A stretch of DNA of 64,000 nucleotides from IMG/VR virus record IMGVR_UViG_3300043570_001980, positions 1-64,000 of that record. One strand, written 5' to 3'. The translations under genes were made by a program, and so were the position numbers. A model generated the notes under the pieces. It ran no database searches and was not told where the DNA came from. It saw nothing but the letters and a program-made list of their open reading frames with translations. Positions 1-64,000 of this stretch are shown here, piece by piece (within the stretch, counting starts at the first letter, position 1; each line of letters starts with the position of its first letter).

Positions 1-2
1 TA

Positions 3-737
3 GACGCATGGCGCATACAACAAAACCGCTGGCGCTGGAAACAAAGTCATACCAATGTTGTTCGTAGAGTATTAGGTCATGCCAAGCGTGGCACTAGAGT
101 TGTATATGTCGCAGGCAATCACGATGAATTCCTAAGACCCATGATACCATATGGGTTTTCTTTTGGTCTAATAGAAATACACAATCAAACGGAGCACATA
201 GGTGCTGATGGTAAGCACTACTTAGTTGTCCACGGTGACTTGTTTGATGGCATCACTAGACTTGCACCATGGATAGCGTTCTTAGGAGATAAAGCATATG
301 ACTTTGTTCTTGGCCTCAACAATAAATTTAATTGGATTCGTCGCCGCATGGGTTTTGGGTACTTTAGCCTTAGCAGGTATCTTAAGTACAAGGTTAAAAA
401 AGCAGTAGACTTTGTGTTCAAGTTTGAAGAGAACTTGGCCAACTACTGTAAGAAGCGAGGCTTTGATGGAGTCATATGCGGACACATACACCATGCAGAA
501 ATAAAAGAAATCAACGGTGTCGCATACATGAATGATGGCGACTGGGTTGAATCATGCACAGCACTTGTAGAACACTGGGATGGCCGTTGGGAAATAGTTA
601 CTTGGACTCGGGAGAAGGACGATGTGGATACTGATAATACTGGCAGTTCATATAAACGACTCAAAAGACGTGCCGGGACGGATAGAACTGATGTTCCAAG
701 ACCAACACTCTTGCCAACAGGCATTAAGTACAATTAA
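3..737 (+). CDS. Metallophosphoesterase, PlcP/LpxH-like (5'-truncated by window edge)
   Basis: Frame open from base 3 (DAWRIQQNRWRWK...VAGNHDEFL). Motifs GNHD, VHGDLFD, CGHIH, NDGDWVESCTALVE. Family assignment by motif recognition. Confidence 0.8.
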   Translation, partial: DAWRIQQNRWRWKQSHTNVVRRVLGHAKRGTRVVYVAGNHDEFLRPMIPYGFSFGLIEIHNQTEHIGADGKHYLVVHGDLFDGITRLAPWIAFLGDKAYDFVLGLNNKFNWIRRRMGFGYFSLSRYLKYKVKKAVDFVFKFEENLANYCKKRGFDGVICGHIHHAEIKEINGVAYMNDGDWVESCTALVEHWDGRWEIVTWTREKDDVDTDNTGSSYKRLKRRAGTDRTDVPRPTLLPTGIKYN

Positions 738-792
738 GTACAAATTAAAGTTTGAAAATTTTAAGGTGGTAGCAGAATGCAAAAAACAATAA
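622..792 (+). CDS. 56-aa small protein overlapping both neighbours
   Basis: Hand translation MWILIILAVHINDSKDVPGRIELMFQDQHSCQQALSTIKYKLKFENFKVVAECKKQ*. GGAGAAGG SD upstream; hydrophobic N-terminus; two Cys. Confidence 0.6.
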   Translation: MWILIILAVHINDSKDVPGRIELMFQDQHSCQQALSTIKYKLKFENFKVVAECKKQ

Positions 793-1493
793 GTGATAAA
801 ATAACTATCGTAGTACCTTGCAAGAATGAAGAAAATTACATTCATCATTTGCTAGACTCTCTGCGAGCACAAAATATTAGCACAACCAGAATCATCATTG
901 CTGATTGTTCTACTGATAACACTAGACAAGTTATACAAGATAACAGCTCGGGATTGAACGTTGAAATCATTGATGGTGGCCCTGTTAGTTTTGCCAAGAA
1001 CAACGGAGCACGATTGGTTACCACACCCTACATCTTGTTTATTGATGCTGATGTTCGCTTTTTTAAAAATACTGTGATTCAAGATGCGGTTGACAAAATT
1101 CAATCAAAAAACTTGGACCTGGTTGGACTAAACATCAAATGTTATGATCGTGACATGCGAGCCATGGTTGGATTTGCTCTTTTTAACACCATAAATCACA
1201 CATTGAAATTTTTCTCACCTTTTGCAGTTGGAGCATTCATGCTGACACGCAAAGATAAATTTGACGAGTTTGGTGGATTTCCTGAACAGTTTGCAACCTC
1301 TGAGGATTACTTTTTGTCAAGAAAGTATAGTCCTCGAAAGTTTAAAATTGTTCGACATTACTTTGGGCAGGATAGTCGTAGATTTAAAAAGATGGGATAT
1401 CTTGGAATGGGCAAGTATCTAATCAAGAACTTTATCAACCGCAACAACAAGAAATACTGGGACAGTTTAGATTCATCCAAATATTGGTCATAA
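777..1493 (+). CDS. Family 2 glycosyltransferase
   Basis: ITIVVPCKNEE, IIIADCSTD, and DXD motif FIDAD (GT-A fold). Confidence 0.9.
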   Translation: MQKTISDKITIVVPCKNEENYIHHLLDSLRAQNISTTRIIIADCSTDNTRQVIQDNSSGLNVEIIDGGPVSFAKNNGARLVTTPYILFIDADVRFFKNTVIQDAVDKIQSKNLDLVGLNIKCYDRDMRAMVGFALFNTINHTLKFFSPFAVGAFMLTRKDKFDEFGGFPEQFATSEDYFLSRKYSPRKFKIVRHYFGQDSRRFKKMGYLGMGKYLIKNFINRNNKKYWDSLDSSKYWS

Positions 1494-1513
1494 TTTTGTA
1501 ATAAAATTGTAAT
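1485..1513 (+). promoter_or_regulatory. Pho box (three half-sites at 11-bp period)
   Basis: TGGTCAT (1485), TTGTAAT (1496), TTGTAAT (1507) with A/T-rich spacers; resembles PhoB consensus CTGTCAT; directly upstream of pstS. Confidence 0.7.
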
Positions 1514-1555
1514 ATTATTCTCCTTAAATAATCTTGTCACAACAAGGAGAACTCA

Positions 1556-2557
1556 GTGAACAAACTACTAGCAATTTTATTAGCCGCAGTAACTTTATCA
1601 GCACAAGCAGACATCACAGGTGCTGGCGCAACATTTCCATTCCCAATCTATGCCAAGTGGGCCGAAGGATATAAGAAAACCACAGGCACTAGTTTAAACT
1701 ATCAGAGTATTGGTAGTTCGGGCGGCATCAGACAGATCAATGCCAAGACCGTGGACTTTGGAGCAACTGATGCCCCAGTAAGCGGTGAGAACTTGGACAA
1801 GATGGGACAAGTTCAGTTTCCTGCTATCATTGGCGGAACAGTTCCTGTTGTAAACTTAGACGGATTCAAGCCAGGTGAACTACGCATCACTGGTACAGTT
1901 ATGGCAGAAGTGTTCTTGGGCAACATTGCCAAGTGGAATGATCCTAAATTAACAGCATTGAATCCAGGTAAACAGTTACCCGATCAACCTATCACCATTG
2001 TACATCGTGCTGATGGGTCAGGTACAACATTTAACTGGACAGACTATCTTGCCACAGTTAGCCCTGAGTGGTTACAGCGTGTGGGTCGTGGTGCCGCAGT
2101 CAAGTGGCCGGCGGCTACAGCAGTTGGTGGCAAAGGTAATGAAGGCGTTGCTGCCAATGTGAACAGAATCAAAGGTTCAATTGGCTATGTAGAGTATGCG
2201 TATGTTAAGAAAAACAACATGACATTCCTACAACTACAGAACAAATCAGGCCGGTATGTTAGTCCAGATGACCTAACATTTGCCGCAGCCGCAGACGGTG
2301 CTGATTGGTTTAGTGTTCCTGGTATGGGGTTGAGTATTGTGGATCAACGTAATCCCAATGCTTGGCCTGTCAGTTCAGCTAGTTTCATCATCATGTACAA
2401 AGAACCGAAGAGCAAAGCCACCAGTGACGAAGTACTAAAGTTCTTTGATTGGGCATTTAAGAATGGTAAGAAAGATGCCGCTGATTTGGACTATGTGGCA
2501 TTGCCAGACAGTTTAACCAAGCAGATCCGTGAGCGTGTGTGGACACAGATTAAATAA
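1556..2557 (+). CDS. pstS: Phosphate ABC transporter periplasmic binding protein
   Basis: Signal peptide; ITGAGATFPFPIY, NYQSIGSSGGI, DFGATD, HRADGSGTT, IGYVEYAY. GTG start with AAGGAG SD. Confidence 0.97.
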   Translation: MNKLLAILLAAVTLSAQADITGAGATFPFPIYAKWAEGYKKTTGTSLNYQSIGSSGGIRQINAKTVDFGATDAPVSGENLDKMGQVQFPAIIGGTVPVVNLDGFKPGELRITGTVMAEVFLGNIAKWNDPKLTALNPGKQLPDQPITIVHRADGSGTTFNWTDYLATVSPEWLQRVGRGAAVKWPAATAVGGKGNEGVAANVNRIKGSIGYVEYAYVKKNNMTFLQLQNKSGRYVSPDDLTFAAAADGADWFSVPGMGLSIVDQRNPNAWPVSSASFIIMYKEPKSKATSDEVLKFFDWAFKNGKKDAADLDYVALPDSLTKQIRERVWTQIK

Positions 2558-2602
2558 ACCGCGTACAAAATAGAGTACGGCTAGAACTCGTAACTGGCAC
2601 TG

Positions 2603-2623
2603 AGCCCCGAAAGGGGCTTTTTT
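2603..2623 (+). terminator. Intrinsic terminator after pstS
   Basis: AGCCCC-GAAA-GGGGCT followed by T run. Confidence 0.9.
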
Positions 2624-2653
2624 ATACCCACTAAACTGTTGATTTATAACAAA

Positions 2654-2659
2654 TAAATA
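2654..2659 (+). promoter_or_regulatory. Late-type promoter TAAATA
   Basis: AATAAATA upstream of the secreted-protein operon; resembles T4 late TATAAATA. Confidence 0.55.
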
Positions 2660-2687
2660 CGGAGACAATAACAACTATAAGGTGAGT

Positions 2688-3911
2688 ATGATGAAAAAAA
2701 TTGCCCTGGGCCTGGCTAGCCTGGTGCTCGTGGTCACTGCCACTGCCACGGCACAAACAACTACTACATCCAGTTCTGCTGGTGGAACAACCACCGGCAC
2801 AAGTACACTTATTAATCAAGGTACCTACGACTCCAAGACTCTAGTTGATACTAACAGTACATCAAACAGTACCAGCACAGTAACATCAAACAGCAATACC
2901 AATAGCAACAGCACTAGCACCAGCGCAGCCACGGTCAACAGCACCAGTGTTAACACCAACAACAATAACAACGTTAGCACCAGTGTCAACACCAACAACA
3001 ACATTAATTCAGGTACCAGCACAATTAATAACAATAATGTCAACTCCGGTACAATGACATACAACAATAACAACAACAATGTTAATAGCGGTACAATGAC
3101 TTACAATAACAACAATGCAAGCACCAGTTCAAGTACTAATGTTAATACCAATAACAATATCAACACTGGTGATATGACTTATAGAAATATTAATACTTCA
3201 ACTAGTACTAGCACAGCAACTAACAATAATAACAACGTCAACACCGGTGATATGACGTATAGAAACATTAATAACAGTACAAGTACTGCCACCAACAACA
3301 ATAATAACGTTAGTACAAGCACTTCTACTAACAATAATGTAAACACTGGTGATATGACCAATCGTAATATCAGTACTTCAACCAGCGCAATCACAGCTAC
3401 CAATAATAATATTAATCAAAACAGTTCTGTGAATACAAATATTCAGCAAGGCGAGGTAACCAATACTAATATTAATAAAACTGAAATTACGCAACGAGTG
3501 ATTCAACCTCCTCCTACTGCGGTAGCACCTGCCATGCTGAGTGGCGGCAACGCTGATTTATGTTCAACAGGTAGTTCAGGCTCTGTACAGACACAGGTAT
3601 TTGGTGTAAGTTCGGGTGGCACAGTTAGAGATATGAATTGCGAACGATTGAAGTTATCTAAAACCTTGTATGACATGGGCATGAAGGTTGCGGCGGTTGC
3701 TACCATGTGCCAAGACCGTAGAGTGTTTGATGCTATGTTGGCCGCAGGCACCCCTTGCCCATACGAAGGCAAGATTGGTGAACAAGCACGAGCACAGTGG
3801 GAAGCAAATCCAGACAAGATTCCAAAGTTGGATGAGGTAAAAATAGATGACACTTATAAGAAAGTTGGCATTGGCGCTATCCTTGGCGTTGTTGTCCGCA
3901 AGTTATTCTAA
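2688..3911 (+). CDS. Secreted Asn/Thr/Ser-rich repeat protein with Cys-containing C-terminal domain
   Basis: Signal peptide (KKIALGLASLVLVVTATATA), about 200 aa low-complexity repeats, then a globular domain with 4 Cys. Start 2682/2688/2691 uncertain. Confidence 0.8.
   Translation: MMKKIALGLASLVLVVTATATAQTTTTSSSAGGTTTGTSTLINQGTYDSKTLVDTNSTSNSTSTVTSNSNTNSNSTSTSAATVNSTSVNTNNNNNVSTSVNTNNNINSGTSTINNNNVNSGTMTYNNNNNNVNSGTMTYNNNNASTSSSTNVNTNNNINTGDMTYRNINTSTSTSTATNNNNNVNTGDMTYRNINNSTSTATNNNNNVSTSTSTNNNVNTGDMTNRNISTSTSAITATNNNINQNSSVNTNIQQGEVTNTNINKTEITQRVIQPPPTAVAPAMLSGGNADLCSTGSSGSVQTQVFGVSSGGTVRDMNCERLKLSKTLYDMGMKVAAVATMCQDRRVFDAMLAAGTPCPYEGKIGEQARAQWEANPDKIPKLDEVKIDDTYKKVGIGAILGVVVRKLF
2860..3480 (+). 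repeat. Nested coding repeats (NNNNVNTGDMTYRNI / VNSGTMTYNNN)
   Basis: aacactggtgatatgac near 3162, 3240 and 3342; AAC/AAT runs. Confidence 0.85.
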
Positions 3912-6213
3912 CAGTCAAGATATATCCACTACAGGTAATTTAATAAATTACAGTACTTCACCTACGGGTACAACCAGTACCTGGAACAATGGCGTGTATG
4001 TTAATCAACTGTGCTTTTATGCCGGTGAACCAGGCAACTGTGGACCAAACCCTAGTATTAGACCAGGCGGCTACATCAATTTCAGTTATGGCACCGCAGA
4101 CCTGAATCAGGTCATTAACATAAACACAGCATTATCTGCGGGCGGAGCAGGTGTGCAACTTTCTGGATTTAACTACAGCTTCATGGCCAAGAACGGCAAT
4201 GGATGGGACGATGCTAGACAGGATTATCTTGCCGCTTATGTCAAGTTGTATGGTTCAGGTGGCAACTTAATAGCAAACTATGATTACTCTGCGGCAACTA
4301 ATAACAAATACAACTGGACTACTTTTAATTTCAACGAGACATTTGCTACATCTTACATTGCATCAACACTAAGCACAGCACAAGTAGGTATGGTGGGCAG
4401 AGATAATAATTTCTGGGCAGGCAATTATGGTCCAGAAGTTATGAATGTTGATTTTCGTTTAAAATACAAAGTAGATCCGTGTGCTACCAATCCTGCTTAT
4501 AGTTCAACATGTGCTGGCTTCAGCAGTATTCTTAATACCAATAATTTGTTAGATTCAACTCAAGGTGGATCAAGTCTAAATCAAGCGTTTGCAATCAACA
4601 CCGCATTGCAGAATGCCGGAGTTGGGGCAACCATACATGGATTCAACTACGGGTTCAACTGGAGAGTTGGGCAAGGTTTTTCAGGATGTACTGCTTGGAA
4701 TCAAGATGGGTCGTGTAGTTGGACCATGAACATACCTGCGTATGCTAATGCCACAGTCTCACTTACAAACAGTGGCAACCAGTCTATACAATCAAAGACT
4801 TACAGTTTTACGGGTGATGGCACCAGTGGATCGGTTAGTGACAAATATTTGTTGCCAGTTAGTATGAATCAATCCATGTTGGGTACAGGTAGAATTGTAG
4901 GGTCAGCATCAGGCACCGGTTCTTCTGTGGAAGGTGCATGGGCAACAATGATTTATACTGCTGATCCTTGTGTTGCTAATCCCTTATATAGTACTAATTG
5001 TAAGGGCTATGCTTATGCTATGGCTAAACAATCCATGGCTAATAATACAACTTCAAACAATATGATGGGCACTGATGGTGCACCATTCATAGACCCAACA
5101 ACTGGTACACAGTCTGACCCCACGCGACCTCCACCTCCACCGGGCACTGAAGGAGCTGCCGGATCCCCGCCGGGAAGTCAGCCACCACCAGGTTCAGAGC
5201 CCCCACCTGGAAGTCAGCCTCCTCCGGGTAGTCCACCACCGCCAGGAACAACACAAACTGCTTCTAATAATCCAGCAGGTCCACCGCCTGCAAATCAACC
5301 TCCTCCACCAAGTGGCGGCAGTAGTCAACCCCGAGCAGGTGAAGTTAAAACAGCCGGTGATAACAAAAGCACATCATCTTCGCCGGTATCATTAAGTTCC
5401 GTAATGAGTATGATTAGTAGTAATCAAGCTAGAATAGGCAATGAAGCAAAAGCAGTTGTTCAGGCCGCCGAAGCACAGGCTACTCAATCTGCTACATCTG
5501 CACAGCAACAAGCAGAAGCAGTAGCTGGTTCCGCAGTTGCACAAAGTATGGCTAGTAGTTCAACAGTAACAGGTGCATCATCGGGTACCACAACTAGAAC
5601 AGCAACTCAAACTCAAGTCAGTGCATTTTCATTACCAACAGGTCAAGCTTCTACTGCCACAAGTATAGAAGCAATACGCCCGCCAACGCAAGCAACCACA
5701 ACTGAAACTGTTCAAAGTACTGGTACAGGATTATCGGCACTTACTACAACATATCAATTCAGCTCTATTTCAGCACCTTCTACTAGTGCATTTTCAGCAG
5801 TTGAATCATCATTAACCAACTTTGGATTTCAGTTACCAACTGGACGATCAAATATACAAATAGAACCCGAATCAACTCCCCAAACTGAAGGTATCAAAGT
5901 AGGCGGTCGTTCACCGTTAAATGATGCTATAGAACAGCGCCCGATGTTGCCAAATGCAATTACACAAGAACAAAAGACAGACGCAGTAAACAAAAATGTT
6001 CAACCAAATGAACTAGCAGGCAGGGTAGATATAACTAGAATGGCGACACAACCTGCTGGTTATCAAGCATACTCAATGATGATGCCTGATGTGGCATTCT
6101 ATGCACCACGAGAGATTTACCGGAATCAAGTTAATGTAGACAATGCCAGAGTCTTACGTCAATTGTCTAGTGATCGATTACACCAAGACTTGGTGAACCT
6201 ACAATACAAATAA
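3847..6213 (+). CDS. Large secreted protein with Pro-rich linker
   Basis: Signal peptide; two similar Cys-bounded domains (DPCATNPAYSSTC, DPCVANPLYSTNC); GSQPPP repeats; Ser/Thr/Ala-rich tail. Confidence 0.8.
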   Translation: MTLIRKLALALSLALLSASYSNSQDISTTGNLINYSTSPTGTTSTWNNGVYVNQLCFYAGEPGNCGPNPSIRPGGYINFSYGTADLNQVININTALSAGGAGVQLSGFNYSFMAKNGNGWDDARQDYLAAYVKLYGSGGNLIANYDYSAATNNKYNWTTFNFNETFATSYIASTLSTAQVGMVGRDNNFWAGNYGPEVMNVDFRLKYKVDPCATNPAYSSTCAGFSSILNTNNLLDSTQGGSSLNQAFAINTALQNAGVGATIHGFNYGFNWRVGQGFSGCTAWNQDGSCSWTMNIPAYANATVSLTNSGNQSIQSKTYSFTGDGTSGSVSDKYLLPVSMNQSMLGTGRIVGSASGTGSSVEGAWATMIYTADPCVANPLYSTNCKGYAYAMAKQSMANNTTSNNMMGTDGAPFIDPTTGTQSDPTRPPPPPGTEGAAGSPPGSQPPPGSEPPPGSQPPPGSPPPPGTTQTASNNPAGPPPANQPPPPSGGSSQPRAGEVKTAGDNKSTSSSPVSLSSVMSMISSNQARIGNEAKAVVQAAEAQATQSATSAQQQAEAVAGSAVAQSMASSSTVTGASSGTTTRTATQTQVSAFSLPTGQASTATSIEAIRPPTQATTTETVQSTGTGLSALTTTYQFSSISAPSTSAFSAVESSLTNFGFQLPTGRSNIQIEPESTPQTEGIKVGGRSPLNDAIEQRPMLPNAITQEQKTDAVNKNVQPNELAGRVDITRMATQPAGYQAYSMMMPDVAFYAPREIYRNQVNVDNARVLRQLSSDRLHQDLVNLQYK
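5125..5310 (+). repeat. GSxPPP 18-bp coding repeat
   Basis: GSQPPP GSEPPP GSQPPP GSPPPP. Confidence 0.75.
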
Positions 6214-6223
6214 GGAAACAAAA

Positions 6224-6844
6224 ATGGCAGAAGAAATAAAAAACGTAAACGCAAAGGTTGATGAACTAGAAGCAGCCGCCAAAAAGTACGCATCAAAAGA
6301 TACTGTTATAAGCATTGGCGGCTACGAGTTTACCCCAGCCAAACTAATGGTTGCAGCCACAATCGTATCATCTATACTAGGTGGACTGTATGGATCATTT
6401 GAAGTGTACAAAGACTACGTGGGCATGAAGAAAAAGATTGCTGAATATGCCGCTCCAGACCTAAGTGGATTTGACAAGCGACTGGCAGTGATCGAAGAAA
6501 ACTCTAGCAAAACCAGCGACTACACACGTGATATCAAAACTGATTTGAAGAATGATATTCGCCGTAATGAAACTGTGACCGAGCAAGTAGAACGTAGCGT
6601 TAAGAATGCACAGCGTGAAACTGAGTCAGAAATGCGTGACATGCGCAAGGCTGTGCGTGAAGACCTGGAACGTGCTAGGACCGAAGCGGCTGCAATTCGC
6701 CGAGATATGGAAAACACACGCAAAGAAATCAACAGTGAATTTACTGCGGCCCGTAGAGAAATCAATCGCGAAGTAGAAACACTAAAGAGAGAAGTCGATA
6801 GTAAAATACAAAAAGCCATGGATAATCCATTGGCCAACAAGTAA
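6224..6844 (+). CDS. Single-TM coiled-coil protein
   Basis: TM segment LMVAATIVSSILGGLY followed by long charged heptad-like region; AAGGA SD. Confidence 0.8.
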   Translation: MAEEIKNVNAKVDELEAAAKKYASKDTVISIGGYEFTPAKLMVAATIVSSILGGLYGSFEVYKDYVGMKKKIAEYAAPDLSGFDKRLAVIEENSSKTSDYTRDIKTDLKNDIRRNETVTEQVERSVKNAQRETESEMRDMRKAVREDLERARTEAAAIRRDMENTRKEINSEFTAARREINREVETLKREVDSKIQKAMDNPLANK

Positions 6845-6845
6845 C

Positions 6846-7010
6846 ATGTTCAACGCCATAGGCTCAATAATGTTAGCAGGTATGCTAGCCCAAGAGCCAA
6901 GGTGTGTGAAATGGACATGGACGGGCGATGTCTACAATCGCAGAGTGGTATGCCTAGAATGGTCTAAACCCCCGCCGCAACCTAAAGATAAGGATCCTAA
7001 GAAAACATGA
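6846..7010 (+). CDS. 54-aa secreted/membrane peptide
   Basis: MFNAIGSIMLAGMLAQEPRCVKWTWTGDVYNRRVVCLEWSKPPPQPKDKDPKKT*; ATGA-coupled to the next gene. Confidence 0.6.
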   Translation: MFNAIGSIMLAGMLAQEPRCVKWTWTGDVYNRRVVCLEWSKPPPQPKDKDPKKT

Positions 7011-7489
7011 TTGATCCTATCACAATTGGCATTGCGTTCACGGCCGCTCAACAATCGGTAAATTATATCAAAAAGGCCATTGCCCTAGGCAAAGATGTCA
7101 ACAGTCTATACGGTCAGTTTGCTAAGTTTTTTGAAAACAGCGACACAATTCACGCTGCCAGCATAGAGGCACAAACCAGTAAAAAAATTCTCACTGACGG
7201 ACAGATTAGAGCAATGTCTGTACAGATTGCCATGCAGAGTAAAGCCCTGCGTGATGCTGAAAAAGAACTAAAAGAAATGTTGATATGGTCTGGCAACAAA
7301 GATGTCTGGGATGAAATGATGGCCGAGCGTGTGCGTATGTACAAGGAACGTGCCAAACTACAGGCAGACATAAAAAATGCCAGGATACAAGCACAGTCCG
7401 ACATGATAGATAGACTGCTTATAGGTACAAGTTTCATGGCAATAGCGATCCCTGTTGTGCTGTTCACTTTTGCTATGATCACCAGATAA
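7007..7489 (+). CDS. Hypothetical protein with C-terminal TM
   Basis: 160 aa, helical, hydrophobic C-terminus. Confidence 0.75.
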   Translation: MIDPITIGIAFTAAQQSVNYIKKAIALGKDVNSLYGQFAKFFENSDTIHAASIEAQTSKKILTDGQIRAMSVQIAMQSKALRDAEKELKEMLIWSGNKDVWDEMMAERVRMYKERAKLQADIKNARIQAQSDMIDRLLIGTSFMAIAIPVVLFTFAMITR

Positions 7490-7514
7490 ATAATATATTA
7501 AAGAAAGACTTAAC

Positions 7515-8051
7515 ATGGCAGAAGTAAAAACATTGTCACGTTCTGAACGTGAAGCACAAATTAAAGATAGAGCAGGATGGGTCATTACTGTCATTGCACT
7601 ATTATTAGCAATTACAACCTATATGTCTAGCGGATTTAGTAGCAAGATATTAAGTAACACCATCAAAGCAAATGATACTTGGAACTTTTATCAAGCCAAG
7701 AGTATCAAACAAAGTATTGCCGAAGGACAGTTAGAAACCACCACAGATCCAAAACGCAAAGAACAACTACAAGCCAAGATTGATCGTTACGAGTCTGACC
7801 CAGCCAAAGGTGAGGGCAAGAAAGAGTTGATGGCCAAAGCATTACAGATTGAAGCCGAACGTGATGAAGCCAAGAAACATACCCCATGGTTGACGTTTGC
7901 CGCAATGGCATTCCAGTTGGCCATTGTACTACTGTCTGCTAGTATTTTAGCTGTGGACAAACGTATGTTTTGGGGCAGTATCGGCGTAAGTATTTTTGGA
8001 ACATTGCTGTTAACCCAAGGCATTTGGCTTGTTATACCACTTGTGATATAA
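7515..8051 (+). CDS. DUF4337-like membrane protein
   Basis: TM, then ANDTWNFYQAKSIK, coiled coil and two TMs. TAAATA at 7487. Confidence 0.7.
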   Translation: MAEVKTLSRSEREAQIKDRAGWVITVIALLLAITTYMSSGFSSKILSNTIKANDTWNFYQAKSIKQSIAEGQLETTTDPKRKEQLQAKIDRYESDPAKGEGKKELMAKALQIEAERDEAKKHTPWLTFAAMAFQLAIVLLSASILAVDKRMFWGSIGVSIFGTLLLTQGIWLVIPLVI

Positions 8052-8062
8052 TCTAAAGAATT

Positions 8063-8371
8063 TTATTTTGCCGGGGGTTTTCGGGGTGTTCGAGATTTTG
8101 TAGGTGCTTTGACAGCAGCCGGTTTCTTTTTAGGCTGTTGTTTCTTAACAGTTGCTTTGGGTTTAGCTGGTACTTCTGTTGGTGCAACTGTCACTGGCAT
8201 GTCAGCAAAGCCCACGGGCACAATTTCAGCTACCGGGGTTGGAAGTTGAGCAATAGCAATGTCTGCTGTATCAACCATTGGTGCAACTTCAACCTTATAC
8301 GGTGCTTCTGTCTTTGCTTCCGCAACTGCGGGTTTCTCTAGCCCAAAAAGTTTTTTAATAAATGTAATCAT
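8063..8371 (-). CDS. Small protein with Lys/Pro/Ala-rich basic tail
   Basis: C-terminus KPKATVKKQQPKKKPAAVKAPTKSRTPRKPPAK; AGGAG SD; late-type TAAATA at 8389-8394 (-). Confidence 0.75.
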   Translation of the reverse strand: MITFIKKLFGLEKPAVAEAKTEAPYKVEVAPMVDTADIAIAQLPTPVAEIVPVGFADMPVTVAPTEVPAKPKATVKKQQPKKKPAAVKAPTKSRTPRKPPAK

Positions 8372-8387
8372 TTGATTCTCCTATATG

Positions 8388-9458
8388 TTATTTACTATGA
8401 TCTTTAAGATAACGGTATTTTATTAGAACACTTGCAATGTCTTTATGCATTGTTTGTTGCCAATCAGTGTCCATCATGACATTGTAATTATGTTCAACAA
8501 TGGATTGTATTTGATGTGTGACTTCTGCTGGATCTAAAGCGGTCAAGTATTCTGCTTGGTCACAGGCCATTTTAACGCGAGTTTCTGTGTTGTCTATGCC
8601 ATCGTAGCTTTCATCTATGACTTTGTTAAATGTTTTAAACCCAAGACGTCTTAGATTTTTCAGATAGTGCTTGCCAGCCGCCACAATAAACAGTCTACGT
8701 GCCAGTATTGGTTTAACTATCTTTTCTGTAAAAAAAGTCCATTCGTTAGCAGGCACAGTTTCTGCCACAAATGAAAAATGTGTTTTATTATAAATGTCCA
8801 CTGGTATAATTTGACTCAAGCTAACAATTTGATTGTTTACCAGGACTTCTTGCACAGTAAATGGAATTTCCTGTTCGGGCTTGGGCAATATTTCAGAAGG
8901 CCATGCAAATTCAGATTCAGAGTAATTTCTTAGGTCAAGATCTTGATCTGTTGGAAAATATGTAACAATATTTTTATCATGGTCAATATTTTTAAACACC
9001 ATGTCTCTGTGCAACTTGTGTCGGCCCAACAACACATCAAAATAATGTGTTTTGTTTTCAAATGTCAACTGTTCCAGTATATTTGGATTACCAACATAAA
9101 AATCTTTGGTACTCCAAAAGAAATAAGGGCACAAATTTACTTCTGAGTAGTTTAATTCAAAATTTAAACTACCACCTATAAAAAAGAACACATTAGAAGA
9201 ATCAAATTCTTTGCACCAATCGGATTCAACCAGTTTGGGCATGAAAATCAACACCATGTGCCCGGTTTTACAAATGTGGGTGACTTTTTCTTTAACTTCA
9301 TTGGAAAATTCTAAAATTTCAACCAGGGCTATTCGGTCTGGTGAAGCCGACCATTCTTCTAAATCTGATGTAACAGTATAGTCTCCAATTTTTAAAAATG
9401 TGGTTGCTTGACTGAGCCACCAGTGGGCTTGTTCTGTGTCTACGTAAATGTTGTACAT
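8388..9458 (-). CDS. Hypothetical protein, possibly glycosyltransferase-related C-terminus
   Basis: 356 aa; FFTEKIVKPI...LGFKTFNKVIDESYD; TAAATA 5 nt upstream of the ATG. Function is a guess. Confidence 0.7.
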   Translation of the reverse strand: MYNIYVDTEQAHWWLSQATTFLKIGDYTVTSDLEEWSASPDRIALVEILEFSNEVKEKVTHICKTGHMVLIFMPKLVESDWCKEFDSSNVFFFIGGSLNFELNYSEVNLCPYFFWSTKDFYVGNPNILEQLTFENKTHYFDVLLGRHKLHRDMVFKNIDHDKNIVTYFPTDQDLDLRNYSESEFAWPSEILPKPEQEIPFTVQEVLVNNQIVSLSQIIPVDIYNKTHFSFVAETVPANEWTFFTEKIVKPILARRLFIVAAGKHYLKNLRRLGFKTFNKVIDESYDGIDNTETRVKMACDQAEYLTALDPAEVTHQIQSIVEHNYNVMMDTDWQQTMHKDIASVLIKYRYLKDHSK

Positions 9459-9526
9459 AATAATATTTAACTACTAAACTCAGACACTATCAATTTATCC
9501 AAAAGTACCAAAATAGCACGTAAAAA

Positions 9527-9557
9527 TGTTGCGGTGCAACAATTTATCATATATAAT
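9527..9557 (+). promoter_or_regulatory. Sigma70 promoter with palindromic operator over the -35
   Basis: TGTTGCGGTGCAACA (9527-9541) overlaps TTGCGG (9529); 17 nt spacer; TATAAT (9552). Confidence 0.6.
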
Positions 9558-9623
9558 ATACACTAAGGACGCTGGATAGGCCGGGTCCTAAATTGTAAAC
9601 TCGCTTAATTAAAGGAGAACACT

Positions 9624-9899
9624 ATGTTCACAGCAGACGCACTAATCGACACCGTTCAAACCGGTAAAAAAACTTTTGTTAATACATTCGTTCAAAACGA
9701 AACTGTTAAAGACTCAATGGTCAAGTTTATTGACGCCCAAGCAGACTACACCAAAAAAGCTGCCAAGGTTGGAATGGATACTTTTACTACAGTATCACAA
9801 GAAATGGTAAAAGCTGGCCAGGAAGCAATGAAATTTGACTACACCAAGTTTGGTGAAGGTATCATGAAGGCTTACCAAAATAACACAGCCAAGAAGTAA
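9624..9899 (+). CDS. Phasin-like amphipathic protein
   Basis: 91 aa, predicted all-helical amphipathic pattern; strong AAAGGAG SD. Family call tentative. Confidence 0.5.
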   Translation: MFTADALIDTVQTGKKTFVNTFVQNETVKDSMVKFIDAQADYTKKAAKVGMDTFTTVSQEMVKAGQEAMKFDYTKFGEGIMKAYQNNTAKK

Positions 9900-9916
9900 T
9901 TTGGCTACCGGTCTAG

Positions 9917-9945
9917 TTGACCAATAAATCCTGTTTGTGTATAAT
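9917..9945 (+). promoter_or_regulatory. Sigma70 promoter
   Basis: TTGACC-N17-TATAAT; ATG at 9952. Confidence 0.85.
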
Positions 9946-9971
9946 AGCTACATGAACAGGATTTTTCTTTT
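9926..9971 (+). terminator. Terminator-like hairpin enclosing a -10 box
   Basis: AAATCCTGTT / AACAGGATTT perfect 10-bp inverted repeat, then TTCTTTT. Confidence 0.6.
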
Positions 9972-10167
9972 ATCCATTTTATTAATTACAGGGTGTACAT
10001 CTACCCGGCCGCCTGTTGACGTCACACTCATTCCTGATGATTGTGCCAATCGACATGCTATAATCAGATGGTTAGAAACTCAGAGTACCCAAAATGATTC
10101 TGCAGAATTTCAACGCCAAGTCCGTGGCCGTATTTGGCGCATCCGTTATATTTGTCAGCCTGTTTAG
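9952..10167 (+). CDS. Small lipoprotein
   Basis: MNRIFLLSILLITGC lipobox. Confidence 0.75.
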   Translation: MNRIFLLSILLITGCTSTRPPVDVTLIPDDCANRHAIIRWLETQSTQNDSAEFQRQVRGRIWRIRYICQPV

Positions 10168-10435
10168 TGGCTGTGCTGTACAACAGCCGATGCATGCCAT
10201 TGATTTAGAAAGCTTTCAAATCAATTGTCGCATTAAAGAACAGCAAATGCAATTTTTGCAGAGCATGCGTTCTGGAAGAGATGAACGCATGCTGGCAGGT
10301 GTGGGAAATTTAACACAACCCTGGAGCCGTTGGACAAACAATGAAGAACACTACCAGCGTCGAAGTATTCATAATGGGCGCACAAACTGGTTGATTAATC
10401 AACATCTAATGCACTTGTCTAGAGATTGTTCATGA
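10094..10435 (+). CDS. Lipoprotein
   Basis: Hydrophobic stretch then LFSGC lipobox; start uncertain. Confidence 0.7.
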   Translation: MILQNFNAKSVAVFGASVIFVSLFSGCAVQQPMHAIDLESFQINCRIKEQQMQFLQSMRSGRDERMLAGVGNLTQPWSRWTNNEEHYQRRSIHNGRTNWLINQHLMHLSRDCS

Positions 10436-10989
10436 AAAAAACATTAATACTTTTACTGATACCAGCGGCTGTTAGTGCTCAAGAATGTGTGCTACAAGAT
10501 CGTACAGTGACCAAAACGTCAGCGGTTATTGCAGAACGCAGTCAGATCAGGAGAGATGTAGTTGCCACTGCTTCTGGTAAAAAATGCATAGTTGACTTCA
10601 GAGCCAGAGTGGGGGTAAATTGGCATACTGCATTTGGTGAGTACAATTGGTCCGGTGACAGACCTGAAAATGAAGCCTGTGCCATTGCAGTTTCTAGAGC
10701 CGATGATTCGGTTAGAGAACGTGTGGGCAAAAACCAAACCACCAATGAAAAAGTTCTGGTCTGCAAGGACCAACCAAAATTGTCCGTTCTGTCTAGCACA
10801 CAAGTTGGTACAGTTGGTGATGTTGGTCAATTTAGGCCCCATCCAGAATACCCAAAACGTTTTTATCATAATGGAACCGAATGTAAATGGTTTGTTGAAT
10901 CTAATTTTGTTGCTCGTGATATTCGAACATACCAAGGTGTTATCTGCCAAATCCGAGAAGGAAAATGGGTAGTTACGGACAAATTTTGA
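10432..10989 (+). CDS. Secreted Cys-containing protein
   Basis: MKKTLILLLIPAAVSA signal peptide; 6 Cys. Confidence 0.75.
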   Translation: MKKTLILLLIPAAVSAQECVLQDRTVTKTSAVIAERSQIRRDVVATASGKKCIVDFRARVGVNWHTAFGEYNWSGDRPENEACAIAVSRADDSVRERVGKNQTTNEKVLVCKDQPKLSVLSSTQVGTVGDVGQFRPHPEYPKRFYHNGTECKWFVESNFVARDIRTYQGVICQIREGKWVVTDKF

Positions 10990-10990
10990 C

Positions 10991-11019
10991 TTGACTGGAT
11001 ATTGCGTTTTATGTACAAT
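10991..11019 (+). promoter_or_regulatory. Sigma70 promoter
   Basis: TTGACT-N17-TACAAT. Confidence 0.7.
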
Positions 11020-11051
11020 TGTGCTATGTTAACTAATGCCAGGAGGCTACA

Positions 11052-11180
11052 ATGAAGATGTTTGTTATTGGTACCATTTTTGGTCTAATACTTGCTACGG
11101 TTGGATTCAGCGGTATTGCTCGTATGCTAGACAAAGGGGTGGATACAGTTAAAACTCAAAGTCAGGAGATGGCAAAATGA
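11052..11180 (+). CDS. 42-aa membrane peptide
   Basis: MKMFVIGTIFGLILATVGFSGIARMLDKGVDTVKTQSQEMAK*; AGGAGG SD. Confidence 0.7.
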   Translation: MKMFVIGTIFGLILATVGFSGIARMLDKGVDTVKTQSQEMAK

Positions 11181-11346
11181 AAAAAGCAGTTGCTATATTA
11201 CTTGTCCTAATGCTTGCAGTTTTTGGTCAGATACTTGCTACTAACAGCAGTATTGCTCGCATGTCAGACAAAGGGGTGGATACAGTTAAAACTCAAAGTC
11301 AGGAGATGGCAAAATGAAAAAAGCAGTTGCTATATTACTTGTCTCG
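11077..11346 (+). repeat. Tandem duplication, 137-bp period
   Basis: gacaaaggggtggatacagttaaaactcaaagtcaggagatggcaaaatgaaaaaagcagttgctatattacttgtc occurs twice; diverged flanking homology upstream. Confidence 0.95.
11177..11317 (+). CDS. 46-aa chimeric peptide created by the duplication
   Basis: MKKAVAILLVLMLAVFGQILATNSSIARMSDKGVDTVKTQSQEMAK*; in frame, ATGA-coupled at both ends. Confidence 0.6.
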   Translation: MKKAVAILLVLMLAVFGQILATNSSIARMSDKGVDTVKTQSQEMAK

Positions 11347-11436
11347 ATGCTCACAGCCTGTGGAACCATGGGCGGAGCAGTAGGTGGTGCCGGCGAAGAT
11401 CTTAAAAAAGCCGGCGAATGGATTAAAACTCGTTAA
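11314..11436 (+). CDS. Entericidin EcnA/B-family lipoprotein
   Basis: MKKAVAILLVSMLTACGTMGGAVGGAGEDLKKAGEWIKTR*; LTAC lipobox and GAGEDLKKAG pattern. Confidence 0.75.
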   Translation: MKKAVAILLVSMLTACGTMGGAVGGAGEDLKKAGEWIKTR

Positions 11437-11445
11437 GGAAAAATT

Positions 11446-12033
11446 ATGAAAAAACTTATTTTATTGGCACCCATTGTGGTTATTTTGGCGGCATGTAGTT
11501 CGTCTCCCAAAGACCCCTACGAACGCAGGGTTTACCATGATGAACAGCGCAGAGAAAAAGCGGCCGAACAGGCCATTGACCGAGCACCCAAATGGATGAC
11601 TGACCTACCAGTTTCTAAATCTGCTGTTTATCAAAATGGTACGGCTGTGAGCCCAGATTACAGCATGGCAGTTAGCAAAGCTAAAACCGTTGCATTTGGT
11701 AAAATTTGTATGAGTGCAGGCGGCCGTGTAAATCAGCAAAGCAAGATTTACCGAACAGACAGTGAAAATGCCAGCACTGAGTTCAGCGAACTGGCAATTA
11801 AAACATATTGCCCAGGTGTTGATATTTCGGGTGTGGAAGTTGCCGCAGAAGGCATCAAAGTTATTCCAGAAAATGGGCGTTTCAGAGCCTATGTTTTAAT
11901 TGCACTACCAATTGGGGAGGCAAACGGAATCCAGAAAGTGACTGATGCTCGTAACCAGCGCAGATTAGCCGAAACCCGTAGTCGTGAAAGCTTTAAAGAG
12001 ATGGAACGTACAGAAACTCAAAAGCCCCAGTAA
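11446..12033 (+). CDS. Lipoprotein (LPP20-like)
   Basis: ILAAC lipobox; PKW...G.A.S.D..MA...A pattern. Confidence 0.7.
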   Translation: MKKLILLAPIVVILAACSSSPKDPYERRVYHDEQRREKAAEQAIDRAPKWMTDLPVSKSAVYQNGTAVSPDYSMAVSKAKTVAFGKICMSAGGRVNQQSKIYRTDSENASTEFSELAIKTYCPGVDISGVEVAAEGIKVIPENGRFRAYVLIALPIGEANGIQKVTDARNQRRLAETRSRESFKEMERTETQKPQ

Positions 12034-12050
12034 GTTCACCATAAGTACTA

Positions 12051-12101
12051 GGGTTAGCTAAAAGTGTGCTATAATACACTTTTAGTTGACCCTTTTCTTT
12101 T
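12051..12101 (+). terminator. 17-bp hairpin with extended -10 box in the loop
   Basis: GGGTTAGCTAAAAGTGT-GCTATAAT-ACACTTTTAGTTGACCC then TTTTCTTTT; the two mismatches are G-U compatible. Confidence 0.7.
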
Positions 12102-12113
12102 GAGCGAGATTAC

Positions 12114-12689
12114 ATGACACAAATTAAAGATGACGAAGATTACATTAGCCCTGGACAAAGCTTGCTTGAAGCTGGTATGTATGCCTTTATGGGTCCAGTA
12201 GATACCGAAAGTGTTAAGCCGGTAATTGAATGGATTCTTCATGCCAACTATGTTGTTAAGAAAAAGAAAAAAGAACTACTGCTAATGATTTGCAGTGAAG
12301 GTGGAGATTTGGAGCCTGCCTTTGCATTGATCGACGTAATGCAGAGTAGCAACATACCAATCAAGACTGTTGGGCTAGGTCAGATTTCTTCTTCGGGTTT
12401 GTTGATATTTCTAGCAGGAACTCCAGGCCGAAGATTGTTAACCCCAAATACCAGTATTTTGAGTCATCAATTTAGTTGGGGATCAGATGGCAAAGCACAC
12501 GAACTGTTTGCCACAGTCAAAGAGTTTGAACTCTGCCAGAAACGAATGCTTAATCACTATAAACAGGCCACTGGACTTGATGAAGATAAACTAAAACAAT
12601 GCTTGTTGCCACCACATGATGTCTGGCTCAGTGCCGAGGAAGCACTGGACTTTGGAATCTGCAATTCCATTAGCCGACTTGCTCGTTAA
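12114..12689 (+). CDS. clpP: Clp protease proteolytic subunit-like
   Basis: ICSEGG, GLGQISSSG (catalytic Ser position), SHQ (His), DVWLSAEEALDFG (Asp). Confidence 0.88.
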   Translation: MTQIKDDEDYISPGQSLLEAGMYAFMGPVDTESVKPVIEWILHANYVVKKKKKELLLMICSEGGDLEPAFALIDVMQSSNIPIKTVGLGQISSSGLLIFLAGTPGRRLLTPNTSILSHQFSWGSDGKAHELFATVKEFELCQKRMLNHYKQATGLDEDKLKQCLLPPHDVWLSAEEALDFGICNSISRLAR

Positions 12690-14263
12690 CGACCACCAGG
12701 ACGGCGCTTGCGACCCAATGCTTGATCGGGATTCTTTGGAGCACCAACATCCCCGGCCGCTTTGATATCACTGCGTGGTGGAATGTAGTCTACCAATTCT
12801 CCAGCGTTGTTTGCTCCGGGTGTGTTAGTGGTAGCTGACTTTTCTACGTTGGGCTCTACTCTAGGTTCTTTGTTGATATTAAATACCAACTTGCCGCCCG
12901 AGCTCGAAGTACTTGAATAACTCTTTTGTGCTTCTAACGTCACTTCGGTAAACAACTTGCTGGGCCATACTGTGGTAAACCCAGTGATGATAAATTCTTC
13001 CTTGCCTTTTTTAGCTTCAGTGTACATTTGAACAAACGCAGAGTTATTGAGAATATCTGCACCTGCTTCACTAAAATTTGTTTTTAAATTAATTTCGTTA
13101 CAGACTTTGTAGGCAATGCTAGACACCAAATGATTCAATGGTACAATTTTAGATGGATCATCGGCTTTGCGTTCTTTGTAAATTGCTTTTAGATTATCAG
13201 TTAAGTCAGTGTTGTCAATATCAAAGCCCTTTACACCAGCATACTGTTTTAAAGTCATGACCTGTTGTGCTTCAGTTTTGTCGATTATGCCAAGTTGTGT
13301 TGCAAGGTTTAATGGTCCTGAGTCGTGATTGCCTTTGTTGATGGTTTCCAAGATATCAATTACATCTGCATACTGCTCAGTAAACTGTGTCATCCCTGCC
13401 GCTTCAAGTTCACGCACACTCTTGAGTAAATTAACACTAGATGCCATTGCACCTTTGGCACCTTTACTGGATAGTTTAATCTGTTTACCATTTGGCGCTA
13501 TTAATAAACTGTCATAGAGTTCTCCGCCCACACCCTCATTGAATGACACAACACAATCGCTGTAGTCGCCCCCAAGGAACAATTCTGCGGCCTTGCCAGC
13601 ATTGCCCTTGACTGGCATGTTGTTTATTAAAGCAATAGGCTGTAGCATTTCGCAGAAGTAATCACGAAAAGCCCCAAAGTCCATGTTACCAGCAGGAACC
13701 ACAACTGGAAACTGTGTGGACTTGTTAAAAATTGCTGCCGCTTGATACTCGGTGCTGTCTGCACCAAATTTGGTTTTTATTTGTTCTAATATACTAGATG
13801 GGGTTTGACTCTTGAAGTTAGTTAACACATCACTGGGCTTGTATCCAACTTTTTCTTTACTGCCTCTTGCGCTGACTTGGTTAAATCCCCCAGGGATGTC
13901 TACTGTTTGAAAAAAAGTATTTTGGGTACGCACTGGTTTAATGTCCGAAGCAAACTTGGCTAGATATCTACGACCAACAGCAGTATCAAATTGTGCAATA
14001 GCAAATGCTAGTGTACGTGCAGTTGGTTGATTAATTTTTTCAATTGGGTGCTTGATTGATCGTTGTACTTGATCAAACGCCGCAATCATATCTTCGTAGC
14101 TGGGATATTTTCCTGGATCTGGATAAAATTGCATGCCTTGAAAAACAATTTTGTCCTGATCATCAGTGGATCCGGTACGTACAAACGCATCGCCGGGATT
14201 TCTGGCACTAAGGCCACGTGCTTCAAAAACAAGGTTATCTAGAATATTAATTAAGTCTCGCAT
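12686..14263 (-). CDS. Large hypothetical late protein, possibly virion-associated
   Basis: Probable start MRDLINILDNLVFEA at 14263 with TAAATA 4 nt upstream; YDS...IKLSSKG may be a PD-(D/E)xK-like remnant. Confidence 0.7.
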   Translation of the reverse strand: MRDLINILDNLVFEARGLSARNPGDAFVRTGSTDDQDKIVFQGMQFYPDPGKYPSYEDMIAAFDQVQRSIKHPIEKINQPTARTLAFAIAQFDTAVGRRYLAKFASDIKPVRTQNTFFQTVDIPGGFNQVSARGSKEKVGYKPSDVLTNFKSQTPSSILEQIKTKFGADSTEYQAAAIFNKSTQFPVVVPAGNMDFGAFRDYFCEMLQPIALINNMPVKGNAGKAAELFLGGDYSDCVVSFNEGVGGELYDSLLIAPNGKQIKLSSKGAKGAMASSVNLLKSVRELEAAGMTQFTEQYADVIDILETINKGNHDSGPLNLATQLGIIDKTEAQQVMTLKQYAGVKGFDIDNTDLTDNLKAIYKERKADDPSKIVPLNHLVSSIAYKVCNEINLKTNFSEAGADILNNSAFVQMYTEAKKGKEEFIITGFTTVWPSKLFTEVTLEAQKSYSSTSSSGGKLVFNINKEPRVEPNVEKSATTNTPGANNAGELVDYIPPRSDIKAAGDVGAPKNPDQALGRKRRPGGR

Positions 14264-14291
14264 CCTATATTTACCACGATAAGTAACAACA

Positions 14292-15599
14292 ATGGAACAA
14301 AATAAATTGAATATCAACCAACAAACTTTTTGTATTAGTCCCTGGACTGAAGTCAGGATCAATTCAGACGGCACAATGAACTTTTGTCATTTTGCTGATC
14401 GTGCTGACTTACCAAACAGTGAGCATATCAATTCAATGACTGTGGATGAGTATTTTTCAAATTCAAATTCAGCACAATCTGCAAGAAAAAATATACTCAA
14501 TGGAAACCCTGTTGCCCGATGTCATCGTTGCTATAAAGAAGATCAACACAGTGAAGTAACATTTCGTAGTCGCAGAAATCTGCAGGCTGCTATATTTCCG
14601 GGACAGGATTTTCAACAAAGCGCAGAAGAAAGTCCTGTTTGGAAAATTATCAATGCTGATAAATCTAGTCCAAGATTTTATCATATTAGCTTTAGTAATA
14701 TTTGCAACATGGCCTGTGTGATGTGTGATGGGTTTAACAGCACACTATTGGCTGCCGATTTAAATAAAATTGGCCTAAGAGATTCTAGTATTCCGATCAA
14801 ACACGACTGGACTGATACACCCACTTGGGGAAAATTCTGTGATCACTTGTTAAACAACAATGATATTGTTTGTCTGCATGTCATGGGCGGAGAACCGTTG
14901 TACCATAAACGATTTAGAGATTTGATAACATTCTTGTGCAACAACAATCACACAGATTTCCATCTTACTTTTGTGACCAATGGAACTATCTACGATCCAG
15001 AGTTGATGACACAATTAGAAAAATTTAAGTCTGTGCAGATTGAAATCAGCATTGAGAATCTAGACATTAGTAATGATTATATTCGATACCCAGGAAAAAC
15101 TAGCAAGATTGTCGACAACATTCGACAATATCTAGCCCACTCAAATGAAAAATTTAGCACAGTATTACGCACAGTTCCGCAACTGTTAAGTCTGATGCAC
15201 TACGATAAACTTTTGGATTTTTGTCTAGAACACTCTATCATTATTGACAGTAATGTCCTACATCGTCCAGAGTTTTTTAGACCCTGTTACCTTCCTAACT
15301 CGGCCAAGGAAGTAATTAAATCAAGACTTGCAAGATTTATTCTCAAAGATAAAGATGTACTGCACAATATTAACGTTAGAAATCAATCAAGAGTGGTAGA
15401 ATCAATATCTCATCATGCACAAATGATTATAGGATTGTTGGACCAGACTGGAGTCAACATAGAAACTGTTAGACAAGAACTAACTGACTATTGTGCTAAA
15501 TTTGATCAATTACGAGAACATGACTTGCGTGAGTTTGTGCCAGAACTAGCAGAATTTTTAGATGAGTACGGTTATGCAAAAAAACGATATCAAAATTAA
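14292..15599 (+). CDS. Radical SAM protein
   Basis: CNMACVMC; GGEP; N-terminal FCISPW and CxxC auxiliary motif. Confidence 0.9.
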   Translation: MEQNKLNINQQTFCISPWTEVRINSDGTMNFCHFADRADLPNSEHINSMTVDEYFSNSNSAQSARKNILNGNPVARCHRCYKEDQHSEVTFRSRRNLQAAIFPGQDFQQSAEESPVWKIINADKSSPRFYHISFSNICNMACVMCDGFNSTLLAADLNKIGLRDSSIPIKHDWTDTPTWGKFCDHLLNNNDIVCLHVMGGEPLYHKRFRDLITFLCNNNHTDFHLTFVTNGTIYDPELMTQLEKFKSVQIEISIENLDISNDYIRYPGKTSKIVDNIRQYLAHSNEKFSTVLRTVPQLLSLMHYDKLLDFCLEHSIIIDSNVLHRPEFFRPCYLPNSAKEVIKSRLARFILKDKDVLHNINVRNQSRVVESISHHAQMIIGLLDQTGVNIETVRQELTDYCAKFDQLREHDLREFVPELAEFLDEYGYAKKRYQN

Positions 15600-16014
15600 T
15601 CTTTCAGTCAGTACAAGAATGGTAACAACTGTTCCTGAATATACTATCAAACTCGATGACCATGTGTTATGGACAGTTACAGATTCAAGTAGACAGGATT
15701 TTTTAATTGTACAGTCAGTGTATCCTGGACAGCACAGATTAAGTATTGAGTTCTTTAATAAAAATTACAAGGAAATACAGCCCCCGAAATCTGACATGGC
15801 AGTGATTATTGATTCTATTAGATTTCAAAATATCAAATCAGATTTCAAAGTTTACTCAAAGTATCAGCCAACATATCCCGACGATTGGCTAGGAAACAAG
15901 GATAAGATTGTACATGCCAATTACCTGGGTTGGAATGGCATTTGGTATATAGATTTTGAAACGCCAATTTATCCGTGGATACATCAGCGTCTAGATCTAG
16001 GTTGGTTGTTGTAA
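15562..16014 (+). CDS. Hypothetical protein
   Basis: 150 aa; overlaps the radical SAM gene end; alternative start 15574. Confidence 0.7.
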   Translation: MSTVMQKNDIKINLSVSTRMVTTVPEYTIKLDDHVLWTVTDSSRQDFLIVQSVYPGQHRLSIEFFNKNYKEIQPPKSDMAVIIDSIRFQNIKSDFKVYSKYQPTYPDDWLGNKDKIVHANYLGWNGIWYIDFETPIYPWIHQRLDLGWLL

Positions 16015-16015
16015 C

Positions 16016-16114
16016 TTAAAACCAGCCAGCAAAGTCATCACCGATAACAGGATGTACTTCCCATCCTTGTTGTTTCCAACGCAACAACATCACAAGAGTT
16101 TCTATAAATGTCAT
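16016..16114 (-). CDS. 32-aa peptide
   Basis: MTFIETLVMLLRWKQQGWEVHPVIGDDFAGWF*; coupled to the upstream stop. Confidence 0.5.
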   Translation of the reverse strand: MTFIETLVMLLRWKQQGWEVHPVIGDDFAGWF

Positions 16115-16188
16115 TTATCAGACTCCTCTGCCAGGTATACAAGAATTATTACTCCAAATAATATGATTTGAATTGCTGCCAATTCCAT
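16111..16188 (-). CDS. 25-aa membrane peptide
   Basis: MELAAIQIILFGVIILVYLAEESDK*. Confidence 0.5.
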   Translation of the reverse strand: MELAAIQIILFGVIILVYLAEESDK

Positions 16189-16190
16189 AA

Positions 16191-16292
16191 TTATTTCCAA
16201 TAGTTGTATTTGCTTGCAGGGCTTTGACGATATGCATGGATTATTTCTGCCCAAGCAATTAAACATTCGTAAATTGTTGTAATAATTTTCAT
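16191..16292 (-). CDS. 33-aa peptide
   Basis: MKIITTIYECLIAWAEIIHAYRQSPASKYNYWK*; ATGA-coupled. Confidence 0.55.
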   Translation of the reverse strand: MKIITTIYECLIAWAEIIHAYRQSPASKYNYWK

Positions 16293-16465
16293 AGATAATT
16301 TTCCTTTTGAGAATTAAAATGTCGGATATAATTTTCCAACTGTGCGGCATCGGTAATGCCTTTGGTGTTTAGATAAGCATCTAAACGGCTTTGATAACTG
16401 CTACCTGGAAACATTTCGGCCAGGCGTTCTATAATTCCTAACATAAAGTCAGATAAAGTTTTCAT
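16289..16465 (-). CDS. DUF3563-like small protein
   Basis: MKTLSDFMLGIIERLAEMFPGSSYQSRLDAYLNTKGITDAAQLENYIRHF...; AAAGGA SD. Confidence 0.55.
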   Translation of the reverse strand: MKTLSDFMLGIIERLAEMFPGSSYQSRLDAYLNTKGITDAAQLENYIRHFNSQKENYL

Positions 16466-16515
16466 TGTGTGTTTTCCTTTTGATATAGAGACTTGTGGTT
16501 TCTACGGAGTATTTA

Positions 16516-16530
16516 TGTTGCGTTGCAATA
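16516..16530. promoter_or_regulatory. Second TGTTGC-N3-GCAAYA operator
   Basis: TGTTGCGTTGCAATA, adjacent to TAAATA on the - strand; flanked by direct repeats GGTTTCTACNGAGTA. Confidence 0.45.
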
Positions 16531-16687
16531 TCTCTAATGGTTTCTACTGAGTAATTAAAAATCAATCATTAAGCACCAAGTTAATGACTAAAATACCCAA
16601 GAATCGGACTCAACTAGCCCTGATACTGGATATATCTTTAAATAATTCTGCAGGTTATACAATCTGCTTTTTTAAGGAGTCTATATT

Positions 16688-16918
16688 ATGGACAAAGCGT
16701 ATGGAATGGTCAGTGCCTTTTTAGGCCAAATTGTTGACCTTGGTATTAAGTTAATCGCCGTTGGCGTTGTACTTCAAATTTTATTTGGAGCCGCCGTGCC
16801 CTTCTTGGGTATCGACGTTGTTGGTAGCATTGTTAAACTGGTCTCTGCCTTGGGCAGTCAAGGACTAGTTGGCTTGGTATCAATTGGTGTGATATATTGG
16901 GCATTTAACAAGAAGTAA
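16688..16918 (+). CDS. Small multi-TM membrane protein
   Basis: 76 aa, largely hydrophobic; AAGGAG SD; TAAATA at 16639. Confidence 0.75.
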   Translation: MDKAYGMVSAFLGQIVDLGIKLIAVGVVLQILFGAAVPFLGIDVVGSIVKLVSALGSQGLVGLVSIGVIYWAFNKK

Positions 16919-16939
16919 AAATAGACTTCAATATCACTG

Positions 16940-16963
16940 AAAAGCCACCCTAGGGTGGCTTTT
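16940..16963. terminator. Bidirectional terminator
   Basis: AAAAGCCACCC-TA-GGGTGGCTTTT between convergent genes. Confidence 0.9.
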
Positions 16964-17142
16964 ATGTTTGCTCATGCAGTTGTTTATACTTCATAAGGGC
17001 TAGATTCCTAGCCAACCATAATCTAAATTTTACGTAATCAGATAGTTCATTGTCGTGTACTAATTGTCCAAACTCCAAACTCCTCCGATTACGTCCAAAT
17101 GTAACTTCATCATCAACGACGACAAAGTCACTATCGTCTAGA
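16962..17142 (-). CDS. Probable small protein (start unclear)
   Basis: Open frame LDDSDFVVVDDEVTFGRNRRSLEFG...; no nearby ATG. Confidence 0.35.
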
Positions 17143-17355
17143 TTATTTTGCGGCTTTTGCGTCTGCTTTAGGTGCGTCTTTCTTCGCAGGCTCACTTTTG
17201 GCAGGCGTTGCTGGTGTTGCAGTAACAGCAGGCTTGGCTGCCGGGGCAGTAACAGCAGGCTTGGCATCAGCTTTCTTTTCTTCTTTCTTGGCAGGTTCTG
17301 CGGCGAAAGCGGTAACAGCAAATGCTGAAGCGATTAATGTTGCGACTAATTTCAT
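17143..17355 (-). CDS. Secreted Ala/Lys/Pro-rich peptide
   Basis: Signal MKLVATLIASAFAVTAFA then AEPAKKEEKK...; AKPAVTA repeat. Confidence 0.8.
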   Translation of the reverse strand: MKLVATLIASAFAVTAFAAEPAKKEEKKADAKPAVTAPAAKPAVTATPATPAKSEPAKKDAPKADAKAAK

Positions 17356-17463
17356 GGTAAGTTTCCTTTAAAGTTAAAATATACAGAATTATCTCTGTAT
17401 AATATAATAACGCCTGTGCTCACAAGATCGTTGACACAAAATGGGTAAATTTTCATTAAATTT

Positions 17464-17518
17464 TGTTGTTTTTTTACAACAAATTTTGGTTGACCAATAA
17501 TTACCATTTTGCTATAAT
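17464..17518 (+). promoter_or_regulatory. Early promoter with TGTTG-N8-CAACA
   Basis: Palindrome 17464-17481; TTGACC(17490)-N17-TATAAT(17513). Confidence 0.85.
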
Positions 17519-17524
17519 AATAAC

Positions 17525-17758
17525 ATGAAATTAGATACTAACGAAATACTACAATGGGCAGGTGCCGTGTTTATAGTAGCAGGGCACAGTTTAAACGCCG
17601 TCGGACCCGAGGCTTATCCCTACAATATCCTTACATTTTTTATAGGAACCATACTGTTTCTAGCATGGACTGTGCGTGTTGTAAATAAACCACAGATGTT
17701 TGTAAATCTTGTAAGTGTAGCAATTGGTTTTTCTGGGCTGGTAAAAGCATACAGTTGA
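17525..17758 (+). CDS. Small 3-TM membrane protein
   Basis: 77 aa hydrophobic; ATG at predicted +1. Confidence 0.75.
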   Translation: MKLDTNEILQWAGAVFIVAGHSLNAVGPEAYPYNILTFFIGTILFLAWTVRVVNKPQMFVNLVSVAIGFSGLVKAYS

Positions 17759-17783
17759 CCAATAATTGCCAATTTGCTATAAT
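17755..17783 (+). promoter_or_regulatory. Early sigma70 promoter
   Basis: TTGACC-N17-TATAAT. Confidence 0.85.
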
Positions 17784-17789
17784 ACGAGT

Positions 17790-17915
17790 ATGAAAACAAA
17801 AAAGGAACCAAAGATGCCAAAACAAAAAAAGAAAACCCTGGGTGAACTTTTACGTAAGAAGTTGGGACTCAAACCAACCCTGAATCAGTTATTGATAAAA
17901 CGGTTGACCAAATAA
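17790..17915 (+). CDS. 41-aa basic peptide
   Basis: MKTKKEPKMPKQKKKTLGELLRKKLGLKPTLNQLLIKRLTK*. Confidence 0.45.
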   Translation: MKTKKEPKMPKQKKKTLGELLRKKLGLKPTLNQLLIKRLTK

Positions 17916-17932
17916 TCCCAATTTGCTATAAT
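17904..17932 (+). promoter_or_regulatory. Early sigma70 promoter
   Basis: TTGACC-N17-TATAAT. Confidence 0.85.
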
Positions 17933-17962
17933 ACTTGTATAGTAATTAAAAAGGAGCCACAA

Positions 17963-18340
17963 ATGACTACAGAACTTAAATCGTGGGACGAGATGTCGGA
18001 TTTGGAACAAGCCCAATGCACATTTTGGGACATGTACAAGGATGCCTACGGCTTTCGTCCCCGTGGTATTGATACATCCGCTTGGACTCTTGACGATTTT
18101 ACATCTGAGTTTGTGGTCCTGGGTCAAGCCATTGAGCGTGAAGAAACTGCTCGCAAGGCCGCTGAAGCTGAGGCTATCGACAAGTTTGAGCGTCATGTGG
18201 TCAATACCATCTGTATGGGTGCTGGCAACCGTGAGACAGCACTTCGTTGGATCATGGATGCCTCTAACGCCAATGGCGACTGGGAATACCTGTGCTACGA
18301 TCTGGGTTTGCCCTACCAATACTTTCGCAAAGTGGCTTAA
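17963..18340 (+). CDS. Hypothetical early protein
   Basis: 125 aa; AAAGGAG SD. Confidence 0.8.
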   Translation: MTTELKSWDEMSDLEQAQCTFWDMYKDAYGFRPRGIDTSAWTLDDFTSEFVVLGQAIEREETARKAAEAEAIDKFERHVVNTICMGAGNRETALRWIMDASNANGDWEYLCYDLGLPYQYFRKVA

Positions 18341-18352
18341 GGTGTTGTCAGC

Positions 18353-18559
18353 ATGAATATCTCAAGAGCGGAACAAAGTGCTATAAAGTACAATACCGAA
18401 CAGTATCGGTTGGATCAGGCTCGTTTGGAAAAGCAACGGGAACAAGATTACAGTAAAAAAATTGAACAACGACGACTTGACCAAATCATTGCAGAGCGAG
18501 TAAGTAGAAACCTTCGTTTAGATTTAGACAAAGGTCGTAATATTGATATTGAATGTTAA
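18353..18559 (+). CDS. Hypothetical charged helical protein
   Basis: 68 aa in operon. Confidence 0.65.
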   Translation: MNISRAEQSAIKYNTEQYRLDQARLEKQREQDYSKKIEQRRLDQIIAERVSRNLRLDLDKGRNIDIEC

Positions 18560-18569
18560 GGAAACAACC

Positions 18570-18863
18570 ATGACTACCATCCAAGAAATTAATAGTGCAA
18601 TCATTGCCGGATCATTTACCAATGATGAGCTGGTTAGCATTGGTGATGCAATTAGATTTGCCCGAACCCAACTTACCCAACAAAAGAAACGAAGTGTGAC
18701 CATTGGTAGTACTGTAAAGTTTACCAGTGCCAAACGTGGAGTAACTGTTGTTGGTACTGTGGAAAAGATTGCTATCAAATACATTACAATTCGCGAATCT
18801 AATAATGGTCGATTGACCACTGGGTTGTGGAAAGTTCCTGCTAACATGTTAGAGGTGGTATGA
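18570..18863 (+). CDS. Hypothetical protein (SH3/KOW-like C-terminus)
   Basis: AAGGA SD; IGSTVKF...GTVEKIAIKYITI. Confidence 0.65.
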   Translation: MTTIQEINSAIIAGSFTNDELVSIGDAIRFARTQLTQQKKRSVTIGSTVKFTSAKRGVTVVGTVEKIAIKYITIRESNNGRLTTGLWKVPANMLEVV

Positions 18864-19018
18864 CTGCTAAACCGTTTCGTCAATGGCTCAATGATCTCTG
18901 GAGAGACAACTGCGACGAACACGACGGTTGGGGACAGCCACGTTTGACCATGAAAGAATATTTTCAAAAATACAAATATTGGCTCAAACGTGAGTATCGA
19001 CATCAGACAAAAGGATAA
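18860..19018 (+). CDS. 52-aa hypothetical protein
   Basis: MTAKPFRQWLNDLWRDNCDEH...; ATGA-coupled. Confidence 0.6.
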   Translation: MTAKPFRQWLNDLWRDNCDEHDGWGQPRLTMKEYFQKYKYWLKREYRHQTKG

Positions 19019-19022
19019 TTTT

Positions 19023-19205
19023 ATGTCAAAGCTTTTTCTCGCAATTCTATTCATTGTATTTTTGGTCGTCATTGGCCCTATTGTAACCATTTGGTCATTG
19101 AACACATTGTTTCCTGCGTTGGCTATTCCTTACTCGTTTGAGACTTGGTTGGCTATAGTAGTGATAGGTGGCGTATTCAAATCTAGTGTGACGGTGAACA
19201 AATGA
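19023..19205 (+). CDS. Small 2-TM membrane protein
   Basis: Hydrophobic, 60 aa. Confidence 0.7.
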   Translation: MSKLFLAILFIVFLVVIGPIVTIWSLNTLFPALAIPYSFETWLAIVVIGGVFKSSVTVNK

Positions 19206-19558
19206 AGGCATATCTCGAAGTGACTGAATGGGCCGACGAGTTCCCAAATCATGTTTACTTTCTAAATGATTCCAAAAGCAAAATGTATGCTTATGTACGG
19301 CATGGCACCAACTCTCCGTTCAAATTTAAAAAGCCCATTGGATTTAATGTACGTGGTCGTAAATTTGTTGAAGTGCCAAATTCATGGAAATTCCAGGCCA
19401 AAGAGGAACAACCTGAAGGTCGTGTGTGGATAGTAACGGGCAGTCGCGGAGATGAATACAAAGTGTCCGAACTCAACGGAACCTATTCTTGCACTTGTAG
19501 TGGTTTTAGATTTCGAGGCGACTGTAAACATATCAAAATGAATATCAATGCAGATTAA
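19202..19558 (+). CDS. SWIM zinc-finger protein
   Basis: CTCSGFRFRGDCKH. Confidence 0.8.
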   Translation: MKAYLEVTEWADEFPNHVYFLNDSKSKMYAYVRHGTNSPFKFKKPIGFNVRGRKFVEVPNSWKFQAKEEQPEGRVWIVTGSRGDEYKVSELNGTYSCTCSGFRFRGDCKHIKMNINAD

Positions 19559-19669
19559 TTGGCAAACTGTTTTAACTTAGTTTGCCAAACACTATTGCAT
19601 ATCTACACTAAACGTAATATAATAACACATGATGTAAAACAAAACATCATTTTATTTTAAATCTGAAAG

Positions 19670-19948
19670 GTGAAAACTGTGAAACATTTTAACGAAACTA
19701 CCAAAACTTACAAGGTCTTCCGTGCCTTACAAAGCGGTGAAACACTCAGCCCAGCTGAAGCCAAGAAACGCTTTGGCGTTGGTAACTTGGGTGCTGAAGT
19801 AAGCCGCATCCGCCAAAACGGCTTTGCTGTTTATGCCAATAGCCGCACAGCTGGCAATGGCATTCGCGTAACTGAGTACGCACTTGGCAAACCAAGTCGC
19901 AAGATTGTAGCCGCTGGTTACAAGGCTTTGGCCCTGGGTCTGGTCTAA
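19670..19948 (+). CDS. Small helix-turn-helix protein
   Basis: LSPAEAKKRFGVGNLGAEVSRIRQNG; upstream TTGCAT...TATAAT promoter-like element. Confidence 0.65.
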   Translation: MKTVKHFNETTKTYKVFRALQSGETLSPAEAKKRFGVGNLGAEVSRIRQNGFAVYANSRTAGNGIRVTEYALGKPSRKIVAAGYKALALGLV

Positions 19949-19998
19949 TCTAATTTAGACCCAAATTCGCTGTCCAGCCCAAACTGGACACATTTGCC

Positions 19999-20023
19999 AA
20001 AAGCCCTACCAAGTAGGGCTTTT
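19999..20023. terminator. Bidirectional terminator
   Basis: AAAAGCCCTAC-CAA-GTAGGGCTTTT. Confidence 0.9.
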
Positions 20024-20033
20024 GCTTGACCAA

Positions 20034-20693
20034 TTAATCAAAACTTGGAAAACCTTTAAACTCCGGGGCTTGATAATCTGGATCATAATATGGAATGATT
20101 GAAAAAGTCACAGCTCCCGGTGTAGTAGCAATCAGGTCTCGTTTGACAGCCATTACTGTTTCAATATTGTAATAGTTGAAGTTGGGGTCAATGGGCTCAT
20201 CATATTTGTAAAAGGATCCCAGTTGTCCATCATTATTGATCTTGTAGTTTGCATCCACACAACCTGAAAATGTATGCCAATCCTCACTGAATGCCAGTGG
20301 GTAATCTCCAACAATCAATCTCCATCCTGGAGCCATCTTTGCCCGCCAGGGCAATGCCATAAGGACTATTTTCCAAACATATTCTCCAGAAGAATTTTTT
20401 TCGCACCACTTGGTACCATGCAACTGCTCAGGATGAAATACCACGTGACCTCCAACATATGGGTACTTTGGATCAATAATGGTCCATCCCACACTATTAA
20501 TACCACGCAAGCCTAAACATACTCGAGCTGTGTGATTTTGCATATGACCTTGGGGTAAGTAATGTCTAACGTCAGCTTTGAGATTTTTGAACCAATCTGG
20601 GTAATAGTCACCTAATCTAAATGGTGGATCCAAAAAATTAACAGCATTAGAAGCACGTTGCCAAGTTAACCAATTAGTAGCAGAAAATTCCAT
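20034..20693 (-). CDS. Hypothetical protein
   Basis: 219 aa; TAAATA at 20701-20706 (-). Confidence 0.7.
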   Translation of the reverse strand: MEFSATNWLTWQRASNAVNFLDPPFRLGDYYPDWFKNLKADVRHYLPQGHMQNHTARVCLGLRGINSVGWTIIDPKYPYVGGHVVFHPEQLHGTKWCEKNSSGEYVWKIVLMALPWRAKMAPGWRLIVGDYPLAFSEDWHTFSGCVDANYKINNDGQLGSFYKYDEPIDPNFNYYNIETVMAVKRDLIATTPGAVTFSIIPYYDPDYQAPEFKGFPSFD

Positions 20694-20720
20694 TGTGCGA
20701 TATTTAACCTTGTACTACAC

Positions 20721-20749
20721 TTGACTAACAAATCATTTTAGTGTATAAT
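20721..20749 (+). promoter_or_regulatory. Sigma70 promoter
   Basis: TTGACT-N17-TATAAT; ATG at 20756. Confidence 0.85.
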
Positions 20750-20755
20750 TTATAT

Positions 20756-21205
20756 ATGATTAAAAAACTCATGCATCGACTAGGCCGATATCGGTTGATT
20801 CTGGATCGACAATCAAATGAACCATATCTAGAACGCTACTATGTGTTCCTTAAAGATCGTACATGGTTTCCGTTTAACATTTTTGTACATAAGTTTCTCA
20901 AAAGCGATCCCGATGATGTACATGATCATCCATGGCCTTATGCTACTGTAATTTTGAAAGGTGGATACTATGAATGGATTCCTCAGTTTAATTCAAACGG
21001 CGAAAAAATTGGCGAGATTGCAAAGTGGCGAGCTCCTGGTCATTTTAGGATTTGTAGTGCTACTAGTTATCACAGGATTGAACTAGATCCCACAGTAGAA
21101 TGTTGGACCATGTTCATGCCTGGTCCTCAAAAACGTGAATGGGGATTTTTAGTCAACAACAAATGGATACAACACGAACAATATCTTAACAATCGTGCCA
21201 AATAA
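20756..21205 (+). CDS. Cupin-fold protein
   Basis: HDHPW...LKGGYYE...YHRI metal-binding cupin pattern. Confidence 0.7.
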   Translation: MIKKLMHRLGRYRLILDRQSNEPYLERYYVFLKDRTWFPFNIFVHKFLKSDPDDVHDHPWPYATVILKGGYYEWIPQFNSNGEKIGEIAKWRAPGHFRICSATSYHRIELDPTVECWTMFMPGPQKREWGFLVNNKWIQHEQYLNNRAK

Positions 21206-21923
21206 AAACTTGCGTAAAGGTATAATTTTCCCCAGGGGCGGTTGTGGCAATCATTTGAGATGGTTGCTGTCTCTTGATGACAAATGTAACTACGCTGATA
21301 TTTTTAATATTGATATTGACAATACTGTCAGTGCCAAAATTGAATTTATTCGCAGAAAAGTTTATAACTCCGGCCGTAATCAAAAAAATTGGTTGAAAAA
21401 AGAATTTTTACATAGAGAAAAATTAGATTCTTTTATGCAGATATTACACACACATGATTGGCCGACCTATGATTATGATAAGCTATTGATATTGGATTTT
21501 GACAATGAAAAAAGTTGTTTAGCACACTACTTGAATGTTCATCCAACACTGGGTGGTAGACCAGTGCAACAATACATAGATGATTTCAATGCCTTTAAAT
21601 CCAGCATTCAAGGCAACGACTGGAGAGAATTCTATCAAGGAATCAAAGAAGAAAACTGGCCCTGGTATGACTCTGCTAAAGAATTTTATGAAACAGCACC
21701 CACAACAGTAATCGCAGAAGCAGTAGAAGTTCATAATTTAGTAAAACATGTTCGTCCTGTACCTGACGAATATTGTGTTGTGAACGCAGAGTCTTTGCAT
21801 AATATTGATTTAAATAAAGATCTATACACAAAATGTACTGAGTACTTTGAATTTGAAGAACACTACGAGTCTGCCGCAGAGATTCACAAGTTGTATTGGG
21901 ATTGTAGAAAGCGTATGGGATAA
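21195..21923 (+). CDS. Hypothetical protein (sulfotransferase-like N-terminal loop)
   Basis: FPRGGCGNHLRWLL. Confidence 0.6.
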   Translation: MPNKNLRKGIIFPRGGCGNHLRWLLSLDDKCNYADIFNIDIDNTVSAKIEFIRRKVYNSGRNQKNWLKKEFLHREKLDSFMQILHTHDWPTYDYDKLLILDFDNEKSCLAHYLNVHPTLGGRPVQQYIDDFNAFKSSIQGNDWREFYQGIKEENWPWYDSAKEFYETAPTTVIAEAVEVHNLVKHVRPVPDEYCVVNAESLHNIDLNKDLYTKCTEYFEFEEHYESAAEIHKLYWDCRKRMG

Positions 21924-21927
21924 AATA

Positions 21928-22251
21928 ATGGAATTGAACGATTTTTTATTAGGCACATTATTTGGAATTATTGTTTGCATGTGGCTGGGATATATTGTGT
22001 TGGGCCGACTTGCAGACATGCTAATTAATGCAAACAGTCAAGAAACTCGTGAAGCGTCAGAGTTAGTTATTAGAGCACGAATAGAAGAAGTTGGTGGCAT
22101 GTTTTACGTTTGGAATACAGACAACAATGAATTTGTAGTGCAAGGACGATCAGTTAAAGAGATGCAGGACAAACTGTCAAATAAACAATTACAAATTAAG
22201 ATCACTGACGGTGATGACGCTGTTATTCAGCGATTTAAGTCTACTGGTTGA
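21928..22251 (+). CDS. Hypothetical protein with N-terminal TM
   Basis: 107 aa. Confidence 0.65.
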   Translation: MELNDFLLGTLFGIIVCMWLGYIVLGRLADMLINANSQETREASELVIRARIEEVGGMFYVWNTDNNEFVVQGRSVKEMQDKLSNKQLQIKITDGDDAVIQRFKSTG

Positions 22252-22259
22252 TCTGACAA

Positions 22260-22433
22260 ATGATGGTGTTCGATTCCTGGAAACTACTGGAAATTTCCAA
22301 TTGGTTATCTAGTATTGGGTTTGAAACTGGTCAAGATTATTGTTGGGCTTGGTACAACAATTCCTGGGCTATTAAATTTAAAGATACAAAAAAGGAAATG
22401 GTAGCAATGTTAAAGTGGAAAGAAATGAAATGA
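22260..22433 (+). CDS. 57-aa protein of the ...LKW family
   Basis: MMVFDSWKLLEISNWL...WAIKFKDTKKEMVAMLKWKEMK*. Confidence 0.55.
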   Translation: MMVFDSWKLLEISNWLSSIGFETGQDYCWAWYNNSWAIKFKDTKKEMVAMLKWKEMK

Positions 22434-23170
22434 AAGTTTATCTCAGCGGATATCGAGATCACTGGATCTCACCTTACACCATGTTGGATTATGCATTCTT
22501 CTGGACTGACTGGTCCAAGTGTGCTCGCTGGAAACTTTTGCAGACTCTACAAGATGACCTTGAGGCAGTCAAGGCCGGTGGTAAGAGTTCCTATGTAGAA
22601 CGTCCTGAGTGGTGCGAGAAGTGGAGTGACCGATTGGAACCTGTCAGCAGAGCAATCCAGTGGGTGTTAGATCGTGTGCATCCAAAGATTGAATACGTTA
22701 AGATTGATCGCTACGATACCTGGAGCATGGATCACACATTGGCTCACATTGTGTTGCCCATGCTTAAACAGCTCAAAGCAACCAAACATGGTAGCCCGCT
22801 AGTGGAAGATGAGGATGTGCCTGAACACCTACGTAGCACCACCGCACCGCCTAAAGAAAATGAGTGGGACATAGATGATAATCACTTCCGGCGTTGGGAT
22901 TGGGTCATGGATGAAATGATCTTTGCATTTGAGTGCAAGATAGACGACTCATGGCAAGATGCTTTTCGTTCAGGTGAAATTGATTGGATTAGTGTTCCTG
23001 TAGACAAGGACGGAAACGAAGTGCCCAAAGGTGAACACCGGTACTTTCAAATGAAAGATGGTCCCAATAACACCTACCAATGTGACTATGAAGCCATGAA
23101 GATAGTAGAAGCACGTATTCAAAACGGTTTCCGTTTGTTTGGCAAGTACTACCAGGGTCTGTGGGATTAA
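22430..23170 (+). CDS. Hypothetical Trp-rich protein
   Basis: ATGA-coupled; 246 aa. Confidence 0.75.
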   Translation: MKVYLSGYRDHWISPYTMLDYAFFWTDWSKCARWKLLQTLQDDLEAVKAGGKSSYVERPEWCEKWSDRLEPVSRAIQWVLDRVHPKIEYVKIDRYDTWSMDHTLAHIVLPMLKQLKATKHGSPLVEDEDVPEHLRSTTAPPKENEWDIDDNHFRRWDWVMDEMIFAFECKIDDSWQDAFRSGEIDWISVPVDKDGNEVPKGEHRYFQMKDGPNNTYQCDYEAMKIVEARIQNGFRLFGKYYQGLWD

Positions 23171-23640
23171 TGGGAGACCAGCCAAACTCTGCCAAAGGTC
23201 GAACCAGTTTTGATGTTGCCACAGGCAACACACTGATTCATTTCTTTAATAGGAACGTAACTCCTTACGCAACTGAATCTGGTGGACCTAAATTTGATCT
23301 GGTACCAGTTACCAAACAAAAAGATATAATGATCAATCATGCCAGGATCTATGCCCAGCAAGAATATGATCGTATTATGGAACTGGTTGCAGTATTGGAA
23401 AAACAAGCACAGGATATCAAACGTAGACTAGATGTTACAGATGCTGTGCATGCGGCCGAATATCAATTTCAAGTTGTAATGGGACAATGTTATTGGTTGG
23501 CCTGGGATAAACGAAAAGAAAAGATGTTGCTAACACATCACGGCCCTAATGATTGGAATACCGGTGCACCAGTTGATTATGAGTATATAACTCAAGTAAA
23601 ATACATGGGTGACCATACCTGGATGGAAATTGACAAATAA
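23170..23640 (+). CDS. Hypothetical protein (DUF2452-like)
   Basis: TPYATESGGPKF...coiled coil...FQVVMGQCYWL. Tentative. Confidence 0.6.
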   Translation: MGDQPNSAKGRTSFDVATGNTLIHFFNRNVTPYATESGGPKFDLVPVTKQKDIMINHARIYAQQEYDRIMELVAVLEKQAQDIKRRLDVTDAVHAAEYQFQVVMGQCYWLAWDKRKEKMLLTHHGPNDWNTGAPVDYEYITQVKYMGDHTWMEIDK

Positions 23641-23658
23641 TACAACTTGTGCTATAAT
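23630..23658 (+). promoter_or_regulatory. Sigma70 promoter
   Basis: TTGACA-N17-TATAAT. Confidence 0.85.
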
Positions 23659-23660
23659 GA

Positions 23661-24404
23661 ATGACTGCAACTATGACTGATTTGATATTGGAAAATACTA
23701 TGAATCTCTCTGAAAATAATGCGTTAACCACACTTGAATCTCTGCTTAATCCAATCCTGCCCTGTGTATCTTTTAAAGACGACCCAATTGCACTATCTTG
23801 TGCCAGCTATCGACATTGGTTGAGTCACCCAGGCACACGCTGGCTTGATCTTGATGCTGTAACTGTCACTGACGAGGACCGTACCACAGCCAGTAAAATT
23901 AGAGAATACTACAGAGGTCGTATCACTTGGAGCCAACTCAAGTATGGCGGGACTCTAAGCGATTTTCGTTCCAAACTTGGAAAATTAGTCTGCGGTGATT
24001 TAAATATTACTAAAAACGAACTTGGCCTGATTTACCGGCTTCCTTATTTTTATGCCGAGGATTGTGCCATGGATCGTGTAATAGAACAAACTTCTGATGA
24101 TGTAACCAAGAATAAAATTATTGGAATAAATCTTGACAAGATAGATGGAACCTATCGATTGATTGAGCGTATCTTCAAGAGTCGTCGATCCAGGGAGTCA
24201 GTGGATTTTTGGCTCATGTCAGACCTTTGTAGATCTCCTTGCTTGATATCAGTAGATCATCAGAATCCATTGTTGTCCATGCTTACTGGTGTGTTGGCGC
24301 AAGATAATATACGTCTACGATCTTATTTGTTTCCCAAGCAACATCGTGGATACCATCGAGCACGTGCCTACTACCAACTTGGTAACGCTGAGGTGATCTT
24401 TTGA
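23661..24404 (+). CDS. Hypothetical protein
   Basis: 247 aa; start uncertain. Confidence 0.7.
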   Translation: MTATMTDLILENTMNLSENNALTTLESLLNPILPCVSFKDDPIALSCASYRHWLSHPGTRWLDLDAVTVTDEDRTTASKIREYYRGRITWSQLKYGGTLSDFRSKLGKLVCGDLNITKNELGLIYRLPYFYAEDCAMDRVIEQTSDDVTKNKIIGINLDKIDGTYRLIERIFKSRRSRESVDFWLMSDLCRSPCLISVDHQNPLLSMLTGVLAQDNIRLRSYLFPKQHRGYHRARAYYQLGNAEVIF

Positions 24405-24649
24405 CTGTTAAACAACCGTGGTTTCAACCACTGATCAAAGACATCAATCCAGTGATTCGAGAAACGTTTCTAGAATTACAACAATACGAGCAATTTAAAA
24501 AAGAATATACATTTGAGTCTTTGAAATATGGAACAAGATTAGGGCAGTCGTTCTGCAATCATTTTAACATAACAGATCATGTATTGTTTTACAAACCCTC
24601 CGCAGAAAGTGCAGACCGATATATTCACAAGAACTATATAAAGGTCTAA
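24401..24649 (+). CDS. Hypothetical protein
   Basis: 82 aa; RLGQSFCNHF; TTG start overlapping the upstream stop. Confidence 0.6.
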   Translation: MTVKQPWFQPLIKDINPVIRETFLELQQYEQFKKEYTFESLKYGTRLGQSFCNHFNITDHVLFYKPSAESADRYIHKNYIKV

Positions 24650-24906
24650 TGGGCACAATACAACTTACCCCTGTTCCGGAATACGAATCCTATGTCAGCA
24701 GGGCCGGCGACACCTTTCCTTATGTCAAGGAAATTTCCAAACCACACGGCGCAATTGATGATATAATTTCTTGGTCCAAATCAGAGTTAATTGATGAGTG
24801 GCGCTGGCAATTGGTAGAGGTAAGCTCGGATCAGCGCCCGGGACGTTATCGATTTTATTTTGATTCTGACAGAGATTGCTGTGCGTTTCTGTTAAAATGG
24901 GCATAG
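24649..24906 (+). CDS. Small protein of the ...FLLKW family
   Basis: Ends RFYFDSDRDCCAFLLKWA. Confidence 0.7.
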   Translation: MGTIQLTPVPEYESYVSRAGDTFPYVKEISKPHGAIDDIISWSKSELIDEWRWQLVEVSSDQRPGRYRFYFDSDRDCCAFLLKWA

Positions 24907-24918
24907 TTATCAAATTAG

Positions 24919-24947
24919 TTGACAAGATAAAGTATAGTTTATATAAT
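24919..24947 (+). promoter_or_regulatory. Sigma70 promoter
   Basis: TTGACA-N17-TATAAT, about 120 nt leader before the cell wall hydrolase gene. Confidence 0.8.
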
Positions 24948-25070
24948 ACATAGATCCCATATATAAACTTACGTCCTCGGAAATTTAGAGTATGGAAAAT
25001 CAAGAGCTTTTGTATATTTTCAGGCTCTTGGTGCACAGGCAACTGCGCACTATAACCAAAGGAGAAACCA

Positions 25071-25631
25071 ATGACAAAATATATCAAAATGACAGTTAAT
25101 TTGTCAATATTTTTGATAATTGCCTTGTTCGGCATAGCAGTAGTTAATACAGTGGTCCAAAACAAACTTGATAGCTTGGCCACTGTTGATTTTGAAAATG
25201 TAGGTTCGATCGGAGCCTACAAAACAGCTCTCAAAGAGAAAGAGCGCAAGTTACAATGTATGACTCAAAATGTCTACTGGGAAGCCGCAGGCGAACCAGC
25301 AGAAGGAAAGCTGGCAGTAGCACAGGTGGTCATGAATCGTGTGGAAAGCGGAAAATTTCCCAATGATCCGTGTCAAGTGGTTCACCAAAAGAACGTGATT
25401 TATGAACGGGTGCTTTGCCAATTCTCATGGTACTGTGAACAGAATTTCAAAACCAAACCTGTTCACAAAAAGCTATGGGACGAGAGTGCTGAAGCCGCCA
25501 AGATGGTCATGGTTGATGGATTCCGACTGCCTGAACTTAAAGATGCACTTTACTATCATGCAGACTATGTGAATCCGCAGTGGAACAAGAAACAAGTGGC
25601 CAAGATTGGCCGACATATTTTTTACAAGTGA
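25071..25631 (+). CDS. Cell wall hydrolase (SleB/Hydrolase_2)
   Basis: N-terminal TM; CMTQNVYWEAAGE...LAVAQVVMNRV...CQFSW...ALYYHADYVNPQW...IGRHIFY. Confidence 0.92.
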   Translation: MTKYIKMTVNLSIFLIIALFGIAVVNTVVQNKLDSLATVDFENVGSIGAYKTALKEKERKLQCMTQNVYWEAAGEPAEGKLAVAQVVMNRVESGKFPNDPCQVVHQKNVIYERVLCQFSWYCEQNFKTKPVHKKLWDESAEAAKMVMVDGFRLPELKDALYYHADYVNPQWNKKQVAKIGRHIFYK

Positions 25632-25638
25632 GATCTAA

Positions 25639-25944
25639 ATGAAAAACTTTGATATTGAAAAAACTGTTGCATGGTTACAAGAATGGATTGCTCCAATCTC
25701 GGCAGCCACACTAAGTTGGTTGGCAGTTGTGCTATTACACTCAGCCACATTACCAACACTGATTGCAGTTTTAACTGGACTCAGTGATCGAATGCCCAGT
25801 GTAGACATGGTCCTATTGACCTGGGCAGGACTCACTGCTATGTTTGCACAGGCAGTGGTACAACGTAACTTCCTTAATATTGTGACCATTGCACTTGGGT
25901 TTATTATCCAAAGTAGCCTGATGGTCTTGATCTTTTTTAAGTAA
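25639..25944 (+). CDS. Multi-TM membrane protein
   Basis: 101 aa, 3 hydrophobic segments, directly after the hydrolase gene. Confidence 0.75.
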   Translation: MKNFDIEKTVAWLQEWIAPISAATLSWLAVVLLHSATLPTLIAVLTGLSDRMPSVDMVLLTWAGLTAMFAQAVVQRNFLNIVTIALGFIIQSSLMVLIFFK

Positions 25945-25955
25945 AAAGTACTAGG

Positions 25956-25984
25956 TTGACAAATATCTAACAGTTTGTTATACT
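25956..25984 (+). promoter_or_regulatory. Sigma70 promoter
   Basis: TTGACA-N17-TATACT. Confidence 0.8.
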
Positions 25985-26063
25985 AACACTTGAACGGTAT
26001 CAAACAGATCGAGCATGGTGCTTGTAACGATGATACTTTCATTAACACCGAAAGAAAGATACT

Positions 26064-27104
26064 ATGGCCAAACGCCTCACACGTAAACTCACCGATGTGG
26101 CTTCAGAAGTTGAAGCCACCATCATCAAAGAACTAAACATTACCAAAGGACAGATTGATGCAATGCGCAATCGTGTTCAATCTTTGGCTGTGTATTTCCC
26201 AACAAGCAATCAAGAAAAAATTGATATTTTGTGGATTGACTACGAAGTCCAACGAGATGTAATTCACAAACACATTCTTAGTATCATGAAAAAGTGGGAT
26301 CCTCGCATCTGCTCCCCAGTGAGCGCATGTCGTGTGCTAGGTCGTGACAGGGTGGAAACATACGATGGACAGCACCGTACCCTGGCCGCGGCCATCTTGG
26401 GCTATACCGAGGTACCTTGTGCTGTGGTAGAAACAGACGACCCTAACTTTCCTAGTTATGCATTTGAAATGCTCAACGACACAGGCGTTAAACGTCTTAA
26501 TCCCGGCGACCTTCATCGCAATGCACTAGTTCGTTACAAGAACGGTAGCAGAGAGACAAAAACTGTTCGTGCTCGTAAAATGCAAGATCAATTTGATGCC
26601 CTGGGCATCGACCTTGAAGATAAGAATACTCGCAAAAGTGTGGCCTTGCGTGGCGACAGTGATTATTTCTTTAGCCACTTCAAGTATGCGCAAAAAGTAA
26701 TTGACGCCGACCCAACAGGACGAGTATTGTTTAATATATTGGATGCAATTCAGCACACCTGGCCCGAGCAAGAAGAAATCGATCAAGGTTGCTTTATTGG
26801 ATTGTACGAGTTATTCCGCCTGGCTGGTAGTGCAGGGCTAACCTTGCCCGACGGTTGGATGCGTAAATTGTGCGCCAGCATCGCCAATGTATGGAATGAC
26901 TCCAGCGTGGTACATGCCAAAGGGCGTCAACAATGGGCCTTTTACAAAGGCGACGGTGCCACCTGGACTGCTCCGACTGCAATGAGTAACTTCTTGCGAG
27001 AAGTACATGTTGTAGGTGGCGGCAAACTGGAATTACCATTCCACGGTGACGGTTCTAAAATGGGCATCGAAGAAGGCGTTGTTGCTCCGGGACTAATGCA
27101 ATGA
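26064..27104 (+). CDS. ParB/Srx-like (DGQHR) domain protein
   Basis: QRD...YDGQHRTLAA. Confidence 0.75.
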   Translation: MAKRLTRKLTDVASEVEATIIKELNITKGQIDAMRNRVQSLAVYFPTSNQEKIDILWIDYEVQRDVIHKHILSIMKKWDPRICSPVSACRVLGRDRVETYDGQHRTLAAAILGYTEVPCAVVETDDPNFPSYAFEMLNDTGVKRLNPGDLHRNALVRYKNGSRETKTVRARKMQDQFDALGIDLEDKNTRKSVALRGDSDYFFSHFKYAQKVIDADPTGRVLFNILDAIQHTWPEQEEIDQGCFIGLYELFRLAGSAGLTLPDGWMRKLCASIANVWNDSSVVHAKGRQQWAFYKGDGATWTAPTAMSNFLREVHVVGGGKLELPFHGDGSKMGIEEGVVAPGLMQ

Positions 27105-27688
27105 ACCATGCACTTGCCATTGGATGTAGCCACACAGCAGGTGTGGGTGTAAATCCCGATGAATGCTATGTAAGCTTACTAAGCAAACATTATCAACGTT
27201 CTGTAAAAAATTTAGGAACACCAGGTGGCAATTGTTTTCATGTAGAAAAACATTTAGTTCATGAACTAAAAATAAATTTACCTGATTTTGTAATATGCCA
27301 ATGGCCTAATGTTTTTAGACGTATCACCTGGGTCAATGGCTATGCTACAAACGAAAACATTCAGAGTGACAGCGCCGTTTTTAAACAGCTATTAGTATTG
27401 GGTGAAGAAAACTTTTATAATCCTTGGCTACAAACAATCATCACTTGTAATTTATTATGCAATCTTGCCAAGGTGCCTATTGTTAACATCATGATTGAAA
27501 ACATCAATCAACAATACCATGCAGTATTAAACAGTCAAGGTATTGTTTTGCATGTTGATGAAAAACTGCCAGGGCTATCTTGGATAGTAGATAATAAAGG
27601 AAATGATGGAATGCATCACAGCGCCAGCTGTCATGCACAATGGGCCAAACGATTGATAGGATTAATAGATGAATCAACAACTACTTGA
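27101..27688 (+). CDS. SGNH-hydrolase-like protein
   Basis: AIGCSHTAG, NLGTPG, DGMHH. Confidence 0.65.
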   Translation: MNHALAIGCSHTAGVGVNPDECYVSLLSKHYQRSVKNLGTPGGNCFHVEKHLVHELKINLPDFVICQWPNVFRRITWVNGYATNENIQSDSAVFKQLLVLGEENFYNPWLQTIITCNLLCNLAKVPIVNIMIENINQQYHAVLNSQGIVLHVDEKLPGLSWIVDNKGNDGMHHSASCHAQWAKRLIGLIDESTTT

Positions 27689-28232
27689 AAACTTTGTTGC
27701 GCCAGTTTATTCAAAAACACCTCGCAACCAAGAAGCATACAGAGCCACTTATCGTTACTGTCATGACCGACTGGTTTCTGTGCTAGACATCTATCGTAAC
27801 AGCACAAATGACCAACAGACTCTACGACTGGTCAGAGATGACATGGACAATTTACTAAGAAGATATCACGAGTATTGCATTAAACAACGTGACGGCATGG
27901 GTGCTCATTATCACGAAATTGGCGCCGATGTTGAAACAGACTTTGAACACTTGATTCCTGCCGCAAGAATTCGAGACTTAATGATTGTAGGACTAATTAC
28001 TATTGATCAAGCTCTTAATTGCCCAACTGTAAAACTCAGTAGAGAAAAACATCATTTGCTTAAAGAATCAGGTTGGGGCAGTCATACTCCGAGTGTTTGG
28101 AATCCGTGGCAACGTTATACTGATATTTTTAATGCAAGATTTCGAACTCACGATGGCACTGACGTTGATCTAGCCGCCTGGACGTTAGACAAGCACTACG
28201 AGTATTATAACTATCTTATTCAACAACCTTAA
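27669..28232 (+). CDS. Hypothetical protein with EHxxP (HNH-like) motif
   Basis: TDFEHLIPA. Confidence 0.6.
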   Translation: MNQQLLENFVAPVYSKTPRNQEAYRATYRYCHDRLVSVLDIYRNSTNDQQTLRLVRDDMDNLLRRYHEYCIKQRDGMGAHYHEIGADVETDFEHLIPAARIRDLMIVGLITIDQALNCPTVKLSREKHHLLKESGWGSHTPSVWNPWQRYTDIFNARFRTHDGTDVDLAAWTLDKHYEYYNYLIQQP

Positions 28233-29263
28233 TGTACTTTTGCATCGCTGAACAAGAGCTCACAGAGTTCCCATATCGTCATCAACTGGCCCCTCATCTT
28301 TGGGTTAATGCCTACTATGATATTAATCAAGATAAATTTTTTGGTTATCGTTTAGGCGAGCACGGAGGAAACTTTGTTGAGTTTGAGTTTGGTGACGAAG
28401 AAGTCACAGTTGAGTTTAGTTTTTATAAAGACTTTAATCTTGGGTTTGGCAAAGGCATTATTCTTACCAATATTAACAAGTACATAGACACAGCAATATC
28501 TCCGTTGACGGTTAAATTTAATTGTCACGACGAGCTAGGAATCAATTGGTTACAGTATAAAAAAATCAAATCTGCTATTGTTCCTGAAATTAAAACTTGG
28601 GAACAGGTACTTGTTGACATTGAGCTAAGGTTATTGTCTAATTTACAAACTTGCGCAAACATCAGTGATAAAACACAGATTGCATTCTCGGGCGGACTTG
28701 ACTCCAGTACCCTTGCGTTTTTGGCATTGCATCATCAGGTTGAGTTTACTGGAGTTGTAGCCAATCACACAAGGTTTTATTTTAACAAACTTCCATTTGA
28801 CGTAGTCTACAGTGACACTCAAGAAACAATAGATTATCCGTATAGTCAGTTAGACAATGTCAAGCCGGCATTTTACAATACAAATAATTTAATCACAGGA
28901 TACTACGGCGATCTGGCACTCTTGCATCACGGTGAACTGTACGCACAATCTTCAAAGTTGGTCAATCAAATATTTGACTGTTACGATACTGCAATCTATC
29001 TGCCAGAACATACATTTGACAATGTTAATTCATTGAGATCAGCAATTGTTAAATTGCATTCTCAACCAACGTTCCAGCAATGGTTTGGTGATTTTCAAAT
29101 ACTAGATCCCTACAGAGACCCTGAATTGTTTTTGACTGTGATCAGTTTAGACACAGAAGATCTGGTTAAACAACTAGCCACGGGACAGTTACAGAAAGAT
29201 TTAATCGATCGCTGGAATCCTGATTGGCTTTCTCATATCTGCAAACATAAAAATGAATACTGA
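28232..29263 (+). CDS. Asparagine synthase-like PP-loop protein
   Basis: IAFSGGLDSS; ITGYYGD; DPYRD. Confidence 0.7.
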   Translation: MYFCIAEQELTEFPYRHQLAPHLWVNAYYDINQDKFFGYRLGEHGGNFVEFEFGDEEVTVEFSFYKDFNLGFGKGIILTNINKYIDTAISPLTVKFNCHDELGINWLQYKKIKSAIVPEIKTWEQVLVDIELRLLSNLQTCANISDKTQIAFSGGLDSSTLAFLALHHQVEFTGVVANHTRFYFNKLPFDVVYSDTQETIDYPYSQLDNVKPAFYNTNNLITGYYGDLALLHHGELYAQSSKLVNQIFDCYDTAIYLPEHTFDNVNSLRSAIVKLHSQPTFQQWFGDFQILDPYRDPELFLTVISLDTEDLVKQLATGQLQKDLIDRWNPDWLSHICKHKNEY

Positions 29264-29954
29264 TTATACTTTTGTTTCCTACAATGGCGGCTCAGCTGGT
29301 GATTTGTTTGTGACCAGTTGCAATGGAATAAAGCTAACCAAAATATCCGGTATCAGCGTTCCTACTGATCATTCTTTAAAAAAGTTTGAAAGAAAAATAC
29401 AAGACAACGAAATGTCAGTGTTGGATGCTGTTCAGCAATTACCTGTACCCCCAAATGGTTTTGTTAGCACACATTTATTTGAACCAATTATCAACAGCAA
29501 CTGGTCATTGATTAATATTGTAGTCACTGACCCACAGGTACAAGAGCAGATAGTTCTAAGACAAATGAAACTGCAAAAACTTGCTATCAAAGTTGCACCT
29601 GGCGAATCTTGGTTTGAGATAGCTAAAACTCTTTGCCTCAATGGAAAGTTTGAAAAAGCCGCTTCGTATTGGTTTGAACAATCAAAAAGATTATGGATGC
29701 AGACCATGTACGATCGTGTTGCAAATACCTACGGTAAAAACATTAATTTTAACTTGTTGTTTAAAGAAAATTTTGTCAATAACCTACAGCAACAAGGCTG
29801 GACGACCAACATTGATGTGTTGGCAGAAAATCATCGACGTTGGATTAAAAAGAACGCAGAGTTTTCCAAAGAAGAAACACTGACTGCTATTGCAAAGAAA
29901 TTGTCAACCATGGACTGGACTGCTGAATCTGGTTATATAGATTTTGTTGCGTAA
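29253..29954 (+). CDS. Hypothetical protein
   Basis: FVSYNGGSAGD, a degenerate Gly-rich loop. Confidence 0.65.
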   Translation: MNTDYTFVSYNGGSAGDLFVTSCNGIKLTKISGISVPTDHSLKKFERKIQDNEMSVLDAVQQLPVPPNGFVSTHLFEPIINSNWSLINIVVTDPQVQEQIVLRQMKLQKLAIKVAPGESWFEIAKTLCLNGKFEKAASYWFEQSKRLWMQTMYDRVANTYGKNINFNLLFKENFVNNLQQQGWTTNIDVLAENHRRWIKKNAEFSKEETLTAIAKKLSTMDWTAESGYIDFVA

Positions 29955-30028
29955 AAACAACACTATAAAACTGCTTAAAAATTAAGCAGAAATCTGTGGT
30001 TGACCAGAATTCCCTGTTTTGTTATAAT
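29945..30028 (+). promoter_or_regulatory. Early promoter with two upstream palindromes
   Basis: TGTTG-N8-CAACA (29945), CTGCTTAA-AAA-TTAAGCAG (29971), TTGACC(30000)-N17-TATAAT. Confidence 0.85.
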
Positions 30029-30055
30029 AGAAGTTATAGCAACAAGGAGCAACGC

Positions 30056-30457
30056 ATGGAATTTTATGTTGAAGGCAATCCCAAAGCCAAAAAATACGTA
30101 GAAGCACTTCTACCTTCTATGATAGAGCAATTGAAGCTCGTAAAACATAAAAAACTCCTGCACATCATATTAGATCCTGACCTTGAAGACCTGGGCACCA
30201 CAGTTCCTCTCAAAGGTTTGGACACCTATTTGATTGTGCTCAAACCCGTTAAGGATCTTCAGGCCATGGGTGCCACCCTGGCGCACGAGCTCACTCATGT
30301 GGCACAGTTTGCCAAAGGCACCTTGCAGTTGACACCACGTGGCAAGCTGTGGAAAGGCAAGTACTACGGACGCAAAGTCCCGTATCTGGAACAGCCTTGG
30401 GAAATACAGGCATTTTCCAAACAAGAAATCTTGTTCCGCAGAGCCATTGAACTCTGA
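30056..30457 (+). CDS. HEXXH zinc metallopeptidase-like protein
   Basis: TLAHELTHVAQ...PWEIQA. Confidence 0.8.
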   Translation: MEFYVEGNPKAKKYVEALLPSMIEQLKLVKHKKLLHIILDPDLEDLGTTVPLKGLDTYLIVLKPVKDLQAMGATLAHELTHVAQFAKGTLQLTPRGKLWKGKYYGRKVPYLEQPWEIQAFSKQEILFRRAIEL

Positions 30458-30459
30458 TC

Positions 30460-30563
30460 TGTTGCGTAAAAACAACACTCAATCTGCTTAAAAAATAGAC
30501 AGAAAGTGTTGTTTTTTCACAACACACAAAACAGTTGACCAGAATTACCCATTTTGCTATAAT
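30460..30563 (+). promoter_or_regulatory. Early promoter with upstream palindromes
   Basis: TGTTG-N8-CAACA at 30460 and 30507; TCTG...CAGA at 30483; TTGACC(30535)-N17-TATAAT. Confidence 0.85.
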
Positions 30564-30594
30564 AGAAGTATAGTAAGAAACAAAGGAGTTAGAT

Positions 30595-30873
30595 ATGTCA
30601 TACGTAATTGTCTCAAAAGGTACTGGTTTAATCGTTACCGACGGTCCCAACAAGACTCGTGCCTACAAAACATTTGGTGCCGCCAAAGCAACTCGTACCC
30701 GTCTCTGCAACAAAGCAGGTTGGAACGAAAGCCAACTGAACATTGTGAGCCGTGACACTTACACGGCACCCAAGATCACTGTTCGTAATTTGATGACAGG
30801 CAAGCCAGTGAAAATTGACGCTGACACACCTTGGGCTTGCCGAGTTGACAGCGAAGCCTACTGGAGCAATTGA
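30595..30873 (+). CDS. Hypothetical early protein
   Basis: AAAGGAG SD; 92 aa. Confidence 0.75.
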   Translation: MSYVIVSKGTGLIVTDGPNKTRAYKTFGAAKATRTRLCNKAGWNESQLNIVSRDTYTAPKITVRNLMTGKPVKIDADTPWACRVDSEAYWSN

Positions 30874-30874
30874 T

Positions 30875-31135
30875 ATGCGATACGGTAACATGCCTTACAA
30901 ATATCGAGTGGTAACTAAGGTATCATCTAAGGAAGATGCTATCACAGATGTATTTGGACGTCAAATTTTGTTGACAACAAATAACTATCAAACAGCTCGC
31001 AAAGAGTGTATTGAGTGGGCCGCTTATGATGACATTCTTGTGCATGTGATCAACCAGTTTGGCTCTAGCAAATTCTCATGTGACGGAGCCAGTGAGGCTT
31101 ACGATCGTTATCCTAAAACAGCGGAGACAGTATAA
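30875..31135 (+). CDS. Hypothetical protein
   Basis: 86 aa from MRYGNM. Confidence 0.65.
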   Translation: MRYGNMPYKYRVVTKVSSKEDAITDVFGRQILLTTNNYQTARKECIEWAAYDDILVHVINQFGSSKFSCDGASEAYDRYPKTAETV

Positions 31136-31278
31136 TGAAAGTCGTATATAATGGTTTGTTGGGTGGCTGGTACATTGTGCGTGGAGCCCACCAAACACCT
31201 ATCAGTGGTAGGTTCGACAGCAAAGAATCGGCACTGGCTCATTTGCGTAGACGCAACCCTTTCCATACCGGAGTTTAA
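31135..31278 (+). CDS. 47-aa hypothetical protein
   Basis: MKVVYNGLLGGWYIVRGAHQTPISGRFDSKESALAHLRRRNPFHTGV*. Confidence 0.6.
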   Translation: MKVVYNGLLGGWYIVRGAHQTPISGRFDSKESALAHLRRRNPFHTGV

Positions 31279-31282
31279 TACA

Positions 31283-31483
31283 ATGCATCAAAACGTAGAT
31301 AACCTTATTATTAAATTTGCGGAAATCCTGGACAGAGATCCCTTGGATCAGATGGAGGACACCTACTCCATTCTGCGCAAATTTACAGAAGCCATTGCTC
31401 AAGACTGTATGTCCAACTTGTATCTGAATGGATACGACGATGCAATGATGCAGATAAAACAACATTTGGGAATTGAAAAATGA
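31283..31483 (+). CDS. Hypothetical protein
   Basis: 66 aa from MHQNVD. Confidence 0.6.
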   Translation: MHQNVDNLIIKFAEILDRDPLDQMEDTYSILRKFTEAIAQDCMSNLYLNGYDDAMMQIKQHLGIEK

Positions 31484-31788
31484 AAAAATTAATCAGAGAC
31501 GGTAAAGTAGCAGTATTGTACTCGCCCGGCTTTGGTGCTGGTTGGTCAACTTGGAATCAAGAGTTGCCCGAGCTGGTGTTCAATCCTGTGATTGTTGATT
31601 TTGTAGAAAAAGAACAATGGGATGAATTAGCAGTTTACGTTAGCCTCAAGTATCCTGACATCTACGACGGTGGCATGAGAGATCTAGAAATTGCCTGGCT
31701 TGATGTGGGTGCTGAATTTAGAATCCACGAGTACGACGGTAGCGAAAGCATTGAAGTCAAAGAAGAATTGATGTGGTTGGTTGCGTAA
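31480..31788 (+). CDS. Hypothetical protein
   Basis: VAVLYSPGFGAGWSTWN...EYDGSESI. Confidence 0.75.
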   Translation: MKKLIRDGKVAVLYSPGFGAGWSTWNQELPELVFNPVIVDFVEKEQWDELAVYVSLKYPDIYDGGMRDLEIAWLDVGAEFRIHEYDGSESIEVKEELMWLVA

Positions 31789-31797
31789 GGAAATAAA

Positions 31798-32094
31798 ATG
31801 ACAGTAGAATACGGAACTTGTCCTGTGTGCAACGGCTCTGGTCGTGTGACGCCAAGCCCTGAACAACAAAAATACAAACATGTCTATTCAGGCTACGACA
31901 AAGACACAGACACCCTAGGTTGTTCCAATTGTGGCGGCCAGTACATGTACGGCACCCCACGTGGCAAAGTCCGATTGAACGCACAAGGTGATCCATGCAC
32001 TCACCATTATCAAAGCAGTAATGCCGGGCGATGTTTGACCAATTATGATTGTGTCCACTGTGGCGATCGTTATCAAATTGATTCGGGTGACTAA
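31798..32094 (+). CDS. Multi-CxxC zinc-finger protein
   Basis: CPVCNGSG, CSNCGG, CxH, CVHCG. Confidence 0.75.
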   Translation: MTVEYGTCPVCNGSGRVTPSPEQQKYKHVYSGYDKDTDTLGCSNCGGQYMYGTPRGKVRLNAQGDPCTHHYQSSNAGRCLTNYDCVHCGDRYQIDSGD

Positions 32095-32342
32095 TGAAAA
32101 CCACACGAGTTGATGGCGGTAAAATTAGTTGGACCGATGAGTGGAAGGTTGGTGCTGTGGCAACAGCCACCGAGATGTTTGGCCTCCCGGGTACCCAAGC
32201 AGGTCGACGTTGGTTTTATCGTGTGCAATTTCTCAACGAAGAATGGCGCAGAAAAGGCAGAAAATCAGAGTTAAAAGTTCTGTTGTATTTTCGCAACACA
32301 GTAGATGCCACGTTTTTCTGCTTAAAAAAGTCGCAGAAATAG
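32094..32342 (+). CDS. Small protein of the ...FxLK family
   Basis: Ends LYFRNTVDATFFCLKK. Confidence 0.6.
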   Translation: MKTTRVDGGKISWTDEWKVGAVATATEMFGLPGTQAGRRWFYRVQFLNEEWRRKGRKSELKVLLYFRNTVDATFFCLKKSQK

Positions 32343-32375
32343 CTGGTTGACCAGAATTGCCCATTTTGCTATAAT
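32281..32375 (+). promoter_or_regulatory. Early promoter with upstream palindromes
   Basis: TGTTG-N8-CAACA (32281), CTGC-N11-GCAG near 32318, TTGACC(32347)-N17-TATAAT. Confidence 0.85.
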
Positions 32376-32404
32376 ACTTGTATAGTAAACAAAAAGGAGC
32401 TGGT

Positions 32405-32668
32405 ATGTTAAAATTTGCAAAGATTGCTCAAGTCGGTGACACCATCCGTGCATATGATTTCAAGCCGTTGATAGGCCGCGAAGATTGTTTTGTTGAAGGT
32501 GTTGTTCAAAAAATTGACAACCGTGGCTACGATTGTTTTGTGATTGTAGTGACCAAAGACAGCTGGTCAGATGCTGAAGATGCTGGCCGTGTTGGCAAAG
32601 AAGTGTTTGTTCCATTTGAAGTCAGCTTCATGGAATTTGATGCCCGTGTTATGAATCTCAGCCGCTAA
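32405..32668 (+). CDS. Hypothetical early protein
   Basis: AAAGGAG SD. Confidence 0.75.
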   Translation: MLKFAKIAQVGDTIRAYDFKPLIGREDCFVEGVVQKIDNRGYDCFVIVVTKDSWSDAEDAGRVGKEVFVPFEVSFMEFDARVMNLSR

Positions 32669-32680
32669 AAGGAAATCAAA

Positions 32681-32932
32681 ATGCGTCACGTATCTGGTTT
32701 TAGCAACAGCACCCGAATTCGTTTTATCATTGACGGATTTGGTATGTATGCAACCATCAATGATGTTTTTACAAAAACAGCCACAGTATCGCATGGTGCG
32801 GCTCTGCGATATGCTGTGGAGTATCTGGCAGAAATTCGTCGTCGTAGTCCAGTTCTGGGCGAAAGCCGTCCAGTGGGCACCGTGATTACACACGAAGGTC
32901 ACCAGGTCCAAATCAATTTGATGGCCAATTGA
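32681..32932 (+). CDS. Hypothetical protein
   Basis: AAAGGA SD; 83 aa. Confidence 0.7.
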   Translation: MRHVSGFSNSTRIRFIIDGFGMYATINDVFTKTATVSHGAALRYAVEYLAEIRRRSPVLGESRPVGTVITHEGHQVQINLMAN

Positions 32933-32938
32933 TTTTGG

Positions 32939-32967
32939 TTGACCAATAATTCCCAATTTGCTATAAT
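32939..32967 (+). promoter_or_regulatory. Early sigma70 promoter
   Basis: TTGACC-N17-TATAAT. Confidence 0.85.
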
Positions 32968-32999
32968 ATACACATACACTAACAAAACAGGAGCAGAAA

Positions 33000-33407
33000 A
33001 TGGCATATATCGGAGCACAAGAAGTCAAGTCAATTCGCGACGCACTCAAAGCACAATTCCCCAAGTTTAAATTCAGTGCCCGTAAAGGCAGTGGTTCACT
33101 CAGCGTTGAAGTCACTGTTAAATCTGGTCCTATTGATTTCTTTGAAAATCACAATCAGACCATAGATCACCGTCATGTTGACAGTCGTCTTGCAGAAGGT
33201 TACATGCAGATTAACCCCTACTGGTTCCAAGATCATTTTACTGGCGAAGCCAAGGATGCAATTGATCAGTTCTTGCGTATCATCAAGACTGCACCCGAGC
33301 GTCAGTGGTACGACCGCAGTGATGCAATGACAGATTATTTTGACACCGCTTTTTACATTCACCTGAATATTGGTGAGTGGAGCAAGCCCTACGTATTAGT
33401 TAAGTAA
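33000..33407 (+). CDS. LPD29-like early protein
   Basis: IRDALKAQFPKFKFSAR...WYDRSDAMTDYFDTAFY. Tentative. Confidence 0.6.
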   Translation: MAYIGAQEVKSIRDALKAQFPKFKFSARKGSGSLSVEVTVKSGPIDFFENHNQTIDHRHVDSRLAEGYMQINPYWFQDHFTGEAKDAIDQFLRIIKTAPERQWYDRSDAMTDYFDTAFYIHLNIGEWSKPYVLVK

Positions 33408-33419
33408 ACAGGAGACACC

Positions 33420-34151
33420 GTGAATCCCAAGACTTATTTTCACCCAGCAAATGGTTACAATCCTCGTTATGGTGTTCGTCGCACCAAAGCTACAGTGAAT
33501 TCATTTAAGTATTCTGTTGATGATGTTTGGGGTGCGGCTGTAGCGGCACAACGTGTTAACGGAGAATATCTCAAAGAAGATAAGACCAATATAACTGAAG
33601 ATGGTTCCTATGAGACTCTCCAGAAGCGCAATCGTGACATCATGATGGACTTCCTGGCTGTGCCCGGTACCATCACCGACGAGGATCGTTTGATTGGTCG
33701 CGAGTGCCGTAGATTCTTGCAAAATGATCTTACCTTCCGTGCGCTCAAAGGCCAGCTCAGTGCATTTGATGCAAGTGTCAGCCGGGTTGTGGCTGTTGAA
33801 GATGAATTTGATACTGTACAACATCGACTGGAATTGGCTGTGGTTGCATGTTTGCCACAGAGCCATCAACGTGCATTGGTGCGCCAGTCAATCCAGGACC
33901 GTGTACGCAATGCCAGCGGCGGCTATGTTGGCAATGTCAGCGACAAAGTAGCATTAGATGCAGAAGTTGTGAGTGCCAACTGGAGCAACACATACAACAT
34001 TTTTTGGGTCACTGCAATTACCCAAGATAATCGAGCCTTGTTTTTCAGCTACAAATCTCAGCTGAATTCAGGTATCCAAATCAAATTGATTGGTACTGTA
34101 AAAGCTCATCGTGACAACAAAACCCAACTCAATCGTGTTAAGGTGTTATAA
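33420..34151 (+). CDS. Hypothetical protein with C-terminal OB-fold-like region
   Basis: GTVKAHRDNKTQLNRVK ending; GTG start with AGGAG SD. Confidence 0.7.
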   Translation: MNPKTYFHPANGYNPRYGVRRTKATVNSFKYSVDDVWGAAVAAQRVNGEYLKEDKTNITEDGSYETLQKRNRDIMMDFLAVPGTITDEDRLIGRECRRFLQNDLTFRALKGQLSAFDASVSRVVAVEDEFDTVQHRLELAVVACLPQSHQRALVRQSIQDRVRNASGGYVGNVSDKVALDAEVVSANWSNTYNIFWVTAITQDNRALFFSYKSQLNSGIQIKLIGTVKAHRDNKTQLNRVKVL

Positions 34152-34399
34152 TGTTTGATAAAGATATTAATATTAGTAATCTCACTGGTCGTCAGGTTGA
34201 AATGCTGGACATAATGTGGAGTCTTGAACACTATGAAGACATAGAAGCTTGGCAGGCAACTTTAGATCTTCAAGAACGAGAAATGAGCGAAACACTCATG
34301 CGATTGATTTTGCTAGAACTAGTTGACGAAACCATTAATGCTATTAACAAAGAAGACTTGTCCTTGGCCAAAGACTATTTGAAAAAGTTTCAACTATGA
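34151..34399 (+). CDS. Hypothetical protein
   Basis: 82 aa. Confidence 0.7.
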   Translation: MFDKDINISNLTGRQVEMLDIMWSLEHYEDIEAWQATLDLQEREMSETLMRLILLELVDETINAINKEDLSLAKDYLKKFQL

Positions 34400-34737
34400 A
34401 TCCCAAAGACCATCAATTTTTGGCCATGTGGGACTGCTACGGTCTTGAGACCTTGATTGACATTACCGAAACTCAGGGCGCCAAAGTTTGGGCCGCACTA
34501 AAAGGTGAACCCGATACTGTGAGGATTCCCAATTTGATGCACCTTGAACTCAGAGCACGTTATAATAGTCAACGACACTACGAAATTTATATTTTTAATG
34601 CTCAAGAAGGCATTACCAAAGATGACATTCAGGATATGTTTGATGCTGATCCGCAGACAGCCGCAGATACTATTCGCAGGATCGGTCATCGTTATTACAG
34701 CAATCGACGTGACGAACATGCAATTGCAATTAGATAA
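34396..34737 (+). CDS. Hypothetical protein
   Basis: 113 aa. Confidence 0.7.
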   Translation: MNPKDHQFLAMWDCYGLETLIDITETQGAKVWAALKGEPDTVRIPNLMHLELRARYNSQRHYEIYIFNAQEGITKDDIQDMFDADPQTAADTIRRIGHRYYSNRRDEHAIAIR

Positions 34738-34748
34738 GGAGCGCCAGC

Positions 34749-35171
34749 ATGGGACTTGATATGTATGCATACGTGGCTGCCAGAGCTGGACAACAAAGTG
34801 AGTTTTACGAGGGTGCCGAATTTGACCAAGATTCTAGGGATTTTGTCAACAAGGTAGTATCTAAACCACGTGAACTTGCTTACTGGCGCAAGCACCCTAA
34901 CCTGCATGGTTGGATGGAACAACTGTGGAATCAACGCAACGGTGGCAATCAGGATGGCAACACCTTTAATGGTATTGAACTTGAGTTAACTTATGATGAT
35001 TTAGAACGACTTGAGCTTGATGTCATTGCAGGTACATTACCAGGTACATCTGGATTCTTTTTTGGTGATGATGCAGATGACCACTATCAAGATCAAGATC
35101 TTGAATTTATACGGAACGCTCGAGCTGAGTTGTTCATGGGATTGAAAGTATTTTATAATTCTTCATGGTAA
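34749..35171 (+). CDS. Conserved-type phage protein (MGLDMY...YWRKH)
   Basis: MGLDMYAY, LAYWRKHPNLHGW, YNSSW ending. Confidence 0.8.
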   Translation: MGLDMYAYVAARAGQQSEFYEGAEFDQDSRDFVNKVVSKPRELAYWRKHPNLHGWMEQLWNQRNGGNQDGNTFNGIELELTYDDLERLELDVIAGTLPGTSGFFFGDDADDHYQDQDLEFIRNARAELFMGLKVFYNSSW

Positions 35172-35177
35172 CATTGT

Positions 35178-35597
35178 ATGAAAATTGGACTTAGTTACAG
35201 CCGTTGTGTCCGAGATATTGTGGACGGTCGAGTAGACATCAACGACGTTTTGATTATCATCAGTCGCACGGATTTTGATCCTCACGATGATGAACAATGG
35301 GCTGGTATCTGGCAAGGATATCATCAGAGTAGCGGTTGGAGTAATCCCGAATGGGGCCACTATACAGACGAAGATGAAGCTAAGTTTCGTAGTGTCAGCA
35401 TTGAACTTTGGGAATCAGGTAAACTGCACCAACCACGCAAGTTTGGTGCTCATCCAGCTCGCCGCTCTGAGATTTGGCTTGAGGCAGTACTGCCCAGCAG
35501 TGAACTCAAACGCAACCCTGCGGCCCAGGATGCCTGGAATCGTTTCCAAACCATTGCAGGTCTGACCAATGTTAAATTGGACAAAGACTACCAATAA
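35178..35597 (+). CDS. Hypothetical protein
   Basis: 139 aa. Confidence 0.75.
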   Translation: MKIGLSYSRCVRDIVDGRVDINDVLIIISRTDFDPHDDEQWAGIWQGYHQSSGWSNPEWGHYTDEDEAKFRSVSIELWESGKLHQPRKFGAHPARRSEIWLEAVLPSSELKRNPAAQDAWNRFQTIAGLTNVKLDKDYQ

Positions 35598-35602
35598 AAT
35601 GG

Positions 35603-35751
35603 TTGACCAATTAATTGATTCGTGCTATAATACATACATGGACAAAAAATTAACCAGTTTTGAGCGGGTAAATATGTTGCAAAAAAACAACACATTTGCT
35701 TGCTCAAATATAGCAGGAAAGGTTGACACAAAAACCCTTTTTTGCTATACT
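35603..35751 (+). promoter_or_regulatory. Tandem sigma70 promoters with a palindrome between them
   Basis: TTGACC(35603)-N17-TATAAT; TGTTG-N8-CAACA (35675); TTGACA(35723)-N17-TATACT. Confidence 0.85.
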
Positions 35752-35816
35752 AATGATATGCTGATAAAAACAGCATACAAACTTTAACTTAATAGGCAAC
35801 TTTGAAAGGCAACATT

Positions 35817-36176
35817 ATGTCAGAATCTAAACTCTTTACAGTAGCAGGTACCGCAACTAACGCAGACGGTACCACAAAGGCTCGCTTTGCTAACGACCTC
35901 GTCGCTCGCATCAAGATCCTCAACAAGGCAGGATGCACAGCCATTAATTTGGTTGAACTCCCATCGCCCATGACAAAACTGCAGGCCCTGCAGTTCTTGC
36001 AAGACACACAAGGCTACACTGGTGATGCCAGCTATGCCGTAGCCAACAAGCTGTCTGAGAAGACCAAGCTTGCCAAGAAAGGCGAGATCAAGGTAACTGC
36101 AAAGTCTGCAAAGACTGTGGCAACCAAGGCTCCTGTTGCAAAAACAGAAGTAAAGGCTCCTGAAGCCCAAGTATAA
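35817..36176 (+). CDS. Protein with Lys/Ala-rich histone-like tail
   Basis: C-terminus KTKLAKKGEIKVTAKSAKTVATKAPVAKTEVKAPEAQV. Confidence 0.75.
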   Translation: MSESKLFTVAGTATNADGTTKARFANDLVARIKILNKAGCTAINLVELPSPMTKLQALQFLQDTQGYTGDASYAVANKLSEKTKLAKKGEIKVTAKSAKTVATKAPVAKTEVKAPEAQV

Positions 36177-36195
36177 GCGCAATGCTTATATTAAC

Positions 36196-36220
36196 AAGCG
36201 GCCCAAGAGGCCGCTTTTTT
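36196..36220 (+). terminator. Intrinsic terminator
   Basis: AAGCGGCC-CAAGA-GGCCGCTT then T run. Confidence 0.9.
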
Positions 36221-36297
36221 ATGGCCTCTTAATCTAAAACCATAAATTATTAGAGTGCCAAAAACACCATATCTTTGTATCAGTCATAATTAAAAAT

Positions 36298-36552
36298 ATG
36301 TTAGATGACAAAGTCTCAGAGGACACAATAAAATTACTACTCCTTGATTTATGCAAAGTAATGCACTCATATGGTTATAAAAAAATACGCATGGGACACA
36401 TAATGCGTCTTTTAGGAATGGATTCTAAGTCTGCTAGCAAGTACGATGAAGACTACATAGAGCTTAACCATGAGTTTGAAGATTTGATTCACGAAACTGA
36501 GCAATCTCTGTTAAACGATATAACAATACCAATCGGTACAACCATACATTAA
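36298..36552 (+). CDS. Hypothetical protein
   Basis: 84 aa. Confidence 0.6.
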   Translation: MLDDKVSEDTIKLLLLDLCKVMHSYGYKKIRMGHIMRLLGMDSKSASKYDEDYIELNHEFEDLIHETEQSLLNDITIPIGTTIH

Positions 36553-36553
36553 A

Positions 36554-36790
36554 ATGAGTATAAGCAATTTCAGAGCTCAAGAAGCTCTGTACATAGTTAT
36601 TCTGCGAGATAAGAATGCAGAGCAACTGCTCAAACAATGGGCCAAAGATTCAAATGTTCAGGTATCCATAGAAAATAATCGCATGAAGATATTTGAACAA
36701 CGAGGCCTATCTGTATTCCATTTGAATTGGTCACATGGTTGGGACAATATCACAATCTGGGATTGCTGGAACAAAAGACACATAGACTAA
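36554..36790 (+). CDS. Hypothetical protein
   Basis: 78 aa. Confidence 0.65.
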   Translation: MSISNFRAQEALYIVILRDKNAEQLLKQWAKDSNVQVSIENNRMKIFEQRGLSVFHLNWSHGWDNITIWDCWNKRHID

Positions 36791-36860
36791 GAGTGCCAAA
36801 AACCATTGACATTGGTGGCATTTAATCATAAAATACTAGAGTCAACTTAAGGAGATTACA

Positions 36861-37046
36861 ATGACACAACACGAACAAATCGTAGCCGCTTACGAAAGCT
36901 ACCTGGCAGAAAATGAGAAGTTTACCCAAAAGGGTGTTAAAGCGGCAGCCGCCCGTGCTCGCAAGGCCTTGCAAGAAATGAGCAAAGGCATCAAAGAGCG
37001 CCGTAAAGAAATCACAGCAGAAAAAGAAGCTTTGGCAACAAAATAA
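36861..37046 (+). CDS. Histone H1-like Hc1-family protein
   Basis: ENEKFTQKGVKAAAARARKALQEMSKGIKERRKEI; AAGGAG SD. Confidence 0.75.
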   Translation: MTQHEQIVAAYESYLAENEKFTQKGVKAAAARARKALQEMSKGIKERRKEITAEKEALATK

Positions 37047-37047
37047 A

Positions 37048-37221
37048 ATGACTCAGTCCTGGACTCTTACAGTTGAAGAAGACCCAGAAACCGGTGATGC
37101 TATTCTTAAGTTCCCAGAGGATTTATTAGAAGCTGCCGGTTGGCAAGAAGGTGATGTCCTTAATTGGACAGACTTAAAGGATGGATCATGGGAATTAAAA
37201 AAGATTATACAGAACAATTAG
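37048..37221 (+). CDS. AbrB/MazE-like DNA-binding protein
   Basis: ILKFPEDLLEAAGWQEGDVLNW. Confidence 0.65.
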   Translation: MTQSWTLTVEEDPETGDAILKFPEDLLEAAGWQEGDVLNWTDLKDGSWELKKIIQNN

Positions 37222-37739
37222 ATTTGTTTAATAGTATGTCCTCCACAACCGATACATTAAGTTTGGATTTAACAGACTCAACTGATGACAGTTCATGGCT
37301 TGATCAAGATACCATGGCGTCCTCTAATACTGTGGATACAATTACACTAGGGTCAGGATACGGGTCAATGACAATATCAGGTGGAAGCCCGGTGTACACA
37401 ATTGGACCAATAACAACCGGAGTTTCAGGGCCAGGATTTAATTGGAGCAACACAGGTGCAGCCTCATCCGGTGTGCATGTTAACTCTAATCAAGGCAGTG
37501 GCGTAATTGATGTCAAAGGTGAAAACGCTGATATCAAAATCAACGGAGTCAGTCTCAGTGACACACTAAAAGTAATTCAGGATCGTCTTAATTTATTACA
37601 ACCCAATCCTGAATTAGAAGCTGAATGGGACCAACTACGTGAAGTAGGCGACCAGTATAGAAAACTCGAAGCTGAGTTTAAAGAAAAAACCAAAATGTGG
37701 AATACACTCAAAAGCATGCCACCACCGGAGATCAAATGA
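37188..37739 (+). CDS. Hypothetical protein (Ser/Thr/Gly-rich N-half, coiled-coil C-end)
   Basis: Start uncertain. Confidence 0.65.
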   Translation: MGIKKDYTEQLDLFNSMSSTTDTLSLDLTDSTDDSSWLDQDTMASSNTVDTITLGSGYGSMTISGGSPVYTIGPITTGVSGPGFNWSNTGAASSGVHVNSNQGSGVIDVKGENADIKINGVSLSDTLKVIQDRLNLLQPNPELEAEWDQLREVGDQYRKLEAEFKEKTKMWNTLKSMPPPEIK

Positions 37740-38530
37740 CACCCAAGCAACGCATTAAACACATTACCAAGTGGATCAAAGACTACGCCCGTAGTGCCAA
37801 AGTTGATACCCTGGTTGTTGGCATTTCGGGTGGGATTGACAGCTCAGTTGTCAGCGCACTTTGTGCCAACACTGGACTAAAAACCATTGTGGTGCAAATG
37901 CCTATTAGGCAAAACAAGAAACTAGATAATCGCAGTTCAATGCAGGCTTCTTGGTTGTTGGATCGCTATCAAGAAAACGTCACACACATGAGCATGGACT
38001 TGACCAAAGTTTTTGATTCATTTGAAAAAAATCTCATACCTTACTGTAGGGAAAATGCAGATGAACAACGAGTTTATCTAGCTTTTGCCAACTCACGTGC
38101 TAGATTGAGAATGATGACCTTGTACCAAATTGCACAAAGCCATGGTGGTATTGTTGTGGGCACAGGCAATCGGGTAGAAGACTTTGGTGTGGGCTTCTTT
38201 ACCAAATACGGTGATGGCGGCGTAGATATCAGTCCTATTGGTGACTGCATGAAAACTGCTGTGTGGGACATGGGTCGTGAATTTGGCTTGCCACAAGAAA
38301 TCATTGATGCGGCTCCTACAGATGGCCTATGGACAGATGGTCGTACCGACGAAGATCAATTGGGTATGACTTATCCAGAATTAGAACAGGCCATGCACCA
38401 AGCAGAAACCAATTCGGGTGTTGATAATGCACAAGAAAAGAAAAGGCTCAAAGCATACCGTGCTATACGTGCCCGAAACTTGCACAAAATGGAACCAATT
38501 CCGGTTTGTAAAATACCAGTTGACCACTAA
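37736..38530 (+). CDS. nadE: NH3-dependent NAD+ synthetase
   Basis: GISGGIDSS, ANSRARLRM, VVGTGN..E...GFFTKYGDGG.D, AAPTDGLW..G.TDEDQLG. Confidence 0.95.
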   Translation: MTPKQRIKHITKWIKDYARSAKVDTLVVGISGGIDSSVVSALCANTGLKTIVVQMPIRQNKKLDNRSSMQASWLLDRYQENVTHMSMDLTKVFDSFEKNLIPYCRENADEQRVYLAFANSRARLRMMTLYQIAQSHGGIVVGTGNRVEDFGVGFFTKYGDGGVDISPIGDCMKTAVWDMGREFGLPQEIIDAAPTDGLWTDGRTDEDQLGMTYPELEQAMHQAETNSGVDNAQEKKRLKAYRAIRARNLHKMEPIPVCKIPVDH

Positions 38531-38548
38531 ATCTTGTTATGCTATAAT
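38520..38548 (+). promoter_or_regulatory. Sigma70 promoter
   Basis: TTGACC-N17-TATAAT; ATG at 38555. Confidence 0.85.
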
Positions 38549-38554
38549 AATAGC

Positions 38555-38818
38555 ATGAAACTTGTACACAATCACTGCGATATTGTTGTTGAAACTCGCC
38601 CGTTTATGCAGGACGTTATGGTCATACTAGAAGGTGGCCTCGATGCAGGCGACTGGAGGTGGGCTCGGAAAGAGTTTACAGCTCGGCACGAACGCTGGAT
38701 AAAATGGATGATCCAACACGGCTACGAAGCAGGCCGACACTACTGGCCCTGCAAAGAAGGCTATCGTTTTTCTTCCGGCGCCCTGGCCACAGCATTTGTA
38801 TTGGGAATAACAAAATGA
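38555..38818 (+). CDS. Small hypothetical protein
   Basis: Ends YRFSSGALATAFVLG. Confidence 0.65.
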   Translation: MKLVHNHCDIVVETRPFMQDVMVILEGGLDAGDWRWARKEFTARHERWIKWMIQHGYEAGRHYWPCKEGYRFSSGALATAFVLGITK

Positions 38819-39207
38819 GCATGCACTTACATCACCCTAGCTTGAGCCTTAACGGCAAGAAGCGTGGCAAAATCAAATTCCGTAATGCCGCAGAAGCACA
38901 ACGTGCTCGCGAACTCGAAGAGTCCTGGAAAGAACTACTAAAGACACAGGGCATTGAACAAGAAGAACGTCGACGTCGCCGTGCTATGACAGCCGAGCCA
39001 TTGACATATAAATTGAGCACACCTGCGGGTAGAGAAACTCCTAAAATTCCCAGTCTTGACACATGGGTCACTGGTGCTGTAACTATCAAACAAACTCCAC
39101 AGTACACAGGGACAAAGGTCAAAGGTATTGGTACCATGCACAAGAGCAATGCTGTCCCTATCTTTAGTGATGAGGAAGCCATTGAAATTTCAACAATGAG
39201 ACGATAA
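38815..39207 (+). CDS. Hypothetical basic protein
   Basis: Ends YTGTKVKGIGTMHKSNAVPIFS...ISTMRR; ATGA-coupled start. Confidence 0.75.
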   Translation: MSMHLHHPSLSLNGKKRGKIKFRNAAEAQRARELEESWKELLKTQGIEQEERRRRRAMTAEPLTYKLSTPAGRETPKIPSLDTWVTGAVTIKQTPQYTGTKVKGIGTMHKSNAVPIFSDEEAIEISTMRR

Positions 39208-39480
39208 ATGAACAAAGAAATTGTAGAAAAGTTAATTAAAAAAGTAGGAACAGATGTCAGTGGACGTTGGATGAGCATCATGGATGTAGAAAAACTAATT
39301 GAACTCACAGTTAGAGAATGCATTGAATTGATTGATCAAACTCCAACACATTGTGCATACACCTCCTACGATCTGAGTATTGTAAAATGTACATTGGAAA
39401 AATCAATTGACAAATTACACATGGATTTTGAACTAAAAAAACACCACAGCAAGGACTTTGATTATGACAGCATTTGTTGA
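39208..39480 (+). CDS. Hypothetical protein
   Basis: 90 aa. Confidence 0.65.
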   Translation: MNKEIVEKLIKKVGTDVSGRWMSIMDVEKLIELTVRECIELIDQTPTHCAYTSYDLSIVKCTLEKSIDKLHMDFELKKHHSKDFDYDSIC

Positions 39481-39613
39481 CGCAATGAATTTTTTCTTAG
39501 CAGGGTTTATTCTTGGCTTGTTTGGTCCAACACTTTATAAATTAATTCTAAAAATAATTGAAGAATTTAAACTAGCTAAACAACAATGGCGAGACAATGG
39601 GCAATCTCACTGA
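39464..39613 (+). CDS. 49-aa membrane peptide
   Basis: MTAFVDAMNFFLAGFILGLFGPTLYKLILKIIEEFKLAKQQWRDNGQSH*. Confidence 0.55.
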   Translation: MTAFVDAMNFFLAGFILGLFGPTLYKLILKIIEEFKLAKQQWRDNGQSH

Positions 39614-39836
39614 CTATTTTGAACGCAATGCTTATAAGCCAACTTGGTTTATTGGCGATCGCGTTGTAGGCAAATGGAATAAAATTCCCTTTGTTGGTAC
39701 TGTTGGCAATGATACTGTGATTAACCTGGTTGAGGGTCCTAGAGTTAGTGTACACTTAGACCTACCAATCAAGTATAAAGATACAGTACATAATGTTATA
39801 ATTGTCAAGCCAACTGACTTAAAAGTATTCAAATGA
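39597..39836 (+). CDS. Small SH3-like protein
   Basis: IGDRVVGKW...VSVHLD. Confidence 0.65.
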   Translation: MGNLTDYFERNAYKPTWFIGDRVVGKWNKIPFVGTVGNDTVINLVEGPRVSVHLDLPIKYKDTVHNVIIVKPTDLKVFK

Positions 39837-40678
39837 AAATTTATGTAACTAGCGATATCCATCTTGAGTTTGGAGATTGCATGATCAAGAACGAGGACAA
39901 TGCTGATGTGTTGATTCTTGGTGGCGACATCATGCTGGCACAAGACTTGCACGACCATCCTGAAAGCAACCAATTACTCACCGGGGCAATGTTGGAAACT
40001 CTGGGCTCTCGACAGAAAAATGCTGTGCGCTTTCGTGAGTTCTTGAGTCGCTGTAGCTTTCAATTTCCGCATGTGATCTATGTGGCTGGCAATCATGAAT
40101 TCTATCATGGCAAGTGGCCTATTGGCATCGAATACCTAAGAGAAGAATGTGTCAAGTTCCCCAACGTATACTTCATGGAAAACGACTCTAAAACCATCAA
40201 TGATGTCACCTTTGTTGGAAGCACATTGTGGACTGACATGAACCGAGGTGATCCACTGACCTTGCATGCCATTGCGGACATGATGAACGACTTCCGAATC
40301 ATCCGCAACAGTGATCTTGGTTTTACTACCCTGCGTCCAGCACATGTGGCACAGGCACACAAAAAGAGTGTGAGCTACATTAGATCAGTTGTAGCAGAAC
40401 AACATGATAGAAAGTTTGTGGTTGTGGGACACATGGCACCCAGTCGTATGAGTACTCATCCAAGATGGGCCAATGAACAGTTGATGAACGGTGGCTATAG
40501 CAGTAGTCTAGATGAGTTTATCCTGGATCACCCGCAGATTAAACTGTGGACACACGGGCACACCCATGAAGATTTTGACTATATGATTGGATCAACTCGT
40601 ATTGTGTGCAACCCACGTGGATACATCAACTACGAAGAACGTGCTGATCAATGGAAACCAAAGCTGGTGGAAATTTGA
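39833..40678 (+). CDS. Calcineurin-like metallophosphoesterase
   Basis: SDIHLE, GGD, AGNHE, GHMAP, HGHTH. Confidence 0.92.
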   Translation: MKIYVTSDIHLEFGDCMIKNEDNADVLILGGDIMLAQDLHDHPESNQLLTGAMLETLGSRQKNAVRFREFLSRCSFQFPHVIYVAGNHEFYHGKWPIGIEYLREECVKFPNVYFMENDSKTINDVTFVGSTLWTDMNRGDPLTLHAIADMMNDFRIIRNSDLGFTTLRPAHVAQAHKKSVSYIRSVVAEQHDRKFVVVGHMAPSRMSTHPRWANEQLMNGGYSSSLDEFILDHPQIKLWTHGHTHEDFDYMIGSTRIVCNPRGYINYEERADQWKPKLVEI

Positions 40679-40716
40679 CTAAGTAATTGTTTACTAAAAA
40701 GGAAATAATTTAAAAC

Positions 40717-40935
40717 GTGGCTAAAGAAGAAGGTTTCAGAATAGACGGGCAAGTGATCGACGTGTTGCCCAATGCAATGTTTAGAGTAAAACTTGCACAC
40801 ATGGAAGAGCCTGTAACAGGCGTAATTTCCGGAAAAATGCGACAACATAACATTAAGATTTTACTAGGCGACACAGTAGAAGTAGAGTTTAGTCCATACG
40901 ATCTCACACGTGGCCGTATCACTCGACGCCGGTAA
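40717..40935 (+). CDS. infA: Translation initiation factor IF-1
   Basis: MAKEE...[12 protein letters not shown]...[32 protein letters not shown]. Confidence 0.97.
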
Positions 40936-40938
40936 ATA
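40933..40938 (+). promoter_or_regulatory. Late-type promoter TAAATA
   Basis: Five nt before the SOD ATG. Confidence 0.55.
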
Positions 40939-40943
40939 CATGT

Positions 40944-41492
40944 ATGGAATTACGTGACCACATCAATCTAGTAGAAGCAAGTACCCGTCCTGCCAAGCTG
41001 GAAACCACCCCGCTACCTTATGGCAAGAAAGACCTTGAACCTGTCATGAGTGAAGAAACCATAGACTATCATTTTGAACACTTGGCCCGAGGCTACGCCA
41101 AGCGGTACAACGCAGGAGAAGGCAATGCGGATTTTAATCGTGCTGGCAGTTTTTTACACAACAAGTTTTTCCCTCAGCTTAGGGCTCCCAAAGGCGCCAA
41201 TAGACCAAAAGGTGCAGTACTTGCGCTGATAGAAGAAAAGTTTAAAACCTACGAAGATTTCAAAGACGCTTTCAAAGAAACTGCAATGAAAATTCAAGGA
41301 TCAGGTTGGGTATACTTGAGCACCGGTGGTGACATCAAGACCATTGCCAACCATGCTGTTCGCACAGATATATGCGTACTTATTGATTGGTGGGAACATG
41401 CCTGGGCACTGGATTACCAAGCAGACAAAGAACGCTATCTAGACAATATTTGGAAGATCATTGACTGGGACGTTTGCAACCAACGTCTATAA
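40944..41492 (+). CDS. Fe/Mn superoxide dismutase (compact)
   Basis: LPY..LEP.MS.ET..YH, FLHN, QGSGWVYL, DWWEHAW; four metal ligand positions appear present. Confidence 0.92.
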   Translation: MELRDHINLVEASTRPAKLETTPLPYGKKDLEPVMSEETIDYHFEHLARGYAKRYNAGEGNADFNRAGSFLHNKFFPQLRAPKGANRPKGAVLALIEEKFKTYEDFKDAFKETAMKIQGSGWVYLSTGGDIKTIANHAVRTDICVLIDWWEHAWALDYQADKERYLDNIWKIIDWDVCNQRL

Positions 41493-42559
41493 TATCCAGA
41501 AATGGAATAAAAGTGTATTCAGTTTATCAGCATTGGGATCCATTAAAGGTAATGTCGGTGGGCATTAGCTATCCTCCTGAACTGTACGATTATATCACAA
41601 ACAAAAAAGTTCGTGAAGTATTTTATCAAATTGCCAACGAAACAGAACAAGATTACCAAAATCTAATCAAGTTATTAAACAGCTTTGGTGTAGAAACTGT
41701 CAGACCTGACATTGATGCCATGGTGGATCGTGCCCAGTACAGTATTAAAAATAATCAGCCTGTACCAGGACCCTGGGAAATGCAACCTAGAGATAATTCA
41801 ATAATGCTAGGAGAAACGTTTTATTTTTTAGGAAATAAAAAAACAAACTCCTCAATATTGTCATTGATAGAAAAACAAGGCAATCAAATTGAATTTCCAA
41901 TTGATACCGGATTTGAGTACATGGGCATGTCTGTCAAAATGAACGCCGCAATGACCACTCGCATTGGTAAAGATTTAATTGTGGGAACGTATCAAGAAGA
42001 ACCGGGCAAATATGCACTGAGTAATTTACAAAAGAACTTGCAGAGTAAATTACCAAACTATCGTGTTAAAATGATGGACACCAGCGGACACACAGACGGA
42101 TGTTTTTGTCCTGTGGTTCCTGGGCTGATATTAAGTATAATGCAACCCTATAATTACACAGAAAACTTTCCTGATTGGGAAATAGTTTACTTGCCGGGCG
42201 AGTCCTGGGAAAAAGTGCAACCGTTTCTAACTTTAAAACAAAAAAATCAAGGCAAATGGTGGGTTCCAGGGCAAGAGTTAAATCAAGATTTTACTGATTA
42301 CGTAGAAAGCTGGATGAATCATTGGGTGGGATACGTAGAAGAATCAGTGTTTGATGTAAATATGATTGTTGTTGACAAACAAAATGTCATTGTAAACGGA
42401 TACAACAAAACAGTATTTGATGCGTTTAGCAGGCATGGGGTTACTCCTCATATATGTAATTTCCGGCATAGGTATTTTTGGGATGGTGGATTACATTGTA
42501 TTACCAACGATTTACACCGTGAGGGTGTGATGCAGGATTATTTTCCTGGCAGGGGATAG
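41474..42559 (+). CDS. Amidinotransferase (glycine/inosamine-phosphate type)
   Basis: WDPLK, PRD, GHTDG, FDVN, RHRYFWDGGLHCIT (catalytic Cys). Confidence 0.85.
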   Translation: MQPTSIISRNGIKVYSVYQHWDPLKVMSVGISYPPELYDYITNKKVREVFYQIANETEQDYQNLIKLLNSFGVETVRPDIDAMVDRAQYSIKNNQPVPGPWEMQPRDNSIMLGETFYFLGNKKTNSSILSLIEKQGNQIEFPIDTGFEYMGMSVKMNAAMTTRIGKDLIVGTYQEEPGKYALSNLQKNLQSKLPNYRVKMMDTSGHTDGCFCPVVPGLILSIMQPYNYTENFPDWEIVYLPGESWEKVQPFLTLKQKNQGKWWVPGQELNQDFTDYVESWMNHWVGYVEESVFDVNMIVVDKQNVIVNGYNKTVFDAFSRHGVTPHICNFRHRYFWDGGLHCITNDLHREGVMQDYFPGRG

Positions 42560-42601
42560 TGTGAAAAACATCACCATGTACAACTATAATATACATACAT
42601 T

Positions 42602-42922
42602 ATGAACATATCAGAATCAGCAGTTACTCGGCTTAGAGAGTTAAAACTTGAAGAAAACAACCCCAATCTCAAATTCCGTGTGTTTGTGCAAGGTGGCGGA
42701 TGTTCGGGTTTCCAATACGGATTTACCTTTGATGAAGAACAAAATGAAGACGATTTTGATTTTAAGTTTGACGATTTAACTATTGTGGTTGATTCTATGT
42801 CAATGACCTACATGCAAGAATGTGAAATTCGCTTTGATGAAAACGAATGGGGCAGTAGTTTTGTAATCAACAACCCGCAGGCTGCCACCACCTGCGGATG
42901 CGGATCAAGCTTTAGCGTTTAA
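42602..42922 (+). CDS. A-type Fe-S carrier (IscA/ErpA/HesB)
   Basis: GGGCSGFQY, NPQAATTCGCGSSF. Confidence 0.95.
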   Translation: MNISESAVTRLRELKLEENNPNLKFRVFVQGGGCSGFQYGFTFDEEQNEDDFDFKFDDLTIVVDSMSMTYMQECEIRFDENEWGSSFVINNPQAATTCGCGSSFSV

Positions 42923-42942
42923 CTGCAAATCTAACATGCGCA

Positions 42943-42966
42943 GGTTTGCGGTAAATACTGCAAACC
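42943..42966 (+). promoter_or_regulatory. Late promoter at a hairpin apex
   Basis: GGTTTGCGG-TAAATA-CTGCAAACC. Confidence 0.6.
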
Positions 42967-42982
42967 AAAAGGATCTAGGCGC

Positions 42983-45900
42983 ATGTCCCAAGAAATTATC
43001 AATTACGGAGCCGCACCCAATGACGGCACAGGTGATCCGTTACGTGTAGCATTCATAAAAACCGACAATAATTTTGACCAAATCTGGGCCGCCGGTCCTG
43101 TTGGCTCAAATATTACCATACTCAACAACACCATACAGGTTACCAATACCAATGGTAATCTAACGCTGGCCACCAACGGAACTGGTGTTATTTCTACTAG
43201 AAATCATGTGCGCCCAAATATATCGCAGGTGTATGATATTGGTACCGCAAATCTACGATATCGGTTGGGTTATTTTACTGGCCTAAACATTGACGGCAAC
43301 GTGACAATTACAGGAAACTTGTCAGCAGGAAATATCAGTTACACCAGCAACGTTTTTGTTGGGGATTTAAAAGGTAGTGTGTTTGCAGATGACAGCACCA
43401 TAATGGTTGATGCCATTGACAATGTACTACGAGCCGGGGCAATTTACACAGATGACTATTTCTATGCCAATGGATCACCACTGGTATCCAGCTACGGCAA
43501 TGCCAATGTTACTGCATTGCTGGGCAATTTGGGCAGTAATACTATCAGCGGCACAGGTAACATCACAAGCACTGGTAACATTTCAGGTGGAAATATTCTT
43601 GGCAATGGTAGACAACTAACTGGCATTGTAAGTTCATATGGCAATAGTAATGTCACCACATTGTTGGGCAATTTAGGTAGTAATACTATCAGCGGAACAG
43701 GTAACATCACAAGCACTGGCAACATTTCAGGTGGATTTATTTTAGGTAACATCAGCCTAGCAAATGGATTTCCGGCAACATATGGCAATAGTAATGTCAC
43801 AACTTTGTTGAGCAATTTAGGTACCAATGTCATCAGTGGAACAGGCAACATCACAACCACCGCCAACATTTCTGGTTCTTACGTCAAAGGCAACGGCAGT
43901 CAACTCACTGGAATTTCAACTGCCGACACAGGCAATGTGACCTTTGATGATGTCAACATCATTGGCACAGGTAACTTAAATCTACAACCAAATGGTAGCA
44001 GTAGCGAATATTTAAATATTTACTTGACCGGGGCCGCGGATATACATGTGGCAGCCGGTGGTGGTAGTGGAAATGTAATTTTGGGCACAGATGAAGAAGC
44101 CAATGTTGCTGTTTTACAGGGCGGCAACGTGGCCATACAGGCCGGTAATGTTGCTGGAACCAAAACCTGGACATTTGACACCGCTGGCAACTTGACCTTG
44201 CCATTGAATAGTGTTGTTTATGAAACCAACATTCCGGATCAGGGACTTAGTGGTAGTGCCATTGCTTTAAAACCAACAGGTGGAACCAATGCTGATCAAG
44301 AGTTGTTGATTTATCCCACAGTCAATGATGCAAATCACTTGCACTTGACCACGGGCAACTTATACAACACAGAGTTGTTCTTAGGTGACGATAACCTGTA
44401 CGTCAAACTGGCCAACACCGGTAATATAGTGATCAACAGCAATGACGATGTGGGCAACTCAGCACAATGGACATTTGATCCCACTGGTAACTTGACCTTG
44501 CCATTAGGCAGTATTGTTTATGAAACCAACATTCCGGACCAATCACTTAGTGGTAGTGCCATTGCTTTAAAACCAACAGGTGGAACTACTACCAATCAAC
44601 AGTTATTGATTTATCCAACAGCGAATGACGGTGACCATATACACATGACAAGTGGAAACTTGTATACAACCGAGTTGTTCTTAGGTAGTGATAACTTCTA
44701 TGTCAAGTTAGCAAATACAGGTAATGTTGTTATCAATACCAACGACAACGCAGGCAACACAGCACAGTGGACCTTTGGCACAGGTGGTACTACACAATTC
44801 CCTAATAGCGTAATACTAGCACCAGTTAGTGAAAGTATCACTATGCAGAGTGATCAATATTCACAGTTGATGTGGCAAAACGCTAATGTAATCGTGGCCC
44901 CAAATATGGCCATTAACTCAAACTTCTATGTATCACAAAACAATGCTACCTTGGATATTGCCAAACGCGATGGTAGTGGTACTCAAGTAACCAAATCGTG
45001 GTATTGGAATGCAGATGGCACCCTAACATTACCAACCGCTGGTCGAATAAATTTTGATTATCTTTCTATCAGCAGTGATGCCAATGTTTCGGCATTTTAT
45101 GCTCCGGCTGGAAATGTTCAACTTGCTGCCGGCATTGGTGATGCACAAATAGTTGCAAATTCTCTAAATGATTCTAAGACCTGGACCTTTGGCAACACTG
45201 GTAATTTAACTGCTCCTGGCAACGTCAGTGCTGTGGGCAATGTCACTGCTGGTAACATATCAGCTGGATCAGGCACTATAACTGGCGGAAATATCAATGG
45301 TGCAAATTTCAATGGCAATGTAGCATTTGGCACTGGTACAGTAGGAGGTTCTGGCAACATCACAGGTGGCAACATCTTAACTGCAGGCATTGTCAGTGCC
45401 ACTGGCAACGTGTCTGGTAACTTTTTTATTGGTAATGGTAGCCAGTTAACTGGCATAGCCTCAAGTTATGGCAATGCCAATGTGGCCACATTCTTGGCTG
45501 CATATGGTAGCAATACTATCACAACCACAGGAAACATCACAGCCGGTAACTTGATTGGTAACATTTCAATTACCAGCAATGTGGTCGGTACGCAGGCAAA
45601 TGTTACCCTAGTTGCCGGCAGTTATTCCACTGTGTTTGACAACACCGGAAACTTGACTCTACCTGGCAATACTTTTGCTGTGAACTATGCCAACAACACC
45701 CCGGTGCCTGTGGTCACAAGGGTTGAGGGTTCCTGGACGGTGCCTGTGGGCAACAGCACCCAGAGTTTCACTGTGCCGATCAACAACACATATCAACTAT
45801 GGGTCAACTGCAACATACCCAACGGTATCATAGTCTACAATGCCACGGTCAGTGTGTCCAACACCAACGTGCCAGCAATAGGATATCAGTATGCCTGGAA

Positions 45901-46081
45901 CTATACAGGCGGTGGCAACATATTGGCGTTTACTAGCATCCCTGCTCAAATCATAGGCACAGCCGGTGCTATCAGCAATGCTTCCCCTGCTGTGGCCAAT
46001 ACCAATGTGTTCTCTTTTGGTATCGACAACACCAGCGGCGGTAATGTCACTGTGAATTACGGTTGGATCCAAATCAGTTAA
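42983..46081 (+). CDS. Long tail fibre/baseplate-attached protein
   Basis: T4 gp10-like N-terminus (IINYGAAPNDGTGDPLR...NNFD); Gly/Asn/Thr beta-repeats; internal duplications. Confidence 0.85.
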   Translation: MSQEIINYGAAPNDGTGDPLRVAFIKTDNNFDQIWAAGPVGSNITILNNTIQVTNTNGNLTLATNGTGVISTRNHVRPNISQVYDIGTANLRYRLGYFTGLNIDGNVTITGNLSAGNISYTSNVFVGDLKGSVFADDSTIMVDAIDNVLRAGAIYTDDYFYANGSPLVSSYGNANVTALLGNLGSNTISGTGNITSTGNISGGNILGNGRQLTGIVSSYGNSNVTTLLGNLGSNTISGTGNITSTGNISGGFILGNISLANGFPATYGNSNVTTLLSNLGTNVISGTGNITTTANISGSYVKGNGSQLTGISTADTGNVTFDDVNIIGTGNLNLQPNGSSSEYLNIYLTGAADIHVAAGGGSGNVILGTDEEANVAVLQGGNVAIQAGNVAGTKTWTFDTAGNLTLPLNSVVYETNIPDQGLSGSAIALKPTGGTNADQELLIYPTVNDANHLHLTTGNLYNTELFLGDDNLYVKLANTGNIVINSNDDVGNSAQWTFDPTGNLTLPLGSIVYETNIPDQSLSGSAIALKPTGGTTTNQQLLIYPTANDGDHIHMTSGNLYTTELFLGSDNFYVKLANTGNVVINTNDNAGNTAQWTFGTGGTTQFPNSVILAPVSESITMQSDQYSQLMWQNANVIVAPNMAINSNFYVSQNNATLDIAKRDGSGTQVTKSWYWNADGTLTLPTAGRINFDYLSISSDANVSAFYAPAGNVQLAAGIGDAQIVANSLNDSKTWTFGNTGNLTAPGNVSAVGNVTAGNISAGSGTITGGNINGANFNGNVAFGTGTVGGSGNITGGNILTAGIVSATGNVSGNFFIGNGSQLTGIASSYGNANVATFLAAYGSNTITTTGNITAGNLIGNISITSNVVGTQANVTLVAGSYSTVFDNTGNLTLPGNTFAVNYANNTPVPVVTRVEGSWTVPVGNSTQSFTVPINNTYQLWVNCNIPNGIIVYNATVSVSNTNVPAIGYQYAWNYTGGGNILAFTSIPAQIIGTAGAISNASPAVANTNVFSFGIDNTSGGNVTVNYGWIQIS
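43487..43925 (+). repeat. 3 x 144-bp coding repeat
   Basis: SYGN.NVT.LL.NLG.N.ISGTGNIT.T.NISG units near 43490, 43634 and 43778. Confidence 0.9.
44168..44780 (+). repeat. 2 x 300-bp coding repeat
   Basis: WTFD..GNLTLP...YETNIPDQ.LSGSAIALKPTGG units at 44168 and 44468. Confidence 0.95.
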
Positions 46082-46131
46082 TGGATCAACCATGATCATA
46101 TCAAACTAACACAAAAAACAAAGGAACAATT

Positions 46132-46641
46132 ATGGGATTTTTAAAAGGCACAGATGGTATAGCAAGAACAATACGCAATCCTTTGGAAGGCTCCATTGGT
46201 GATGTAGCACTGGACGATATCAAAACAAACACGCTGACAGCCACAGGCAACGTCACAGGTGGCAACTTGGTTACCAGTGGCAACGTGACTGGCAATGTCA
46301 ACGGTTTTGCGTTGGGTTACCGAGACATACCGCAGGTGGCATTTACAGGCAACACAACCATTACCACAACCGATGCTGGCAAACATTATTACTCAACACA
46401 AAGCACAAACTACAGCCTGGTTATACCTCCCAATTCTGGCCAAATACAACAGATTGGTGCCGCCATCACTGTGGTCAATCAAGGCACAGGCAACATCACC
46501 GTGTCACAAGGGCCTGGCGTTACACTATATCTAGCTGGCAATGCCACCTCTAGCAATAGAACCGTATCCACATTTGGTATGGCCACTCTGATAAAAGTTG
46601 ATACTGACACTTGGTTTATCAACGGTACGGGGGTGGCATAA
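46132..46641 (+). CDS. Fibre-associated structural protein
   Basis: GNVTGGNLVTSGNV repeats; GYRDIPQ; C-terminus LIKVDTDTWFING. Confidence 0.75.
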   Translation: MGFLKGTDGIARTIRNPLEGSIGDVALDDIKTNTLTATGNVTGGNLVTSGNVTGNVNGFALGYRDIPQVAFTGNTTITTTDAGKHYYSTQSTNYSLVIPPNSGQIQQIGAAITVVNQGTGNITVSQGPGVTLYLAGNATSSNRTVSTFGMATLIKVDTDTWFINGTGVA

Positions 46642-47381
46642 TGAGCGGTGCAATGATGGCCATGATGGCTAATGTACCCAGTGCTGTGAGTTATACCGCC
46701 TTGGCCGGTAGCCTGCAGTTCAACGGAAGCAGTCAATATCTCAGTATGACGCCAGGCTTTGCTCTGGGCACCGGTGCTTATACCATAGAAGGTTGGTTCT
46801 ACAACAATGCCGACTATACCAGTCAAAGGGCGTTTGTTGCCACAGATCAATCTGGTGCGCTAAGTTTGTTCAACACTGATGCACAGTCATTTACCTTGGA
46901 CAAATATGGTGGTGGTGGTGCCAGGACTTATACTTTTCCCAGCAACACCCTACAAATCAACAAGTGGCAATACATCATATTGAACCGCAATGCCAGCACA
47001 CAGGTAGAAACCATGTGGGTGGGCACCTTTGTCAACACCAATTCTTATGTGACCTGCAGTCGTGCTACAGGTGCCGCAGGCGGAACCAGTGTGAGCGGTG
47101 GCACACAGGTCAATAATCTTGATTACACAGGCGTGTGTAACTGGATAGGCAAATTCTACGGGGGCTATTGGCCTGGCTTTATCACCAATCTAAGAGCCAC
47201 TGTGGGCACAGCAGTTTATGACAGCACCAGTGCCACTGTGACAGCACCTTCGGCACCATTAACTAGTCCGGCCAATACCCAGTATTTGATGTTGGGTGCG
47301 GCTGTGACCACTGACACTTCAAGTGTTCAGACTGTTACAAACAACAACACAGTAACGCAAAATGCATTGAAACCTTTTTAA
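46641..47381 (+). CDS. Concanavalin A/LamG-like virion protein
   Basis: SLQFNGSSQYL, YTIEGWFY, GFITNLR...GTAVY. Confidence 0.75.
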   Translation: MSGAMMAMMANVPSAVSYTALAGSLQFNGSSQYLSMTPGFALGTGAYTIEGWFYNNADYTSQRAFVATDQSGALSLFNTDAQSFTLDKYGGGGARTYTFPSNTLQINKWQYIILNRNASTQVETMWVGTFVNTNSYVTCSRATGAAGGTSVSGGTQVNNLDYTGVCNWIGKFYGGYWPGFITNLRATVGTAVYDSTSATVTAPSAPLTSPANTQYLMLGAAVTTDTSSVQTVTNNNTVTQNALKPF

Positions 47382-47391
47382 AGAATAATAA

Positions 47392-48081
47392 ATGATAATC
47401 CAAGGCGTAACCCTCAACGGCACAAGAGTAGTAGATGCTAGTATCATCACACAGAATCTTGCCATCTGGATCGATGCTGACAATGCTAGCAGTTATCCCG
47501 GTAGTGGAACAACAGTAACAGATTTATCTGGAAATGGATACACCAATACATTGACTGGCGCAACATACACTATGTTGAACGGGGTAAAGTGTTTTGATTG
47601 TACCACAGGTAATAGTAGAGTTGTTGTAAATGGTACCGGTCCTACATTACCAACAACAGGATATACATATATCACATGGGCTAGATTAGAAGCAGGCAAT
47701 CCAGCATCATTTAGAACATTGCTTTATACAAATTCACCTAAATACACTCCAATCACAATTCCCAATAACTCAAATACATTAGGATATTGGGACACCGCAT
47801 TCAGAAGTTCAGGATATGACCTCGCTTCTTCGGTTGGCGTATGGGTTCAATATGCTGTGGTAGGGGACGATTCATCTCAAACATTTTATATAAATGGCAT
47901 ACAAGCGGGAAGTTCAATAGCATATGGGGCAGGCGGAACCACACATTGGGGTTGGGGTAATAACGATACTGCGGGTCAACCCTGGGGCTATGTGGCCAAT
48001 ATGTTCCTGTATAATACCAAACTCACCCAGGAACAGCTACAGCAGAACTACTATGGTCTACGATCAAGATTTGGATTGTAA
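47392..48081 (+). CDS. Concanavalin A/LamG-like virion protein
   Basis: DA.N.SSYPGSGTT.TDLSGNG...YNTKLTQEQLQQNY...R.RFGL. Confidence 0.75.
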   Translation: MIIQGVTLNGTRVVDASIITQNLAIWIDADNASSYPGSGTTVTDLSGNGYTNTLTGATYTMLNGVKCFDCTTGNSRVVVNGTGPTLPTTGYTYITWARLEAGNPASFRTLLYTNSPKYTPITIPNNSNTLGYWDTAFRSSGYDLASSVGVWVQYAVVGDDSSQTFYINGIQAGSSIAYGAGGTTHWGWGNNDTAGQPWGYVANMFLYNTKLTQEQLQQNYYGLRSRFGL

Positions 48082-48123
48082 AACTGATACTAAACGCCAT
48101 AAATATTGTAAACAAGGATTAGC

Positions 48124-48384
48124 ATGTCAAGAGAAATTATCAACGTAGGAACCTCGCCAAACGATGGCACCGGTGATCCTCTACGCACAGCATACACAAA
48201 ATGTAACAATAATTTTGCTGAATTATATAGTCGTGTACAAGATATTCCCCCAGGAACGTCTGTGGGCACCACTGGCGATCTAGCCGGAATGATTGCCTAC
48301 GATGATCAATATTTTTATTACTGCTATCAAGACTACGACGGCAGCAGTAATGTTTGGAAAAGAGTAGCTGGATCATCTTTCTAA
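48124..48384 (+). CDS. 86-aa gp10-like mini protein
   Basis: IINVGTSPNDGTGDPLR..Y.KCNNNF.ELY; TAAATA at 48100. Confidence 0.75.
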   Translation: MSREIINVGTSPNDGTGDPLRTAYTKCNNNFAELYSRVQDIPPGTSVGTTGDLAGMIAYDDQYFYYCYQDYDGSSNVWKRVAGSSF

Positions 48385-48385
48385 C

Positions 48386-51300
48386 ATGTCAACCCAACCA
48401 ACTTGGATCACAGCGGCTGGTAGTTTAGGTACTATACCTGAGGGTATATTTTACCAAGTTCCAATTTTGGCTGAAACATACGGCGAAGAAATCTACTATC
48501 GAATGATTGCCGGACAACTGCCCGATGGAATCCAATGTCGTAAAACTGGTATTATTGAAGGTGTCCCAAAAGCAATTGCCAGCCTGCAAGGTGTTCCTGC
48601 AGAGGTTTCTAGAGATGTCACTTATAGATTTGCGGTCCGAGCATACACTGAAAAATTAGTCAACGGAAAAGAAGTTGTAGACCGTCTTACTGACAGAACC
48701 TTTGAGCTAACAGTAACAGGGCAGGATGCTCCTGACTTTATTACTCCGCCAGGCAATATTGGCACGTTCTATGATGGAACCGAAGTGCATATTCAAATTG
48801 AGTATGTAGACACTGACCCCGGAGACACAGTAAAAGTCAGTTATTTGTCAGGCACCCTTCCTCCTGGATTGATTGTTACTTCTTCAGGATTAATAACTGG
48901 AATTATTAAACCATTAACTGGTGTGCCAGGCACAGCCGAACCCGGCTACGATATGTCACAGTACGAAGAATATCCTTTTGATTTTTCAACACGTAGTACC
49001 AGTAAAAATTATCAATTTAGCCTAGAACTCAGTGACGGCAAAGACAGTAACATACGCACTTTTGAAATATTTGTCTACAGCAAAGATTCAATGAGTGCAG
49101 ACACCACAGATTTCACAGCAGACAACACATTTATCACTGCCGACGTTGTTCCCATACGTACTCCAGTGATGATTACCCCTCCTGGCGATCTAGGCAGGAT
49201 CAGAGCTGACAATTTCTTTGCATTTAAATTTGATGCCATTGACTTTGACGGAGATCCAATTGAGTACAGCTTAACTGTTGGCGCCGGCATTGGATTTGAC
49301 GCCAGCGGAACAGTATACGACGAAGATGGTGTTGGATTTGATCGTGGAACATTTAGTCTCCCACCAGGTCTTTCACTGAATCCAACAACTGGTTGGTTTT
49401 ATGGATATATTCCGGCCATTGGAGCAACAGAAAATACCTACAAGTTTGCAATCCGTGTATTAAAAGCCAACGACCCCACAATCATTTCTGAGTTTTACTA
49501 TTACACAATGACCATCATTGGCAATGTGGAAACAGATGTTATCTGGCTGACTGACCCAGATTTAGGCACTATAGACAATGGTGCTATTAGTCTCTACTCA
49601 GTGGAAGCATACAACACCGGGGGTCGTCCTTTAGAATATCAACTGTTGTCAGGTTCTGACAGCAAGCTTCCTCAGGGTCTTAGATTATTGCCTTCAGGGA
49701 ACATAGTAGGTAAAGTTAGTTTTAATACATTTGCCCTGGACAGCGGAACAACCACGTTTGACACAGATCCTAGTACCCGAGTTGTTGCTGATCCAACTAC
49801 GTTTGACTTAAAGTTTGATTTTACTGTCAACGCATACAGTCCTCAAACAGCTACCTCGGGTTATAAAGTTTCAGCAATTCAGATTACCAACGGTGGATCA
49901 GGATATGTATCTGCACCAACTGTGACTATTTCTGCTCCCCCAAGCACTTCGAATTCAGAACGTGCAACTGCTGGCGTAGTGACCATAGTTGGTGGTGTTA
50001 TCACTAGTATTGCTCTGGGCAACGGCGGATTTGGATATGTAAGCCCACCAACTGTTACCATCACTGGCGGTGGCGGAGTTGGTGCAACAGCCACAGTACA
50101 AGTTGAAGATACAGCAAATATAAACCTTGTGTCTGTGTTCCGTAGATTTTCTATCACAGTAAATCGTGCATACAACGAGCCTTACGAAAAATTATATATC
50201 AAGGCCATGCCTCCTCTAAAAGATCGTGCAATCATTGGACAACTGGTACAAAATCAGGATATTATTCCTGCAGATTTGATATATCGCTCTGATGATGCCA
50301 ATTTTGGAATATCACAGAATGTGGTATATGATCACGCATATGGATTGACTGCATCAAGTTTAGAAAAATATATTTCTAGCTTAGACATCAACCACTATTG
50401 GAAAAACCTAACACTTGGCGATATCAAAACTGCACAAGCACTGGACAACAATGGCAAGGTTATCTATGAAATTGTCTACAGTGAAATTATTGACAATCTA
50501 GTCAACAACGAAGGACAAAGTGTTGGCAAGGCTGTGACTCTTGCTTACCCTATTAATGCTGGTGATTCAACTGAGGTATCGGTGGTGTATCCAAATAGCC
50601 TAGTTGACATGCGAACCCAAGTGATCGATGTTGTTGGGCAAATTAGTCCAGTATTACCATTGTGGATGACATCAAAACAATCAAATGGACAAGTTTTAGG
50701 ATTTACAACTGCCTGGGTAATTGCGTATGTTAAACCAGGCAGTTCGGGTAGAATTGCCTATAACATTAAAGAACTGTTTGGTCAAGAGCTCAATATCATT
50801 GATTTTGAAGTTGATAGATATGAACTAGACCGCTCACTGACTTACAACTGGTTCCCTTATGAAGATAGTGTGTTTGGCGGCAAGTGGATTCCGTACCCAC
50901 CGGCAGCCACTACATTTGATACTGTAGAACGCCCGCTGGGATTAAGATACATTGGACAGGTTGATTATGTTACTACATTGGCATATTCACAAATTAATAA
51001 TCAAACGTTAGACTACATCAGATCCCTGGGTGGTATAGATGGAGCATCAGGACGTTTTTTAAACGGCGAAACTCTCATCTTAAAGAAGCAAGAAAACTTT
51101 GGTGGAATGACTATAGATGAAGCCTTTAGCAATTATCTAGGAGGTTACGATCCCACACAACCAGCTATAGTTCCCTACGATGATGGCACCTATGATGAGT
51201 CAGTGGTAATTCCCCCGCCTGAACGTCTGGATGTTTATAGAATTTCCATCACTGCTGAAAATGTGGTATTTTTAACTCCAGTTCTACAAGTGGTCCCCAA

Positions 51301-51535
51301 CGACTATGTTAAAATTTTAAACGGGAATACTTATAGGGGTCAAGAGTTGTATGTTCCTTACGCGGCGCCGCCCGGATTAACCTATCGCGCCTGGACTTAC
51401 ATTCCAGAAAGACCAACAACTCCTACCATCTTTGATGGTAATAGTACTAGATTTATAGCACCAGTTAATATATTAACAAACACCGATGTGTACGATAAAT
51501 ATCTGGTATTTCCAAAGAGGACAATTTTAGGATAA
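48386..51535 (+). CDS. Baseplate wedge-like protein with Ig-like domains
   Basis: Repeated W.T..G.LG / LPPGL.L segments; 1049 aa in the structural operon. Confidence 0.75.
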   Translation: MSTQPTWITAAGSLGTIPEGIFYQVPILAETYGEEIYYRMIAGQLPDGIQCRKTGIIEGVPKAIASLQGVPAEVSRDVTYRFAVRAYTEKLVNGKEVVDRLTDRTFELTVTGQDAPDFITPPGNIGTFYDGTEVHIQIEYVDTDPGDTVKVSYLSGTLPPGLIVTSSGLITGIIKPLTGVPGTAEPGYDMSQYEEYPFDFSTRSTSKNYQFSLELSDGKDSNIRTFEIFVYSKDSMSADTTDFTADNTFITADVVPIRTPVMITPPGDLGRIRADNFFAFKFDAIDFDGDPIEYSLTVGAGIGFDASGTVYDEDGVGFDRGTFSLPPGLSLNPTTGWFYGYIPAIGATENTYKFAIRVLKANDPTIISEFYYYTMTIIGNVETDVIWLTDPDLGTIDNGAISLYSVEAYNTGGRPLEYQLLSGSDSKLPQGLRLLPSGNIVGKVSFNTFALDSGTTTFDTDPSTRVVADPTTFDLKFDFTVNAYSPQTATSGYKVSAIQITNGGSGYVSAPTVTISAPPSTSNSERATAGVVTIVGGVITSIALGNGGFGYVSPPTVTITGGGGVGATATVQVEDTANINLVSVFRRFSITVNRAYNEPYEKLYIKAMPPLKDRAIIGQLVQNQDIIPADLIYRSDDANFGISQNVVYDHAYGLTASSLEKYISSLDINHYWKNLTLGDIKTAQALDNNGKVIYEIVYSEIIDNLVNNEGQSVGKAVTLAYPINAGDSTEVSVVYPNSLVDMRTQVIDVVGQISPVLPLWMTSKQSNGQVLGFTTAWVIAYVKPGSSGRIAYNIKELFGQELNIIDFEVDRYELDRSLTYNWFPYEDSVFGGKWIPYPPAATTFDTVERPLGLRYIGQVDYVTTLAYSQINNQTLDYIRSLGGIDGASGRFLNGETLILKKQENFGGMTIDEAFSNYLGGYDPTQPAIVPYDDGTYDESVVIPPPERLDVYRISITAENVVFLTPVLQVVPNDYVKILNGNTYRGQELYVPYAAPPGLTYRAWTYIPERPTTPTIFDGNSTRFIAPVNILTNTDVYDKYLVFPKRTILG

Positions 51536-51538
51536 AAT

Positions 51539-52420
51539 ATGGCAAGTAATATCAACCCAAACAACATTGACGGCACCTACCCAGTTGCTGGTCAGGACAA
51601 CGATAGTCAAGGTTTTCGTGACAATTTTACCAACACAAAAACCAATTTTGCTTATGCGTCGGCTGAAATCAGCGACCTTCAGAGCAAGGTAATTTTAAAA
51701 GCGGCGCTAACCGGATCAACCTTGGACAATAACATGGGTGGTAGTTTACTACAAAACGCTCAGTTACAAGACATGAGCGAAACTCGTGTTGCACTAGGAA
51801 CAGTCACTGGATCGCAGACAATTAACTACGCTGCCGGACCATACTATACATTAACAACATCTGGCGCTATTACTCTTTCTTTTACTAATTTTCCAGCCGC
51901 AGGATCAGTGGCACGTTTGCGCTTGCAGATCAACATTGCCAGCACCAGCCACACGCTGACATTGCCAGCTGCCGTTAGTCTAGGAACTAGCAACATTCAA
52001 GGTCTTGCCAGCAATATTATTACATTTAATAAAACAGGTACCTATGAATTTGAATTTGAAACTGGCGATGGTGGAAGTACAATTACCATCATTGACCAAA
52101 ACAGAAACCTAGATCCAATTTACCTACCAAGTTCCGAAGACTTGGCATCTGGTGGTGCCGCAAACGTATTGTTGACTACATCATATTTTAGTACGTCGGC
52201 TGCTGAAACTGCTACGTTGGCAGCCGGTTACACTGGTCAGGTCAAAGTATTTGCCATGTACGCTGACAGCGGAGACATGGTTATTACAGTGACCAATGCA
52301 GGATGGAAGTCATCAGGCACAGGCACAATTACATTTGACACTATTGGCGATGCATGTACACTGATGTACATTAACTCAAAATGGTTTGCCATTGGCGCAA
52401 ACGGTGTGACATTTGCCTAA
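51539..52420 (+). CDS. Virion structural protein (baseplate/fibre)
   Basis: YPVAGQDNDSQGFRDNF...EI.DLQ coiled coil, then a beta-rich region. Confidence 0.75.
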   Translation: MASNINPNNIDGTYPVAGQDNDSQGFRDNFTNTKTNFAYASAEISDLQSKVILKAALTGSTLDNNMGGSLLQNAQLQDMSETRVALGTVTGSQTINYAAGPYYTLTTSGAITLSFTNFPAAGSVARLRLQINIASTSHTLTLPAAVSLGTSNIQGLASNIITFNKTGTYEFEFETGDGGSTITIIDQNRNLDPIYLPSSEDLASGGAANVLLTTSYFSTSAAETATLAAGYTGQVKVFAMYADSGDMVITVTNAGWKSSGTGTITFDTIGDACTLMYINSKWFAIGANGVTFA

Positions 52421-52429
52421 CCAAAACAC

Positions 52430-52476
52430 TTGACCTTACAGGCCCTTATTGCTATAATAGCATCAAGGGCTTTTTT
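52430..52476 (+). promoter_or_regulatory. Sigma70 promoter embedded in a terminator hairpin
   Basis: TTGACC(52430)-N17-TATAAT(52453); AGGCCCTT..TGCTA-TAA-TAGCA..AAGGGCTT then T run. Confidence 0.8.
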
Positions 52477-52480
52477 ATTC

Positions 52481-52720
52481 ATGGAACATCCACTAATAAA
52501 CAACATTGACGGACTGAGCTTAGAAGAATTACAATCTAAGATATCCGAGTTGAACAAAAAATTAGGTTTTGCACATCGGACAGGAAATGCATTTTTGTCA
52601 GACCAGATAAGAATGGCCATAGAAACATACACTAACAAGTATCGAGAAAAAACACAAAAAATGTATGATGCAAGTAAAAAATCAGGTCCTGATTTCTCAG
52701 ATAAAATAGATATATCATGA
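52481..52720 (+). CDS. Hypothetical coiled-coil protein
   Basis: 79 aa from MEHPLIN. Confidence 0.7.
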   Translation: MEHPLINNIDGLSLEELQSKISELNKKLGFAHRTGNAFLSDQIRMAIETYTNKYREKTQKMYDASKKSGPDFSDKIDIS

Positions 52721-53328
52721 ATGTTAAATTAAGAAAAACATTTGACTTTGCCGCTGGCATGGTATATCAAAAAAAGTTTTTAATTAACTTGTATTCCATA
52801 GAATTAAAAATGGTCACAGCAACCAGTGATCCCAATGAGCAAAATATTGCCTACGAAAGAATACGCTACTGGATAGATTCGGTGTTGAATGACGGTGTGT
52901 TGATTGCAGATGACAGTGAACTAATCACAGCTTATAGAGAAACAGAGCAACGACTAATTACGTTACCTACTGAACCTGTTGACCAAGTGATTGGATTTGT
53001 GCTATTTTCAAAATTCAATGCAATCACAGAGTCTAGACTGATTATTACAGACATAGAAATATCCAGTATACACGGCGACAGTATGATTTATGCACACAAC
53101 GAAAATGAATCTATCAATGGATTTGAATACACCGGTTGGTGGAACGACTCCAAACCTTCCTGGACAAATAATTCTAAAAAGAAACGTGGAACTAGCAAAG
53201 TTATTACTTTGGATAGAATGCCTGAATGGAAAGAGTTAGATCTAGACTGGGAAAATACCGAGTTGACAAACGACAAAGATCATAGTACTGTGTTATTTGC
53301 AGATTTTTTAAAAGATGAAAAAAAGTAA
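52717..53328 (+). CDS. Hypothetical protein
   Basis: 203 aa; ATGA-coupled. Confidence 0.75.
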   Translation: MNVKLRKTFDFAAGMVYQKKFLINLYSIELKMVTATSDPNEQNIAYERIRYWIDSVLNDGVLIADDSELITAYRETEQRLITLPTEPVDQVIGFVLFSKFNAITESRLIITDIEISSIHGDSMIYAHNENESINGFEYTGWWNDSKPSWTNNSKKKRGTSKVITLDRMPEWKELDLDWENTELTNDKDHSTVLFADFLKDEKK

Positions 53329-53839
53329 ATTTGGAGAATTAATATTCTCTGATCATGATCTATGTGACCTTACCATGCAAGGACATGATGTTTGTTCAAT
53401 GTCCGGAATCATAGTTGACAAATCTGTGAACATTGAGCAATTGGTATCTCTCTTAGAGGAAGCGCCGGAGTCGTTGACCACCTGGACATTTCCGGATAAC
53501 AATGATGTTTCTATTTCAGATTGGGACAGATTTAAACAAGATACCTGGTATATGCCCGATGCTTATAAAAATTTAGATATTGCTGAACATGTGTTAACTC
53601 TTTGTAAAACTGATGCAGAACTACAAAGAGTCGGGCAAGAATTATTGTTATTTCAAGAACGTAATTTATTTGGGCTACTGCGTTATTTGAAATACTTAGT
53701 AGATGTAATGAAGGAAAATCGTGTAATCTGGGGAGTAGGCCGTGGATCTAGTGTGGCCAGTTATGTGTTATACTTGTTGGAAGTTCATCAAGTAGACAGT
53801 CTGCACTATGATTTAGACCCTACCGAGTTTTTACGTTAA
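53315..53839 (+). CDS. DNA polymerase III alpha (DnaE)-like fragment
   Basis: ELQRVGQEL...YLVDVMKENRVIWGVGRGSSVASYVLYLL.V..VD.L.YDL...FLR; only 174 aa. Confidence 0.8.
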   Translation: MKKSKFGELIFSDHDLCDLTMQGHDVCSMSGIIVDKSVNIEQLVSLLEEAPESLTTWTFPDNNDVSISDWDRFKQDTWYMPDAYKNLDIAEHVLTLCKTDAELQRVGQELLLFQERNLFGLLRYLKYLVDVMKENRVIWGVGRGSSVASYVLYLLEVHQVDSLHYDLDPTEFLR

Positions 53840-53862
53840 ATAAAATTTTAAGAGGATAGACA

Positions 53863-54306
53863 ATGACACGCAAAATTTATAAAACTGCCAACGGAAAAAC
53901 CGTTGACCTTGGAGCACTACAACTTCAGAATGAAGAAGTACGTGCTGTGGGTAATATGGGCGTAAATGCTCGTGGTGATTTAATTGACAGTATGAATCGT
54001 CCTATTGATTCTCGCAATAATCGAGTAAACAAACAATATGGACGTCAAACAAATGTGCAAGATACAAAGATTTATTCTAGTGCCAAATCAGCAGAAGCAT
54101 CAACTCCAGTGGTTGAAATACCCGATGCACCAGAAGATTTCAATGATAATTTTGTCAAACCAATTGATGTACCTGAGGCTGCCTCAGGTCCTGAGGCTCA
54201 GGAAGTTGTTGGTTTAGCCGCGGCCATTGCCAGAGCAAGACAGGTCAAACAAGAACCATTAAAAACAGCACGTCAGATGGCACAGGAAGAAAACAGGAAA
54301 ATTTAA
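53863..54306 (+). CDS. Hypothetical protein
   Basis: AVGNMGVNARGD; TAAATA at 53837; AGAGGA SD. Confidence 0.75.
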   Translation: MTRKIYKTANGKTVDLGALQLQNEEVRAVGNMGVNARGDLIDSMNRPIDSRNNRVNKQYGRQTNVQDTKIYSSAKSAEASTPVVEIPDAPEDFNDNFVKPIDVPEAASGPEAQEVVGLAAAIARARQVKQEPLKTARQMAQEENRKI

Positions 54307-54307
54307 G

Positions 54308-54682
54308 ATGAAATTAGCTTTTGCACCGCATAAAATTTCCAAACTACGACCACTAGGCGACACAGTAATTGTTGCTGAAATGGAGTTTTCGGGCCGCAAA
54401 CTACAAAGCGGTATTTTGCTATTAAACGACAATGGCACCACAGCCGGAATCAGACCACGCTGGGGTGAAGTTTATGCTGTTGGTCCTGAACAAAAAGATG
54501 TCACTGTTGGACAATGGATTTGTGTAGCACACGGACGTTGGACACGTGGTGTGGAAATTGAAGATGACGTTGGAACAAAAACAATTCGAAAAGTTGATCC
54601 AAAGGATATCCTATTGATATCTGAGACTCAGCCGTCTGATGACACTATGTCTGACGCCATTCAAGCATCCTCTCGCCGTTAA
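54308..54682 (+). CDS. GroES-like co-chaperonin
   Basis: LRPLGDTVIV...SGILL...GEVYAVGP...VTVG. Confidence 0.85.
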   Translation: MKLAFAPHKISKLRPLGDTVIVAEMEFSGRKLQSGILLLNDNGTTAGIRPRWGEVYAVGPEQKDVTVGQWICVAHGRWTRGVEIEDDVGTKTIRKVDPKDILLISETQPSDDTMSDAIQASSRR

Positions 54683-54924
54683 TGGGTTTTAAACAAGACT
54701 GGGACGTTGCTGACATTTATCAGCAACTGCGTTCTATTGCCTCTCAAGTTCGTTCCCCATACAACGACGGTTTTACCTCTTCCTGTTGCAAACAAGACTT
54801 ATATCGTGTAAAATGCTTTATAGAAGACTTGTATGTAGACCTGCCTAAATTTGCAGATGAAGATCGGTGGGAACAAGATAGGATGATTGAGATACTAAAA
54901 AGAAATGACAAAAATCGTAATTAG
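54682..54924 (+). CDS. Hypothetical protein
   Basis: 80 aa. Confidence 0.65.
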   Translation: MGFKQDWDVADIYQQLRSIASQVRSPYNDGFTSSCCKQDLYRVKCFIEDLYVDLPKFADEDRWEQDRMIEILKRNDKNRN

Positions 54925-55087
54925 CAGAAACCAATTTGAAAAACTTAAAGAAGTTTTTGAAATGTATGATCTTGACAGAGTAACGTGGTCAGAAGAATCC
55001 GTCAGCGGTATCGGGCCCAATGTTAGCATTGAGTTTGATCCTAAGTCAACAATTAAATTAGATATAACAGACGTGGAGAGTTGGTAA
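54905..55087 (+). CDS. Hypothetical protein
   Basis: 60 aa; ends DITDVESW. Confidence 0.65.
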   Translation: MTKIVISRNQFEKLKEVFEMYDLDRVTWSEESVSGIGPNVSIEFDPKSTIKLDITDVESW

Positions 55088-55088
55088 T

Positions 55089-56009
55089 ATGAAAGAACTT
55101 TGGACAGAAAAGTATCGCCCAAAAGACCTAGATGGATATGTGTTTAGAGATACTGCACAAAAAGAACAGGTAGCAGGATGGGTCAAGTCAGGTTCAATAC
55201 CTCACTTGTTGTTCAGTGGTGCCCCGGGTGTGGGCAAAACTACATTGGCTAAAATACTAATACATCAATTGGGCATTGACGAATATGATTTATTAGAAAT
55301 TAATGCATCAAGAGAAAACTCTGTGGACACAATCAGAGATAAGATCACCGGCTTTGTACAAACAATGCCATTTGGTGAATTTAAAGTTGTACTGTTAGAC
55401 GAGGCAGACTATATTACTCCAAATGGACAGGCTGCGTTGCGTGGTGTTATGGAAACTTATCATGCCAGTGCTAGATTCATTCTTACTTGTAATTACCCTA
55501 ACCGTATTATTCCTGCACTACATTCCAGATGCCAAGGCTTTCACATTGAACGAGTAGATGTCACTGAGTTTACTGCTCGCATTGCCACTGTATTGGTCAC
55601 AGAAGGTGTAGAGTTTGACTTGGATACCTTGGACACATACGTAAAAGCAACGTATCCTGATCTGCGTAAATGTCTTAACATGTGTCAGATGAATTCTACC
55701 AGTGGGCAACTCACTTCCCCCAAGGGCGACGAAGGCGGTGCAATTAAAGATTGGAAATTGGATGTAGTTAATTTATTCAAAGCTGGTCGAGTTAAAGAAG
55801 CACGTATTTTGTTATGCTCAAGTGTGCGGCCGGAGGAGATGGAAGAAGTGTATCGTTGGATGTATGATAATCTTGATTTATGGAGTGATGACCCTATGAA
55901 GCAAGATCAGGCCATTGTTATTATTAGACAAGGCATTGTTAATATTCCAATGATGGCAGACCAAGAAATTAATTTATCAGCAACACTAGTGGAATTAAGT
56001 CAACTATGA
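55089..56009 (+). CDS. Clamp loader subunit (RFC/T4 gp44-like)
   Basis: WTEKYRP, GAPGVGKT, INAS, LLDEAD, SRC. Confidence 0.95.
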   Translation: MKELWTEKYRPKDLDGYVFRDTAQKEQVAGWVKSGSIPHLLFSGAPGVGKTTLAKILIHQLGIDEYDLLEINASRENSVDTIRDKITGFVQTMPFGEFKVVLLDEADYITPNGQAALRGVMETYHASARFILTCNYPNRIIPALHSRCQGFHIERVDVTEFTARIATVLVTEGVEFDLDTLDTYVKATYPDLRKCLNMCQMNSTSGQLTSPKGDEGGAIKDWKLDVVNLFKAGRVKEARILLCSSVRPEEMEEVYRWMYDNLDLWSDDPMKQDQAIVIIRQGIVNIPMMADQEINLSATLVELSQL

Positions 56010-56314
56010 GATACATGCTTATTACATACTTTAGAAAAGCAGATGGCAAAATTGACGAAGTTATGGCTGTGTCTAAAAATGTTAGAACCAAAGACATTCA
56101 GACCTGTAATGTTATCTTGGACTTTAAAAAATTACAAGTAACAAAGTGTACTATGGAGGGTCAAAATTTACCCAAAGATTGGGATAAAATTATGACATAT
56201 TTTTATCAATACTACGAGTCAACCATTACACGATTACTTAAAGAAAACGGATATGAAATTACTAAACAAGAACCGATCTCTCAGCCAGCTGAACAGTCAA
56301 GTAATCCTGGTTGA
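56006..56314 (+). CDS. Hypothetical protein
   Basis: 102 aa. Confidence 0.7.
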   Translation: MRYMLITYFRKADGKIDEVMAVSKNVRTKDIQTCNVILDFKKLQVTKCTMEGQNLPKDWDKIMTYFYQYYESTITRLLKENGYEITKQEPISQPAEQSSNPG

Positions 56315-56876
56315 TTGTGACGGAGTACTGCTTAATTGGGAGTACGCTTTTGCTATCTGGATGGACGAACATGGATTTACAAAGGTACCCGGCGGTGATC
56401 TAAACTACGACATTGGGGAACGCTACAATATCTCTCACGAACAAGGTCGCAAACTGATCAAGATGTTTAATGAAAGCGCCGCAATTGGATTCTTGCCGCC
56501 CCTGCGTGATGCCATGTACTATGTAAAACGTCTGCATGAAGAACATGGCTATGTGTTTCATTGTATTACTAGCCTTAGTACAGATCCCAACGCACAAAAA
56601 TTACGCAGAATGAATCTTGACAAATTGTTTGGCGATACAGTATTTGAAGAGATTGTTTGTTTGCCTACAGGTGCTGACAAACACGAAGCACTTGAGCCTT
56701 ACAGAGGTTCAGCATGTTGGTGGGTAGAAGACAAACCCGAAAATGCCAAAGTCGGGTTTGATATTGGACTCAAATCAATTATCATCGAACACGGGCATAA
56801 CATGCACCACTATCATGCATCGATTCCAATAGTAAAAAACTGGAAAGAACTCTACAATATTATCATTGGTGAATAG
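56253..56876 (+). CDS. HAD-family 5'-(deoxy)nucleotidase-like
   Basis: LVDCDGVL, CITS, WVEDKPEN. Confidence 0.8.
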   Translation: MKLLNKNRSLSQLNSQVILVDCDGVLLNWEYAFAIWMDEHGFTKVPGGDLNYDIGERYNISHEQGRKLIKMFNESAAIGFLPPLRDAMYYVKRLHEEHGYVFHCITSLSTDPNAQKLRRMNLDKLFGDTVFEEIVCLPTGADKHEALEPYRGSACWWVEDKPENAKVGFDIGLKSIIIEHGHNMHHYHASIPIVKNWKELYNIIIGE

Positions 56877-56883
56877 AAAAGTA

Positions 56884-57870
56884 TCAGTGTCCGCATGCAC
56901 TAACACACATATACAACTTACCCTGCGCCACACTGGGTAAAGTCCAGGTTTTTTCTACCTGTTCAAACCAATCAATACAATGCTCTAGACTGTATTCTAA
57001 TGCATTGTTTTCTTTAACTAAATCTTTAAATTGACTATTACCGGGCTGGTGCATTGTCTTTGGAAAAAATCCCAAATAACAACAAGGATACACAGATCCG
57101 TCGGCAGCTATGTAAATCTCTTTTTGTTTTATATGGCCACAATCTATTTGTGCATTATCATCAACCCAGGGTATTTTCTTTTTATGATCAAACCAGGTAA
57201 CATGATCTTCAATCAAATTGTTAGCGTCGGGTATGTCAGGTTGTGCATCACCTAGCCAATGACTAAACTCGCCGTTTCTTGTAAATACCGGTCCTTGGTT
57301 ACGTCCGTGATCTCGTACTATAAAATCTGAAAATCCCAACTGACGGCTCAGTGTCTGACAACTATCAAATTGATGTTGATTATGTTTAAACGGGATAAAT
57401 TTCCAAACAGCATTTCCGCCTGCCTGGATTAATGCCACAGCATTATCGATGATCTTCTCCCAGTCAGTGTCCTGACGGTACAGACTGTGTGTGTCTTTGA
57501 GCCCGTCTAATGCAAATAATACTTCAATTCGATGGTTGTTTAATTTCTGCCACCAGGCAGTAGAACGTGTACTGCCATTTGTTTCAATTTGTATTTTGGC
57601 AGTACTATTAGATAAAAAGTACTCGACTATTTCCAACGCATCGCTGGCCAAACTAAAATCTCCAAGATTTCCGTTAAAGTTAATACGGTTAATTTGTTTT
57701 AAAAAGTCTGAAGGGAATATGTGTTGAATATCACTAAGTGACAACTCAGTTAACGGATATCCTCCATTAAAATCTACGCCTCGGTAGTTACGCATACACA
57801 TGGGACATCGTGCATTACAACGAGAACTAAGTTCAATATGTAATGCACGGATTTGGTCTATTTTAATCAT
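56884..57870 (-). CDS. Radical SAM protein with SPASM/twitch-type Cys motif
   Basis: CNARCPMC; C-terminal C...DGSVYPCC...C...CG; TATAAATA 5 nt upstream. Confidence 0.9.
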   Translation of the reverse strand: MIKIDQIRALHIELSSRCNARCPMCMRNYRGVDFNGGYPLTELSLSDIQHIFPSDFLKQINRINFNGNLGDFSLASDALEIVEYFLSNSTAKIQIETNGSTRSTAWWQKLNNHRIEVLFALDGLKDTHSLYRQDTDWEKIIDNAVALIQAGGNAVWKFIPFKHNQHQFDSCQTLSRQLGFSDFIVRDHGRNQGPVFTRNGEFSHWLGDAQPDIPDANNLIEDHVTWFDHKKKIPWVDDNAQIDCGHIKQKEIYIAADGSVYPCCYLGFFPKTMHQPGNSQFKDLVKENNALEYSLEHCIDWFEQVEKTWTLPSVAQGKLYMCVSACGH

Positions 57871-57906
57871 TCAAATATTTATAGACTGCCCTTTGTTGTT
57901 AAATGT

Positions 57907-58659
57907 TTATTGATATAATCGCAATACCTCTCCAATTATAGGATGTCTTTGAATGTCACGACCGGTCATCCTGCACACAGCCATACCGTTGATGGGTCTT
58001 GCTTCTAATTTTAAGCACAGATCCAACAACCCATTGTTATCTTGTTGACGGTCTGCTTGTTCCACATCTCCAGTGACCACAATACGACTGCCTGTGCCTA
58101 TGCGGCTTAACAGCATCTTCATTTGTGCAGGAGTAGCGTTTTGCATTTCGTCTGCAACAATCCAAGCATGCTTGAACGTGCGTCCACGCATGTAGGCCAA
58201 GGGTGAGATTTCAATGGTGCCGTCTTCAATCATTGCAGTGATCTCTGTGGGTCGGTAGTACTCACGCAGTACATCAAGCAGGGGTCGTGTCCAGGGTTCC
58301 ATTTTGGCCACTAGATTGCCGGGTAAAAAGCCATGTTGTTCATCCTCCACGCCTATGGCGGGACGAGTTAGAACAATACGCTTGGCTTCTCCACTTCTAA
58401 ATGCTTTGACCGCTGCCAGCATAGCCAGATAAGTTTTACCAGTTCCTGCTGGACCTGCTGTTACTATGATGTGCTGATCTGCGTCGAGTAAATTTAATAT
58501 AAGATTTTCTTGATTTTTAGTTTTGGGTATAAGTTCTATTGCTCGTTGTTTTAAGTTGGGTTGTAAGTTAAATTGAATGGTATTTTCAGTAACTGTTTGG
58601 ATGCGTTTTTGCGCCTTGGCGCCTCGGTTTCTACTCAAGTTCGGTTCTCCTTTGAACAT
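57907..58659 (-). CDS. phoH: PhoH-like ATPase
   Basis: GPAGTGKT, LTRP, GFLPG, PLAYMRGRTF, DEMQN, GDVEQ.D; alternative TTG start at 58638. Confidence 0.95.
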   Translation of the reverse strand: MFKGEPNLSRNRGAKAQKRIQTVTENTIQFNLQPNLKQRAIELIPKTKNQENLILNLLDADQHIIVTAGPAGTGKTYLAMLAAVKAFRSGEAKRIVLTRPAIGVEDEQHGFLPGNLVAKMEPWTRPLLDVLREYYRPTEITAMIEDGTIEISPLAYMRGRTFKHAWIVADEMQNATPAQMKMLLSRIGTGSRIVVTGDVEQADRQQDNNGLLDLCLKLEARPINGMAVCRMTGRDIQRHPIIGEVLRLYQ

Positions 58660-58814
58660 AGTTAACTCCCTTTCCTGGGCACAAGTATTTAGGCATTATA
58701 AAAATAAGTTTAGTGTATCTGTATTTCGGTAAATTATGTCATAAGTATTAGGCTGTCCGGATCCCAACAATAAAGCAAAAACCAACTAGTTTCTAGAGAA
58801 CAATAAATAATAGT

Positions 58815-59420
58815 ATGAGCAATAAACTTGATAAAGATATCTTTAAAGACCACAGTGATTACTGGCTGGTAGCCGACAATATTAAAAACATCTACATGTC
58901 TGAAGGTAGCTTGTTGAGCCTATTAGACTTTGAACGTGTGCTAGATGAGCTAGATATCTATGCATTTAAAAATTGGATTTTGGGTGAACTAGTACAAGGT
59001 CCAACTATCGGAAAATACAAAGTTGGCTGTATTTTTATGTGGCCTGAAAAACTCATGCCCGACCCGCGTGGGGCTCGTCGTTTACTTCCCTTCGACTGCG
59101 AAGTAAAATACATGAAGAAAAACATGAAGATTCCAATTAAAATTGAGGAACCTGATGATTTTATCCCTGGCACACACAAAGCAAGATTAATCGATAAAAA
59201 AGTATGGCTGGTTGAAATAGTCATGCCCAAGACATTGATGACCGATATTCGCACAGGCTCTATTGAGATGGAAGGCGAACAAATTGACCTACAAGATCTA
59301 GACAGCGCCTACGAAGAAGATCTAGATCAAGATGAATTCCGTCAGGAAGACACACCAGAACAATCTGCACAACAACCAGCAATTGGAGGACAAGATGCAC
59401 AACAACCAGCCGCTGTTTGA
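58815..59420 (+). CDS. Hypothetical late protein, acidic C-terminus
   Basis: TAAATA 5 nt upstream of the ATG. Confidence 0.75.
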   Translation: MSNKLDKDIFKDHSDYWLVADNIKNIYMSEGSLLSLLDFERVLDELDIYAFKNWILGELVQGPTIGKYKVGCIFMWPEKLMPDPRGARRLLPFDCEVKYMKKNMKIPIKIEEPDDFIPGTHKARLIDKKVWLVEIVMPKTLMTDIRTGSIEMEGEQIDLQDLDSAYEEDLDQDEFRQEDTPEQSAQQPAIGGQDAQQPAAV

Positions 59421-59937
59421 AGGTCTTGAATACAAGGACCTAGAGGGCATGATGAAGCCCACGATTCACGTTGACGAATTTGCTAGTAAAATGGGCGACG
59501 ACGACGAAATTATTGTACTAAGCTTTTTTGTTCGCAGTAAACAGGCCGCAAAGGATCTTGTGAATTGGTTCGAAAAAGGATACGACTTTGTGTTGGATTC
59601 TGACACCAGTCCTGGAGAAATCAAGGCAGGCAGATATCTTGTGTATGTAGAAATGCGCAGACGCAGTACTTCAGGCAAGCACACAGCAGAATTAATCGAC
59701 GATTTAAGCACACTCACTGAGTTTGGTCCCGACGATTGGACCATGCGCTACGAAGAGAAAGAGCACCCTTTTACTCAAGAAATATTTGACAGTTTGGTTC
59801 CGCTAAGTCCTAAACTGTATCGCAAAGAAAAAGAGTCAGAGCTAAACGAAATGCGCATAGCCGCAGGCATCCAACCAAAACAAATTTTTGAACGCGAAAA
59901 AGATATTCGCAGTCTACAGGCCGCCGCAGGTATATAA
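59395..59937 (+). CDS. Hypothetical protein
   Basis: GGAGGA SD; IHVDEFASKMGDD. Confidence 0.75.
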   Translation: MHNNQPLFEGLEYKDLEGMMKPTIHVDEFASKMGDDDEIIVLSFFVRSKQAAKDLVNWFEKGYDFVLDSDTSPGEIKAGRYLVYVEMRRRSTSGKHTAELIDDLSTLTEFGPDDWTMRYEEKEHPFTQEIFDSLVPLSPKLYRKEKESELNEMRIAAGIQPKQIFEREKDIRSLQAAAGI

Positions 59938-59945
59938 CTATACCT

Positions 59946-60587
59946 ATGAAACTCAAAAGCTTTGGGTGCAGTTTCATTTTTGGAACAGATTTATCTGACG
60001 ACGGAAATGGCGCTCTTTGGGCCACACCCAGTAAACTAACCTGGCCCGCACATCTTGCTAATCATTTGGATTACCAATATATTTGTTATGCCCGTCCGGG
60101 CATTGGCAATCTCAGCATACTTGACCGTGTGTTAAATCAAGCAGGCTGCAATGAGCACAGCTTGTTTGTTGTTGGATGGACCTGGATTGATCGTTTTGAT
60201 CACACTGATCACAAAGACGATTGGCTAACACTACGCCCTATAGAAGAAGATACTAACTCTAAGTTTTATTTTAAAAATTTGCACTCTGAGTACAGAGATA
60301 AACTCAATACTCTGATGTGCATGCGCCTGGCCATAGACACATTAAAAGAAAAAAACTGCCCATTTATAATGACCTACATGGACGATTTGACCTTTGACAG
60401 TAAATATCATGCGCCGCCAGGAATTATGGACCTACAAAACTATGTACGCCCTTACATGACTAAGTTTGAAGATAAGAATTTCTTAGAGTGGAGTCAGGTT
60501 AAAGGCTATCCTATCAGCAATACCTTACACCCTTTAGAACAAGCTCATTTGGCTGCTTTTGATTTAATCAAAGATATCAAGGTTTAG
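59946..60587 (+). CDS. SGNH-hydrolase-like protein
   Basis: FGCSF, ARPGIGN, HPLEQAH. Confidence 0.65.
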   Translation: MKLKSFGCSFIFGTDLSDDGNGALWATPSKLTWPAHLANHLDYQYICYARPGIGNLSILDRVLNQAGCNEHSLFVVGWTWIDRFDHTDHKDDWLTLRPIEEDTNSKFYFKNLHSEYRDKLNTLMCMRLAIDTLKEKNCPFIMTYMDDLTFDSKYHAPPGIMDLQNYVRPYMTKFEDKNFLEWSQVKGYPISNTLHPLEQAHLAAFDLIKDIKV

Positions 60588-61311
60588 AATACACAAAGTA
60601 CAGTCTATCGTTGGCATCCTTTTTAAACTCTAATAGCTTAAGATTGTATTTTTCAGCAAACTCGTTTACTACTTCAAAACTCCACGGAAAGATTTCTACG
60701 TAAGGTCCTGTCTTGTGCGTGATACCAGGATTGGCTCTTAGATAAAATTTACCGCCTCTGGCTAACAAATCAACACAGTGGCCAAAACGACTTTCGATTT
60801 CGTCTCGGCTATTAAAGTTAATTGATCCTAGTGCAATAATGTGATCGTGGCTAGCAGGTTTAACCTTGTAGTCAAGGATGTCTACCATGTAATCAGCACA
60901 GTTGTTATAAGGATCAATGCCTACTAGGTTATCGATGCGTCCTTTAAACGGATGATATCCACAGCCTACGTCTAACACACTTTTGGGATTTTGCTTTTGA
61001 ATTTCTTCAGCTAGTTGCCATCCTGTATAATCGTAGTCCCCGGTTCTGGGTTTCCAGATTTCTCCAAAGAAGCGATTGATATAACGCTCGCTGAGATCAT
61101 TGGTGATACTGAGTAATGTACCTACATAATCGCAAGGCAAGCTTAGTTCTACTTCCACAGCGTCTTTGAACTTTCTATAACGTGCAGGAGTCCAAGGAAG
61201 TTTGTCAACTTCAGTGTTTGGTCCAATAGTTTCAAGAATTCTCTGATACTTGGGTAAATTAAAAGCAGTCTGCAAATTTTTGTTGAGTAAGTTAAAAATT
61301 TTGGTATTCAT
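60577..61311 (-). CDS. Class I SAM-dependent methyltransferase
   Basis: VLDVGCG, VGIDP, HIIALGSINF; separate N-terminal domain of about 75 aa. Confidence 0.85.
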   Translation of the reverse strand: MNTKIFNLLNKNLQTAFNLPKYQRILETIGPNTEVDKLPWTPARYRKFKDAVEVELSLPCDYVGTLLSITNDLSERYINRFFGEIWKPRTGDYDYTGWQLAEEIQKQNPKSVLDVGCGYHPFKGRIDNLVGIDPYNNCADYMVDILDYKVKPASHDHIIALGSINFNSRDEIESRFGHCVDLLARGGKFYLRANPGITHKTGPYVEIFPWSFEVVNEFAEKYNLKLLEFKKDANDRLYFVYSKP

Positions 61312-61404
61312 ATAAAATTTTACCTTTAGGATAAATAATTTTACAAGACCTGTAAAAATTTTCCTGGTCTTGTTTTTTTAATTAAGTATATTTAAGGAGA
61401 TAAT

Positions 61405-62391
61405 ATGAGTACATTAAAAAAGTTTATAGCCGCATTACTTGTTACTGCAAGTACACTAGTTTACGCATGGGAACCAACCAAACCCGTTACTGTATACATA
61501 GGTAACACACCCGGTGCAGGTAATGAAATGGCCTTTAGAAAACTAGCTGATATTGTACAGAAACAAAACCCAAAGTTTGTGTATGTTGTACAAAACATTC
61601 CTGGAGCAGATAGTGTTATTGCCAACAACCGTTTTTTAGAAGCGCCAAATGACGGCTATACTATTAACTTGCCTAGTCATATGAGCAGTTATGTTACAAA
61701 TGATATCTGGGAAAAGTCAATTAAGAAATACAACTACGACTCATTTGTTGATGTGTTGACCATGGGCAAGAGCCCGTTGGTATTGGTTGCTGGCGTCAAA
61801 AGCGGCATTAACACCCCACAAGAGTTTGTGAAGTATATTCAGTCAGGCAGAACAATCAACATTGCCATTGGTGGTGGCGCACATCGCACAGCATTTGAGT
61901 ATTTGATGGACAAGGGCAAGGGCAACAAAGACACAGTCAAACCCATCAAGTTTAACGGACCACAGCCTGCAGTACAAAGTGCCGCTAGCTTTGATCCAAA
62001 ATTTGCTGGCACTGAGTTTGCTATTATTCCTATTGCAGTGGCCAAAGCTCTAGTTGATGCAGGCAAGGTAAAACCCATTGGATTTACAGGCACACGTCGG
62101 ATGGCACAATTTCCTGATGTCCCATTGTTAAACACAGTAGCGCCTGGTATCAATGTGTATGCGGCCTGGTCAATACAATTGCCGCCTGGCACAGACAAGG
62201 ACATTGTTGCATGGTATCAACAGCAATTCAGCAAGGCTATTCGTTCAGCAGAATACAAAGAGTACACGGATGCCAATGTTATTTTCTATGCTGAAGATGA
62301 GTTGACTCCTGTCGGGCTTCGAAAGCAAATGGACGAATTACGTGCGGCATTTATTCCTGTGTTGAGTCGAATTGATTTAAGTAAAGAATGA
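61405..62391 (+). CDS. Bug/TctC-family periplasmic solute receptor
   Basis: Signal peptide; P.KPV..Y...PG, N.PGA, A.NDGYT, VKPIG.TG.RR..FPDVP, W.....P.GT.K.IV. Confidence 0.85.
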   Translation: MSTLKKFIAALLVTASTLVYAWEPTKPVTVYIGNTPGAGNEMAFRKLADIVQKQNPKFVYVVQNIPGADSVIANNRFLEAPNDGYTINLPSHMSSYVTNDIWEKSIKKYNYDSFVDVLTMGKSPLVLVAGVKSGINTPQEFVKYIQSGRTINIAIGGGAHRTAFEYLMDKGKGNKDTVKPIKFNGPQPAVQSAASFDPKFAGTEFAIIPIAVAKALVDAGKVKPIGFTGTRRMAQFPDVPLLNTVAPGINVYAAWSIQLPPGTDKDIVAWYQQQFSKAIRSAEYKEYTDANVIFYAEDELTPVGLRKQMDELRAAFIPVLSRIDLSKE

Positions 62392-63020
62392 AATACATAT
62401 TCGTAGCCGGTGCTCCAGGCTCAAAATGGAGTAGCGTAGTTAAAAACATCTACTACAGCGCAGACATTGATCGTAGCGACTATAGAGATGAGTGGACTTA
62501 TTATCACGACGCTGGCGATACTGGGGTTAAAGAACTAATGCATTTGGGTGCATACTTTGACCCCGGCATGATCTCTCCATTGCCCGAAGATTTAACCGCA
62601 TTGAATCGAGAACAACTGGAAAAAATATTTGCAGAACCCTTTCAATTCAAAGAATCCAAAGGTACACGAATTATCAAAAGCCATGTGTTTTCCAATCATA
62701 TTGAACATTTGCGAGAATTATTCCCTGAAACGCCTGTTGTAATTGTACATCGTGGCGATGATTCATGTCTGGGCTGGTGGGTCAAGTGTGGGCATTTTGA
62801 CATCACTTACCCTGACTATCACGAGTATTTCAAAGACTTAAAACACATGGCTCGGATTATCAAAAGTCAAAATCGAGACATCCTGAAAGCCTGGTGGAAG
62901 TACACTGGTAAAATAGTGTCAGACAATGTTCAATTGGCACAAGCACTAAACATTGAACTCCCGCCTGTGGAATATTCTCAAGACTATGCAACATCAGACG
63001 TAAGGGTAAAAGTAATATGA
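62388..63020 (+). CDS. P-loop/sulfotransferase-like protein
   Basis: IFVAGAPGSKWS; IIKSH; VIVHR. Confidence 0.55.
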   Translation: MKYIFVAGAPGSKWSSVVKNIYYSADIDRSDYRDEWTYYHDAGDTGVKELMHLGAYFDPGMISPLPEDLTALNREQLEKIFAEPFQFKESKGTRIIKSHVFSNHIEHLRELFPETPVVIVHRGDDSCLGWWVKCGHFDITYPDYHEYFKDLKHMARIIKSQNRDILKAWWKYTGKIVSDNVQLAQALNIELPPVEYSQDYATSDVRVKVI

Positions 63021-63679
63021 TAACAGAAGAATTCAAAAGCAGTTGGGATTACACAAAGAGTTATAGCACATATCATTTTGACAGCGTCAAAATAGATCGA
63101 TTCAAAGATGTAATCACCCATCTAGGACATATCGAACCCACATGGACAGCAGACATAGCAGACATTGTGGCCAACTCTAATCCAGCAACCTGGGAAACTC
63201 GCGGCTACAAAGGTGAAGGTGTTCCTCCTCCGCGTGAAGATTTGTTAGCAGAAGAATACGACATTGAACGTGTGGGTGCAGATCCCAAAATGATCATTAC
63301 TCACATTAACTGGCGTATTCCCGCTTCGTTGCAAGCAATTACCGCGGCATTTGGCCTTGATGATTGCATGGAACGCATACATGTACAACAACCTGGAGAA
63401 GTGTGGAACTTACACATAGACAAACTGCAGAAATGGTGCCCAGAAGATCCGTCAAAGATAGGACGTTATTTTGTACAATTAACAGACTGGCAACCAGGAC
63501 AGTTTTGGGAATATGGGAACTATCACTGGAATCAATGGCAGGCCGGCGATGTATCAACATTCGACTGGGTTAACATACCGCACTCCACAGCCAATGCAGG
63601 TCACCATCCTAGAGTGACATTTCAGTTGACTGGTGTTATCACAGATAAGACTCGCAATTTCTTATCCTCACTACAATGA
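63017..63679 (+). CDS. Fe(II)/2OG hydroxylase-like cupin
   Basis: QQPGEV..LHID...W..G....FDW..IPHSTAN.G...R (HxD...H triad). Confidence 0.75.
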   Translation: MITEEFKSSWDYTKSYSTYHFDSVKIDRFKDVITHLGHIEPTWTADIADIVANSNPATWETRGYKGEGVPPPREDLLAEEYDIERVGADPKMIITHINWRIPASLQAITAAFGLDDCMERIHVQQPGEVWNLHIDKLQKWCPEDPSKIGRYFVQLTDWQPGQFWEYGNYHWNQWQAGDVSTFDWVNIPHSTANAGHHPRVTFQLTGVITDKTRNFLSSLQ

Positions 63680-63885
63680 GCACAGACACATCAACAAGAA
63701 GTTTAGTCAAGACAATTAGTTGGCGTATAACTGGTAGCGGTGCAACTTTTGCAATATCTTATTTGGTGCTAGGTGATTTTTCTGTTGCTGGCACAATTGC
63801 AATAACTCAAGTCACACTGAATACCATATTGTATTACGTACACGAAAGAATTTGGAACAAGATTGCATGGCAAAAACACTTTTAA
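63676..63885 (+). CDS. DUF2061 membrane protein
   Basis: RSLVKTISWRITG...LYYVHERIWNKI.W. Confidence 0.85.
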   Translation: MSTDTSTRSLVKTISWRITGSGATFAISYLVLGDFSVAGTIAITQVTLNTILYYVHERIWNKIAWQKHF

Positions 63886-64000
63886 TATTAACAGGGCCGC
63901 AGGGATCCGGTAATCATTTATGGTCAAAAATCTTTGCACTACATCCCGATGTGTATGCCTGGCATGCCTTGTTACATGAATACTGGATAGGACATGATCA
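63867..64000 (+). CDS. P-loop/sulfotransferase-like protein (3'-truncated)
   Basis: MAKTLLILTGPQGSGNHLWSKIFALHP...; runs off the window. Confidence 0.6.
   Translation, partial: MAKTLLILTGPQGSGNHLWSKIFALHPDVYAWHALLHEYWIGHD

What the first reader, a model, noticed from the sequence alone, without database searches (positions are those of the whole stretch)
9917..52476. Promoter core elements repeatedly placed at the apex of terminator-like hairpins
Seen four times: 9926-9964 (10-bp stem, TATAAT in the loop, right arm holds the ATG); 12051-12092 (17-bp stem with 2 G-U pairs, loop GCTATAAT, no -35 found); 52440-52476 (TATAAT across the tip); 42943-42966 (late TAAATA at the tip). Three are followed by T runs. 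Known: T4 uses hairpins spanning a promoter so that read-through RNA is blocked while RNA started inside is free; N4 uses DNA hairpin promoters. Inference: a compact stop-and-restart insulator, or a cruciform/supercoiling-sensitive promoter class.
Basis: partly seen in the sequence, partly recalled or inferred. Interest (0 to 1): 0.65.

Follow-up and report, generated by a model that had tools for sequence, protein, structure and literature searches.

The report
Promoters nested inside terminator hairpins
In this uncultured T4-related jumbo phage, several promoters lie inside terminator-like hairpins. RNA arriving from upstream would be stopped or silenced, while RNA started inside escapes. 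The design is real and conserved, but it is a known kind: the PeSL promoter-terminator cassettes of T4-like phages.

Summary
Three of them (9917-9971, 12050-12101, 52430-52476) are strong hairpins followed by a T-run, with a sigma-70-type -10 box at the tip. A fourth of this kind lies outside the window, at genome position 71129. This is not chance. No shuffle reproduced it. TATAAT beats every composition-matched hexamer at hairpin tips. In 1.35 Mb of related phage DNA there are 48 such nested elements on the coding strand and 1 on the control strand. At the loci of sites 1 and 3 the stems covary while -35 and -10 stay fixed.

The predicted start site lies in the right arm, so the promoter's own RNA lacks the left arm and is unstructured. 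The right arm often carries the ribosome-binding site or the start codon.

Site 4 (42934-42986) is different. It has no T-run. A T4-late-type TAAATA motif sits in a hairpin loop, and an outer stem pairs with the start codon. This resembles the translational mask of T4 gene e.

The phage has a T4-type capsid gene and a gp55-like late sigma factor. The elements match published PeSLs, so this is a new member of a known kind. Termination and initiation are inferred, because no RNA run was listed. Nothing supports the cruciform or N4-like idea.

The parts
9917..9945 (+). Site 1 promoter: -35 TTGACC (9917-9922), 17-nt spacer, -10 TATAAT (9940-9945)
   Evidence: Exact pattern match. Top-ranked promoter in the tool scan, 11 of 12. 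PWM score 28.6 bits.
9926..9971 (+). Site 1 terminator-like hairpin (9926-9964, 16 pairs) plus T-run (9962-9971). The left arm is the promoter spacer, the -10 is at the tip, and the right arm holds the ATG.
   Evidence: dG -18.2, z -5.1. Called as a terminator by the tool. In 18 orthologous elements 97% of cells are paired, 6 of 13 pairs change on both sides, and 0 of 500 shuffles reach this.
9952..10167 (+). Small lipoprotein-like gene (MNRIFLLSILLITGC...). Its ATG lies 6 nt after the -10, so the mRNA is probably leaderless. The T-run encodes part of the signal peptide.
   Evidence: Sequence reading. ATG at N6 after the -10 in 10 of 41 promoters, P=7e-9. RNA from 9952 onward is unstructured, -3.4.
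12050..12101 (+). Site 2 terminator-like hairpin (12050-12093, 19 pairs, loop of 6) plus T-run (12093-12101). It lies 16 nt after the stop of gene 11446-12033.
   Evidence: dG -26.7, z -6.2. Top terminator in the tool scan. A terminator at this position is kept in most relatives.
12067..12075 (+). Site 2 extended -10, TGCTATAAT, at the hairpin tip, with no -35. It is lineage-specific: the closest relative reads TATAAC here.
   Evidence: The -10 block scores 17.5 bits; the best promoters score 18.9. Not conserved in L011 and L012. Similar tips arose independently in L072, L047, L077, L032 and L037.
12114..12689 (+). ClpP-like protease gene downstream of site 2
   Evidence: phrog_94 and phrog_1827: head maturation protease or ATP-dependent protease, E 4e-19.
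52430..52458 (+). Site 3 promoter: -35 TTGACC, 17-nt spacer, TG-extended -10 TATAAT (52453-52458)
   Evidence: 11 of 12, with TG. TTGAC and the TA...T of the -10 are invariant or nearly so in 32 orthologous elements.
52441..52476 (+). Site 3 terminator-like hairpin (52441-52471) plus T-run (52471-52476). The right arm, AAGGGC, resembles a ribosome-binding site and the T-run is the spacer to the ATG at 52481.
   Evidence: dG -17.1, z -3.7. For the 13-pair helix, 85% of cells pair against 37-52% when slid, 10 of 13 pairs change on both sides, and 0 of 500 shuffles reach this. Not called by the simple scan, because of an internal loop.
52481..52720 (+). 79-aa gene (MEHPLI...) served by the site 3 promoter. 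In many relatives the same gene is leaderless, with -10, 6 nt, then ATG, and no hairpin.
42934..42986 (+). Site 4: inner hairpin 42943-42966 with the T4-late-like motif TAAATA (42952-42957) in the loop. An outer stem, 42934-41 with 42979-86, pairs with the start codon (ATG 42983). The ribosome-binding site AAGGA is at 42969-73. There is no T-run.
   Evidence: dG -24.3, z -3.5; RNA from the predicted late start is unstructured, -2.4. Six distinct relatives keep the motif in a loop or left arm and keep the AUG paired, using different stems, z -2.2 to -5.0. TAAATA occurs 28 times against 1 upstream of genes.
42983..52420 (+). Presumed late operon of seven genes, tail, baseplate and fibre-like. 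It is bounded by site 4 at its start and site 3 at its end.
   Evidence: PHROG hits to minor tail, virion structural, baseplate wedge connector and tail fibre proteins. No convincing + strand terminator inside it.
30470..30563 (+). Tandem composite: terminator 30470-30514, then promoter 30535-30563. It is the site of a cassette-bounded indel against a close relative.
   Evidence: Relative G001 carries an extra 117-aa ORF between two promoter cassettes here.
16639..16690 (+). TAAATA (16639), then hairpin 16650-16667, a T-run, a ribosome-binding site and ATG 16688: a late-type motif abutting a terminator-like hairpin.
   Evidence: The same layout is the family consensus upstream of the ClpP-like gene.

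Best explanation
Sites 1-3, and a fourth at genome position 71129, are composite promoter-terminator cassettes of the PeSL kind in a nested form.

An intrinsic-terminator hairpin is laid over a host sigma-70-type early promoter. Its left arm is the -35/-10 spacer. The -10 box is at the tip. The start site falls in the loop or right arm. The T-run follows. RNA polymerase arriving from upstream transcribes both arms and the U-run and terminates. If it reads through, the ribosome-binding site or start codon in the right arm stays paired. RNA started at the embedded promoter lacks the left arm, cannot fold, is not terminated, and has a free ribosome-binding site or a 5'-terminal AUG. The result is that the downstream gene is expressed only from its own promoter, within 50-80 nt of intergenic DNA.

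Site 4 applies the same logic to a T4-late-type promoter (TAAATA, gp55-like sigma), but only at the level of translation. Early read-through RNA masks the start codon of the first late structural gene, and late RNA started in the loop does not.

Shown here: the sequences, the predicted folds, the enrichment, the conservation and the covariation. Inferred: start sites, termination, timing and the translational effects.
For: - Anatomy and folds. Read-through RNAs fold at -17 to -27 kcal/mol, z -3.5 to -6.2. RNAs from the predicted start sites fold at -1.7 to -4.5, no better than shuffles.
- Promoter class. There are 22 exact TTGACC-N17-TATAAT matches on the + strand and 0 on the - strand. About 41 PWM promoters are all co-oriented with genes.
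- Not chance.
- Selection on pairing together with the promoter boxes. Site 3: 10 of 13 pairs change on both sides and TTGAC and TA...T are invariant or nearly so. Site 1: 6 of 13 pairs, and one pair shows all four Watson-Crick types.
- Terminator function. At the site 1 locus, relatives without the nested form have a canonical GC hairpin plus T-run directly before the same promoter. Nested ones have no other terminator.
- Promoter function. At the site 3 locus, hairpin-less relatives place the same gene's ATG 6 nt after the -10 with no ribosome-binding site, which only works if transcription starts there.
- The right arm carries AGGAG, AGGA or the ATG.
- Context. Site 3 separates tail and baseplate genes from a DNA-polymerase-like unit.
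- T4-like background: gp23 and a gp55-like sigma. TAAATA occurs 28 times against 1 upstream of genes.
- Site 4 architecture is kept with different stems in six relatives.
- Published precedent: PeSLs (PMC2839356, PMC4122927) and T4 gene e and I-TevI (PMC3014915).
Against: - There are no transcript data. No RNA run was listed for this phage, so no 5' or 3' end has been observed.
- The host is unknown, so sigma-70 recognition is assumed from the consensus.
- The site 2 promoter has no -35 and its -10 is not kept in the nearest relative. It may be young, weak or fortuitous.
- Polymerases terminating at the T-run must first cross the embedded promoter, so the nested form does not protect that promoter from occlusion.
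- About half of the relatives at the site 3 locus have no hairpin at all, so termination there is dispensable.
- Stems at sites 1 and 2 are long and AT-rich, unlike the short GC-rich terminators elsewhere in the genome.
- A genome-wide tendency of TAAATA sites to mask their start codons was not significant.
Confidence: 0.72

Rival explanations
1. The hairpins at sites 1-3 act mainly as translational masks or RNA-stability elements, not as terminators. They hide the ribosome-binding site or AUG in read-through RNA, as at site 4. The T-run is only the U-rich spacer or coding sequence.
For: - The right arms hold AGGAG, AGGA or the ATG.
- The site 1 T-run is inside the coding sequence.
- Site 4 shows that this phage family uses masks without a T-run.
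- Hairpin-less relatives at the site 3 locus achieve the same insulation of translation by being leaderless, without any terminator.
Against: - A hairpin followed at once by 5-7 T is the canonical intrinsic terminator, and two sites are called as such by the tool.
- At the site 1 locus the alternative state is a canonical terminator in front of the promoter.
- The two functions are not exclusive.
Confidence: 0.15
2. This is a DNA-level device. The inverted repeats extrude as cruciforms under negative supercoiling and expose or hide the -10, giving a supercoil-sensitive promoter. Or they are N4-like hairpin promoters read by a phage polymerase.
For: The inverted repeats of 16-19 bp with loops of 6-7 nt at sites 1 and 2 could in principle extrude.
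Against: - The promoters are near-perfect sigma-70 consensus with a fixed 17-nt spacing.
- Only 3-4 of about 41 promoters of this class have the hairpin, and the rest work without one.
- The site 3 stem has an internal loop, and G-U pairs are tolerated. Those pair in RNA, not in DNA.
- Every nested element has a T-run, which a DNA device would not need.
- No single-subunit RNA polymerase was found (weak test).
- The related phage PA5oct depends on host polymerase (PMC7318152).
Confidence: 0.04
3. The inverted repeats are operators for a dimeric phage repressor that shuts off these early promoters by binding over the -10.
For: The palindromes overlap the -10. At the site 1 locus the outer half-sites AATCC and GGATT are invariant in 18 elements.
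Against: - Arm sequences are unrelated between sites 1, 2, 3 and 71129.
- At the site 3 locus the arms are replaced wholesale while pairing is kept.
- G-U pairs count as conserved.
- The T-run is unexplained.
Confidence: 0.05
4. The overlap is fortuitous. Terminators and promoters are simply crowded into short intergenic gaps, and the nesting itself has no function.
For: The intergenic gaps are only 52-80 nt. Site 2's -10 is lineage-specific. Within this one genome the counts are small, 3-4 cases.
Against: - 0 of 200 shuffles reproduce it.
- 48 against 1 between the strands in relatives.
- The geometry is conserved and covarying at two loci across proteins 50-97% identical.
Confidence: 0.03

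Closest known systems
PeSLs (promoter-early stem-loops) of T4-like phages RB49/phi1, T4/PST and KVP40/nt-1 (Arbiol et al. 2010, PMC2839356; Comeau et al. 2014, PMC4122927)
   Same: - Strong sigma-70-like early promoters fused to a stem-loop that terminates upstream transcription.
- The stem-loop may lie upstream of the -35, between the boxes, or overlapping the -10.
- The 3' end carries the ribosome-binding site and ATG.
- The cassettes are dispersed repeats in regions of small ORFs.
- They bound indels between close relatives. One such case is seen here at 30535.
- The phage background is T4-like.
   Different: - The host phage is an uncultured jumbo phage of about 342 kb. By capsid protein it is nearest to Sinorhizobium phage Phosso, Vibrio phage 2.275.O and PA5oct, not a classical T4-like phage.
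- In the nested elements the hairpin spans the -10 and the start site, and the right arm supplies the ribosome-binding site or the ATG itself.
- Stems are not the G(n)...C(n) type.
- The nested elements are locus-specific and conserved by covariation, rather than near-identical repeats.
- Nested, tandem and leaderless forms alternate at the same locus.
- Mini-circles and recombination were not tested.
T4 late-promoter-in-hairpin translational control (gene e lysozyme, I-TevI, soc, gene 49; reviewed in PMC3014915)
   Same: A late promoter motif lies within the 5' half or loop of an RNA structure that sequesters the translation start in longer early transcripts. Late transcripts start inside and are translatable. 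Site 4 and its orthologues fit this.
   Different: - The motif is TAAATA, with weakly conserved upstream bases, rather than TATAAATA.
- The gene is a large structural protein at the head of a tail and baseplate operon.
- The effect is predicted only.
- No genome-wide trend was found.
Intrinsic (Rho-independent) terminators with adjacent promoters in compact phage genomes, as in the PA5oct promoter and terminator sets (PMC7318152)
   Same: A hairpin plus U-run at gene ends, TTGAC/TATAAT(A) promoters, and dependence on host RNA polymerase.
   Different: In the passages I read (term search), the PA5oct report mentions no promoter inside a terminator hairpin. I did not read the whole paper. Here the two are interleaved.
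N4 early hairpin promoters (PMC4496689)
   Same: A promoter associated with a DNA hairpin.
   Different: By my recollection, N4 promoters are short hairpins with about 3-nt loops and conserved sequence, read by the virion RNA polymerase on single-stranded, supercoil-extruded DNA. I did not read the paper for this; it was only listed. Here the promoters are full sigma-70 consensus, the stems are long and variable, and each is followed by a T-run.

Membership tests
PeSL (promoter-early stem-loop) cassettes | Near-consensus sigma-70 early promoter (-35, about 17 nt, -10), repeated many times in the genome and co-oriented with genes | tested here: met
   22 exact TTGACC-N17-TATAAT matches on the + strand and 0 on the - strand. 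About 41 PWM promoters on the + strand against 2 on the - strand at the same cut-off.
PeSL (promoter-early stem-loop) cassettes | A stable stem-loop joined to the promoter: upstream of the -35, between the boxes, or overlapping the -10 | tested here: met
   3 nested elements plus site 2, and 5 tandem, among 41 promoters. 33 promoters have no adjacent terminator, so only a minority of promoters are full composites.
PeSL (promoter-early stem-loop) cassettes | The stem-loop terminates transcription coming from upstream, and the promoter is active | not testable with these tools
   Only predicted (hairpin plus T-run) and supported by comparison. No RNA run was listed.
PeSL (promoter-early stem-loop) cassettes | Cassettes are dispersed repeats conserved over about 50-100 bp | tested here: inconclusive
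   Plain and tandem promoter cassettes give 55-75 bp cross-matches at 78-100% identity. The nested elements share only the boxes and part of the spacer, because the spacer doubles as a locus-specific stem.
PeSL (promoter-early stem-loop) cassettes | They lie in plastic regions of small ORFs, and indels or replacements between close relatives are bounded by cassettes | tested here: met
   An extra 117-aa ORF lies between two cassettes in G001 where the window has a single chimeric cassette at 30535. Different downstream genes follow the conserved elements at the loci of sites 1 and 3. Only one indel was examined in detail.
PeSL (promoter-early stem-loop) cassettes | T4-like phage background | tested here: met
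   Gp23 capsid family at E 1e-100. gp55-like late sigma, phrog_12791 at 5e-76.
PeSL (promoter-early stem-loop) cassettes | Recombination between cassettes yields mini-circles | not testable with these tools
   Needs inverse PCR on infected cells.
T4-type late-promoter translational mask (gene e, I-TevI) | A gp55-dependent late promoter motif just upstream of the gene, within the structure | tested here: met
   TAAATA at 42952-57, 31 nt before the ATG. The motif occurs 28 times against 1 upstream of genes, and ATAAATA 14 times against 0. A gp55-like sigma is present. The full TATAAATA octamer is not enriched, 7 and 5 per strand.
T4-type late-promoter translational mask (gene e, I-TevI) | Longer transcripts fold so that the start codon or ribosome-binding site is paired. 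Transcripts from the late start lack the 5' strand. | tested here: met
   Prediction only: -24.3 (z -3.5) against -2.4. The AUG is paired in six relatives with different stems.
T4-type late-promoter translational mask (gene e, I-TevI) | Early transcription actually reads into the gene | tested here: inconclusive
   There is an early promoter at 38520 and no convincing + strand terminator before 42943. No RNA data.
Intrinsic terminator | A stem of at least 5 pairs with GC pairs, a loop of 3-8, then at least 5 T in 8 | tested here: met
   Sites 1 and 2 are called by the tool. Site 3 meets it only if its internal loop is allowed, and is not called. Site 4 does not meet it, as it has no T-run.
N4-type hairpin promoter | A short conserved hairpin with a 3-nt loop, read by a virion single-subunit RNA polymerase | tested here: not met
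   Stems have 13-19 pairs and unrelated sequences. PF00940 gave no match, but the control genomes did not ring either, so absence of the polymerase is not shown.

The most novel reading that the evidence does not exclude
In this large family of uncultured jumbo phages, one intergenic locus can switch in evolution between three equivalent solutions: a terminator followed by a promoter, a promoter nested in a terminator whose right arm is the ribosome-binding site, and a leaderless promoter-ATG fusion. All three enforce 'expression only from the gene's own promoter'. If so, strict insulation of transcription and translation, with leaderless mRNA as a routine tool, would be a selected organising principle of these genomes. 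The nested hairpin would be a single element with three jobs: terminator, promoter spacer, and translation mask or ribosome-binding site. A bolder add-on is that the nested form also makes the promoter respond to DNA supercoiling.
Probability: 0.3. Interest if true: 0.6.

Novelty: new member of a known kind. Interest (0 to 1): 0.4.

Why it matters
- It shows that composite promoter-terminator cassettes, known from a few cultured T4-like phages, are also a conserved feature under selection in a very large clade of uncultured jumbo phages of about 340 kb.
- It gives covariation-backed examples in which one 30-45 nt hairpin would serve as terminator, promoter spacer and translation mask.
- For annotators it marks operon boundaries and gene starts, including leaderless ones, in genomes where most proteins have no known function.
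- For synthetic biology it offers natural, very compact insulator parts.
- It does not reveal a new mechanism.

Tried and rejected
- T4 late octamer. TATAAATA is not enriched, 7 and 5 per strand. The shorter TAAATA or ATAAATA is.
- Genome-wide masking of start codons at 25 TAAATA sites is not significant: 16 against 12.8 +/- 2.3 in shuffles, and AUG pairing 6 against 5.4. I therefore claim it only for site 4 and its orthologues.
- Nearest sequences. No near DNA match in the phage collection, and no protein match for the 1032-aa gene.
- RNA evidence. No run was listed.
- Rfam found no family in the window.
- A first terminator scan timed out and was rewritten.
- My crude gene caller over-extends starts and picks some spurious minus-strand ORFs. 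I used it only for rough context.
- Search for a single-subunit RNA polymerase: no hit, but the control was silent, so it is uninformative.
- The large protein searches, structure prediction and complex prediction were not needed and were not used.


Full report
**What the window is.** The window is the first 64 kb of a 341,990-bp IMG/VR virus record (GC 40.7%, CheckV completeness 95%). The record encodes a T4-type major capsid protein (Pfam Gp23, E 1e-100). It also encodes a gp55-like late sigma factor at 205770-206675 (T4 gp55 match at E 3e-6; phrog_12791 at 5e-76). By capsid protein the nearest cultured phages are Sinorhizobium phage Phosso, Vibrio phage 2.275.O and Pseudomonas phage PA5oct, at 69-72% amino-acid identity. 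PA5oct is a jumbo phage that depends on host RNA polymerase and has TTGAC/TATAATA promoters (PMC7318152). Hundreds of related contigs, many of 300-350 kb, are present in IMG/VR.

**The observation.** All four structures are at the stated coordinates.
- Site 1 has TTGACC (9917), a 17-nt spacer and TATAAT (9940-45). The hairpin 9926-9964 has 16 pairs, and the T-run 9962-9971 follows. The ATG at 9952 is in the right arm, 6 nt after the -10, and opens a lipoprotein-like ORF.
- Site 2 has hairpin 12050-12093 with 19 pairs. An exact extended -10, TGCTATAAT, is at the tip, there is no -35, and a T-run follows.
- Site 3 has TTGACC (52430), a 17-nt spacer and a TG-extended TATAAT (52453-58). The hairpin is 52441-52471, followed by six T and, five bases later, the ATG at 52481.
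- Site 4 has hairpin 42943-42966 with TAAATA in the loop and no T-run.

The tool scan ranks 9917 and 52430 among the best promoters, and 12050 and 9926 among the best terminators. It misses site 3 as a terminator because of an internal loop. RNA folds of the read-through forms are strong, at -17 to -27 kcal/mol with z -3.5 to -6.2. A fifth element of the same kind lies outside the window at 71129-71172, before a DnaJ-like gene.

**Is it more than chance?**
- The genome has 22 exact TTGACC-N17-TATAAT matches on the + strand and none on the - strand. About 41 PWM promoters all lie on the + strand.
- Only 9917, 52430 and 71129 among these have a hairpin plus T-run centred on the -10; site 2, added by hand, is a fourth. 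Their dG runs from -12 to -26, while the hairpins over the other promoters' -10 boxes are no stronger than -8.3.
- Shuffling spacers and downstream sequence 200 times never produced one.
- Among 20 composition-matched hexamers, TATAAT is the commonest at the tips of hairpin-plus-T elements: 4 against 0-2, and 3 against 0 at dG <= -15.
- In 1.35 Mb of related loci there are 48 distinct nested elements and 34 tandem ones on the coding strand, against 1 and 0 on the opposite strand.

**Comparative evidence.**
- Downstream of the 293-aa gene (site 3 locus), nearly all relatives keep TTGAC(A/C/T), a 17-nt spacer and a TAnnnT box.
- In about half of them the box sits at the tip of a hairpin. The arms differ (GGCCCTT..., GACTCCTCTA..., AACTCCTTTGC...) but stay complementary. 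In 32 sequences 85% of cells pair, against 37-52% when slid. Ten of 13 pairs change on both sides, and 0 of 500 shuffles reach this.
- The right arm often reads AGGAG, and the T-run is the spacer to the ATG.
- In the other half there is no hairpin, and the same gene's ATG follows the -10 by 6 nt with no ribosome-binding site. That is a leaderless layout, and it only makes sense if transcription starts there.
- At the site 1 locus, relatives alternate between two forms. One is a canonical GC hairpin plus T-run directly in front of the promoter. The other is the nested form.
- The 18 nested elements pair in 97% of cells, with 6 covarying pairs and 0 of 500 shuffles.
- At the site 2 locus a terminator is kept in most relatives, but usually as a short GC hairpin preceded by TAAATA.
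- The TGCTATAAT tip of site 2 is missing in the closest relative. Similar tips arose separately in other lineages. I therefore treat the site 2 promoter as the least certain.

**Mechanism.** With a start site about 7 nt after the -10, the promoter's own RNA begins in the loop or right arm. It is predicted to be unstructured, at -1.7 to -4.5 kcal/mol, no better than shuffles. RNA from upstream contains both arms and the U-run. The element should therefore stop incoming transcription and also hide the ribosome-binding site or AUG if read-through occurs, while its own transcripts pass and are translated. Site 3 sits between a tail, baseplate and fibre gene block (42983-52420) and a unit that includes a DNA-polymerase-like gene.

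**Site 4** opens that late block.
- TAAATA is the most enriched hexamer upstream of genes, 28 against 1.
- An outer stem pairs with the start codon, giving -24.3 for the long RNA against -2.4 for RNA from the predicted late start.
- Six distinct relatives keep the motif in a loop or left arm and keep the AUG paired, using different stems.
- No + strand terminator lies between the early promoter at 38520 and site 4. Early read-through into the late gene is therefore plausible.
- This matches the control of T4 gene e and I-TevI (PMC3014915).

All functional statements are inferences, because no RNA run was listed.

**Comparison with what is known.** PeSLs of T4-like phages are strong sigma-70-like promoters joined to a terminator stem-loop. 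The stem-loop is most often between the -35 and -10 or overlapping the -10. Reporter assays have shown both the promoter and the terminator activity (PMC2839356, PMC4122927).

The present elements meet the testable defining features:
- promoter class;
- an attached stem-loop;
- a T4-like background;
- dispersed cassette repeats;
- one clear cassette-bounded indel against a close relative at 30535.

Activity and mini-circle formation could not be tested. I therefore file sites 1-3 as new members of the PeSL kind in a new phage clade.

The particulars that differ from published PeSLs:
- the hairpin spans the -10 and the start site;
- the right arm supplies the ribosome-binding site or ATG;
- nested, tandem and leaderless forms alternate at one locus.

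Site 4 is a new example of the T4 late-promoter mask.

**Rejected alternatives.**
- A cruciform or N4-like device. The promoters are sigma-70 consensus, G-U pairs and an internal loop are tolerated, a T-run is always present, most promoters of the class lack a hairpin, and no phage single-subunit polymerase was found in a weak test.
- A palindromic operator. The arms are unrelated between sites and are replaced wholesale while pairing is kept.
- Chance crowding, which the statistics above disfavour.

**Verdict.** The insulator interpretation is supported by inference, and the cruciform alternative is not. Novelty is a new member of a known kind. Interest is moderate, 0.4.

Noticed in passing
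window 9952, 17525, 17790, 20756, 35638, 38555; genome 117774, 295195: Probable leaderless mRNAs. In 10 of 41 strong promoters an ATG lies exactly 6 nt after the -10 (0.8 expected; P=7e-9), and 7 of these open ORFs of 41-149 aa with no ribosome-binding site. Many relatives express the MEHPLI gene this way.
   Followed up: partly
genome-wide, e.g. window 2654, 16639, 42952, 53837, 61332; minus strand 8394, 16515, 58691: There is a second promoter-like class. TAAATA or ATAAATA lies 20-35 nt before ATGs that have a ribosome-binding site (28 against 1 in controls), on both strands. This fits T4-type late promoters read with the gp55-like sigma encoded at genome 205770-206675.
   Followed up: partly
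window 30470-30600 against G001:C1:51100-52800: A close relative (about 91% DNA identity) carries an extra 117-aa ORF flanked by two promoter cassettes, where the window has one chimeric cassette. Two further small indels lie near window 19540 and 31380. This is the PeSL-style gain or loss of a gene cassette.
   Followed up: partly
window 12040-12047 and relatives L032, L037, L047, L049, L053, L077: A conserved CATAAGTA lies just upstream of the hairpin before the ClpP-like gene. In most of these relatives it is 24 nt before a -10-like box, and in several a TTG follows at -35. It is unclear whether this is a stop-codon context, a variant promoter element or a remnant.
   Followed up: no
window 42948-42958 and genome 261160-261170: The 11-mer GCGGTAAATAC occurs twice in the genome. 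Both copies sit at the tip of a small hairpin next to an ATG.
   Followed up: no
L193, L194, L198, L209 (site 1 locus of relatives): Some relatives have a terminator-like hairpin with cTAAATA in the loop, a ribosome-binding site in the right arm, then a T-run and ATG. This is the nested design built around the late-type motif instead of the sigma-70 -10.
   Followed up: no
window 1556-2557, 14292-15599, 39833-40678; genome 71176 onward: Auxiliary genes: a periplasmic phosphate-binding-protein-like gene (PBP_like_2, E 8e-35), a radical SAM/SPASM enzyme, a metallo-phosphoesterase, and a DnaJ-like J-domain protein.
   Followed up: no
genome about 160-205 kb: Almost all genes and all strong sigma-70-type promoters are on the + strand, except for one minus-strand block of about 45 kb. 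That block has no such promoters but does have TAAATA motifs, so it is probably late structural genes.
   Followed up: no

What the first reader, a model, noticed from the sequence alone, without database searches (positions are those of the whole stretch)
17464..35751. Conserved upstream palindrome code on a family of early promoters
Seen: TGTTG-N8-CAACA with an A/T-tract core at 17464, 29945, 30460, 30507, 32281 and 35675, each within about 10-75 bp upstream of a TTGAC-N17-TGC/TGT-TATAAT-type promoter. A second element CTGC-N11-GCAG, or a variant, lies near 29971, 30483 and 32318. The copy at 32281 is kept inside coding sequence. Inference: operator for a dimeric phage or host regulator (candidates: HTH 19670, AbrB-like 37048), or bent-DNA UP elements. 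Shared spacer sequences also suggest that promoter cassettes spread by recombination.
Basis: partly seen in the sequence, partly recalled or inferred. Interest (0 to 1): 0.6.

Follow-up and report, generated by a model that had tools for sequence, protein, structure and literature searches.

The report
Upstream palindrome on phage early promoters
An 18-bp palindrome (TGTTGY, six A/T-rich bases, RCAACA) sits just upstream of about a quarter of the bacterial-type promoters of an uncultivated 342-kb lake phage and of hundreds of promoters in its relatives; it is most likely the docking site of a still unidentified dimeric regulator.

Summary
All six listed copies exist at the stated coordinates: the window holds 7 matches against 0.27 expected. 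Each listed copy lies 8-57 bp upstream of a near-consensus TTGAC-N18-TATAAT promoter.

The window is the start of a 341,990-bp lake-water jumbo myovirus. In the whole genome, 15 of 20 matches to TGTKG-N8-CMACA lie within 95 bp upstream of such promoters (P about 1e-21).

The true motif is TGTTGY-N6-RCAACA with an A-tract centre. In 200 distinct promoter-linked copies from related viral contigs, the unselected Y and R positions hold in every one.

It is not a hairpin. The stems are weak, 23% of sites carry half-sites that cannot pair, and other pairable variants never occur. It is not a classical operator either, because it never overlaps the core promoter. The commonest gap to the -35 is 9-10 bp, which puts the centre near -54.

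Half-sites change 1 in 130 positions against 104 in 1541 in the flanks, compared with a 90%-identical relative.

Best reading: the site of a sequence-specific dimer acting from upstream, like the P2 Ogr sites (TGT-N12-ACA), but no Ogr homologue is encoded. The reader protein is unknown. The HTH at 19670 is a single-copy winged helix modelled as a homodimer, with nothing tying it to the motif. The CTGC element is part of one four-copy cassette. Recombination at the cassettes is seen, but rarely.

The parts
17464..17481 (.). Palindrome copy of the proximal class. The gap to the -35 is 8 bp and the centre is about -52.
   Evidence: In the 90%-identical relative G001 the half-sites are unchanged and one spacer base differs.
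17490..17518 (+). Sigma-70-type promoter (TTGACC, 17-bp spacer, TATAAT). An ATG follows 6 nt after the -10 at 17525, so the mRNA is probably leaderless.
29945..29962 (.). Palindrome copy of the distal class, with a 37-bp gap. The TAA stop of ORF 29253-29954 lies in its spacer.
29971..29989 (.). Second element, CTGCTTAAAAA..GCAG (CTGC-N11-GCAG). It fills the slot 10 bp upstream of the -35.
   Evidence: There are only four promoter-linked copies in the genome, all next to a TGTTG palindrome.
30000..30028 (+). Sigma-70-type promoter with a Shine-Dalgarno sequence. The downstream ORF starts at 30056 and is a weak match to a putative metallopeptidase family.
30460..30477 (.). Palindrome copy with the same 18-mer as 29945. 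It is distal (57-bp gap) and lies 2 nt after the stop of ORF 30056-30457.
   Evidence: The identical 18-mer stands at the syntenic place in relative G002, whose polymerase is 82% identical.
30484..30502 (.). Variant of the second element (CTGC-N11-ACAG).
30507..30524 (.). Palindrome copy of the proximal class, with a 10-bp gap and its centre at about -54.
30535..30563 (+). Sigma-70-type promoter. In relative G001 an extra gene with its own copy of this cassette is inserted here.
32281..32298 (.). Palindrome copy inside the 3' end of ORF 32094-32342, with a 48-bp gap.
32318..32336 (.). Second element (CTGC-N11-GCAG), 10 bp upstream of the -35.
32347..32375 (+). Sigma-70-type promoter.
35675..35692 (.). 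Palindrome copy between two promoters. It lies 30 bp upstream of the -35 at 35723 and downstream of the promoter at 35603.
35723..35751 (+). Sigma-70-type promoter (TTGACA, 17-bp spacer, TATACT). It drives a conserved 119-aa protein with a Lys/Ala-rich tail (35817-36176).
19670..19948 (+). Candidate reader protein with no demonstrated link to the motif: a 92-aa winged helix (HTH_39), single-copy in the genome.
   Evidence: Pfam E 3e-7. Single copy. A homodimer model scored ipSAE 0.58 against a best control of 0.00; that mark was reached by 20 of 30 proteins solved as pairs of one chain and by 1 of 23 proteins solved as single chains; the runs agree in at least 93% of contacts and pLDDT is at least 85. 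Homologues lie in 25 of 151 related loci but never directly behind a palindrome promoter.
37048..37221 (+).
   Evidence: PF04014 E 0.007, below the family cut-off; PHROG 661, function unknown.
17677..17694 (.). Match to the relaxed pattern that lies in coding sequence (ORF 17525-17758). It is probably not a functional site.
   Evidence: It is kept in relatives as part of the protein-coding sequence.

Best explanation
The 18-bp element TGTTGY-(A/T-rich N6)-RCAACA is the binding site of a sequence-specific, two-fold symmetric DNA-binding protein. That protein is most likely encoded by the phage family itself.

The site is placed on the upstream side of a subset (about a quarter) of the promoters that the host's primary-sigma RNA polymerase reads. 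Its favoured place is 9-10 bp upstream of the -35, centred near -54.

From there the bound dimer would touch the polymerase, plausibly the alpha C-terminal domain, and tune initiation or timing of these promoters. Because the core promoters are already near consensus, it could hold the polymerase back as readily as help it.

Shown:
- the motif itself and its link to promoters;
- its position relative to the -35;
- conservation of the half-sites;
- independence from base pairing.

Inferred:
- that a protein binds;
- which protein it is;
- contact with the polymerase;
- the sign of the effect;
- that the promoters are early.
For: - Enrichment and promoter link.
- Family-wide spread. The contigs are distant relatives, with about 45-60% amino-acid identity and GC of 33-52%.
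- In 200 distinct sites, position 6 is always C or T and position 13 always A or G, although neither was part of the search pattern.
- Purifying selection. Half-sites changed at 1 of 130 positions, flanks at 104 of 1541 (Fisher P 0.004), against a relative that is about 90% identical.
- Base identity matters, not pairing. At position 4/4' the counts are T..A 53, G..A 12, T..C 9 and G..C 8. The other pairable combinations (A..T, C..G) score 0 of 91.
- Hairpin energies run from 0 to -5 kcal/mol, against -12.5 for the real terminators next door.
- Position. No copies fall at gaps of 0-4 bp; the mode is 9-10 bp; only 1 of about 330 copies overlaps the core promoter.
- Only 28 single hits turned up in 596 Gb of bacterial genomes, so no bacterial regulon of this kind was seen.
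- The form matches a known system: P2 late promoters carry TGT-N12-ACA for the Ogr activator (PMC3931495).
Against: - No binding protein is identified. Ogr_Delta, HTH_3, HU and sigma-70 domains are absent from the genome.
- The core promoters are near consensus and should not need an activator.
- The A-tract shows an orientation bias at the main position (63 A-rich against 16 T-rich). A purely symmetric reader does not predict this.
- Distances to the -35 range from 5 to more than 60 bp. Helical phasing is only suggestive: not significant in one data set, P 0.014 in another.
- Complete relatives G002 and G003 keep the winged-helix gene but have only one or two copies of the motif.
- The family-wide sites are not independent, and the scans were capped.
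Confidence: 0.5

Rival explanations
1. The element is a factor-independent UP element or bent-DNA module. The central A-tract lies at about -57 to -50 and is read by the polymerase alpha C-terminal domain. The CA/TG-rich arms only shape the bend.
For: - At a gap of 9-10 bp the A/T core falls where the distal UP subsite lies in E. coli (own knowledge of the Estrem et al. consensus).
- The stretch between palindrome and -35 is also A/T-rich.
- The A-rich strand is biased at that position.
- In four cassettes the CTGC element, which also has an A-tract core, occupies the same slot.
- A reader present in all bacteria would explain conservation across phages of differing GC.
Against: - UP elements have no invariant G/C-containing arms, yet TGTTGY/RCAACA holds in 200 of 200 sites and is selected.
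- Many copies lie 30-60 bp from the -35, out of reach of an unaided alpha domain.
- Promoters without the palindrome show no conserved A-tract upstream.
Confidence: 0.2
2. The element is the site of a host transcription factor that this phage family has recruited onto its promoters.
For: The motif is the same across diverged phages from lake water, which could share a host group. TGT-N12-ACA is also the form of the PpsR/CrtJ sites of purple bacteria.
Against: - Phage GC ranges from 33 to 52%, which suggests several hosts.
- No bacterial genome has more than one copy of the composite.
- Cultured relatives on Sinorhizobium, Agrobacterium, Xanthomonas, Vibrio and Pectobacterium show no enrichment.
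- PpsR sites overlap core promoters, and these do not.
- The host is unknown, so this cannot be excluded.
Confidence: 0.15
3. The element is the stem-loop part of PeSL-like mobile promoter cassettes. It would be a weak terminator or a recombination linker, possibly the target of a nuclease such as the conserved, leaderless GIY-YIG-like gene that often lies behind it.
For: - The cassette layout of terminator, palindrome, promoter and Shine-Dalgarno sequence resembles PeSLs (PMC2839356, PMC4122927).
- Some differences from G001 end at cassettes, at 30555/30597, 125088 and 252180. One homology break lies inside the 117710 palindrome.
- A GIY-YIG-like gene of about 110 aa sits directly behind a palindrome promoter in about 17 related loci.
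Against: - The stems are weak, there is no U-run, and 23% of sites have unpairable arms.
- Real GC-rich terminators stand beside the palindrome at three promoters.
- Only 8% of indel edges lie within 80 bp of a promoter, against 4% of random positions.
- The GIY-YIG assignment is weak (best E 6e-5).
Confidence: 0.1

Closest known systems
Ogr/delta-dependent late promoters of P2-like phages and P4
   Same: Both have a hyphenated dyad of the form TGT-N12-ACA upstream of the promoter (PMC3931495). From my own knowledge of the Christie/Calendar work, that dyad is centred near -55 and the activator acts through the polymerase alpha subunit. Here the main class is centred at about -52 to -55.
   Different: - No Ogr_Delta zinc-finger protein is encoded.
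- The core promoters here are near consensus, whereas P2 late promoters have poor -35 regions.
- The arms are longer (TGTTGY) and there is an A-tract core.
- The phage is a T4-superfamily jumbo myovirus, not a P2-like phage.
PeSL cassettes (promoter-early stem-loops) of T4-type phages
   Same: Both are repeated composite cassettes with an inverted repeat, an A/T-rich stretch, a strong sigma-70-like promoter and a Shine-Dalgarno sequence, placed between small genes in variable regions. Both sometimes lie at gene insertions or replacements between close relatives (PMC2839356, PMC4122927).
   Different: - PeSL stem-loops are effective GC-rich terminators. This palindrome is not a stable hairpin, and real terminators are separate from it.
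- The association with indel junctions is weak here.
UP elements of strong bacterial and T4 early promoters
   Same: Both are A/T-rich tracts at about -40 to -60 upstream of a strong promoter.
   Different: The invariant G/C-containing symmetric arms are not part of any UP consensus. Many copies also lie too far upstream.
phi29 protein p4 sites on early and late promoters
   Same: From my own knowledge, p4 is a phage dimer bound to an inverted repeat with A-tracts upstream of promoters. It contacts the alpha C-terminal domain, activating a weak promoter and repressing a strong one by holding the polymerase. This is a model for how an upstream site could act on consensus promoters.
   Different: The sequence is unrelated, the host is Gram-positive, no p4 homologue was looked for, and nothing was tested here.

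Membership tests
PeSL (T4-type promoter-early stem-loop cassette) | A strong sigma-70-like promoter with a Shine-Dalgarno sequence, repeated between small genes | tested here: met
   There are 39 exact and about 50 real promoters, nearly all on the + strand, with a shared spacer consensus.
PeSL (T4-type promoter-early stem-loop cassette) | The adjacent inverted repeat is a stable stem-loop that terminates transcription | tested here: not met
   Core hairpins fold at 0 to -5 kcal/mol against -12.5 for neighbouring terminators, and no U-run follows. 21 of 91 sites have arms that cannot pair.
PeSL (T4-type promoter-early stem-loop cassette) | Cassettes mark insertion, deletion or replacement junctions between close relatives | tested here: inconclusive
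   8% of 96 junction edges lie within 80 bp of a promoter, against 4% of random positions. There are a few clear cases.
PeSL (T4-type promoter-early stem-loop cassette) | Formation of cassette-flanked mini-circles during infection | not testable with these tools
   This needs an infected culture; the phage is uncultivated.
Ogr/delta-activated promoters (P2/P4) | A TGT-N12-ACA dyad upstream of the promoter | tested here: met
   TGTTG-N8-CAACA has this form.
Ogr/delta-activated promoters (P2/P4) | The dyad is centred near -55 | tested here: met
   Six genome copies lie at -52 to -55. The family-wide modal gap is 9-10 bp. Other positions also occur. The P2 figure comes from my own knowledge.
Ogr/delta-activated promoters (P2/P4) | An Ogr/Delta zinc-finger activator is encoded | tested here: not met
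   PF04606 gave no match at E up to 1 in the 342-kb genome.
Ogr/delta-activated promoters (P2/P4) | An activator-dependent core promoter with a poor -35 | tested here: not met
   All true sites stand upstream of TTGAC(A/C/T) -35 elements and TATAAT-like -10 elements.
UP element | An A/T-rich tract between about -40 and -60 | tested here: met
   The spacer is 82-85% A/T and lies at about -57 to -50 in the main class.
UP element | Recognition rests on A/T tracts alone, with no conserved G/C-containing arms | tested here: not met
   TGTTGY and RCAACA are invariant in 200 sites and conserved against relative G001.
Classical repressor operator | The site overlaps the -35, the -10 or the transcription start | tested here: not met
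   Only 1 of about 330 promoter-linked copies lies between -60 and +5 bp relative to the start of the -35. None lies at a gap of 0-4 bp.
PpsR/CrtJ sites of purple bacteria | Paired TGT-N12-ACA palindromes over the core promoters of photosynthesis genes, read by host PpsR | tested here: inconclusive
   The dyad form matches, but the position does not. The host is unknown.

The most novel reading that the evidence does not exclude
A large, uncultivated family of freshwater jumbo phages carries its own promoter 'address code'. A phage-encoded dimer, possibly the single-copy HTH_39 winged helix, would read TGTTGY-N6-RCAACA from about -54 on otherwise consensus host-type promoters and so set apart one class of early genes. 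Sister lineages have replaced or supplemented this code with others: GTTAGTG-N2-CACTAAC in G002 and AGTACTAC/TAATACT in G003. This points to diversifying reader-site pairs that could time expression or separate co-infecting relatives.
Probability: 0.2. Interest if true: 0.75.

Novelty: new variant of a known kind. Interest (0 to 1): 0.6.

Why it matters
Early promoters of T4-superfamily phages are thought to be read by unmodified host polymerase through sigma-70 hexamers and A/T-rich upstream DNA alone.

Here a strictly conserved symmetric element marks a defined subset of such promoters. It is kept across hundreds of sites in a widespread lake phage family. That implies an extra, unrecognised layer of early gene control, or an unusual polymerase-DNA contact, in phages that have never been cultured.

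The motif is short, sharply defined and easy to test. It could be used to fish out its reader protein, to annotate promoters and early gene sets in metagenomic jumbo phages, and to follow how promoter cassettes move genes between relatives.

Tried and rejected
- Nucleotide and protein searches of the region against cultured phages found nothing. Only the DNA polymerase placed the phage: 51% to Sinorhizobium phage Phosso and 42-46% to Atu_ph07 and the Rak2/CBB group.
- The hairpin/terminator reading is rejected.
- The classical operator reading is rejected.
- I looked for Ogr/Delta, Sigma70_r2, Sigma70_r4, HU and HTH_3 domains in the genome and found none.
- Helical phasing of the distal copies was not significant in the first data set (P 0.17-0.33). 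It was suggestive in an unbiased 0-30 bp sample (best period about 11 bp, P 0.014, exploratory). I do not claim it.
- Genome-wide enrichment of cassettes at indel junctions is weak.
- A full-text search for the motif written in several ways returned only PpsR and P2 papers on TGT-N12-ACA.
- No RNA runs hold the region; all 24 holders are lake-water DNA. Laying contigs showed only that the promoter core is shared by many contigs. The 'joints' there are paralogous cassettes, not deletions.
- The T4-type late motif TATAAATA is not enriched.
- Five cultured relatives show no enrichment of the palindrome.
- I considered reading CTGCTTAAAA as a T4 MotA box. By inspection no -10-like hexamer follows at the required distance, and I did not search for MotA.
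- The 65-bp composite found only promoter-like matches in Aeromonas phages.

Not used: the large protein searches and any genetic code other than table 11.

Full report
**What the window is.** The 64-kb window is the first part of a 341,990-bp viral record, about 95% complete. It is 41% G+C and almost all genes are on the + strand, apart from a block at 160-205 kb. It encodes a family-B DNA polymerase, a tail sheath, ribonucleotide reductase and a ClpB-like ATPase. The polymerase is 51% identical to that of Sinorhizobium phage Phosso and 42-46% identical to Atu_ph07, XaC1 and the Rak2/CBB/121Q-type jumbo myoviruses. No cultured phage matches at the DNA level. The sequence recurs in at least 24 lake-water metagenome runs from 24 studies, and no RNA run holds it. 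The host is unknown.

**The observation.** TGTTG-N8-CAACA occurs 7 times in the window against 0.27 expected. It occurs 13 times in the genome against 1 for the pattern read backwards. Each is followed on the + strand by a near-consensus promoter, with gaps of 8, 37, 57, 10, 48 and 30 bp to the -35. The seventh copy, at 62205, is a chance match in coding sequence.

Allowing T/G at position 4 and its mirror adds real copies elsewhere in the genome, at about 117.7, 125.3, 126.7, 140.7, 290.6 and 322.7 kb. A one-mismatch search adds a copy at 247.7 kb. Of 20 matches to the relaxed pattern, 15 lie within 95 bp upstream of a promoter, where only 2.1% of the genome qualifies (P 1e-21). In the close relative G001 the figure is 14 of 17.

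A blind survey of every 5+5 palindrome with gaps of 0-12 ranks this one first upstream of promoters. It is found at 8 of 77 promoters against 0.19 expected in G000, and at 10 of 75 in G001. About 12 of the roughly 50 real promoters carry it.

**Anatomy.** The element is TGTTGY-N6-RCAACA with an asymmetric A-tract in the middle. I collected 200 distinct promoter-linked copies from related viral contigs using a pattern that fixed only the five outer bases of each arm. In these, position 6 is C or T in all 200 and position 13 is A or G in all 200, and the six central bases are 82-85% A/T.

In the genome, six copies are centred at -52 to -55 relative to the estimated start. The rest lie between -64 and -104. 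In an unbiased family-wide sample with gaps of 0-30 bp allowed:
- no copy lies 0-4 bp from the -35;
- the mode is 9-10 bp, with 23 of 92 copies;
- smaller groups lie at 5-6, 14-16 and 18-20 bp.

Across about 1100 promoters of the family, only one of about 330 copies overlaps the core promoter.

A roughly 11-bp periodicity is the best-fitting period in one sample (P 0.014 against a smoothed null). It is not significant in another, so I treat it as a hint only.

At the main position the A-rich strand is the non-template strand in 63 of 79 oriented sites. Part of that bias may be shared ancestry.

**Not a hairpin.** The cores fold at 0 to -5 kcal/mol, and five of 16 do not fold at all. The GC-rich terminators that stand beside three of these promoters fold at -12.5 kcal/mol and are followed by U-runs.

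I drew a capped, otherwise unselected sample of 91 family sites in which position 4 and its mirror were left free. The counts were:
- T..A 53
- G..A 12
- T..C 9
- G..C 8
- A..A 4
- A..C 2
- the other pairable combinations, A..T and C..G, 0

So which base is present (T or G) matters, not whether the arms can pair. Nearly a quarter of sites could not form the stem. This fits direct read-out by a protein.

**Selection.** The relative G001 (345 kb) is about 90% identical in DNA. At 13 orthologous sites the ten arm positions changed once in 130. The spacers changed 5 times in 104 and the 60-bp flanks 104 times in 1541 (Fisher P 0.004). The single arm change turns a hybrid site into a canonical one. 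At 117.7 kb the upstream DNA has been replaced in G001, yet a palindrome is still present.

**Spread.** Two complete genomes whose polymerase is about 80% identical, G002 and G003, have the same promoter consensus but only one or two true copies of the palindrome. One copy in G002 is the same 18-mer at the place syntenic to 30460.

These two relatives show other upstream motifs instead:
- G002 has GTTAGTG-N2-CACTAAC at five promoters.
- G003 has AGTACTAC/TAATACT at ten of 80 promoters.

Yet the palindrome-promoter composite is found in more than 119 viral-contig stretches (capped), against 28 for a control with the arms read backwards. These contigs share genes with G000-G003 at about 45-60% amino-acid identity and range from 33 to 52% G+C.

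Five cultured relatives show no enrichment. In 596 Gb of bacterial and archaeal genomes the composite occurs 28 times, never twice in one genome. Several hits sit on short contigs of freshwater metagenome bins that are probably stray phage DNA.

**The second element.** CTGCTTAAAAA..(G/A)CAG occurs in promoter context only four times per genome, in both G000 and G001. It is always 8-18 bp downstream of a TGTTG palindrome, and it is absent from G002 and G003. In three cassettes it ends 10 bp before the -35, the same slot that the palindrome occupies in the proximal class. It is best seen as part of one roughly 95-bp paralogous cassette. There is not enough variation to call it a separate signal.

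**Recombination.** Comparing G000 with G001 gives 48 junction intervals. Only 8% of their edges lie within 80 bp of a promoter, against 4% of random positions. Clear cases do exist:
- an extra gene with its own copy of the cassette inserted at the 30535 promoter;
- a 2.2-kb insertion 42 bp from a promoter at 125088;
- junctions at 213552-214379 and 252180.

The promoter spacer itself is conserved genome-wide. In lake metagenomes the 29-bp core at 32939-32967 is shared by many contigs with unrelated flanks. So cassettes do serve as patches of homology, as in the PeSLs of T4-type phages. This is a minor contributor to divergence here, and it does not explain the palindrome.

**Who reads it.** The genome has no detectable sigma-70 domains, so the promoters are presumably read by the host's primary sigma. 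That they are early is an inference from this.

Ogr/Delta, Xre-type HTH and HU domains are absent. ORF 19670 is a genuine HTH_39 winged helix (E 3e-7) and is single-copy. It is conserved in G001-G003 at 66-99% identity and present in 25 of 151 related loci, though never directly behind a palindrome promoter.

A model of two copies supports a symmetric dimer through the C-terminal helix:
- score 0.58, best of three controls 0.00;
- the mark was reached by 20 of 30 proteins solved as pairs of one chain and by 1 of 23 proteins solved as single chains;
- the runs agree in at least 93% of contacts, and pLDDT is at least 85;
- my own alignment was used, so these counts hold only roughly.

This makes it a reasonable first candidate, no more. 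ORF 37048 is only weakly AbrB/MazE-like.

The genes behind palindrome promoters are diverse. The commonest is a leaderless gene of about 110 aa, weakly GIY-YIG-like, found in about 17 loci.

**Comparison with what is known.** The form TGT-N12-ACA and the -55 position recall the Ogr/delta-dependent late promoters of P2 and P4 (the position and alpha-subunit contact are from my own knowledge). Here there is no Ogr homologue and the core promoters are strong, so it works like that system at most and is not a member of it.

The cassette layout recalls PeSLs, but the defining terminator hairpin is not met. The A-tract core recalls UP elements, but the invariant arms do not.

An upstream-bound dimer on consensus promoters could repress by over-stabilising the polymerase, as phi29 p4 does at its strong early promoter (own knowledge). 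The sign of the effect is open.

**Verdict.** This is a real, sharply defined and widely conserved upstream element of host-type promoters in an uncultivated jumbo-phage family. I rate it a new variant of known kinds (upstream activator sites, PeSL-like cassettes). Confidence in the main reading is about 0.5.

Noticed in passing
window 9917, 17490, 20721, 35603, 38520; genome 100373, 117739: Many promoters are followed by an ATG only 5-7 nt (3 nt at genome 100373) after the TATAAT hexamer, with no Shine-Dalgarno sequence. A sizeable share of the phage's genes may be translated from leaderless mRNAs. The same holds for the GIY-YIG-like gene in related contigs.
   Followed up: partly
whole genome; e.g. 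window 17490-17518, 32939-32967: The 17-bp promoter spacer is itself conserved (consensus AATAATTCCCAATTTGC between TTGACC and TATAAT), and a GG precedes the -35. In lake metagenomes the 29-bp core is shared by dozens of contigs with unrelated flanks.
   Followed up: partly
relatives G002 (e.g. 75093, 90167, 100942, 173428) and G003 (e.g. 129471, 172813, 240124, 354089), coordinates as oriented: Sister phages with the same promoter consensus carry other short motifs just upstream of the -35. G002 has GTTAGTG-N2-CACTAAC. G003 has AGTACTAC/TAATACT, in 10 of 80 promoters.
   Followed up: partly
genome 117774-118115 (L012:2774-3115): A conserved protein of about 110 aa, weakly GIY-YIG-like (best member E 6e-5, PF01541). 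It is always leaderless and lies directly behind a palindrome promoter in about 17 related loci. No homologue was found in cultured phages.
   Followed up: partly
genome 160000-205000, minus strand: The minus-strand block has no sigma-70-type promoters. The T4-type late motif TATAAATA occurs only 12 times in the whole genome, so the late promoters of this phage are of an unknown kind.
   Followed up: no
genome 180532-194814, minus strand: A single open reading frame of 4760 aa.
   Followed up: no
genome about 236488-240777: An 18-20-mer family (GATGTTGCCTGTGGCAAC and neighbours) is repeated up to 8 times. The repeats probably lie in a 1429-aa ORF and code for protein repeats.
   Followed up: no
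window 29945-29962 and 32281-32342: The TAA stop of ORF 29253-29954 lies inside the palindrome spacer. ORF 32094-32342 runs through a whole cassette, so the cassettes supply the 3' ends of upstream genes.
   Followed up: partly
window 35817-36176: A 119-aa protein with a Lys/Ala-rich C-terminal tail lies behind the 35675 palindrome and the 35723 promoter. It is 77-80% identical in G002 and G003, about as conserved as the polymerase, and has no family match. It may be a DNA-binding early protein.
   Followed up: no
loci L422, L425, L427, L431, L432, L438, L439, L446: Short contigs with the palindrome-promoter composite are filed in freshwater metagenome bins labelled Bacteroidota or Planktophila. 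They are probably mis-binned phage fragments and a poor guide to the host.
   Followed up: no
window 14292-15599; genome 104221-106101: The phage encodes a radical SAM/SPASM protein and a B12-binding radical SAM protein.
   Followed up: no

What the first reader, a model, noticed from the sequence alone, without database searches (positions are those of the whole stretch)
60577..64000. Bug/TctC receptor heading a biosynthetic-looking operon, divergent from a methyltransferase
Seen: overlapping genes for a Bug receptor, a P-loop/sulfotransferase-like protein, a 2OG hydroxylase-like protein, DUF2061 and a second P-loop-like protein, back-to-back with a two-domain methyltransferase; no TctA/B in the window. 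Known: Bug receptors are expanded in Burkholderiales and bind carboxylates. Inference: the phage imports or senses a carboxylate (e.g. 2-oxoglutarate for the hydroxylase) feeding a pathway. A binding protein coupled to tailoring enzymes is unusual for a phage.
Basis: partly seen in the sequence, partly recalled or inferred. Interest (0 to 1): 0.65.

Follow-up and report, generated by a model that had tools for sequence, protein, structure and literature searches.

The report
Phage transporter-receptor operon with sulfotransferase-like enzymes
A 342-kb uncultured jumbo phage carries a conserved operon that joins a secreted TctC-type solute receptor to virus-specific sulfotransferase-like, oxygenase, methyltransferase and APS-kinase-like enzymes, and distant viral relatives place the same enzymes beside their own TctA permease, so the phage probably imports a small organic acid and modifies it.

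Summary
Window 60577-64000 holds a divergent SAM methyltransferase, a TctC/Bug receptor (Pfam 76 bits, Sec signal peptide, strong RBS), then a sulfotransferase-fold protein (ST1), a 2OG/Fe(II) oxygenase (invariant HxD...H), DUF2061 and the start of a second sulfotransferase-like protein (ST2); the first four operon genes are joined by 4-bp overlaps.

The window is the start of a 341,990-bp PA5oct-like jumbo phage. Past the window the operon continues with an APS-kinase-like/nucleotidyltransferase fusion, an SGNH-like protein and a Stf0-like sulfotransferase, and ends at the lysis genes.

The core is kept in 61 related viral loci while the flanks change. Of 56 loci with room to judge, MT is present in 55, ST2 in 54, the oxygenase in 52 and ST1 in 49.

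No TctA or TctB is present in this genome, and no TctA in five relatives that are 95-100% complete.

New evidence for coupling: in distant viral contigs ST1 is fused to this same methyltransferase. In four of six contexts read, that fusion lies next to a virus-borne TctA, with a Bug-like or DctP receptor.

The ligand, the product, the 2-oxoglutarate guess and the Burkholderiales hint are not shown. Sulfation with PAPS is my best inference for the chemistry.

The parts
59946..60587 (+). SGNH/GDSL-like protein (213 aa), convergent with and overlapping the 3' end of the methyltransferase gene; accessory part of the module
   Evidence: The translation shows an N-terminal GCSF block and a C-terminal HP...H block. 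There is no Pfam hit. Homologs lie beside the module in 27 of 56 loci. The SGNH assignment rests on motifs read by eye only.
60577..61311 (-). Two-part class I SAM-dependent methyltransferase (244 aa), transcribed divergently from the TctC operon
   Evidence: It carries motif I (VLDVGCG), GIDP and ALGSI. The N-terminal extension of about 90 aa is absent from shorter paralogs. The best PDB profile hits are phosphoethanolamine N-methyltransferases, 26.8 bits. It is present in 55 of 56 loci. It is homologous to the C-terminal domain of ST1-MT fusion proteins (hhalign probability 100%).
61312..61404 (.). 93-bp AT-rich divergent intergenic region with an 8-bp hairpin plus T-run (61343-61379) and the TctC ribosome-binding site AAGGAG (61394-61399)
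   Evidence: Read directly from the sequence. The consensus promoter scan of the region was no better than shuffled sequence. A regulatory role was not tested.
61405..62391 (+). TctC/Bug-family periplasmic solute-binding protein (328 aa) with a Sec signal peptide; an orphan, since the phage has no TctA or TctB
   Evidence: PF03401 scores 76 bits. PDB profile hits to TTT binding proteins, BugD, Bug27 and TphC reach E 1e-12 to 1e-7. The signal peptide is visible. It is the most conserved gene of the module, with mean column identity 76%. There are 2302 relatives with E <= 1e-5 in metagenomes, and the best 120 listed are 84-95% identical. TctA and TctB are absent.
62388..63020 (+). ST1: member of a sulfotransferase-fold family found so far only in viral sequences (210 aa)
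   Evidence: The AF2 model has pLDDT 87. The top VIA matches are TPST1/2 at Z 10.1-10.6, with mixed kinases and sulfotransferases at Z 8.3 and below. Sulfotransfer_3 gives E 6e-4, or 1.2e-4 in the six-frame search. K97-S98-H99 and R122 are conserved. The family has 370 clusters at 50% identity. None was found in 401 sampled Pseudomonadota genomes.
63017..63679 (+). 2OG/Fe(II)-dependent oxygenase of the prolyl/proline-hydroxylase-like kind (220 aa)
   Evidence: The AF2 model has pLDDT 84. Foldseek gives E 1e-5 with probability 1.0 to SptF, P4H and proline hydroxylases. VIA gives proline 3-hydroxylase Z 11.3, PiuC 10.8 and cis-4-hydroxylase 10.4, and all 50 rows are 2OG oxygenases. H133-x-D135...H189 and R199 are invariant.
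63676..63885 (+). DUF2061 small predicted membrane protein (69 aa); a variable part of the module
   Evidence: PF09834 scores 74.5 bits. It is present in 13 of 56 loci, and in two of them it lies directly upstream of TctC.
63867..64000 (+). N-terminus of ST2 (209 aa, ending at genome position 64496): second P-loop-like, sulfotransferase-like protein
   Evidence: GPQGSGNH, R109 and D110 are invariant. There is no Pfam or PDB sequence match. Language-model neighbours include sulfotransferase clusters at 0.94. It is present in 54 of 56 loci. The fold was not predicted.

Best explanation
This is a virus-specific 'take up and modify' module.

The TctC-family protein is exported to the periplasm of the infected Gram-negative host. 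There it captures a small anionic organic solute and delivers it to a TTT membrane permease. In this phage clade that permease must be the host's. In distant viral relatives it is phage-encoded.

The genes translationally coupled to TctC then modify the solute in the cytoplasm:
- the 2OG/Fe(II) oxygenase hydroxylates it;
- ST1, ST2 and, where present, the Stf0-like protein transfer a sulfuryl group;
- the divergently transcribed methyltransferase methylates it;
- the APS-kinase-like/nucleotidyltransferase fusion supplies the activated 3'-phosphoadenylyl donor, most simply PAPS made from host APS.

Shown: gene identities at fold or family level, conservation of the operon, the orphan state of TctC, the ST1-MT fusion, and its adjacency to TctA elsewhere.

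Inferred: that TctC works with a host permease, that the enzymes act on the imported solute, that the chemistry is sulfation with PAPS, and what the phage gains from it.
For: 1. Family and fold assignments:
- TctC.
- 2OG oxygenase.
- ST1 sulfotransferase fold with KSH and R122.
- ST2 and the Stf0-like protein, by language-model neighbours only.
- Kinase domain: best matches are APS kinases, PF01583 at 43.8 bits (above its cut-off) and 2yvu at E 2e-10, including the FS..R substrate-loop region.

2. Operon structure: 4-bp overlaps and a strong RBS. The TctC-ST1 junction is within 2 bp in 48 of 52 loci.

3. The module persists while its flanks change. MT is present in 55, ST2 in 54, the oxygenase in 52 and ST1 in 49 of 56 loci, against PhoH in 38 and GH19 in 32. 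It is also present at 42% TctC identity in L070.

4. Rosetta-stone fusion: ST1 is fused to the module's own MT in 6 of 8 long representatives.

5. That fusion lies next to TctA plus a Bug-like receptor in L073, L074 and L078. In L075 it lies next to DctP, a 2OG oxygenase and TctA.

6. Relatives add further orphan receptors (a second TctC-like protein and DctP) to the same module.

7. TctC is the most conserved gene of the module, so it is under strong selection.
Against: - No ligand, product or host is known.
- ST1 and ST2 lack the canonical 5'-phosphosulfate loop ([KR]-x-G-[ST]-[ST]). ST1 scores below Pfam's cut-off, and P-loop kinases follow at Z about 8, so a kinase-like activity is not excluded.
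- ST1, ST2 and the Stf0-like protein show no profile similarity to each other.
- The APS-kinase match covers only residues 5-92, LDGD reads LNAD, and the NCBIfam cut-offs are not reached.
- The phage has no ATP sulfurylase or CysD.
- The kinase is absent from 18 of 56 loci.
- The nucleotidyltransferase half looks most like NadM-type NMN adenylyltransferase.
- Adjacency alone cannot show that the enzymes use the imported solute.
- The two MAGs that contain such phage contigs hold no TctA.
Confidence: 0.45

Rival explanations
1. Two unrelated functions lie side by side. TctC, like the DctP and extra TctC-like genes of relatives, is a stand-alone nutrient-scavenging gene that plugs into the host's TTT permease, as cyanophage PstS does with host PstCA. 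The neighbouring enzymes modify something else, for example cell-envelope glycans or virion components, by sulfation, methylation, hydroxylation and (de)acylation by the SGNH proteins.
For: - The module lies between virion structural genes and the lysis cassette.
- Two SGNH-like proteins and a Stf0-like sulfotransferase are typical glycan-decorating enzymes.
- Several orphan receptors gather in this region in relatives.
- The PstS analogy rests on established knowledge, not on a test made here.
Against: - The TctC-ST1 overlap of 4 bp is kept in most loci.
- ST1-MT lies beside TctA and a receptor in four independent distant contigs whose other neighbours differ. This is hard to explain without a functional link.
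Confidence: 0.25
2. A protein- or peptide-modifying system. ST1 sulfates tyrosine as TPST and RaxST do, the oxygenase hydroxylates proline, and the MT methylates. The target would be a phage or host protein or a small peptide, and nearby radical SAM/SPASM enzymes would belong to the same system. TctC would be either a target or a periplasmic receptor for the modified product.
For: - ST1's best structural matches are tyrosylprotein sulfotransferases.
- The oxygenase resembles protein prolyl hydroxylases as well as free-proline hydroxylases.
- Radical SAM/SPASM genes recur near ST1/MT: the window gene at 56884-57870, and L074, L079 and L080.
Against: - No precursor peptide was identified.
- TTT and TRAP systems are importers, not exporters.
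- The top oxygenase matches act on free proline or pipecolate.
- A fold match at Z 10 does not fix the acceptor.
Confidence: 0.12
3. A nucleotide or NAD salvage reading. The kinase-nucleotidyltransferase fusion would be a permuted NadR-like ribosylnicotinamide kinase/NMN adenylyltransferase. ST1 and ST2 would be degenerate nucleoside/nucleotide kinases. TctC would import nicotinate or a related pyridine carboxylate, as Bug27 binds nicotinate.
For: - The C-terminal domain has the GRWQPWHAGH and ISATKIR motifs, and its best matches are NadM-type and archaeal NMN adenylyltransferases.
- ST1 also matches nucleoside kinases, including NRK1, at Z about 7.
- Bug27 is among the PDB hits of TctC. Its nicotinate ligand is from my own knowledge, not a test made here.
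Against: - The kinase half matches APS kinases far better than the NadR kinase domain (43.8 against 17.3 bits).
- No NadV/NAPRTase is present in the genome.
- The nucleotidyltransferase half is missing in five loci that keep the kinase.
- Sulfotransferases outrank kinases for ST1, and the Stf0-like gene does not fit this reading.
- The oxygenase and MT have no role in NAD salvage.
Confidence: 0.08

Closest known systems
Bug/TctC receptors of tripartite tricarboxylate transporters (BugD, BugE, Bug27, TphC, AdpC, MatC)
   Same: Pfam membership, length, Sec signal peptide and the two glycine-rich binding-loop motifs. It is an orphan without adjacent TctAB, as most Bug proteins are.
   Different: It is encoded by a lytic-type jumbo phage. 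It is only distantly related to any solved member (E 1e-12 with a profile). It is translationally coupled to enzymes rather than to TctAB or a regulator. Its ligand is unknown.
Cyanophage PstS and other phage-borne binding proteins that use host membrane transporters
   Same: A phage supplies only the periplasmic binding component and would rely on the host's permease. This is inferred here from the absence of TctA in six genomes that are 95-100% complete.
   Different: The transporter class differs (a secondary TTT system, not an ABC system). The gene is embedded in an enzyme operon. Distant viral relatives carry the permease TctA themselves.
PAPS-dependent sulfation cassettes such as rhizobial NodPQ/NodH with NodS, or Xanthomonas RaxPQ/RaxST
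   Same: An APS-kinase-like donor-supply gene combined with sulfotransferase-fold enzymes and a SAM methyltransferase in one cluster.
   Different: There is no ATP sulfurylase. The kinase is fused to a small NMNAT-like nucleotidyltransferase. ST1 and ST2 lack the canonical PAPS loop. The acceptor is unknown. A solute receptor is linked instead of an exporter.
Free-proline and protein prolyl hydroxylases (2OG/Fe(II) oxygenases; 1e5r, 4p7x, 4iw3, PBCV-1 vCPH)
   Same: Double-stranded beta-helix fold, HxD...H triad and a distal Arg.
   Different: No Pfam match, 12-17% identity over the aligned parts, and no known substrate.

Membership tests
TctC/Bug solute-binding proteins (PF03401) | Sequence match above the curated family threshold over most of the domain | tested here: met
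   76 bits against a cut-off of 27, covering residues 44-288. Profile hits to 11 solved TTT binding proteins.
TctC/Bug solute-binding proteins (PF03401) | Export signal for a periplasmic location | tested here: met
   N-terminal MSTLKKFIAALLVTASTLVYA|WEP, kept in relatives. This was read by eye; no predictor was run.
TctC/Bug solute-binding proteins (PF03401) | Cognate TctA/TctB membrane components in the same genome | tested here: not met
   No TctA or TctB in the 342-kb genome. No TctA in five relatives 95-100% complete. Orphan receptors are common in the family, so this does not exclude membership.
TctC/Bug solute-binding proteins (PF03401) | Binds a carboxylate ligand | not testable with these tools
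   Needs purified protein.
PAPS-dependent sulfotransferases (ST1) | Sequence match above the family threshold | tested here: not met
   Sulfotransfer_3 scores 20.6 bits against a cut-off of 27, E 6e-4. No PDB sequence hit.
PAPS-dependent sulfotransferases (ST1) | Sulfotransferase fold | tested here: met
   TPST1/2 and tick TPST at Z 10.1-10.6 with 165 residues aligned. Other sulfotransferases and P-loop kinases follow at Z 8.3 and below. The fold is shared with kinases, so it is not decisive alone.
PAPS-dependent sulfotransferases (ST1) | Canonical 5'-phosphosulfate loop, catalytic Lys/His and 3'-phosphate Arg | tested here: inconclusive
   The loop reads GAPGSKWSS, which is not [KR]-S-G-T-T. 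K97-S98-H99 and R122 are conserved and resemble the K-T-H and R-x-P-x-D motifs of cytosolic sulfotransferases. The motif comparison is from memory, so it is a lead only.
2OG/Fe(II)-dependent oxygenases (220-aa protein) | Double-stranded beta-helix fold | tested here: met
   Foldseek probability 1.0 with 99 hits at E <= 1e-3. All 50 top VIA rows are 2OG oxygenases, best Z 11.3.
2OG/Fe(II)-dependent oxygenases (220-aa protein) | HxD/E...H iron triad and a basic residue for the 2OG C5 carboxylate | tested here: met
   H133, D135, H189 and R199 are invariant in 15 sequences down to 28% identity. Their position in the active site was not checked on coordinates.
Adenylyl-sulfate (APS) kinase, CysC (N-terminal half of the 264-aa fusion) | Family match over the whole kinase domain, with Walker A, the LDGD motif and the lid | tested here: inconclusive
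   PF01583 scores 43.8 bits, above its cut-off of 21.1, but covers only residues 5-92. NCBIfam scores 40 bits against a cut-off of 127. The best PDB matches are APS kinases. LDGD reads LNAD, and the lid region does not align.
Class I SAM-dependent methyltransferases (244-aa protein) | Rossmann-type SAM-binding motifs I-IV | tested here: met
   VLDVGCG, GIDP and ALGSI are conserved. PDB profile hits to PMT, MitM and TehB. The homologous fused domain hits Methyltransf_23 at 32 bits against a cut-off of 27. The window protein itself has no Pfam hit.
DUF2061 (PF09834) | Sequence match above the threshold | tested here: met
   74.5 bits against a cut-off of 23.1.

The most novel reading that the evidence does not exclude
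Large uncultured phages carry a previously undescribed, virus-only pathway built around a TTT transporter. In some lineages the set is complete (TctA plus a Bug-like receptor). In this clade it is reduced to the receptor, which takes over the host's permease. An imported organic anion would be hydroxylated, methylated and sulfated, or otherwise derivatised, by a new sulfotransferase-fold family (ST1, often fused to its methyltransferase). The donor would be a 3'-phosphoadenylyl compound made by a miniature PAPS-synthase-like kinase/nucleotidyltransferase fusion. The product would be a phage-specific metabolite with a role in infection.
Probability: 0.3. Interest if true: 0.8.

Novelty: new variant of a known kind. 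Interest (0 to 1): 0.62.

Why it matters
Phage auxiliary genes for nutrient uptake are known mainly from ABC-type phosphate receptors. I found no description of a phage TTT receptor operon, or of phage sulfotransferase/APS-kinase cassettes, in the searchable literature. The nearest was a mention of a TctA domain hit on SUP05 viral contigs (PMC4164917).

The TctC gene is very abundant in metagenomes: 2302 relatives with E <= 1e-5. The ST1 family has 370 clusters at 50% identity and looks virus-restricted.

Orphan Bug receptors are a long-standing puzzle. A compact, well-conserved phage operon that ties one receptor to a handful of enzymes offers a tractable system for finding a ligand and for asking what such receptors are for. 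If the sulfation reading holds, it would also add sulfur-group transfer to the known ways in which phages alter host metabolism.

Tried and rejected
- PDB sequence-profile searches found nothing significant for ST1, the oxygenase, ST2 or the Stf0-like protein.
- Pfam scans of all members of the ST2 and Stf0-like alignments gave nothing. PHROGs and NCBIfam gave nothing for the module genes, apart from the kinase fusion's sub-threshold NCBIfam hits and a few marginal NCBIfam matches (E 0.004-0.04) for the MT, the 109-aa and the SGNH-like proteins.
- Profile-profile comparisons among ST1, ST2 and the Stf0-like protein showed no relationship. I therefore do not call them paralogs.
- The phage GenBank collection holds no relative of the region and none of ST2. 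TctC has a single hit at 22% identity, and ST1 has two single-cell marine virus hits at about 30% identity.
- The word-based protein search for TctC returned only the phage clade itself, so it gave no cellular relatives.
- The genome-collection scan found only phage-like contigs binned into Bacteroidota MAGs and one remote Reyranella TctC. No host was identified, and the window holds no tRNA.
- The consensus promoter/terminator scan was no better than shuffled sequence.
- Complex prediction for MT with ST1 gave no verdict, with a score of 0.00. This is neither support nor evidence against binding.
- I considered a DNA-hypermodification reading (kinase plus oxygenase) and set it aside. The oxygenase matched prolyl-hydroxylase-like enzymes rather than TET/JBP, and nothing tied the module to DNA.
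- I considered a mini ATP sulfurylase role for the nucleotidyltransferase half. The only similarity is the short HxxH stretch (score -2.3), so this stays speculation.

Full report
**What is there.** The window is the first 64 kb of a 341,990-bp viral record judged 95% complete. GC is about 41%. The clamp loader is 55% identical to that of Pseudomonas jumbo phage PA5oct. No cultured phage shares the flagged region.

- A 244-aa gene lies on the minus strand at 60577-61311.
- After a 93-bp AT-rich spacer with an AAGGAG site, plus-strand genes lie at 61405-62391, 62388-63020, 63017-63679 and 63676-63885. Each of the three junctions between them is a 4-bp overlap.
- A further gene starts at 63867 and leaves the window.

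I fetched the continuation (L003). ST2 ends at genome position 64496. After it come:
- a 109-aa ORF;
- a 264-aa fusion of an APS-kinase-like domain and a small HxGH/ISxTxxR nucleotidyltransferase (64858-65652);
- a weak SGNH/GDSL-like protein (65649-66494);
- a minus-strand gene (66486-67619);
- the lysis genes: a GH19 endolysin, a LysC-like protein and a holin.

**Identities.**
- *TctC.* Membership is firm: 76 bits in Pfam and profile hits to eleven solved TTT receptors. It has a Sec-type signal peptide.
- *Oxygenase.* The 220-aa protein has no Pfam hit. Its AF2 model (pLDDT 84) matches only 2OG oxygenases and cupins, with proline 3-hydroxylase at Z 11.3, PiuC at 10.8 and proline cis-4-hydroxylase at 10.4. 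H133-x-D135, H189 and R199 are invariant down to 28% identity.
- *ST1.* The model has pLDDT 87. Foldseek found nothing significant. Exhaustive alignment puts three tyrosylprotein sulfotransferases on top at Z 10.1-10.6, about two units above a mixture of P-loop kinases and other sulfotransferases. The sub-threshold Sulfotransfer_3 hit covers the region with the conserved K-S-H and R122. The N-terminal loop GAPGSKWSS is neither a Walker A motif nor a canonical PAPS loop. I therefore call ST1 sulfotransferase-fold, with activity unproven.
- *ST2 and the minus-strand gene.* These have only language-model neighbours in sulfotransferase clusters: 0.94 for ST2, and 0.95-0.96 for the other, with Stf0 families. 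The minus-strand gene's conserved N-terminus, MNVLILTPDRVGSTLLQR, looks like a canonical loop. The public gene call cuts this N-terminus off.
- *Kinase half of the fusion.* It matches APS kinases best, with PF01583 at 43.8 bits and 2yvu at E 2e-10, through the FS..R loop. The match covers only its first 92 residues, and LDGD reads LNAD.
- *Nucleotidyltransferase half.* It is closest to NadM-type NMN adenylyltransferases. It is absent in five loci that keep the kinase.
- *MT.* It is a class I SAM enzyme with an extra N-terminal part.

**Conservation.** A scan of IMG/VR found 62 loci, many on contigs of 330-525 kb. Of these, 61 had a callable TctC ORF, and 56 had room to judge the neighbours. 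Among the 56:
- MT is present in 55, ST2 in 54, the oxygenase in 52, ST1 in 49 and the kinase in 38.
- The flanking PhoH, virion and endolysin genes are present in only 32-38.

In about a dozen loci none of the usual neighbours is within 8 kb, yet the core stays together. The TctC-ST1 junction is a 4-bp overlap in 33 of 52 loci and within 2 bp in 48. TctC is the most conserved member, with mean column identity 76% against 48-68% for the others.

The modules vary by adding paralogs of MT, ST1 and the oxygenase. Some add a class I amidotransferase/peptidase C26 and a ferritin-like protein. Notably, some add further orphan receptors: a second TctC-like protein and DctP of TRAP systems, the latter at 172 bits. 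A version at 42% TctC identity still has MT and an ST1-like gene.

**The orphan state.** TctA and TctB are absent from this genome. TctA is absent from five relatives that are 95-100% complete, one of them with terminal repeats. The genome holds a second, more typical TctC paralog at 138.5-139.5 kb, 22% identical to the first.

**The new link.** An exhaustive profile search with ST1 found 370 clusters at 50% identity. Of eight long representatives, six carry a C-terminal methyltransferase domain. In the one I compared (P0129), that domain is homologous to the module's own MT, including part of its N-terminal extension (hhalign probability 100%, 35% identity). ST1 and MT therefore act together.

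I read the genomic context of six such genes:
- L073, L074 and L078: the fusion lies directly beside a TctA gene (297 bits in L073) and a 353-357-aa secreted protein. The best solved matches of that protein are BugD and other Bug/TctC proteins.
- L075: the fusion lies three genes from TctA, which is preceded by a DctP receptor and a 2OG oxygenase, on a contig with phage tail genes.
- L079/L080, two marine contigs carrying the same gene: a separate MT and an ST1-like gene lie among radical SAM/SPASM genes, with no TctA in view.
- L077 and L076 were too short to judge.

ST1 was not found in 401 sampled Pseudomonadota genomes, while the positive control matched. Its structural neighbours in the ESM Atlas are all viral.

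**Interpretation.** Three observations together say that the TTT component and the ST1/MT/oxygenase enzymes form one functional unit rather than a chance neighbourhood: the operon structure, its persistence through rearrangement, and the independent recurrence of TTT components next to ST1-MT in remote viruses.

The simplest mechanism is uptake of a small anionic solute followed by hydroxylation, methylation and sulfuryl transfer, with the kinase fusion providing PAPS from host APS. I put this at 0.45.

The weakest links are:
- the chemistry, because the PAPS loops are non-canonical, the APS-kinase match is partial, and there is no ATP sulfurylase;
- the assumption that the enzymes act on the imported molecule.

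The rivals are an independent scavenging receptor next to envelope- or virion-decorating enzymes (0.25), a protein/peptide modification system (0.12) and an NAD/nucleotide salvage reading (0.08). The remainder is unassigned.

**What I could not do.**
- The host is unknown. The only cellular records with such contigs are Flavobacterium and Haliscomenobacter MAGs that lack TctA. This is probably mis-binning.
- Expression data could not be obtained.
- The complex prediction for MT with ST1 gave no verdict.
- The searchable literature holds no description of such a module.

**Verdict.** This is a new variant of the known theme of phage-borne transporter components: well conserved, abundant and experimentally tractable.

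Noticed in passing
G000 138541-139476 (L004:8541-9476), with the next gene at L004:9473-10642: A second, more typical TctC paralog (109 bits, 22% identical to the first, with its own signal peptide). It is followed, with a 4-bp overlap, by a 389-aa protein carrying a PP-loop-like SGGSDS motif. A DUF4214 protein and an outer-membrane beta-barrel-like protein lie upstream.
   Followed up: partly
window 56884-57870 (-) and 57907-58659 (-): A radical SAM/SPASM protein and PhoH lie about 3 kb upstream of the module. Radical SAM/SPASM genes also lie near ST1/MT genes in distant contigs (L074, L079, L080), and L074 carries a 39%-identical homolog of the window's radical SAM gene.
   Followed up: partly
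L052:10552-11538, L022:11819-12700, L032:6744-8004: Related phages add other genes to the same module: DctP (TRAP) receptors, a second TctC-like receptor, and, between MT and TctC, a ferritin-like protein plus a class I glutamine amidotransferase/peptidase C26.
   Followed up: partly
L070, L071 (genome contigs): Phage contigs carrying the module are binned into Flavobacterium and Haliscomenobacter MAGs. Those MAGs hold no TctA. In L070 the ST1-like gene is split by a TAA stop.
   Followed up: partly
G000 66486-67709 (-), L003:6486-7709: The public gene call (354 aa) for the Stf0-like gene starts after the conserved N-terminal MNVLILTPDRVGSTLLQR motif. Homologs indicate a start at G000 67619, giving 377 aa.
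   Followed up: yes
window 61343-61379: An 8-bp inverted repeat (ACAAGACC/GGTCTTGT, 15-nt loop) followed by a T-run lies in the divergent intergenic region, just upstream of the TctC ribosome-binding site. It could be a regulatory element.
   Followed up: no
G000 67677-70778 (L003:7677-10778): The lysis cassette follows the module directly: a GH19 endolysin, a LysC-like protein and a 3-TM holin. A DnaJ homolog lies at L003:11177-11968.
   Followed up: no
window 58815-59937: Two overlapping 201-aa ORFs match PHROG 'virion structural protein' families (phrog_12928 and phrog_13138). The module therefore lies between structural and lysis genes.
   Followed up: no
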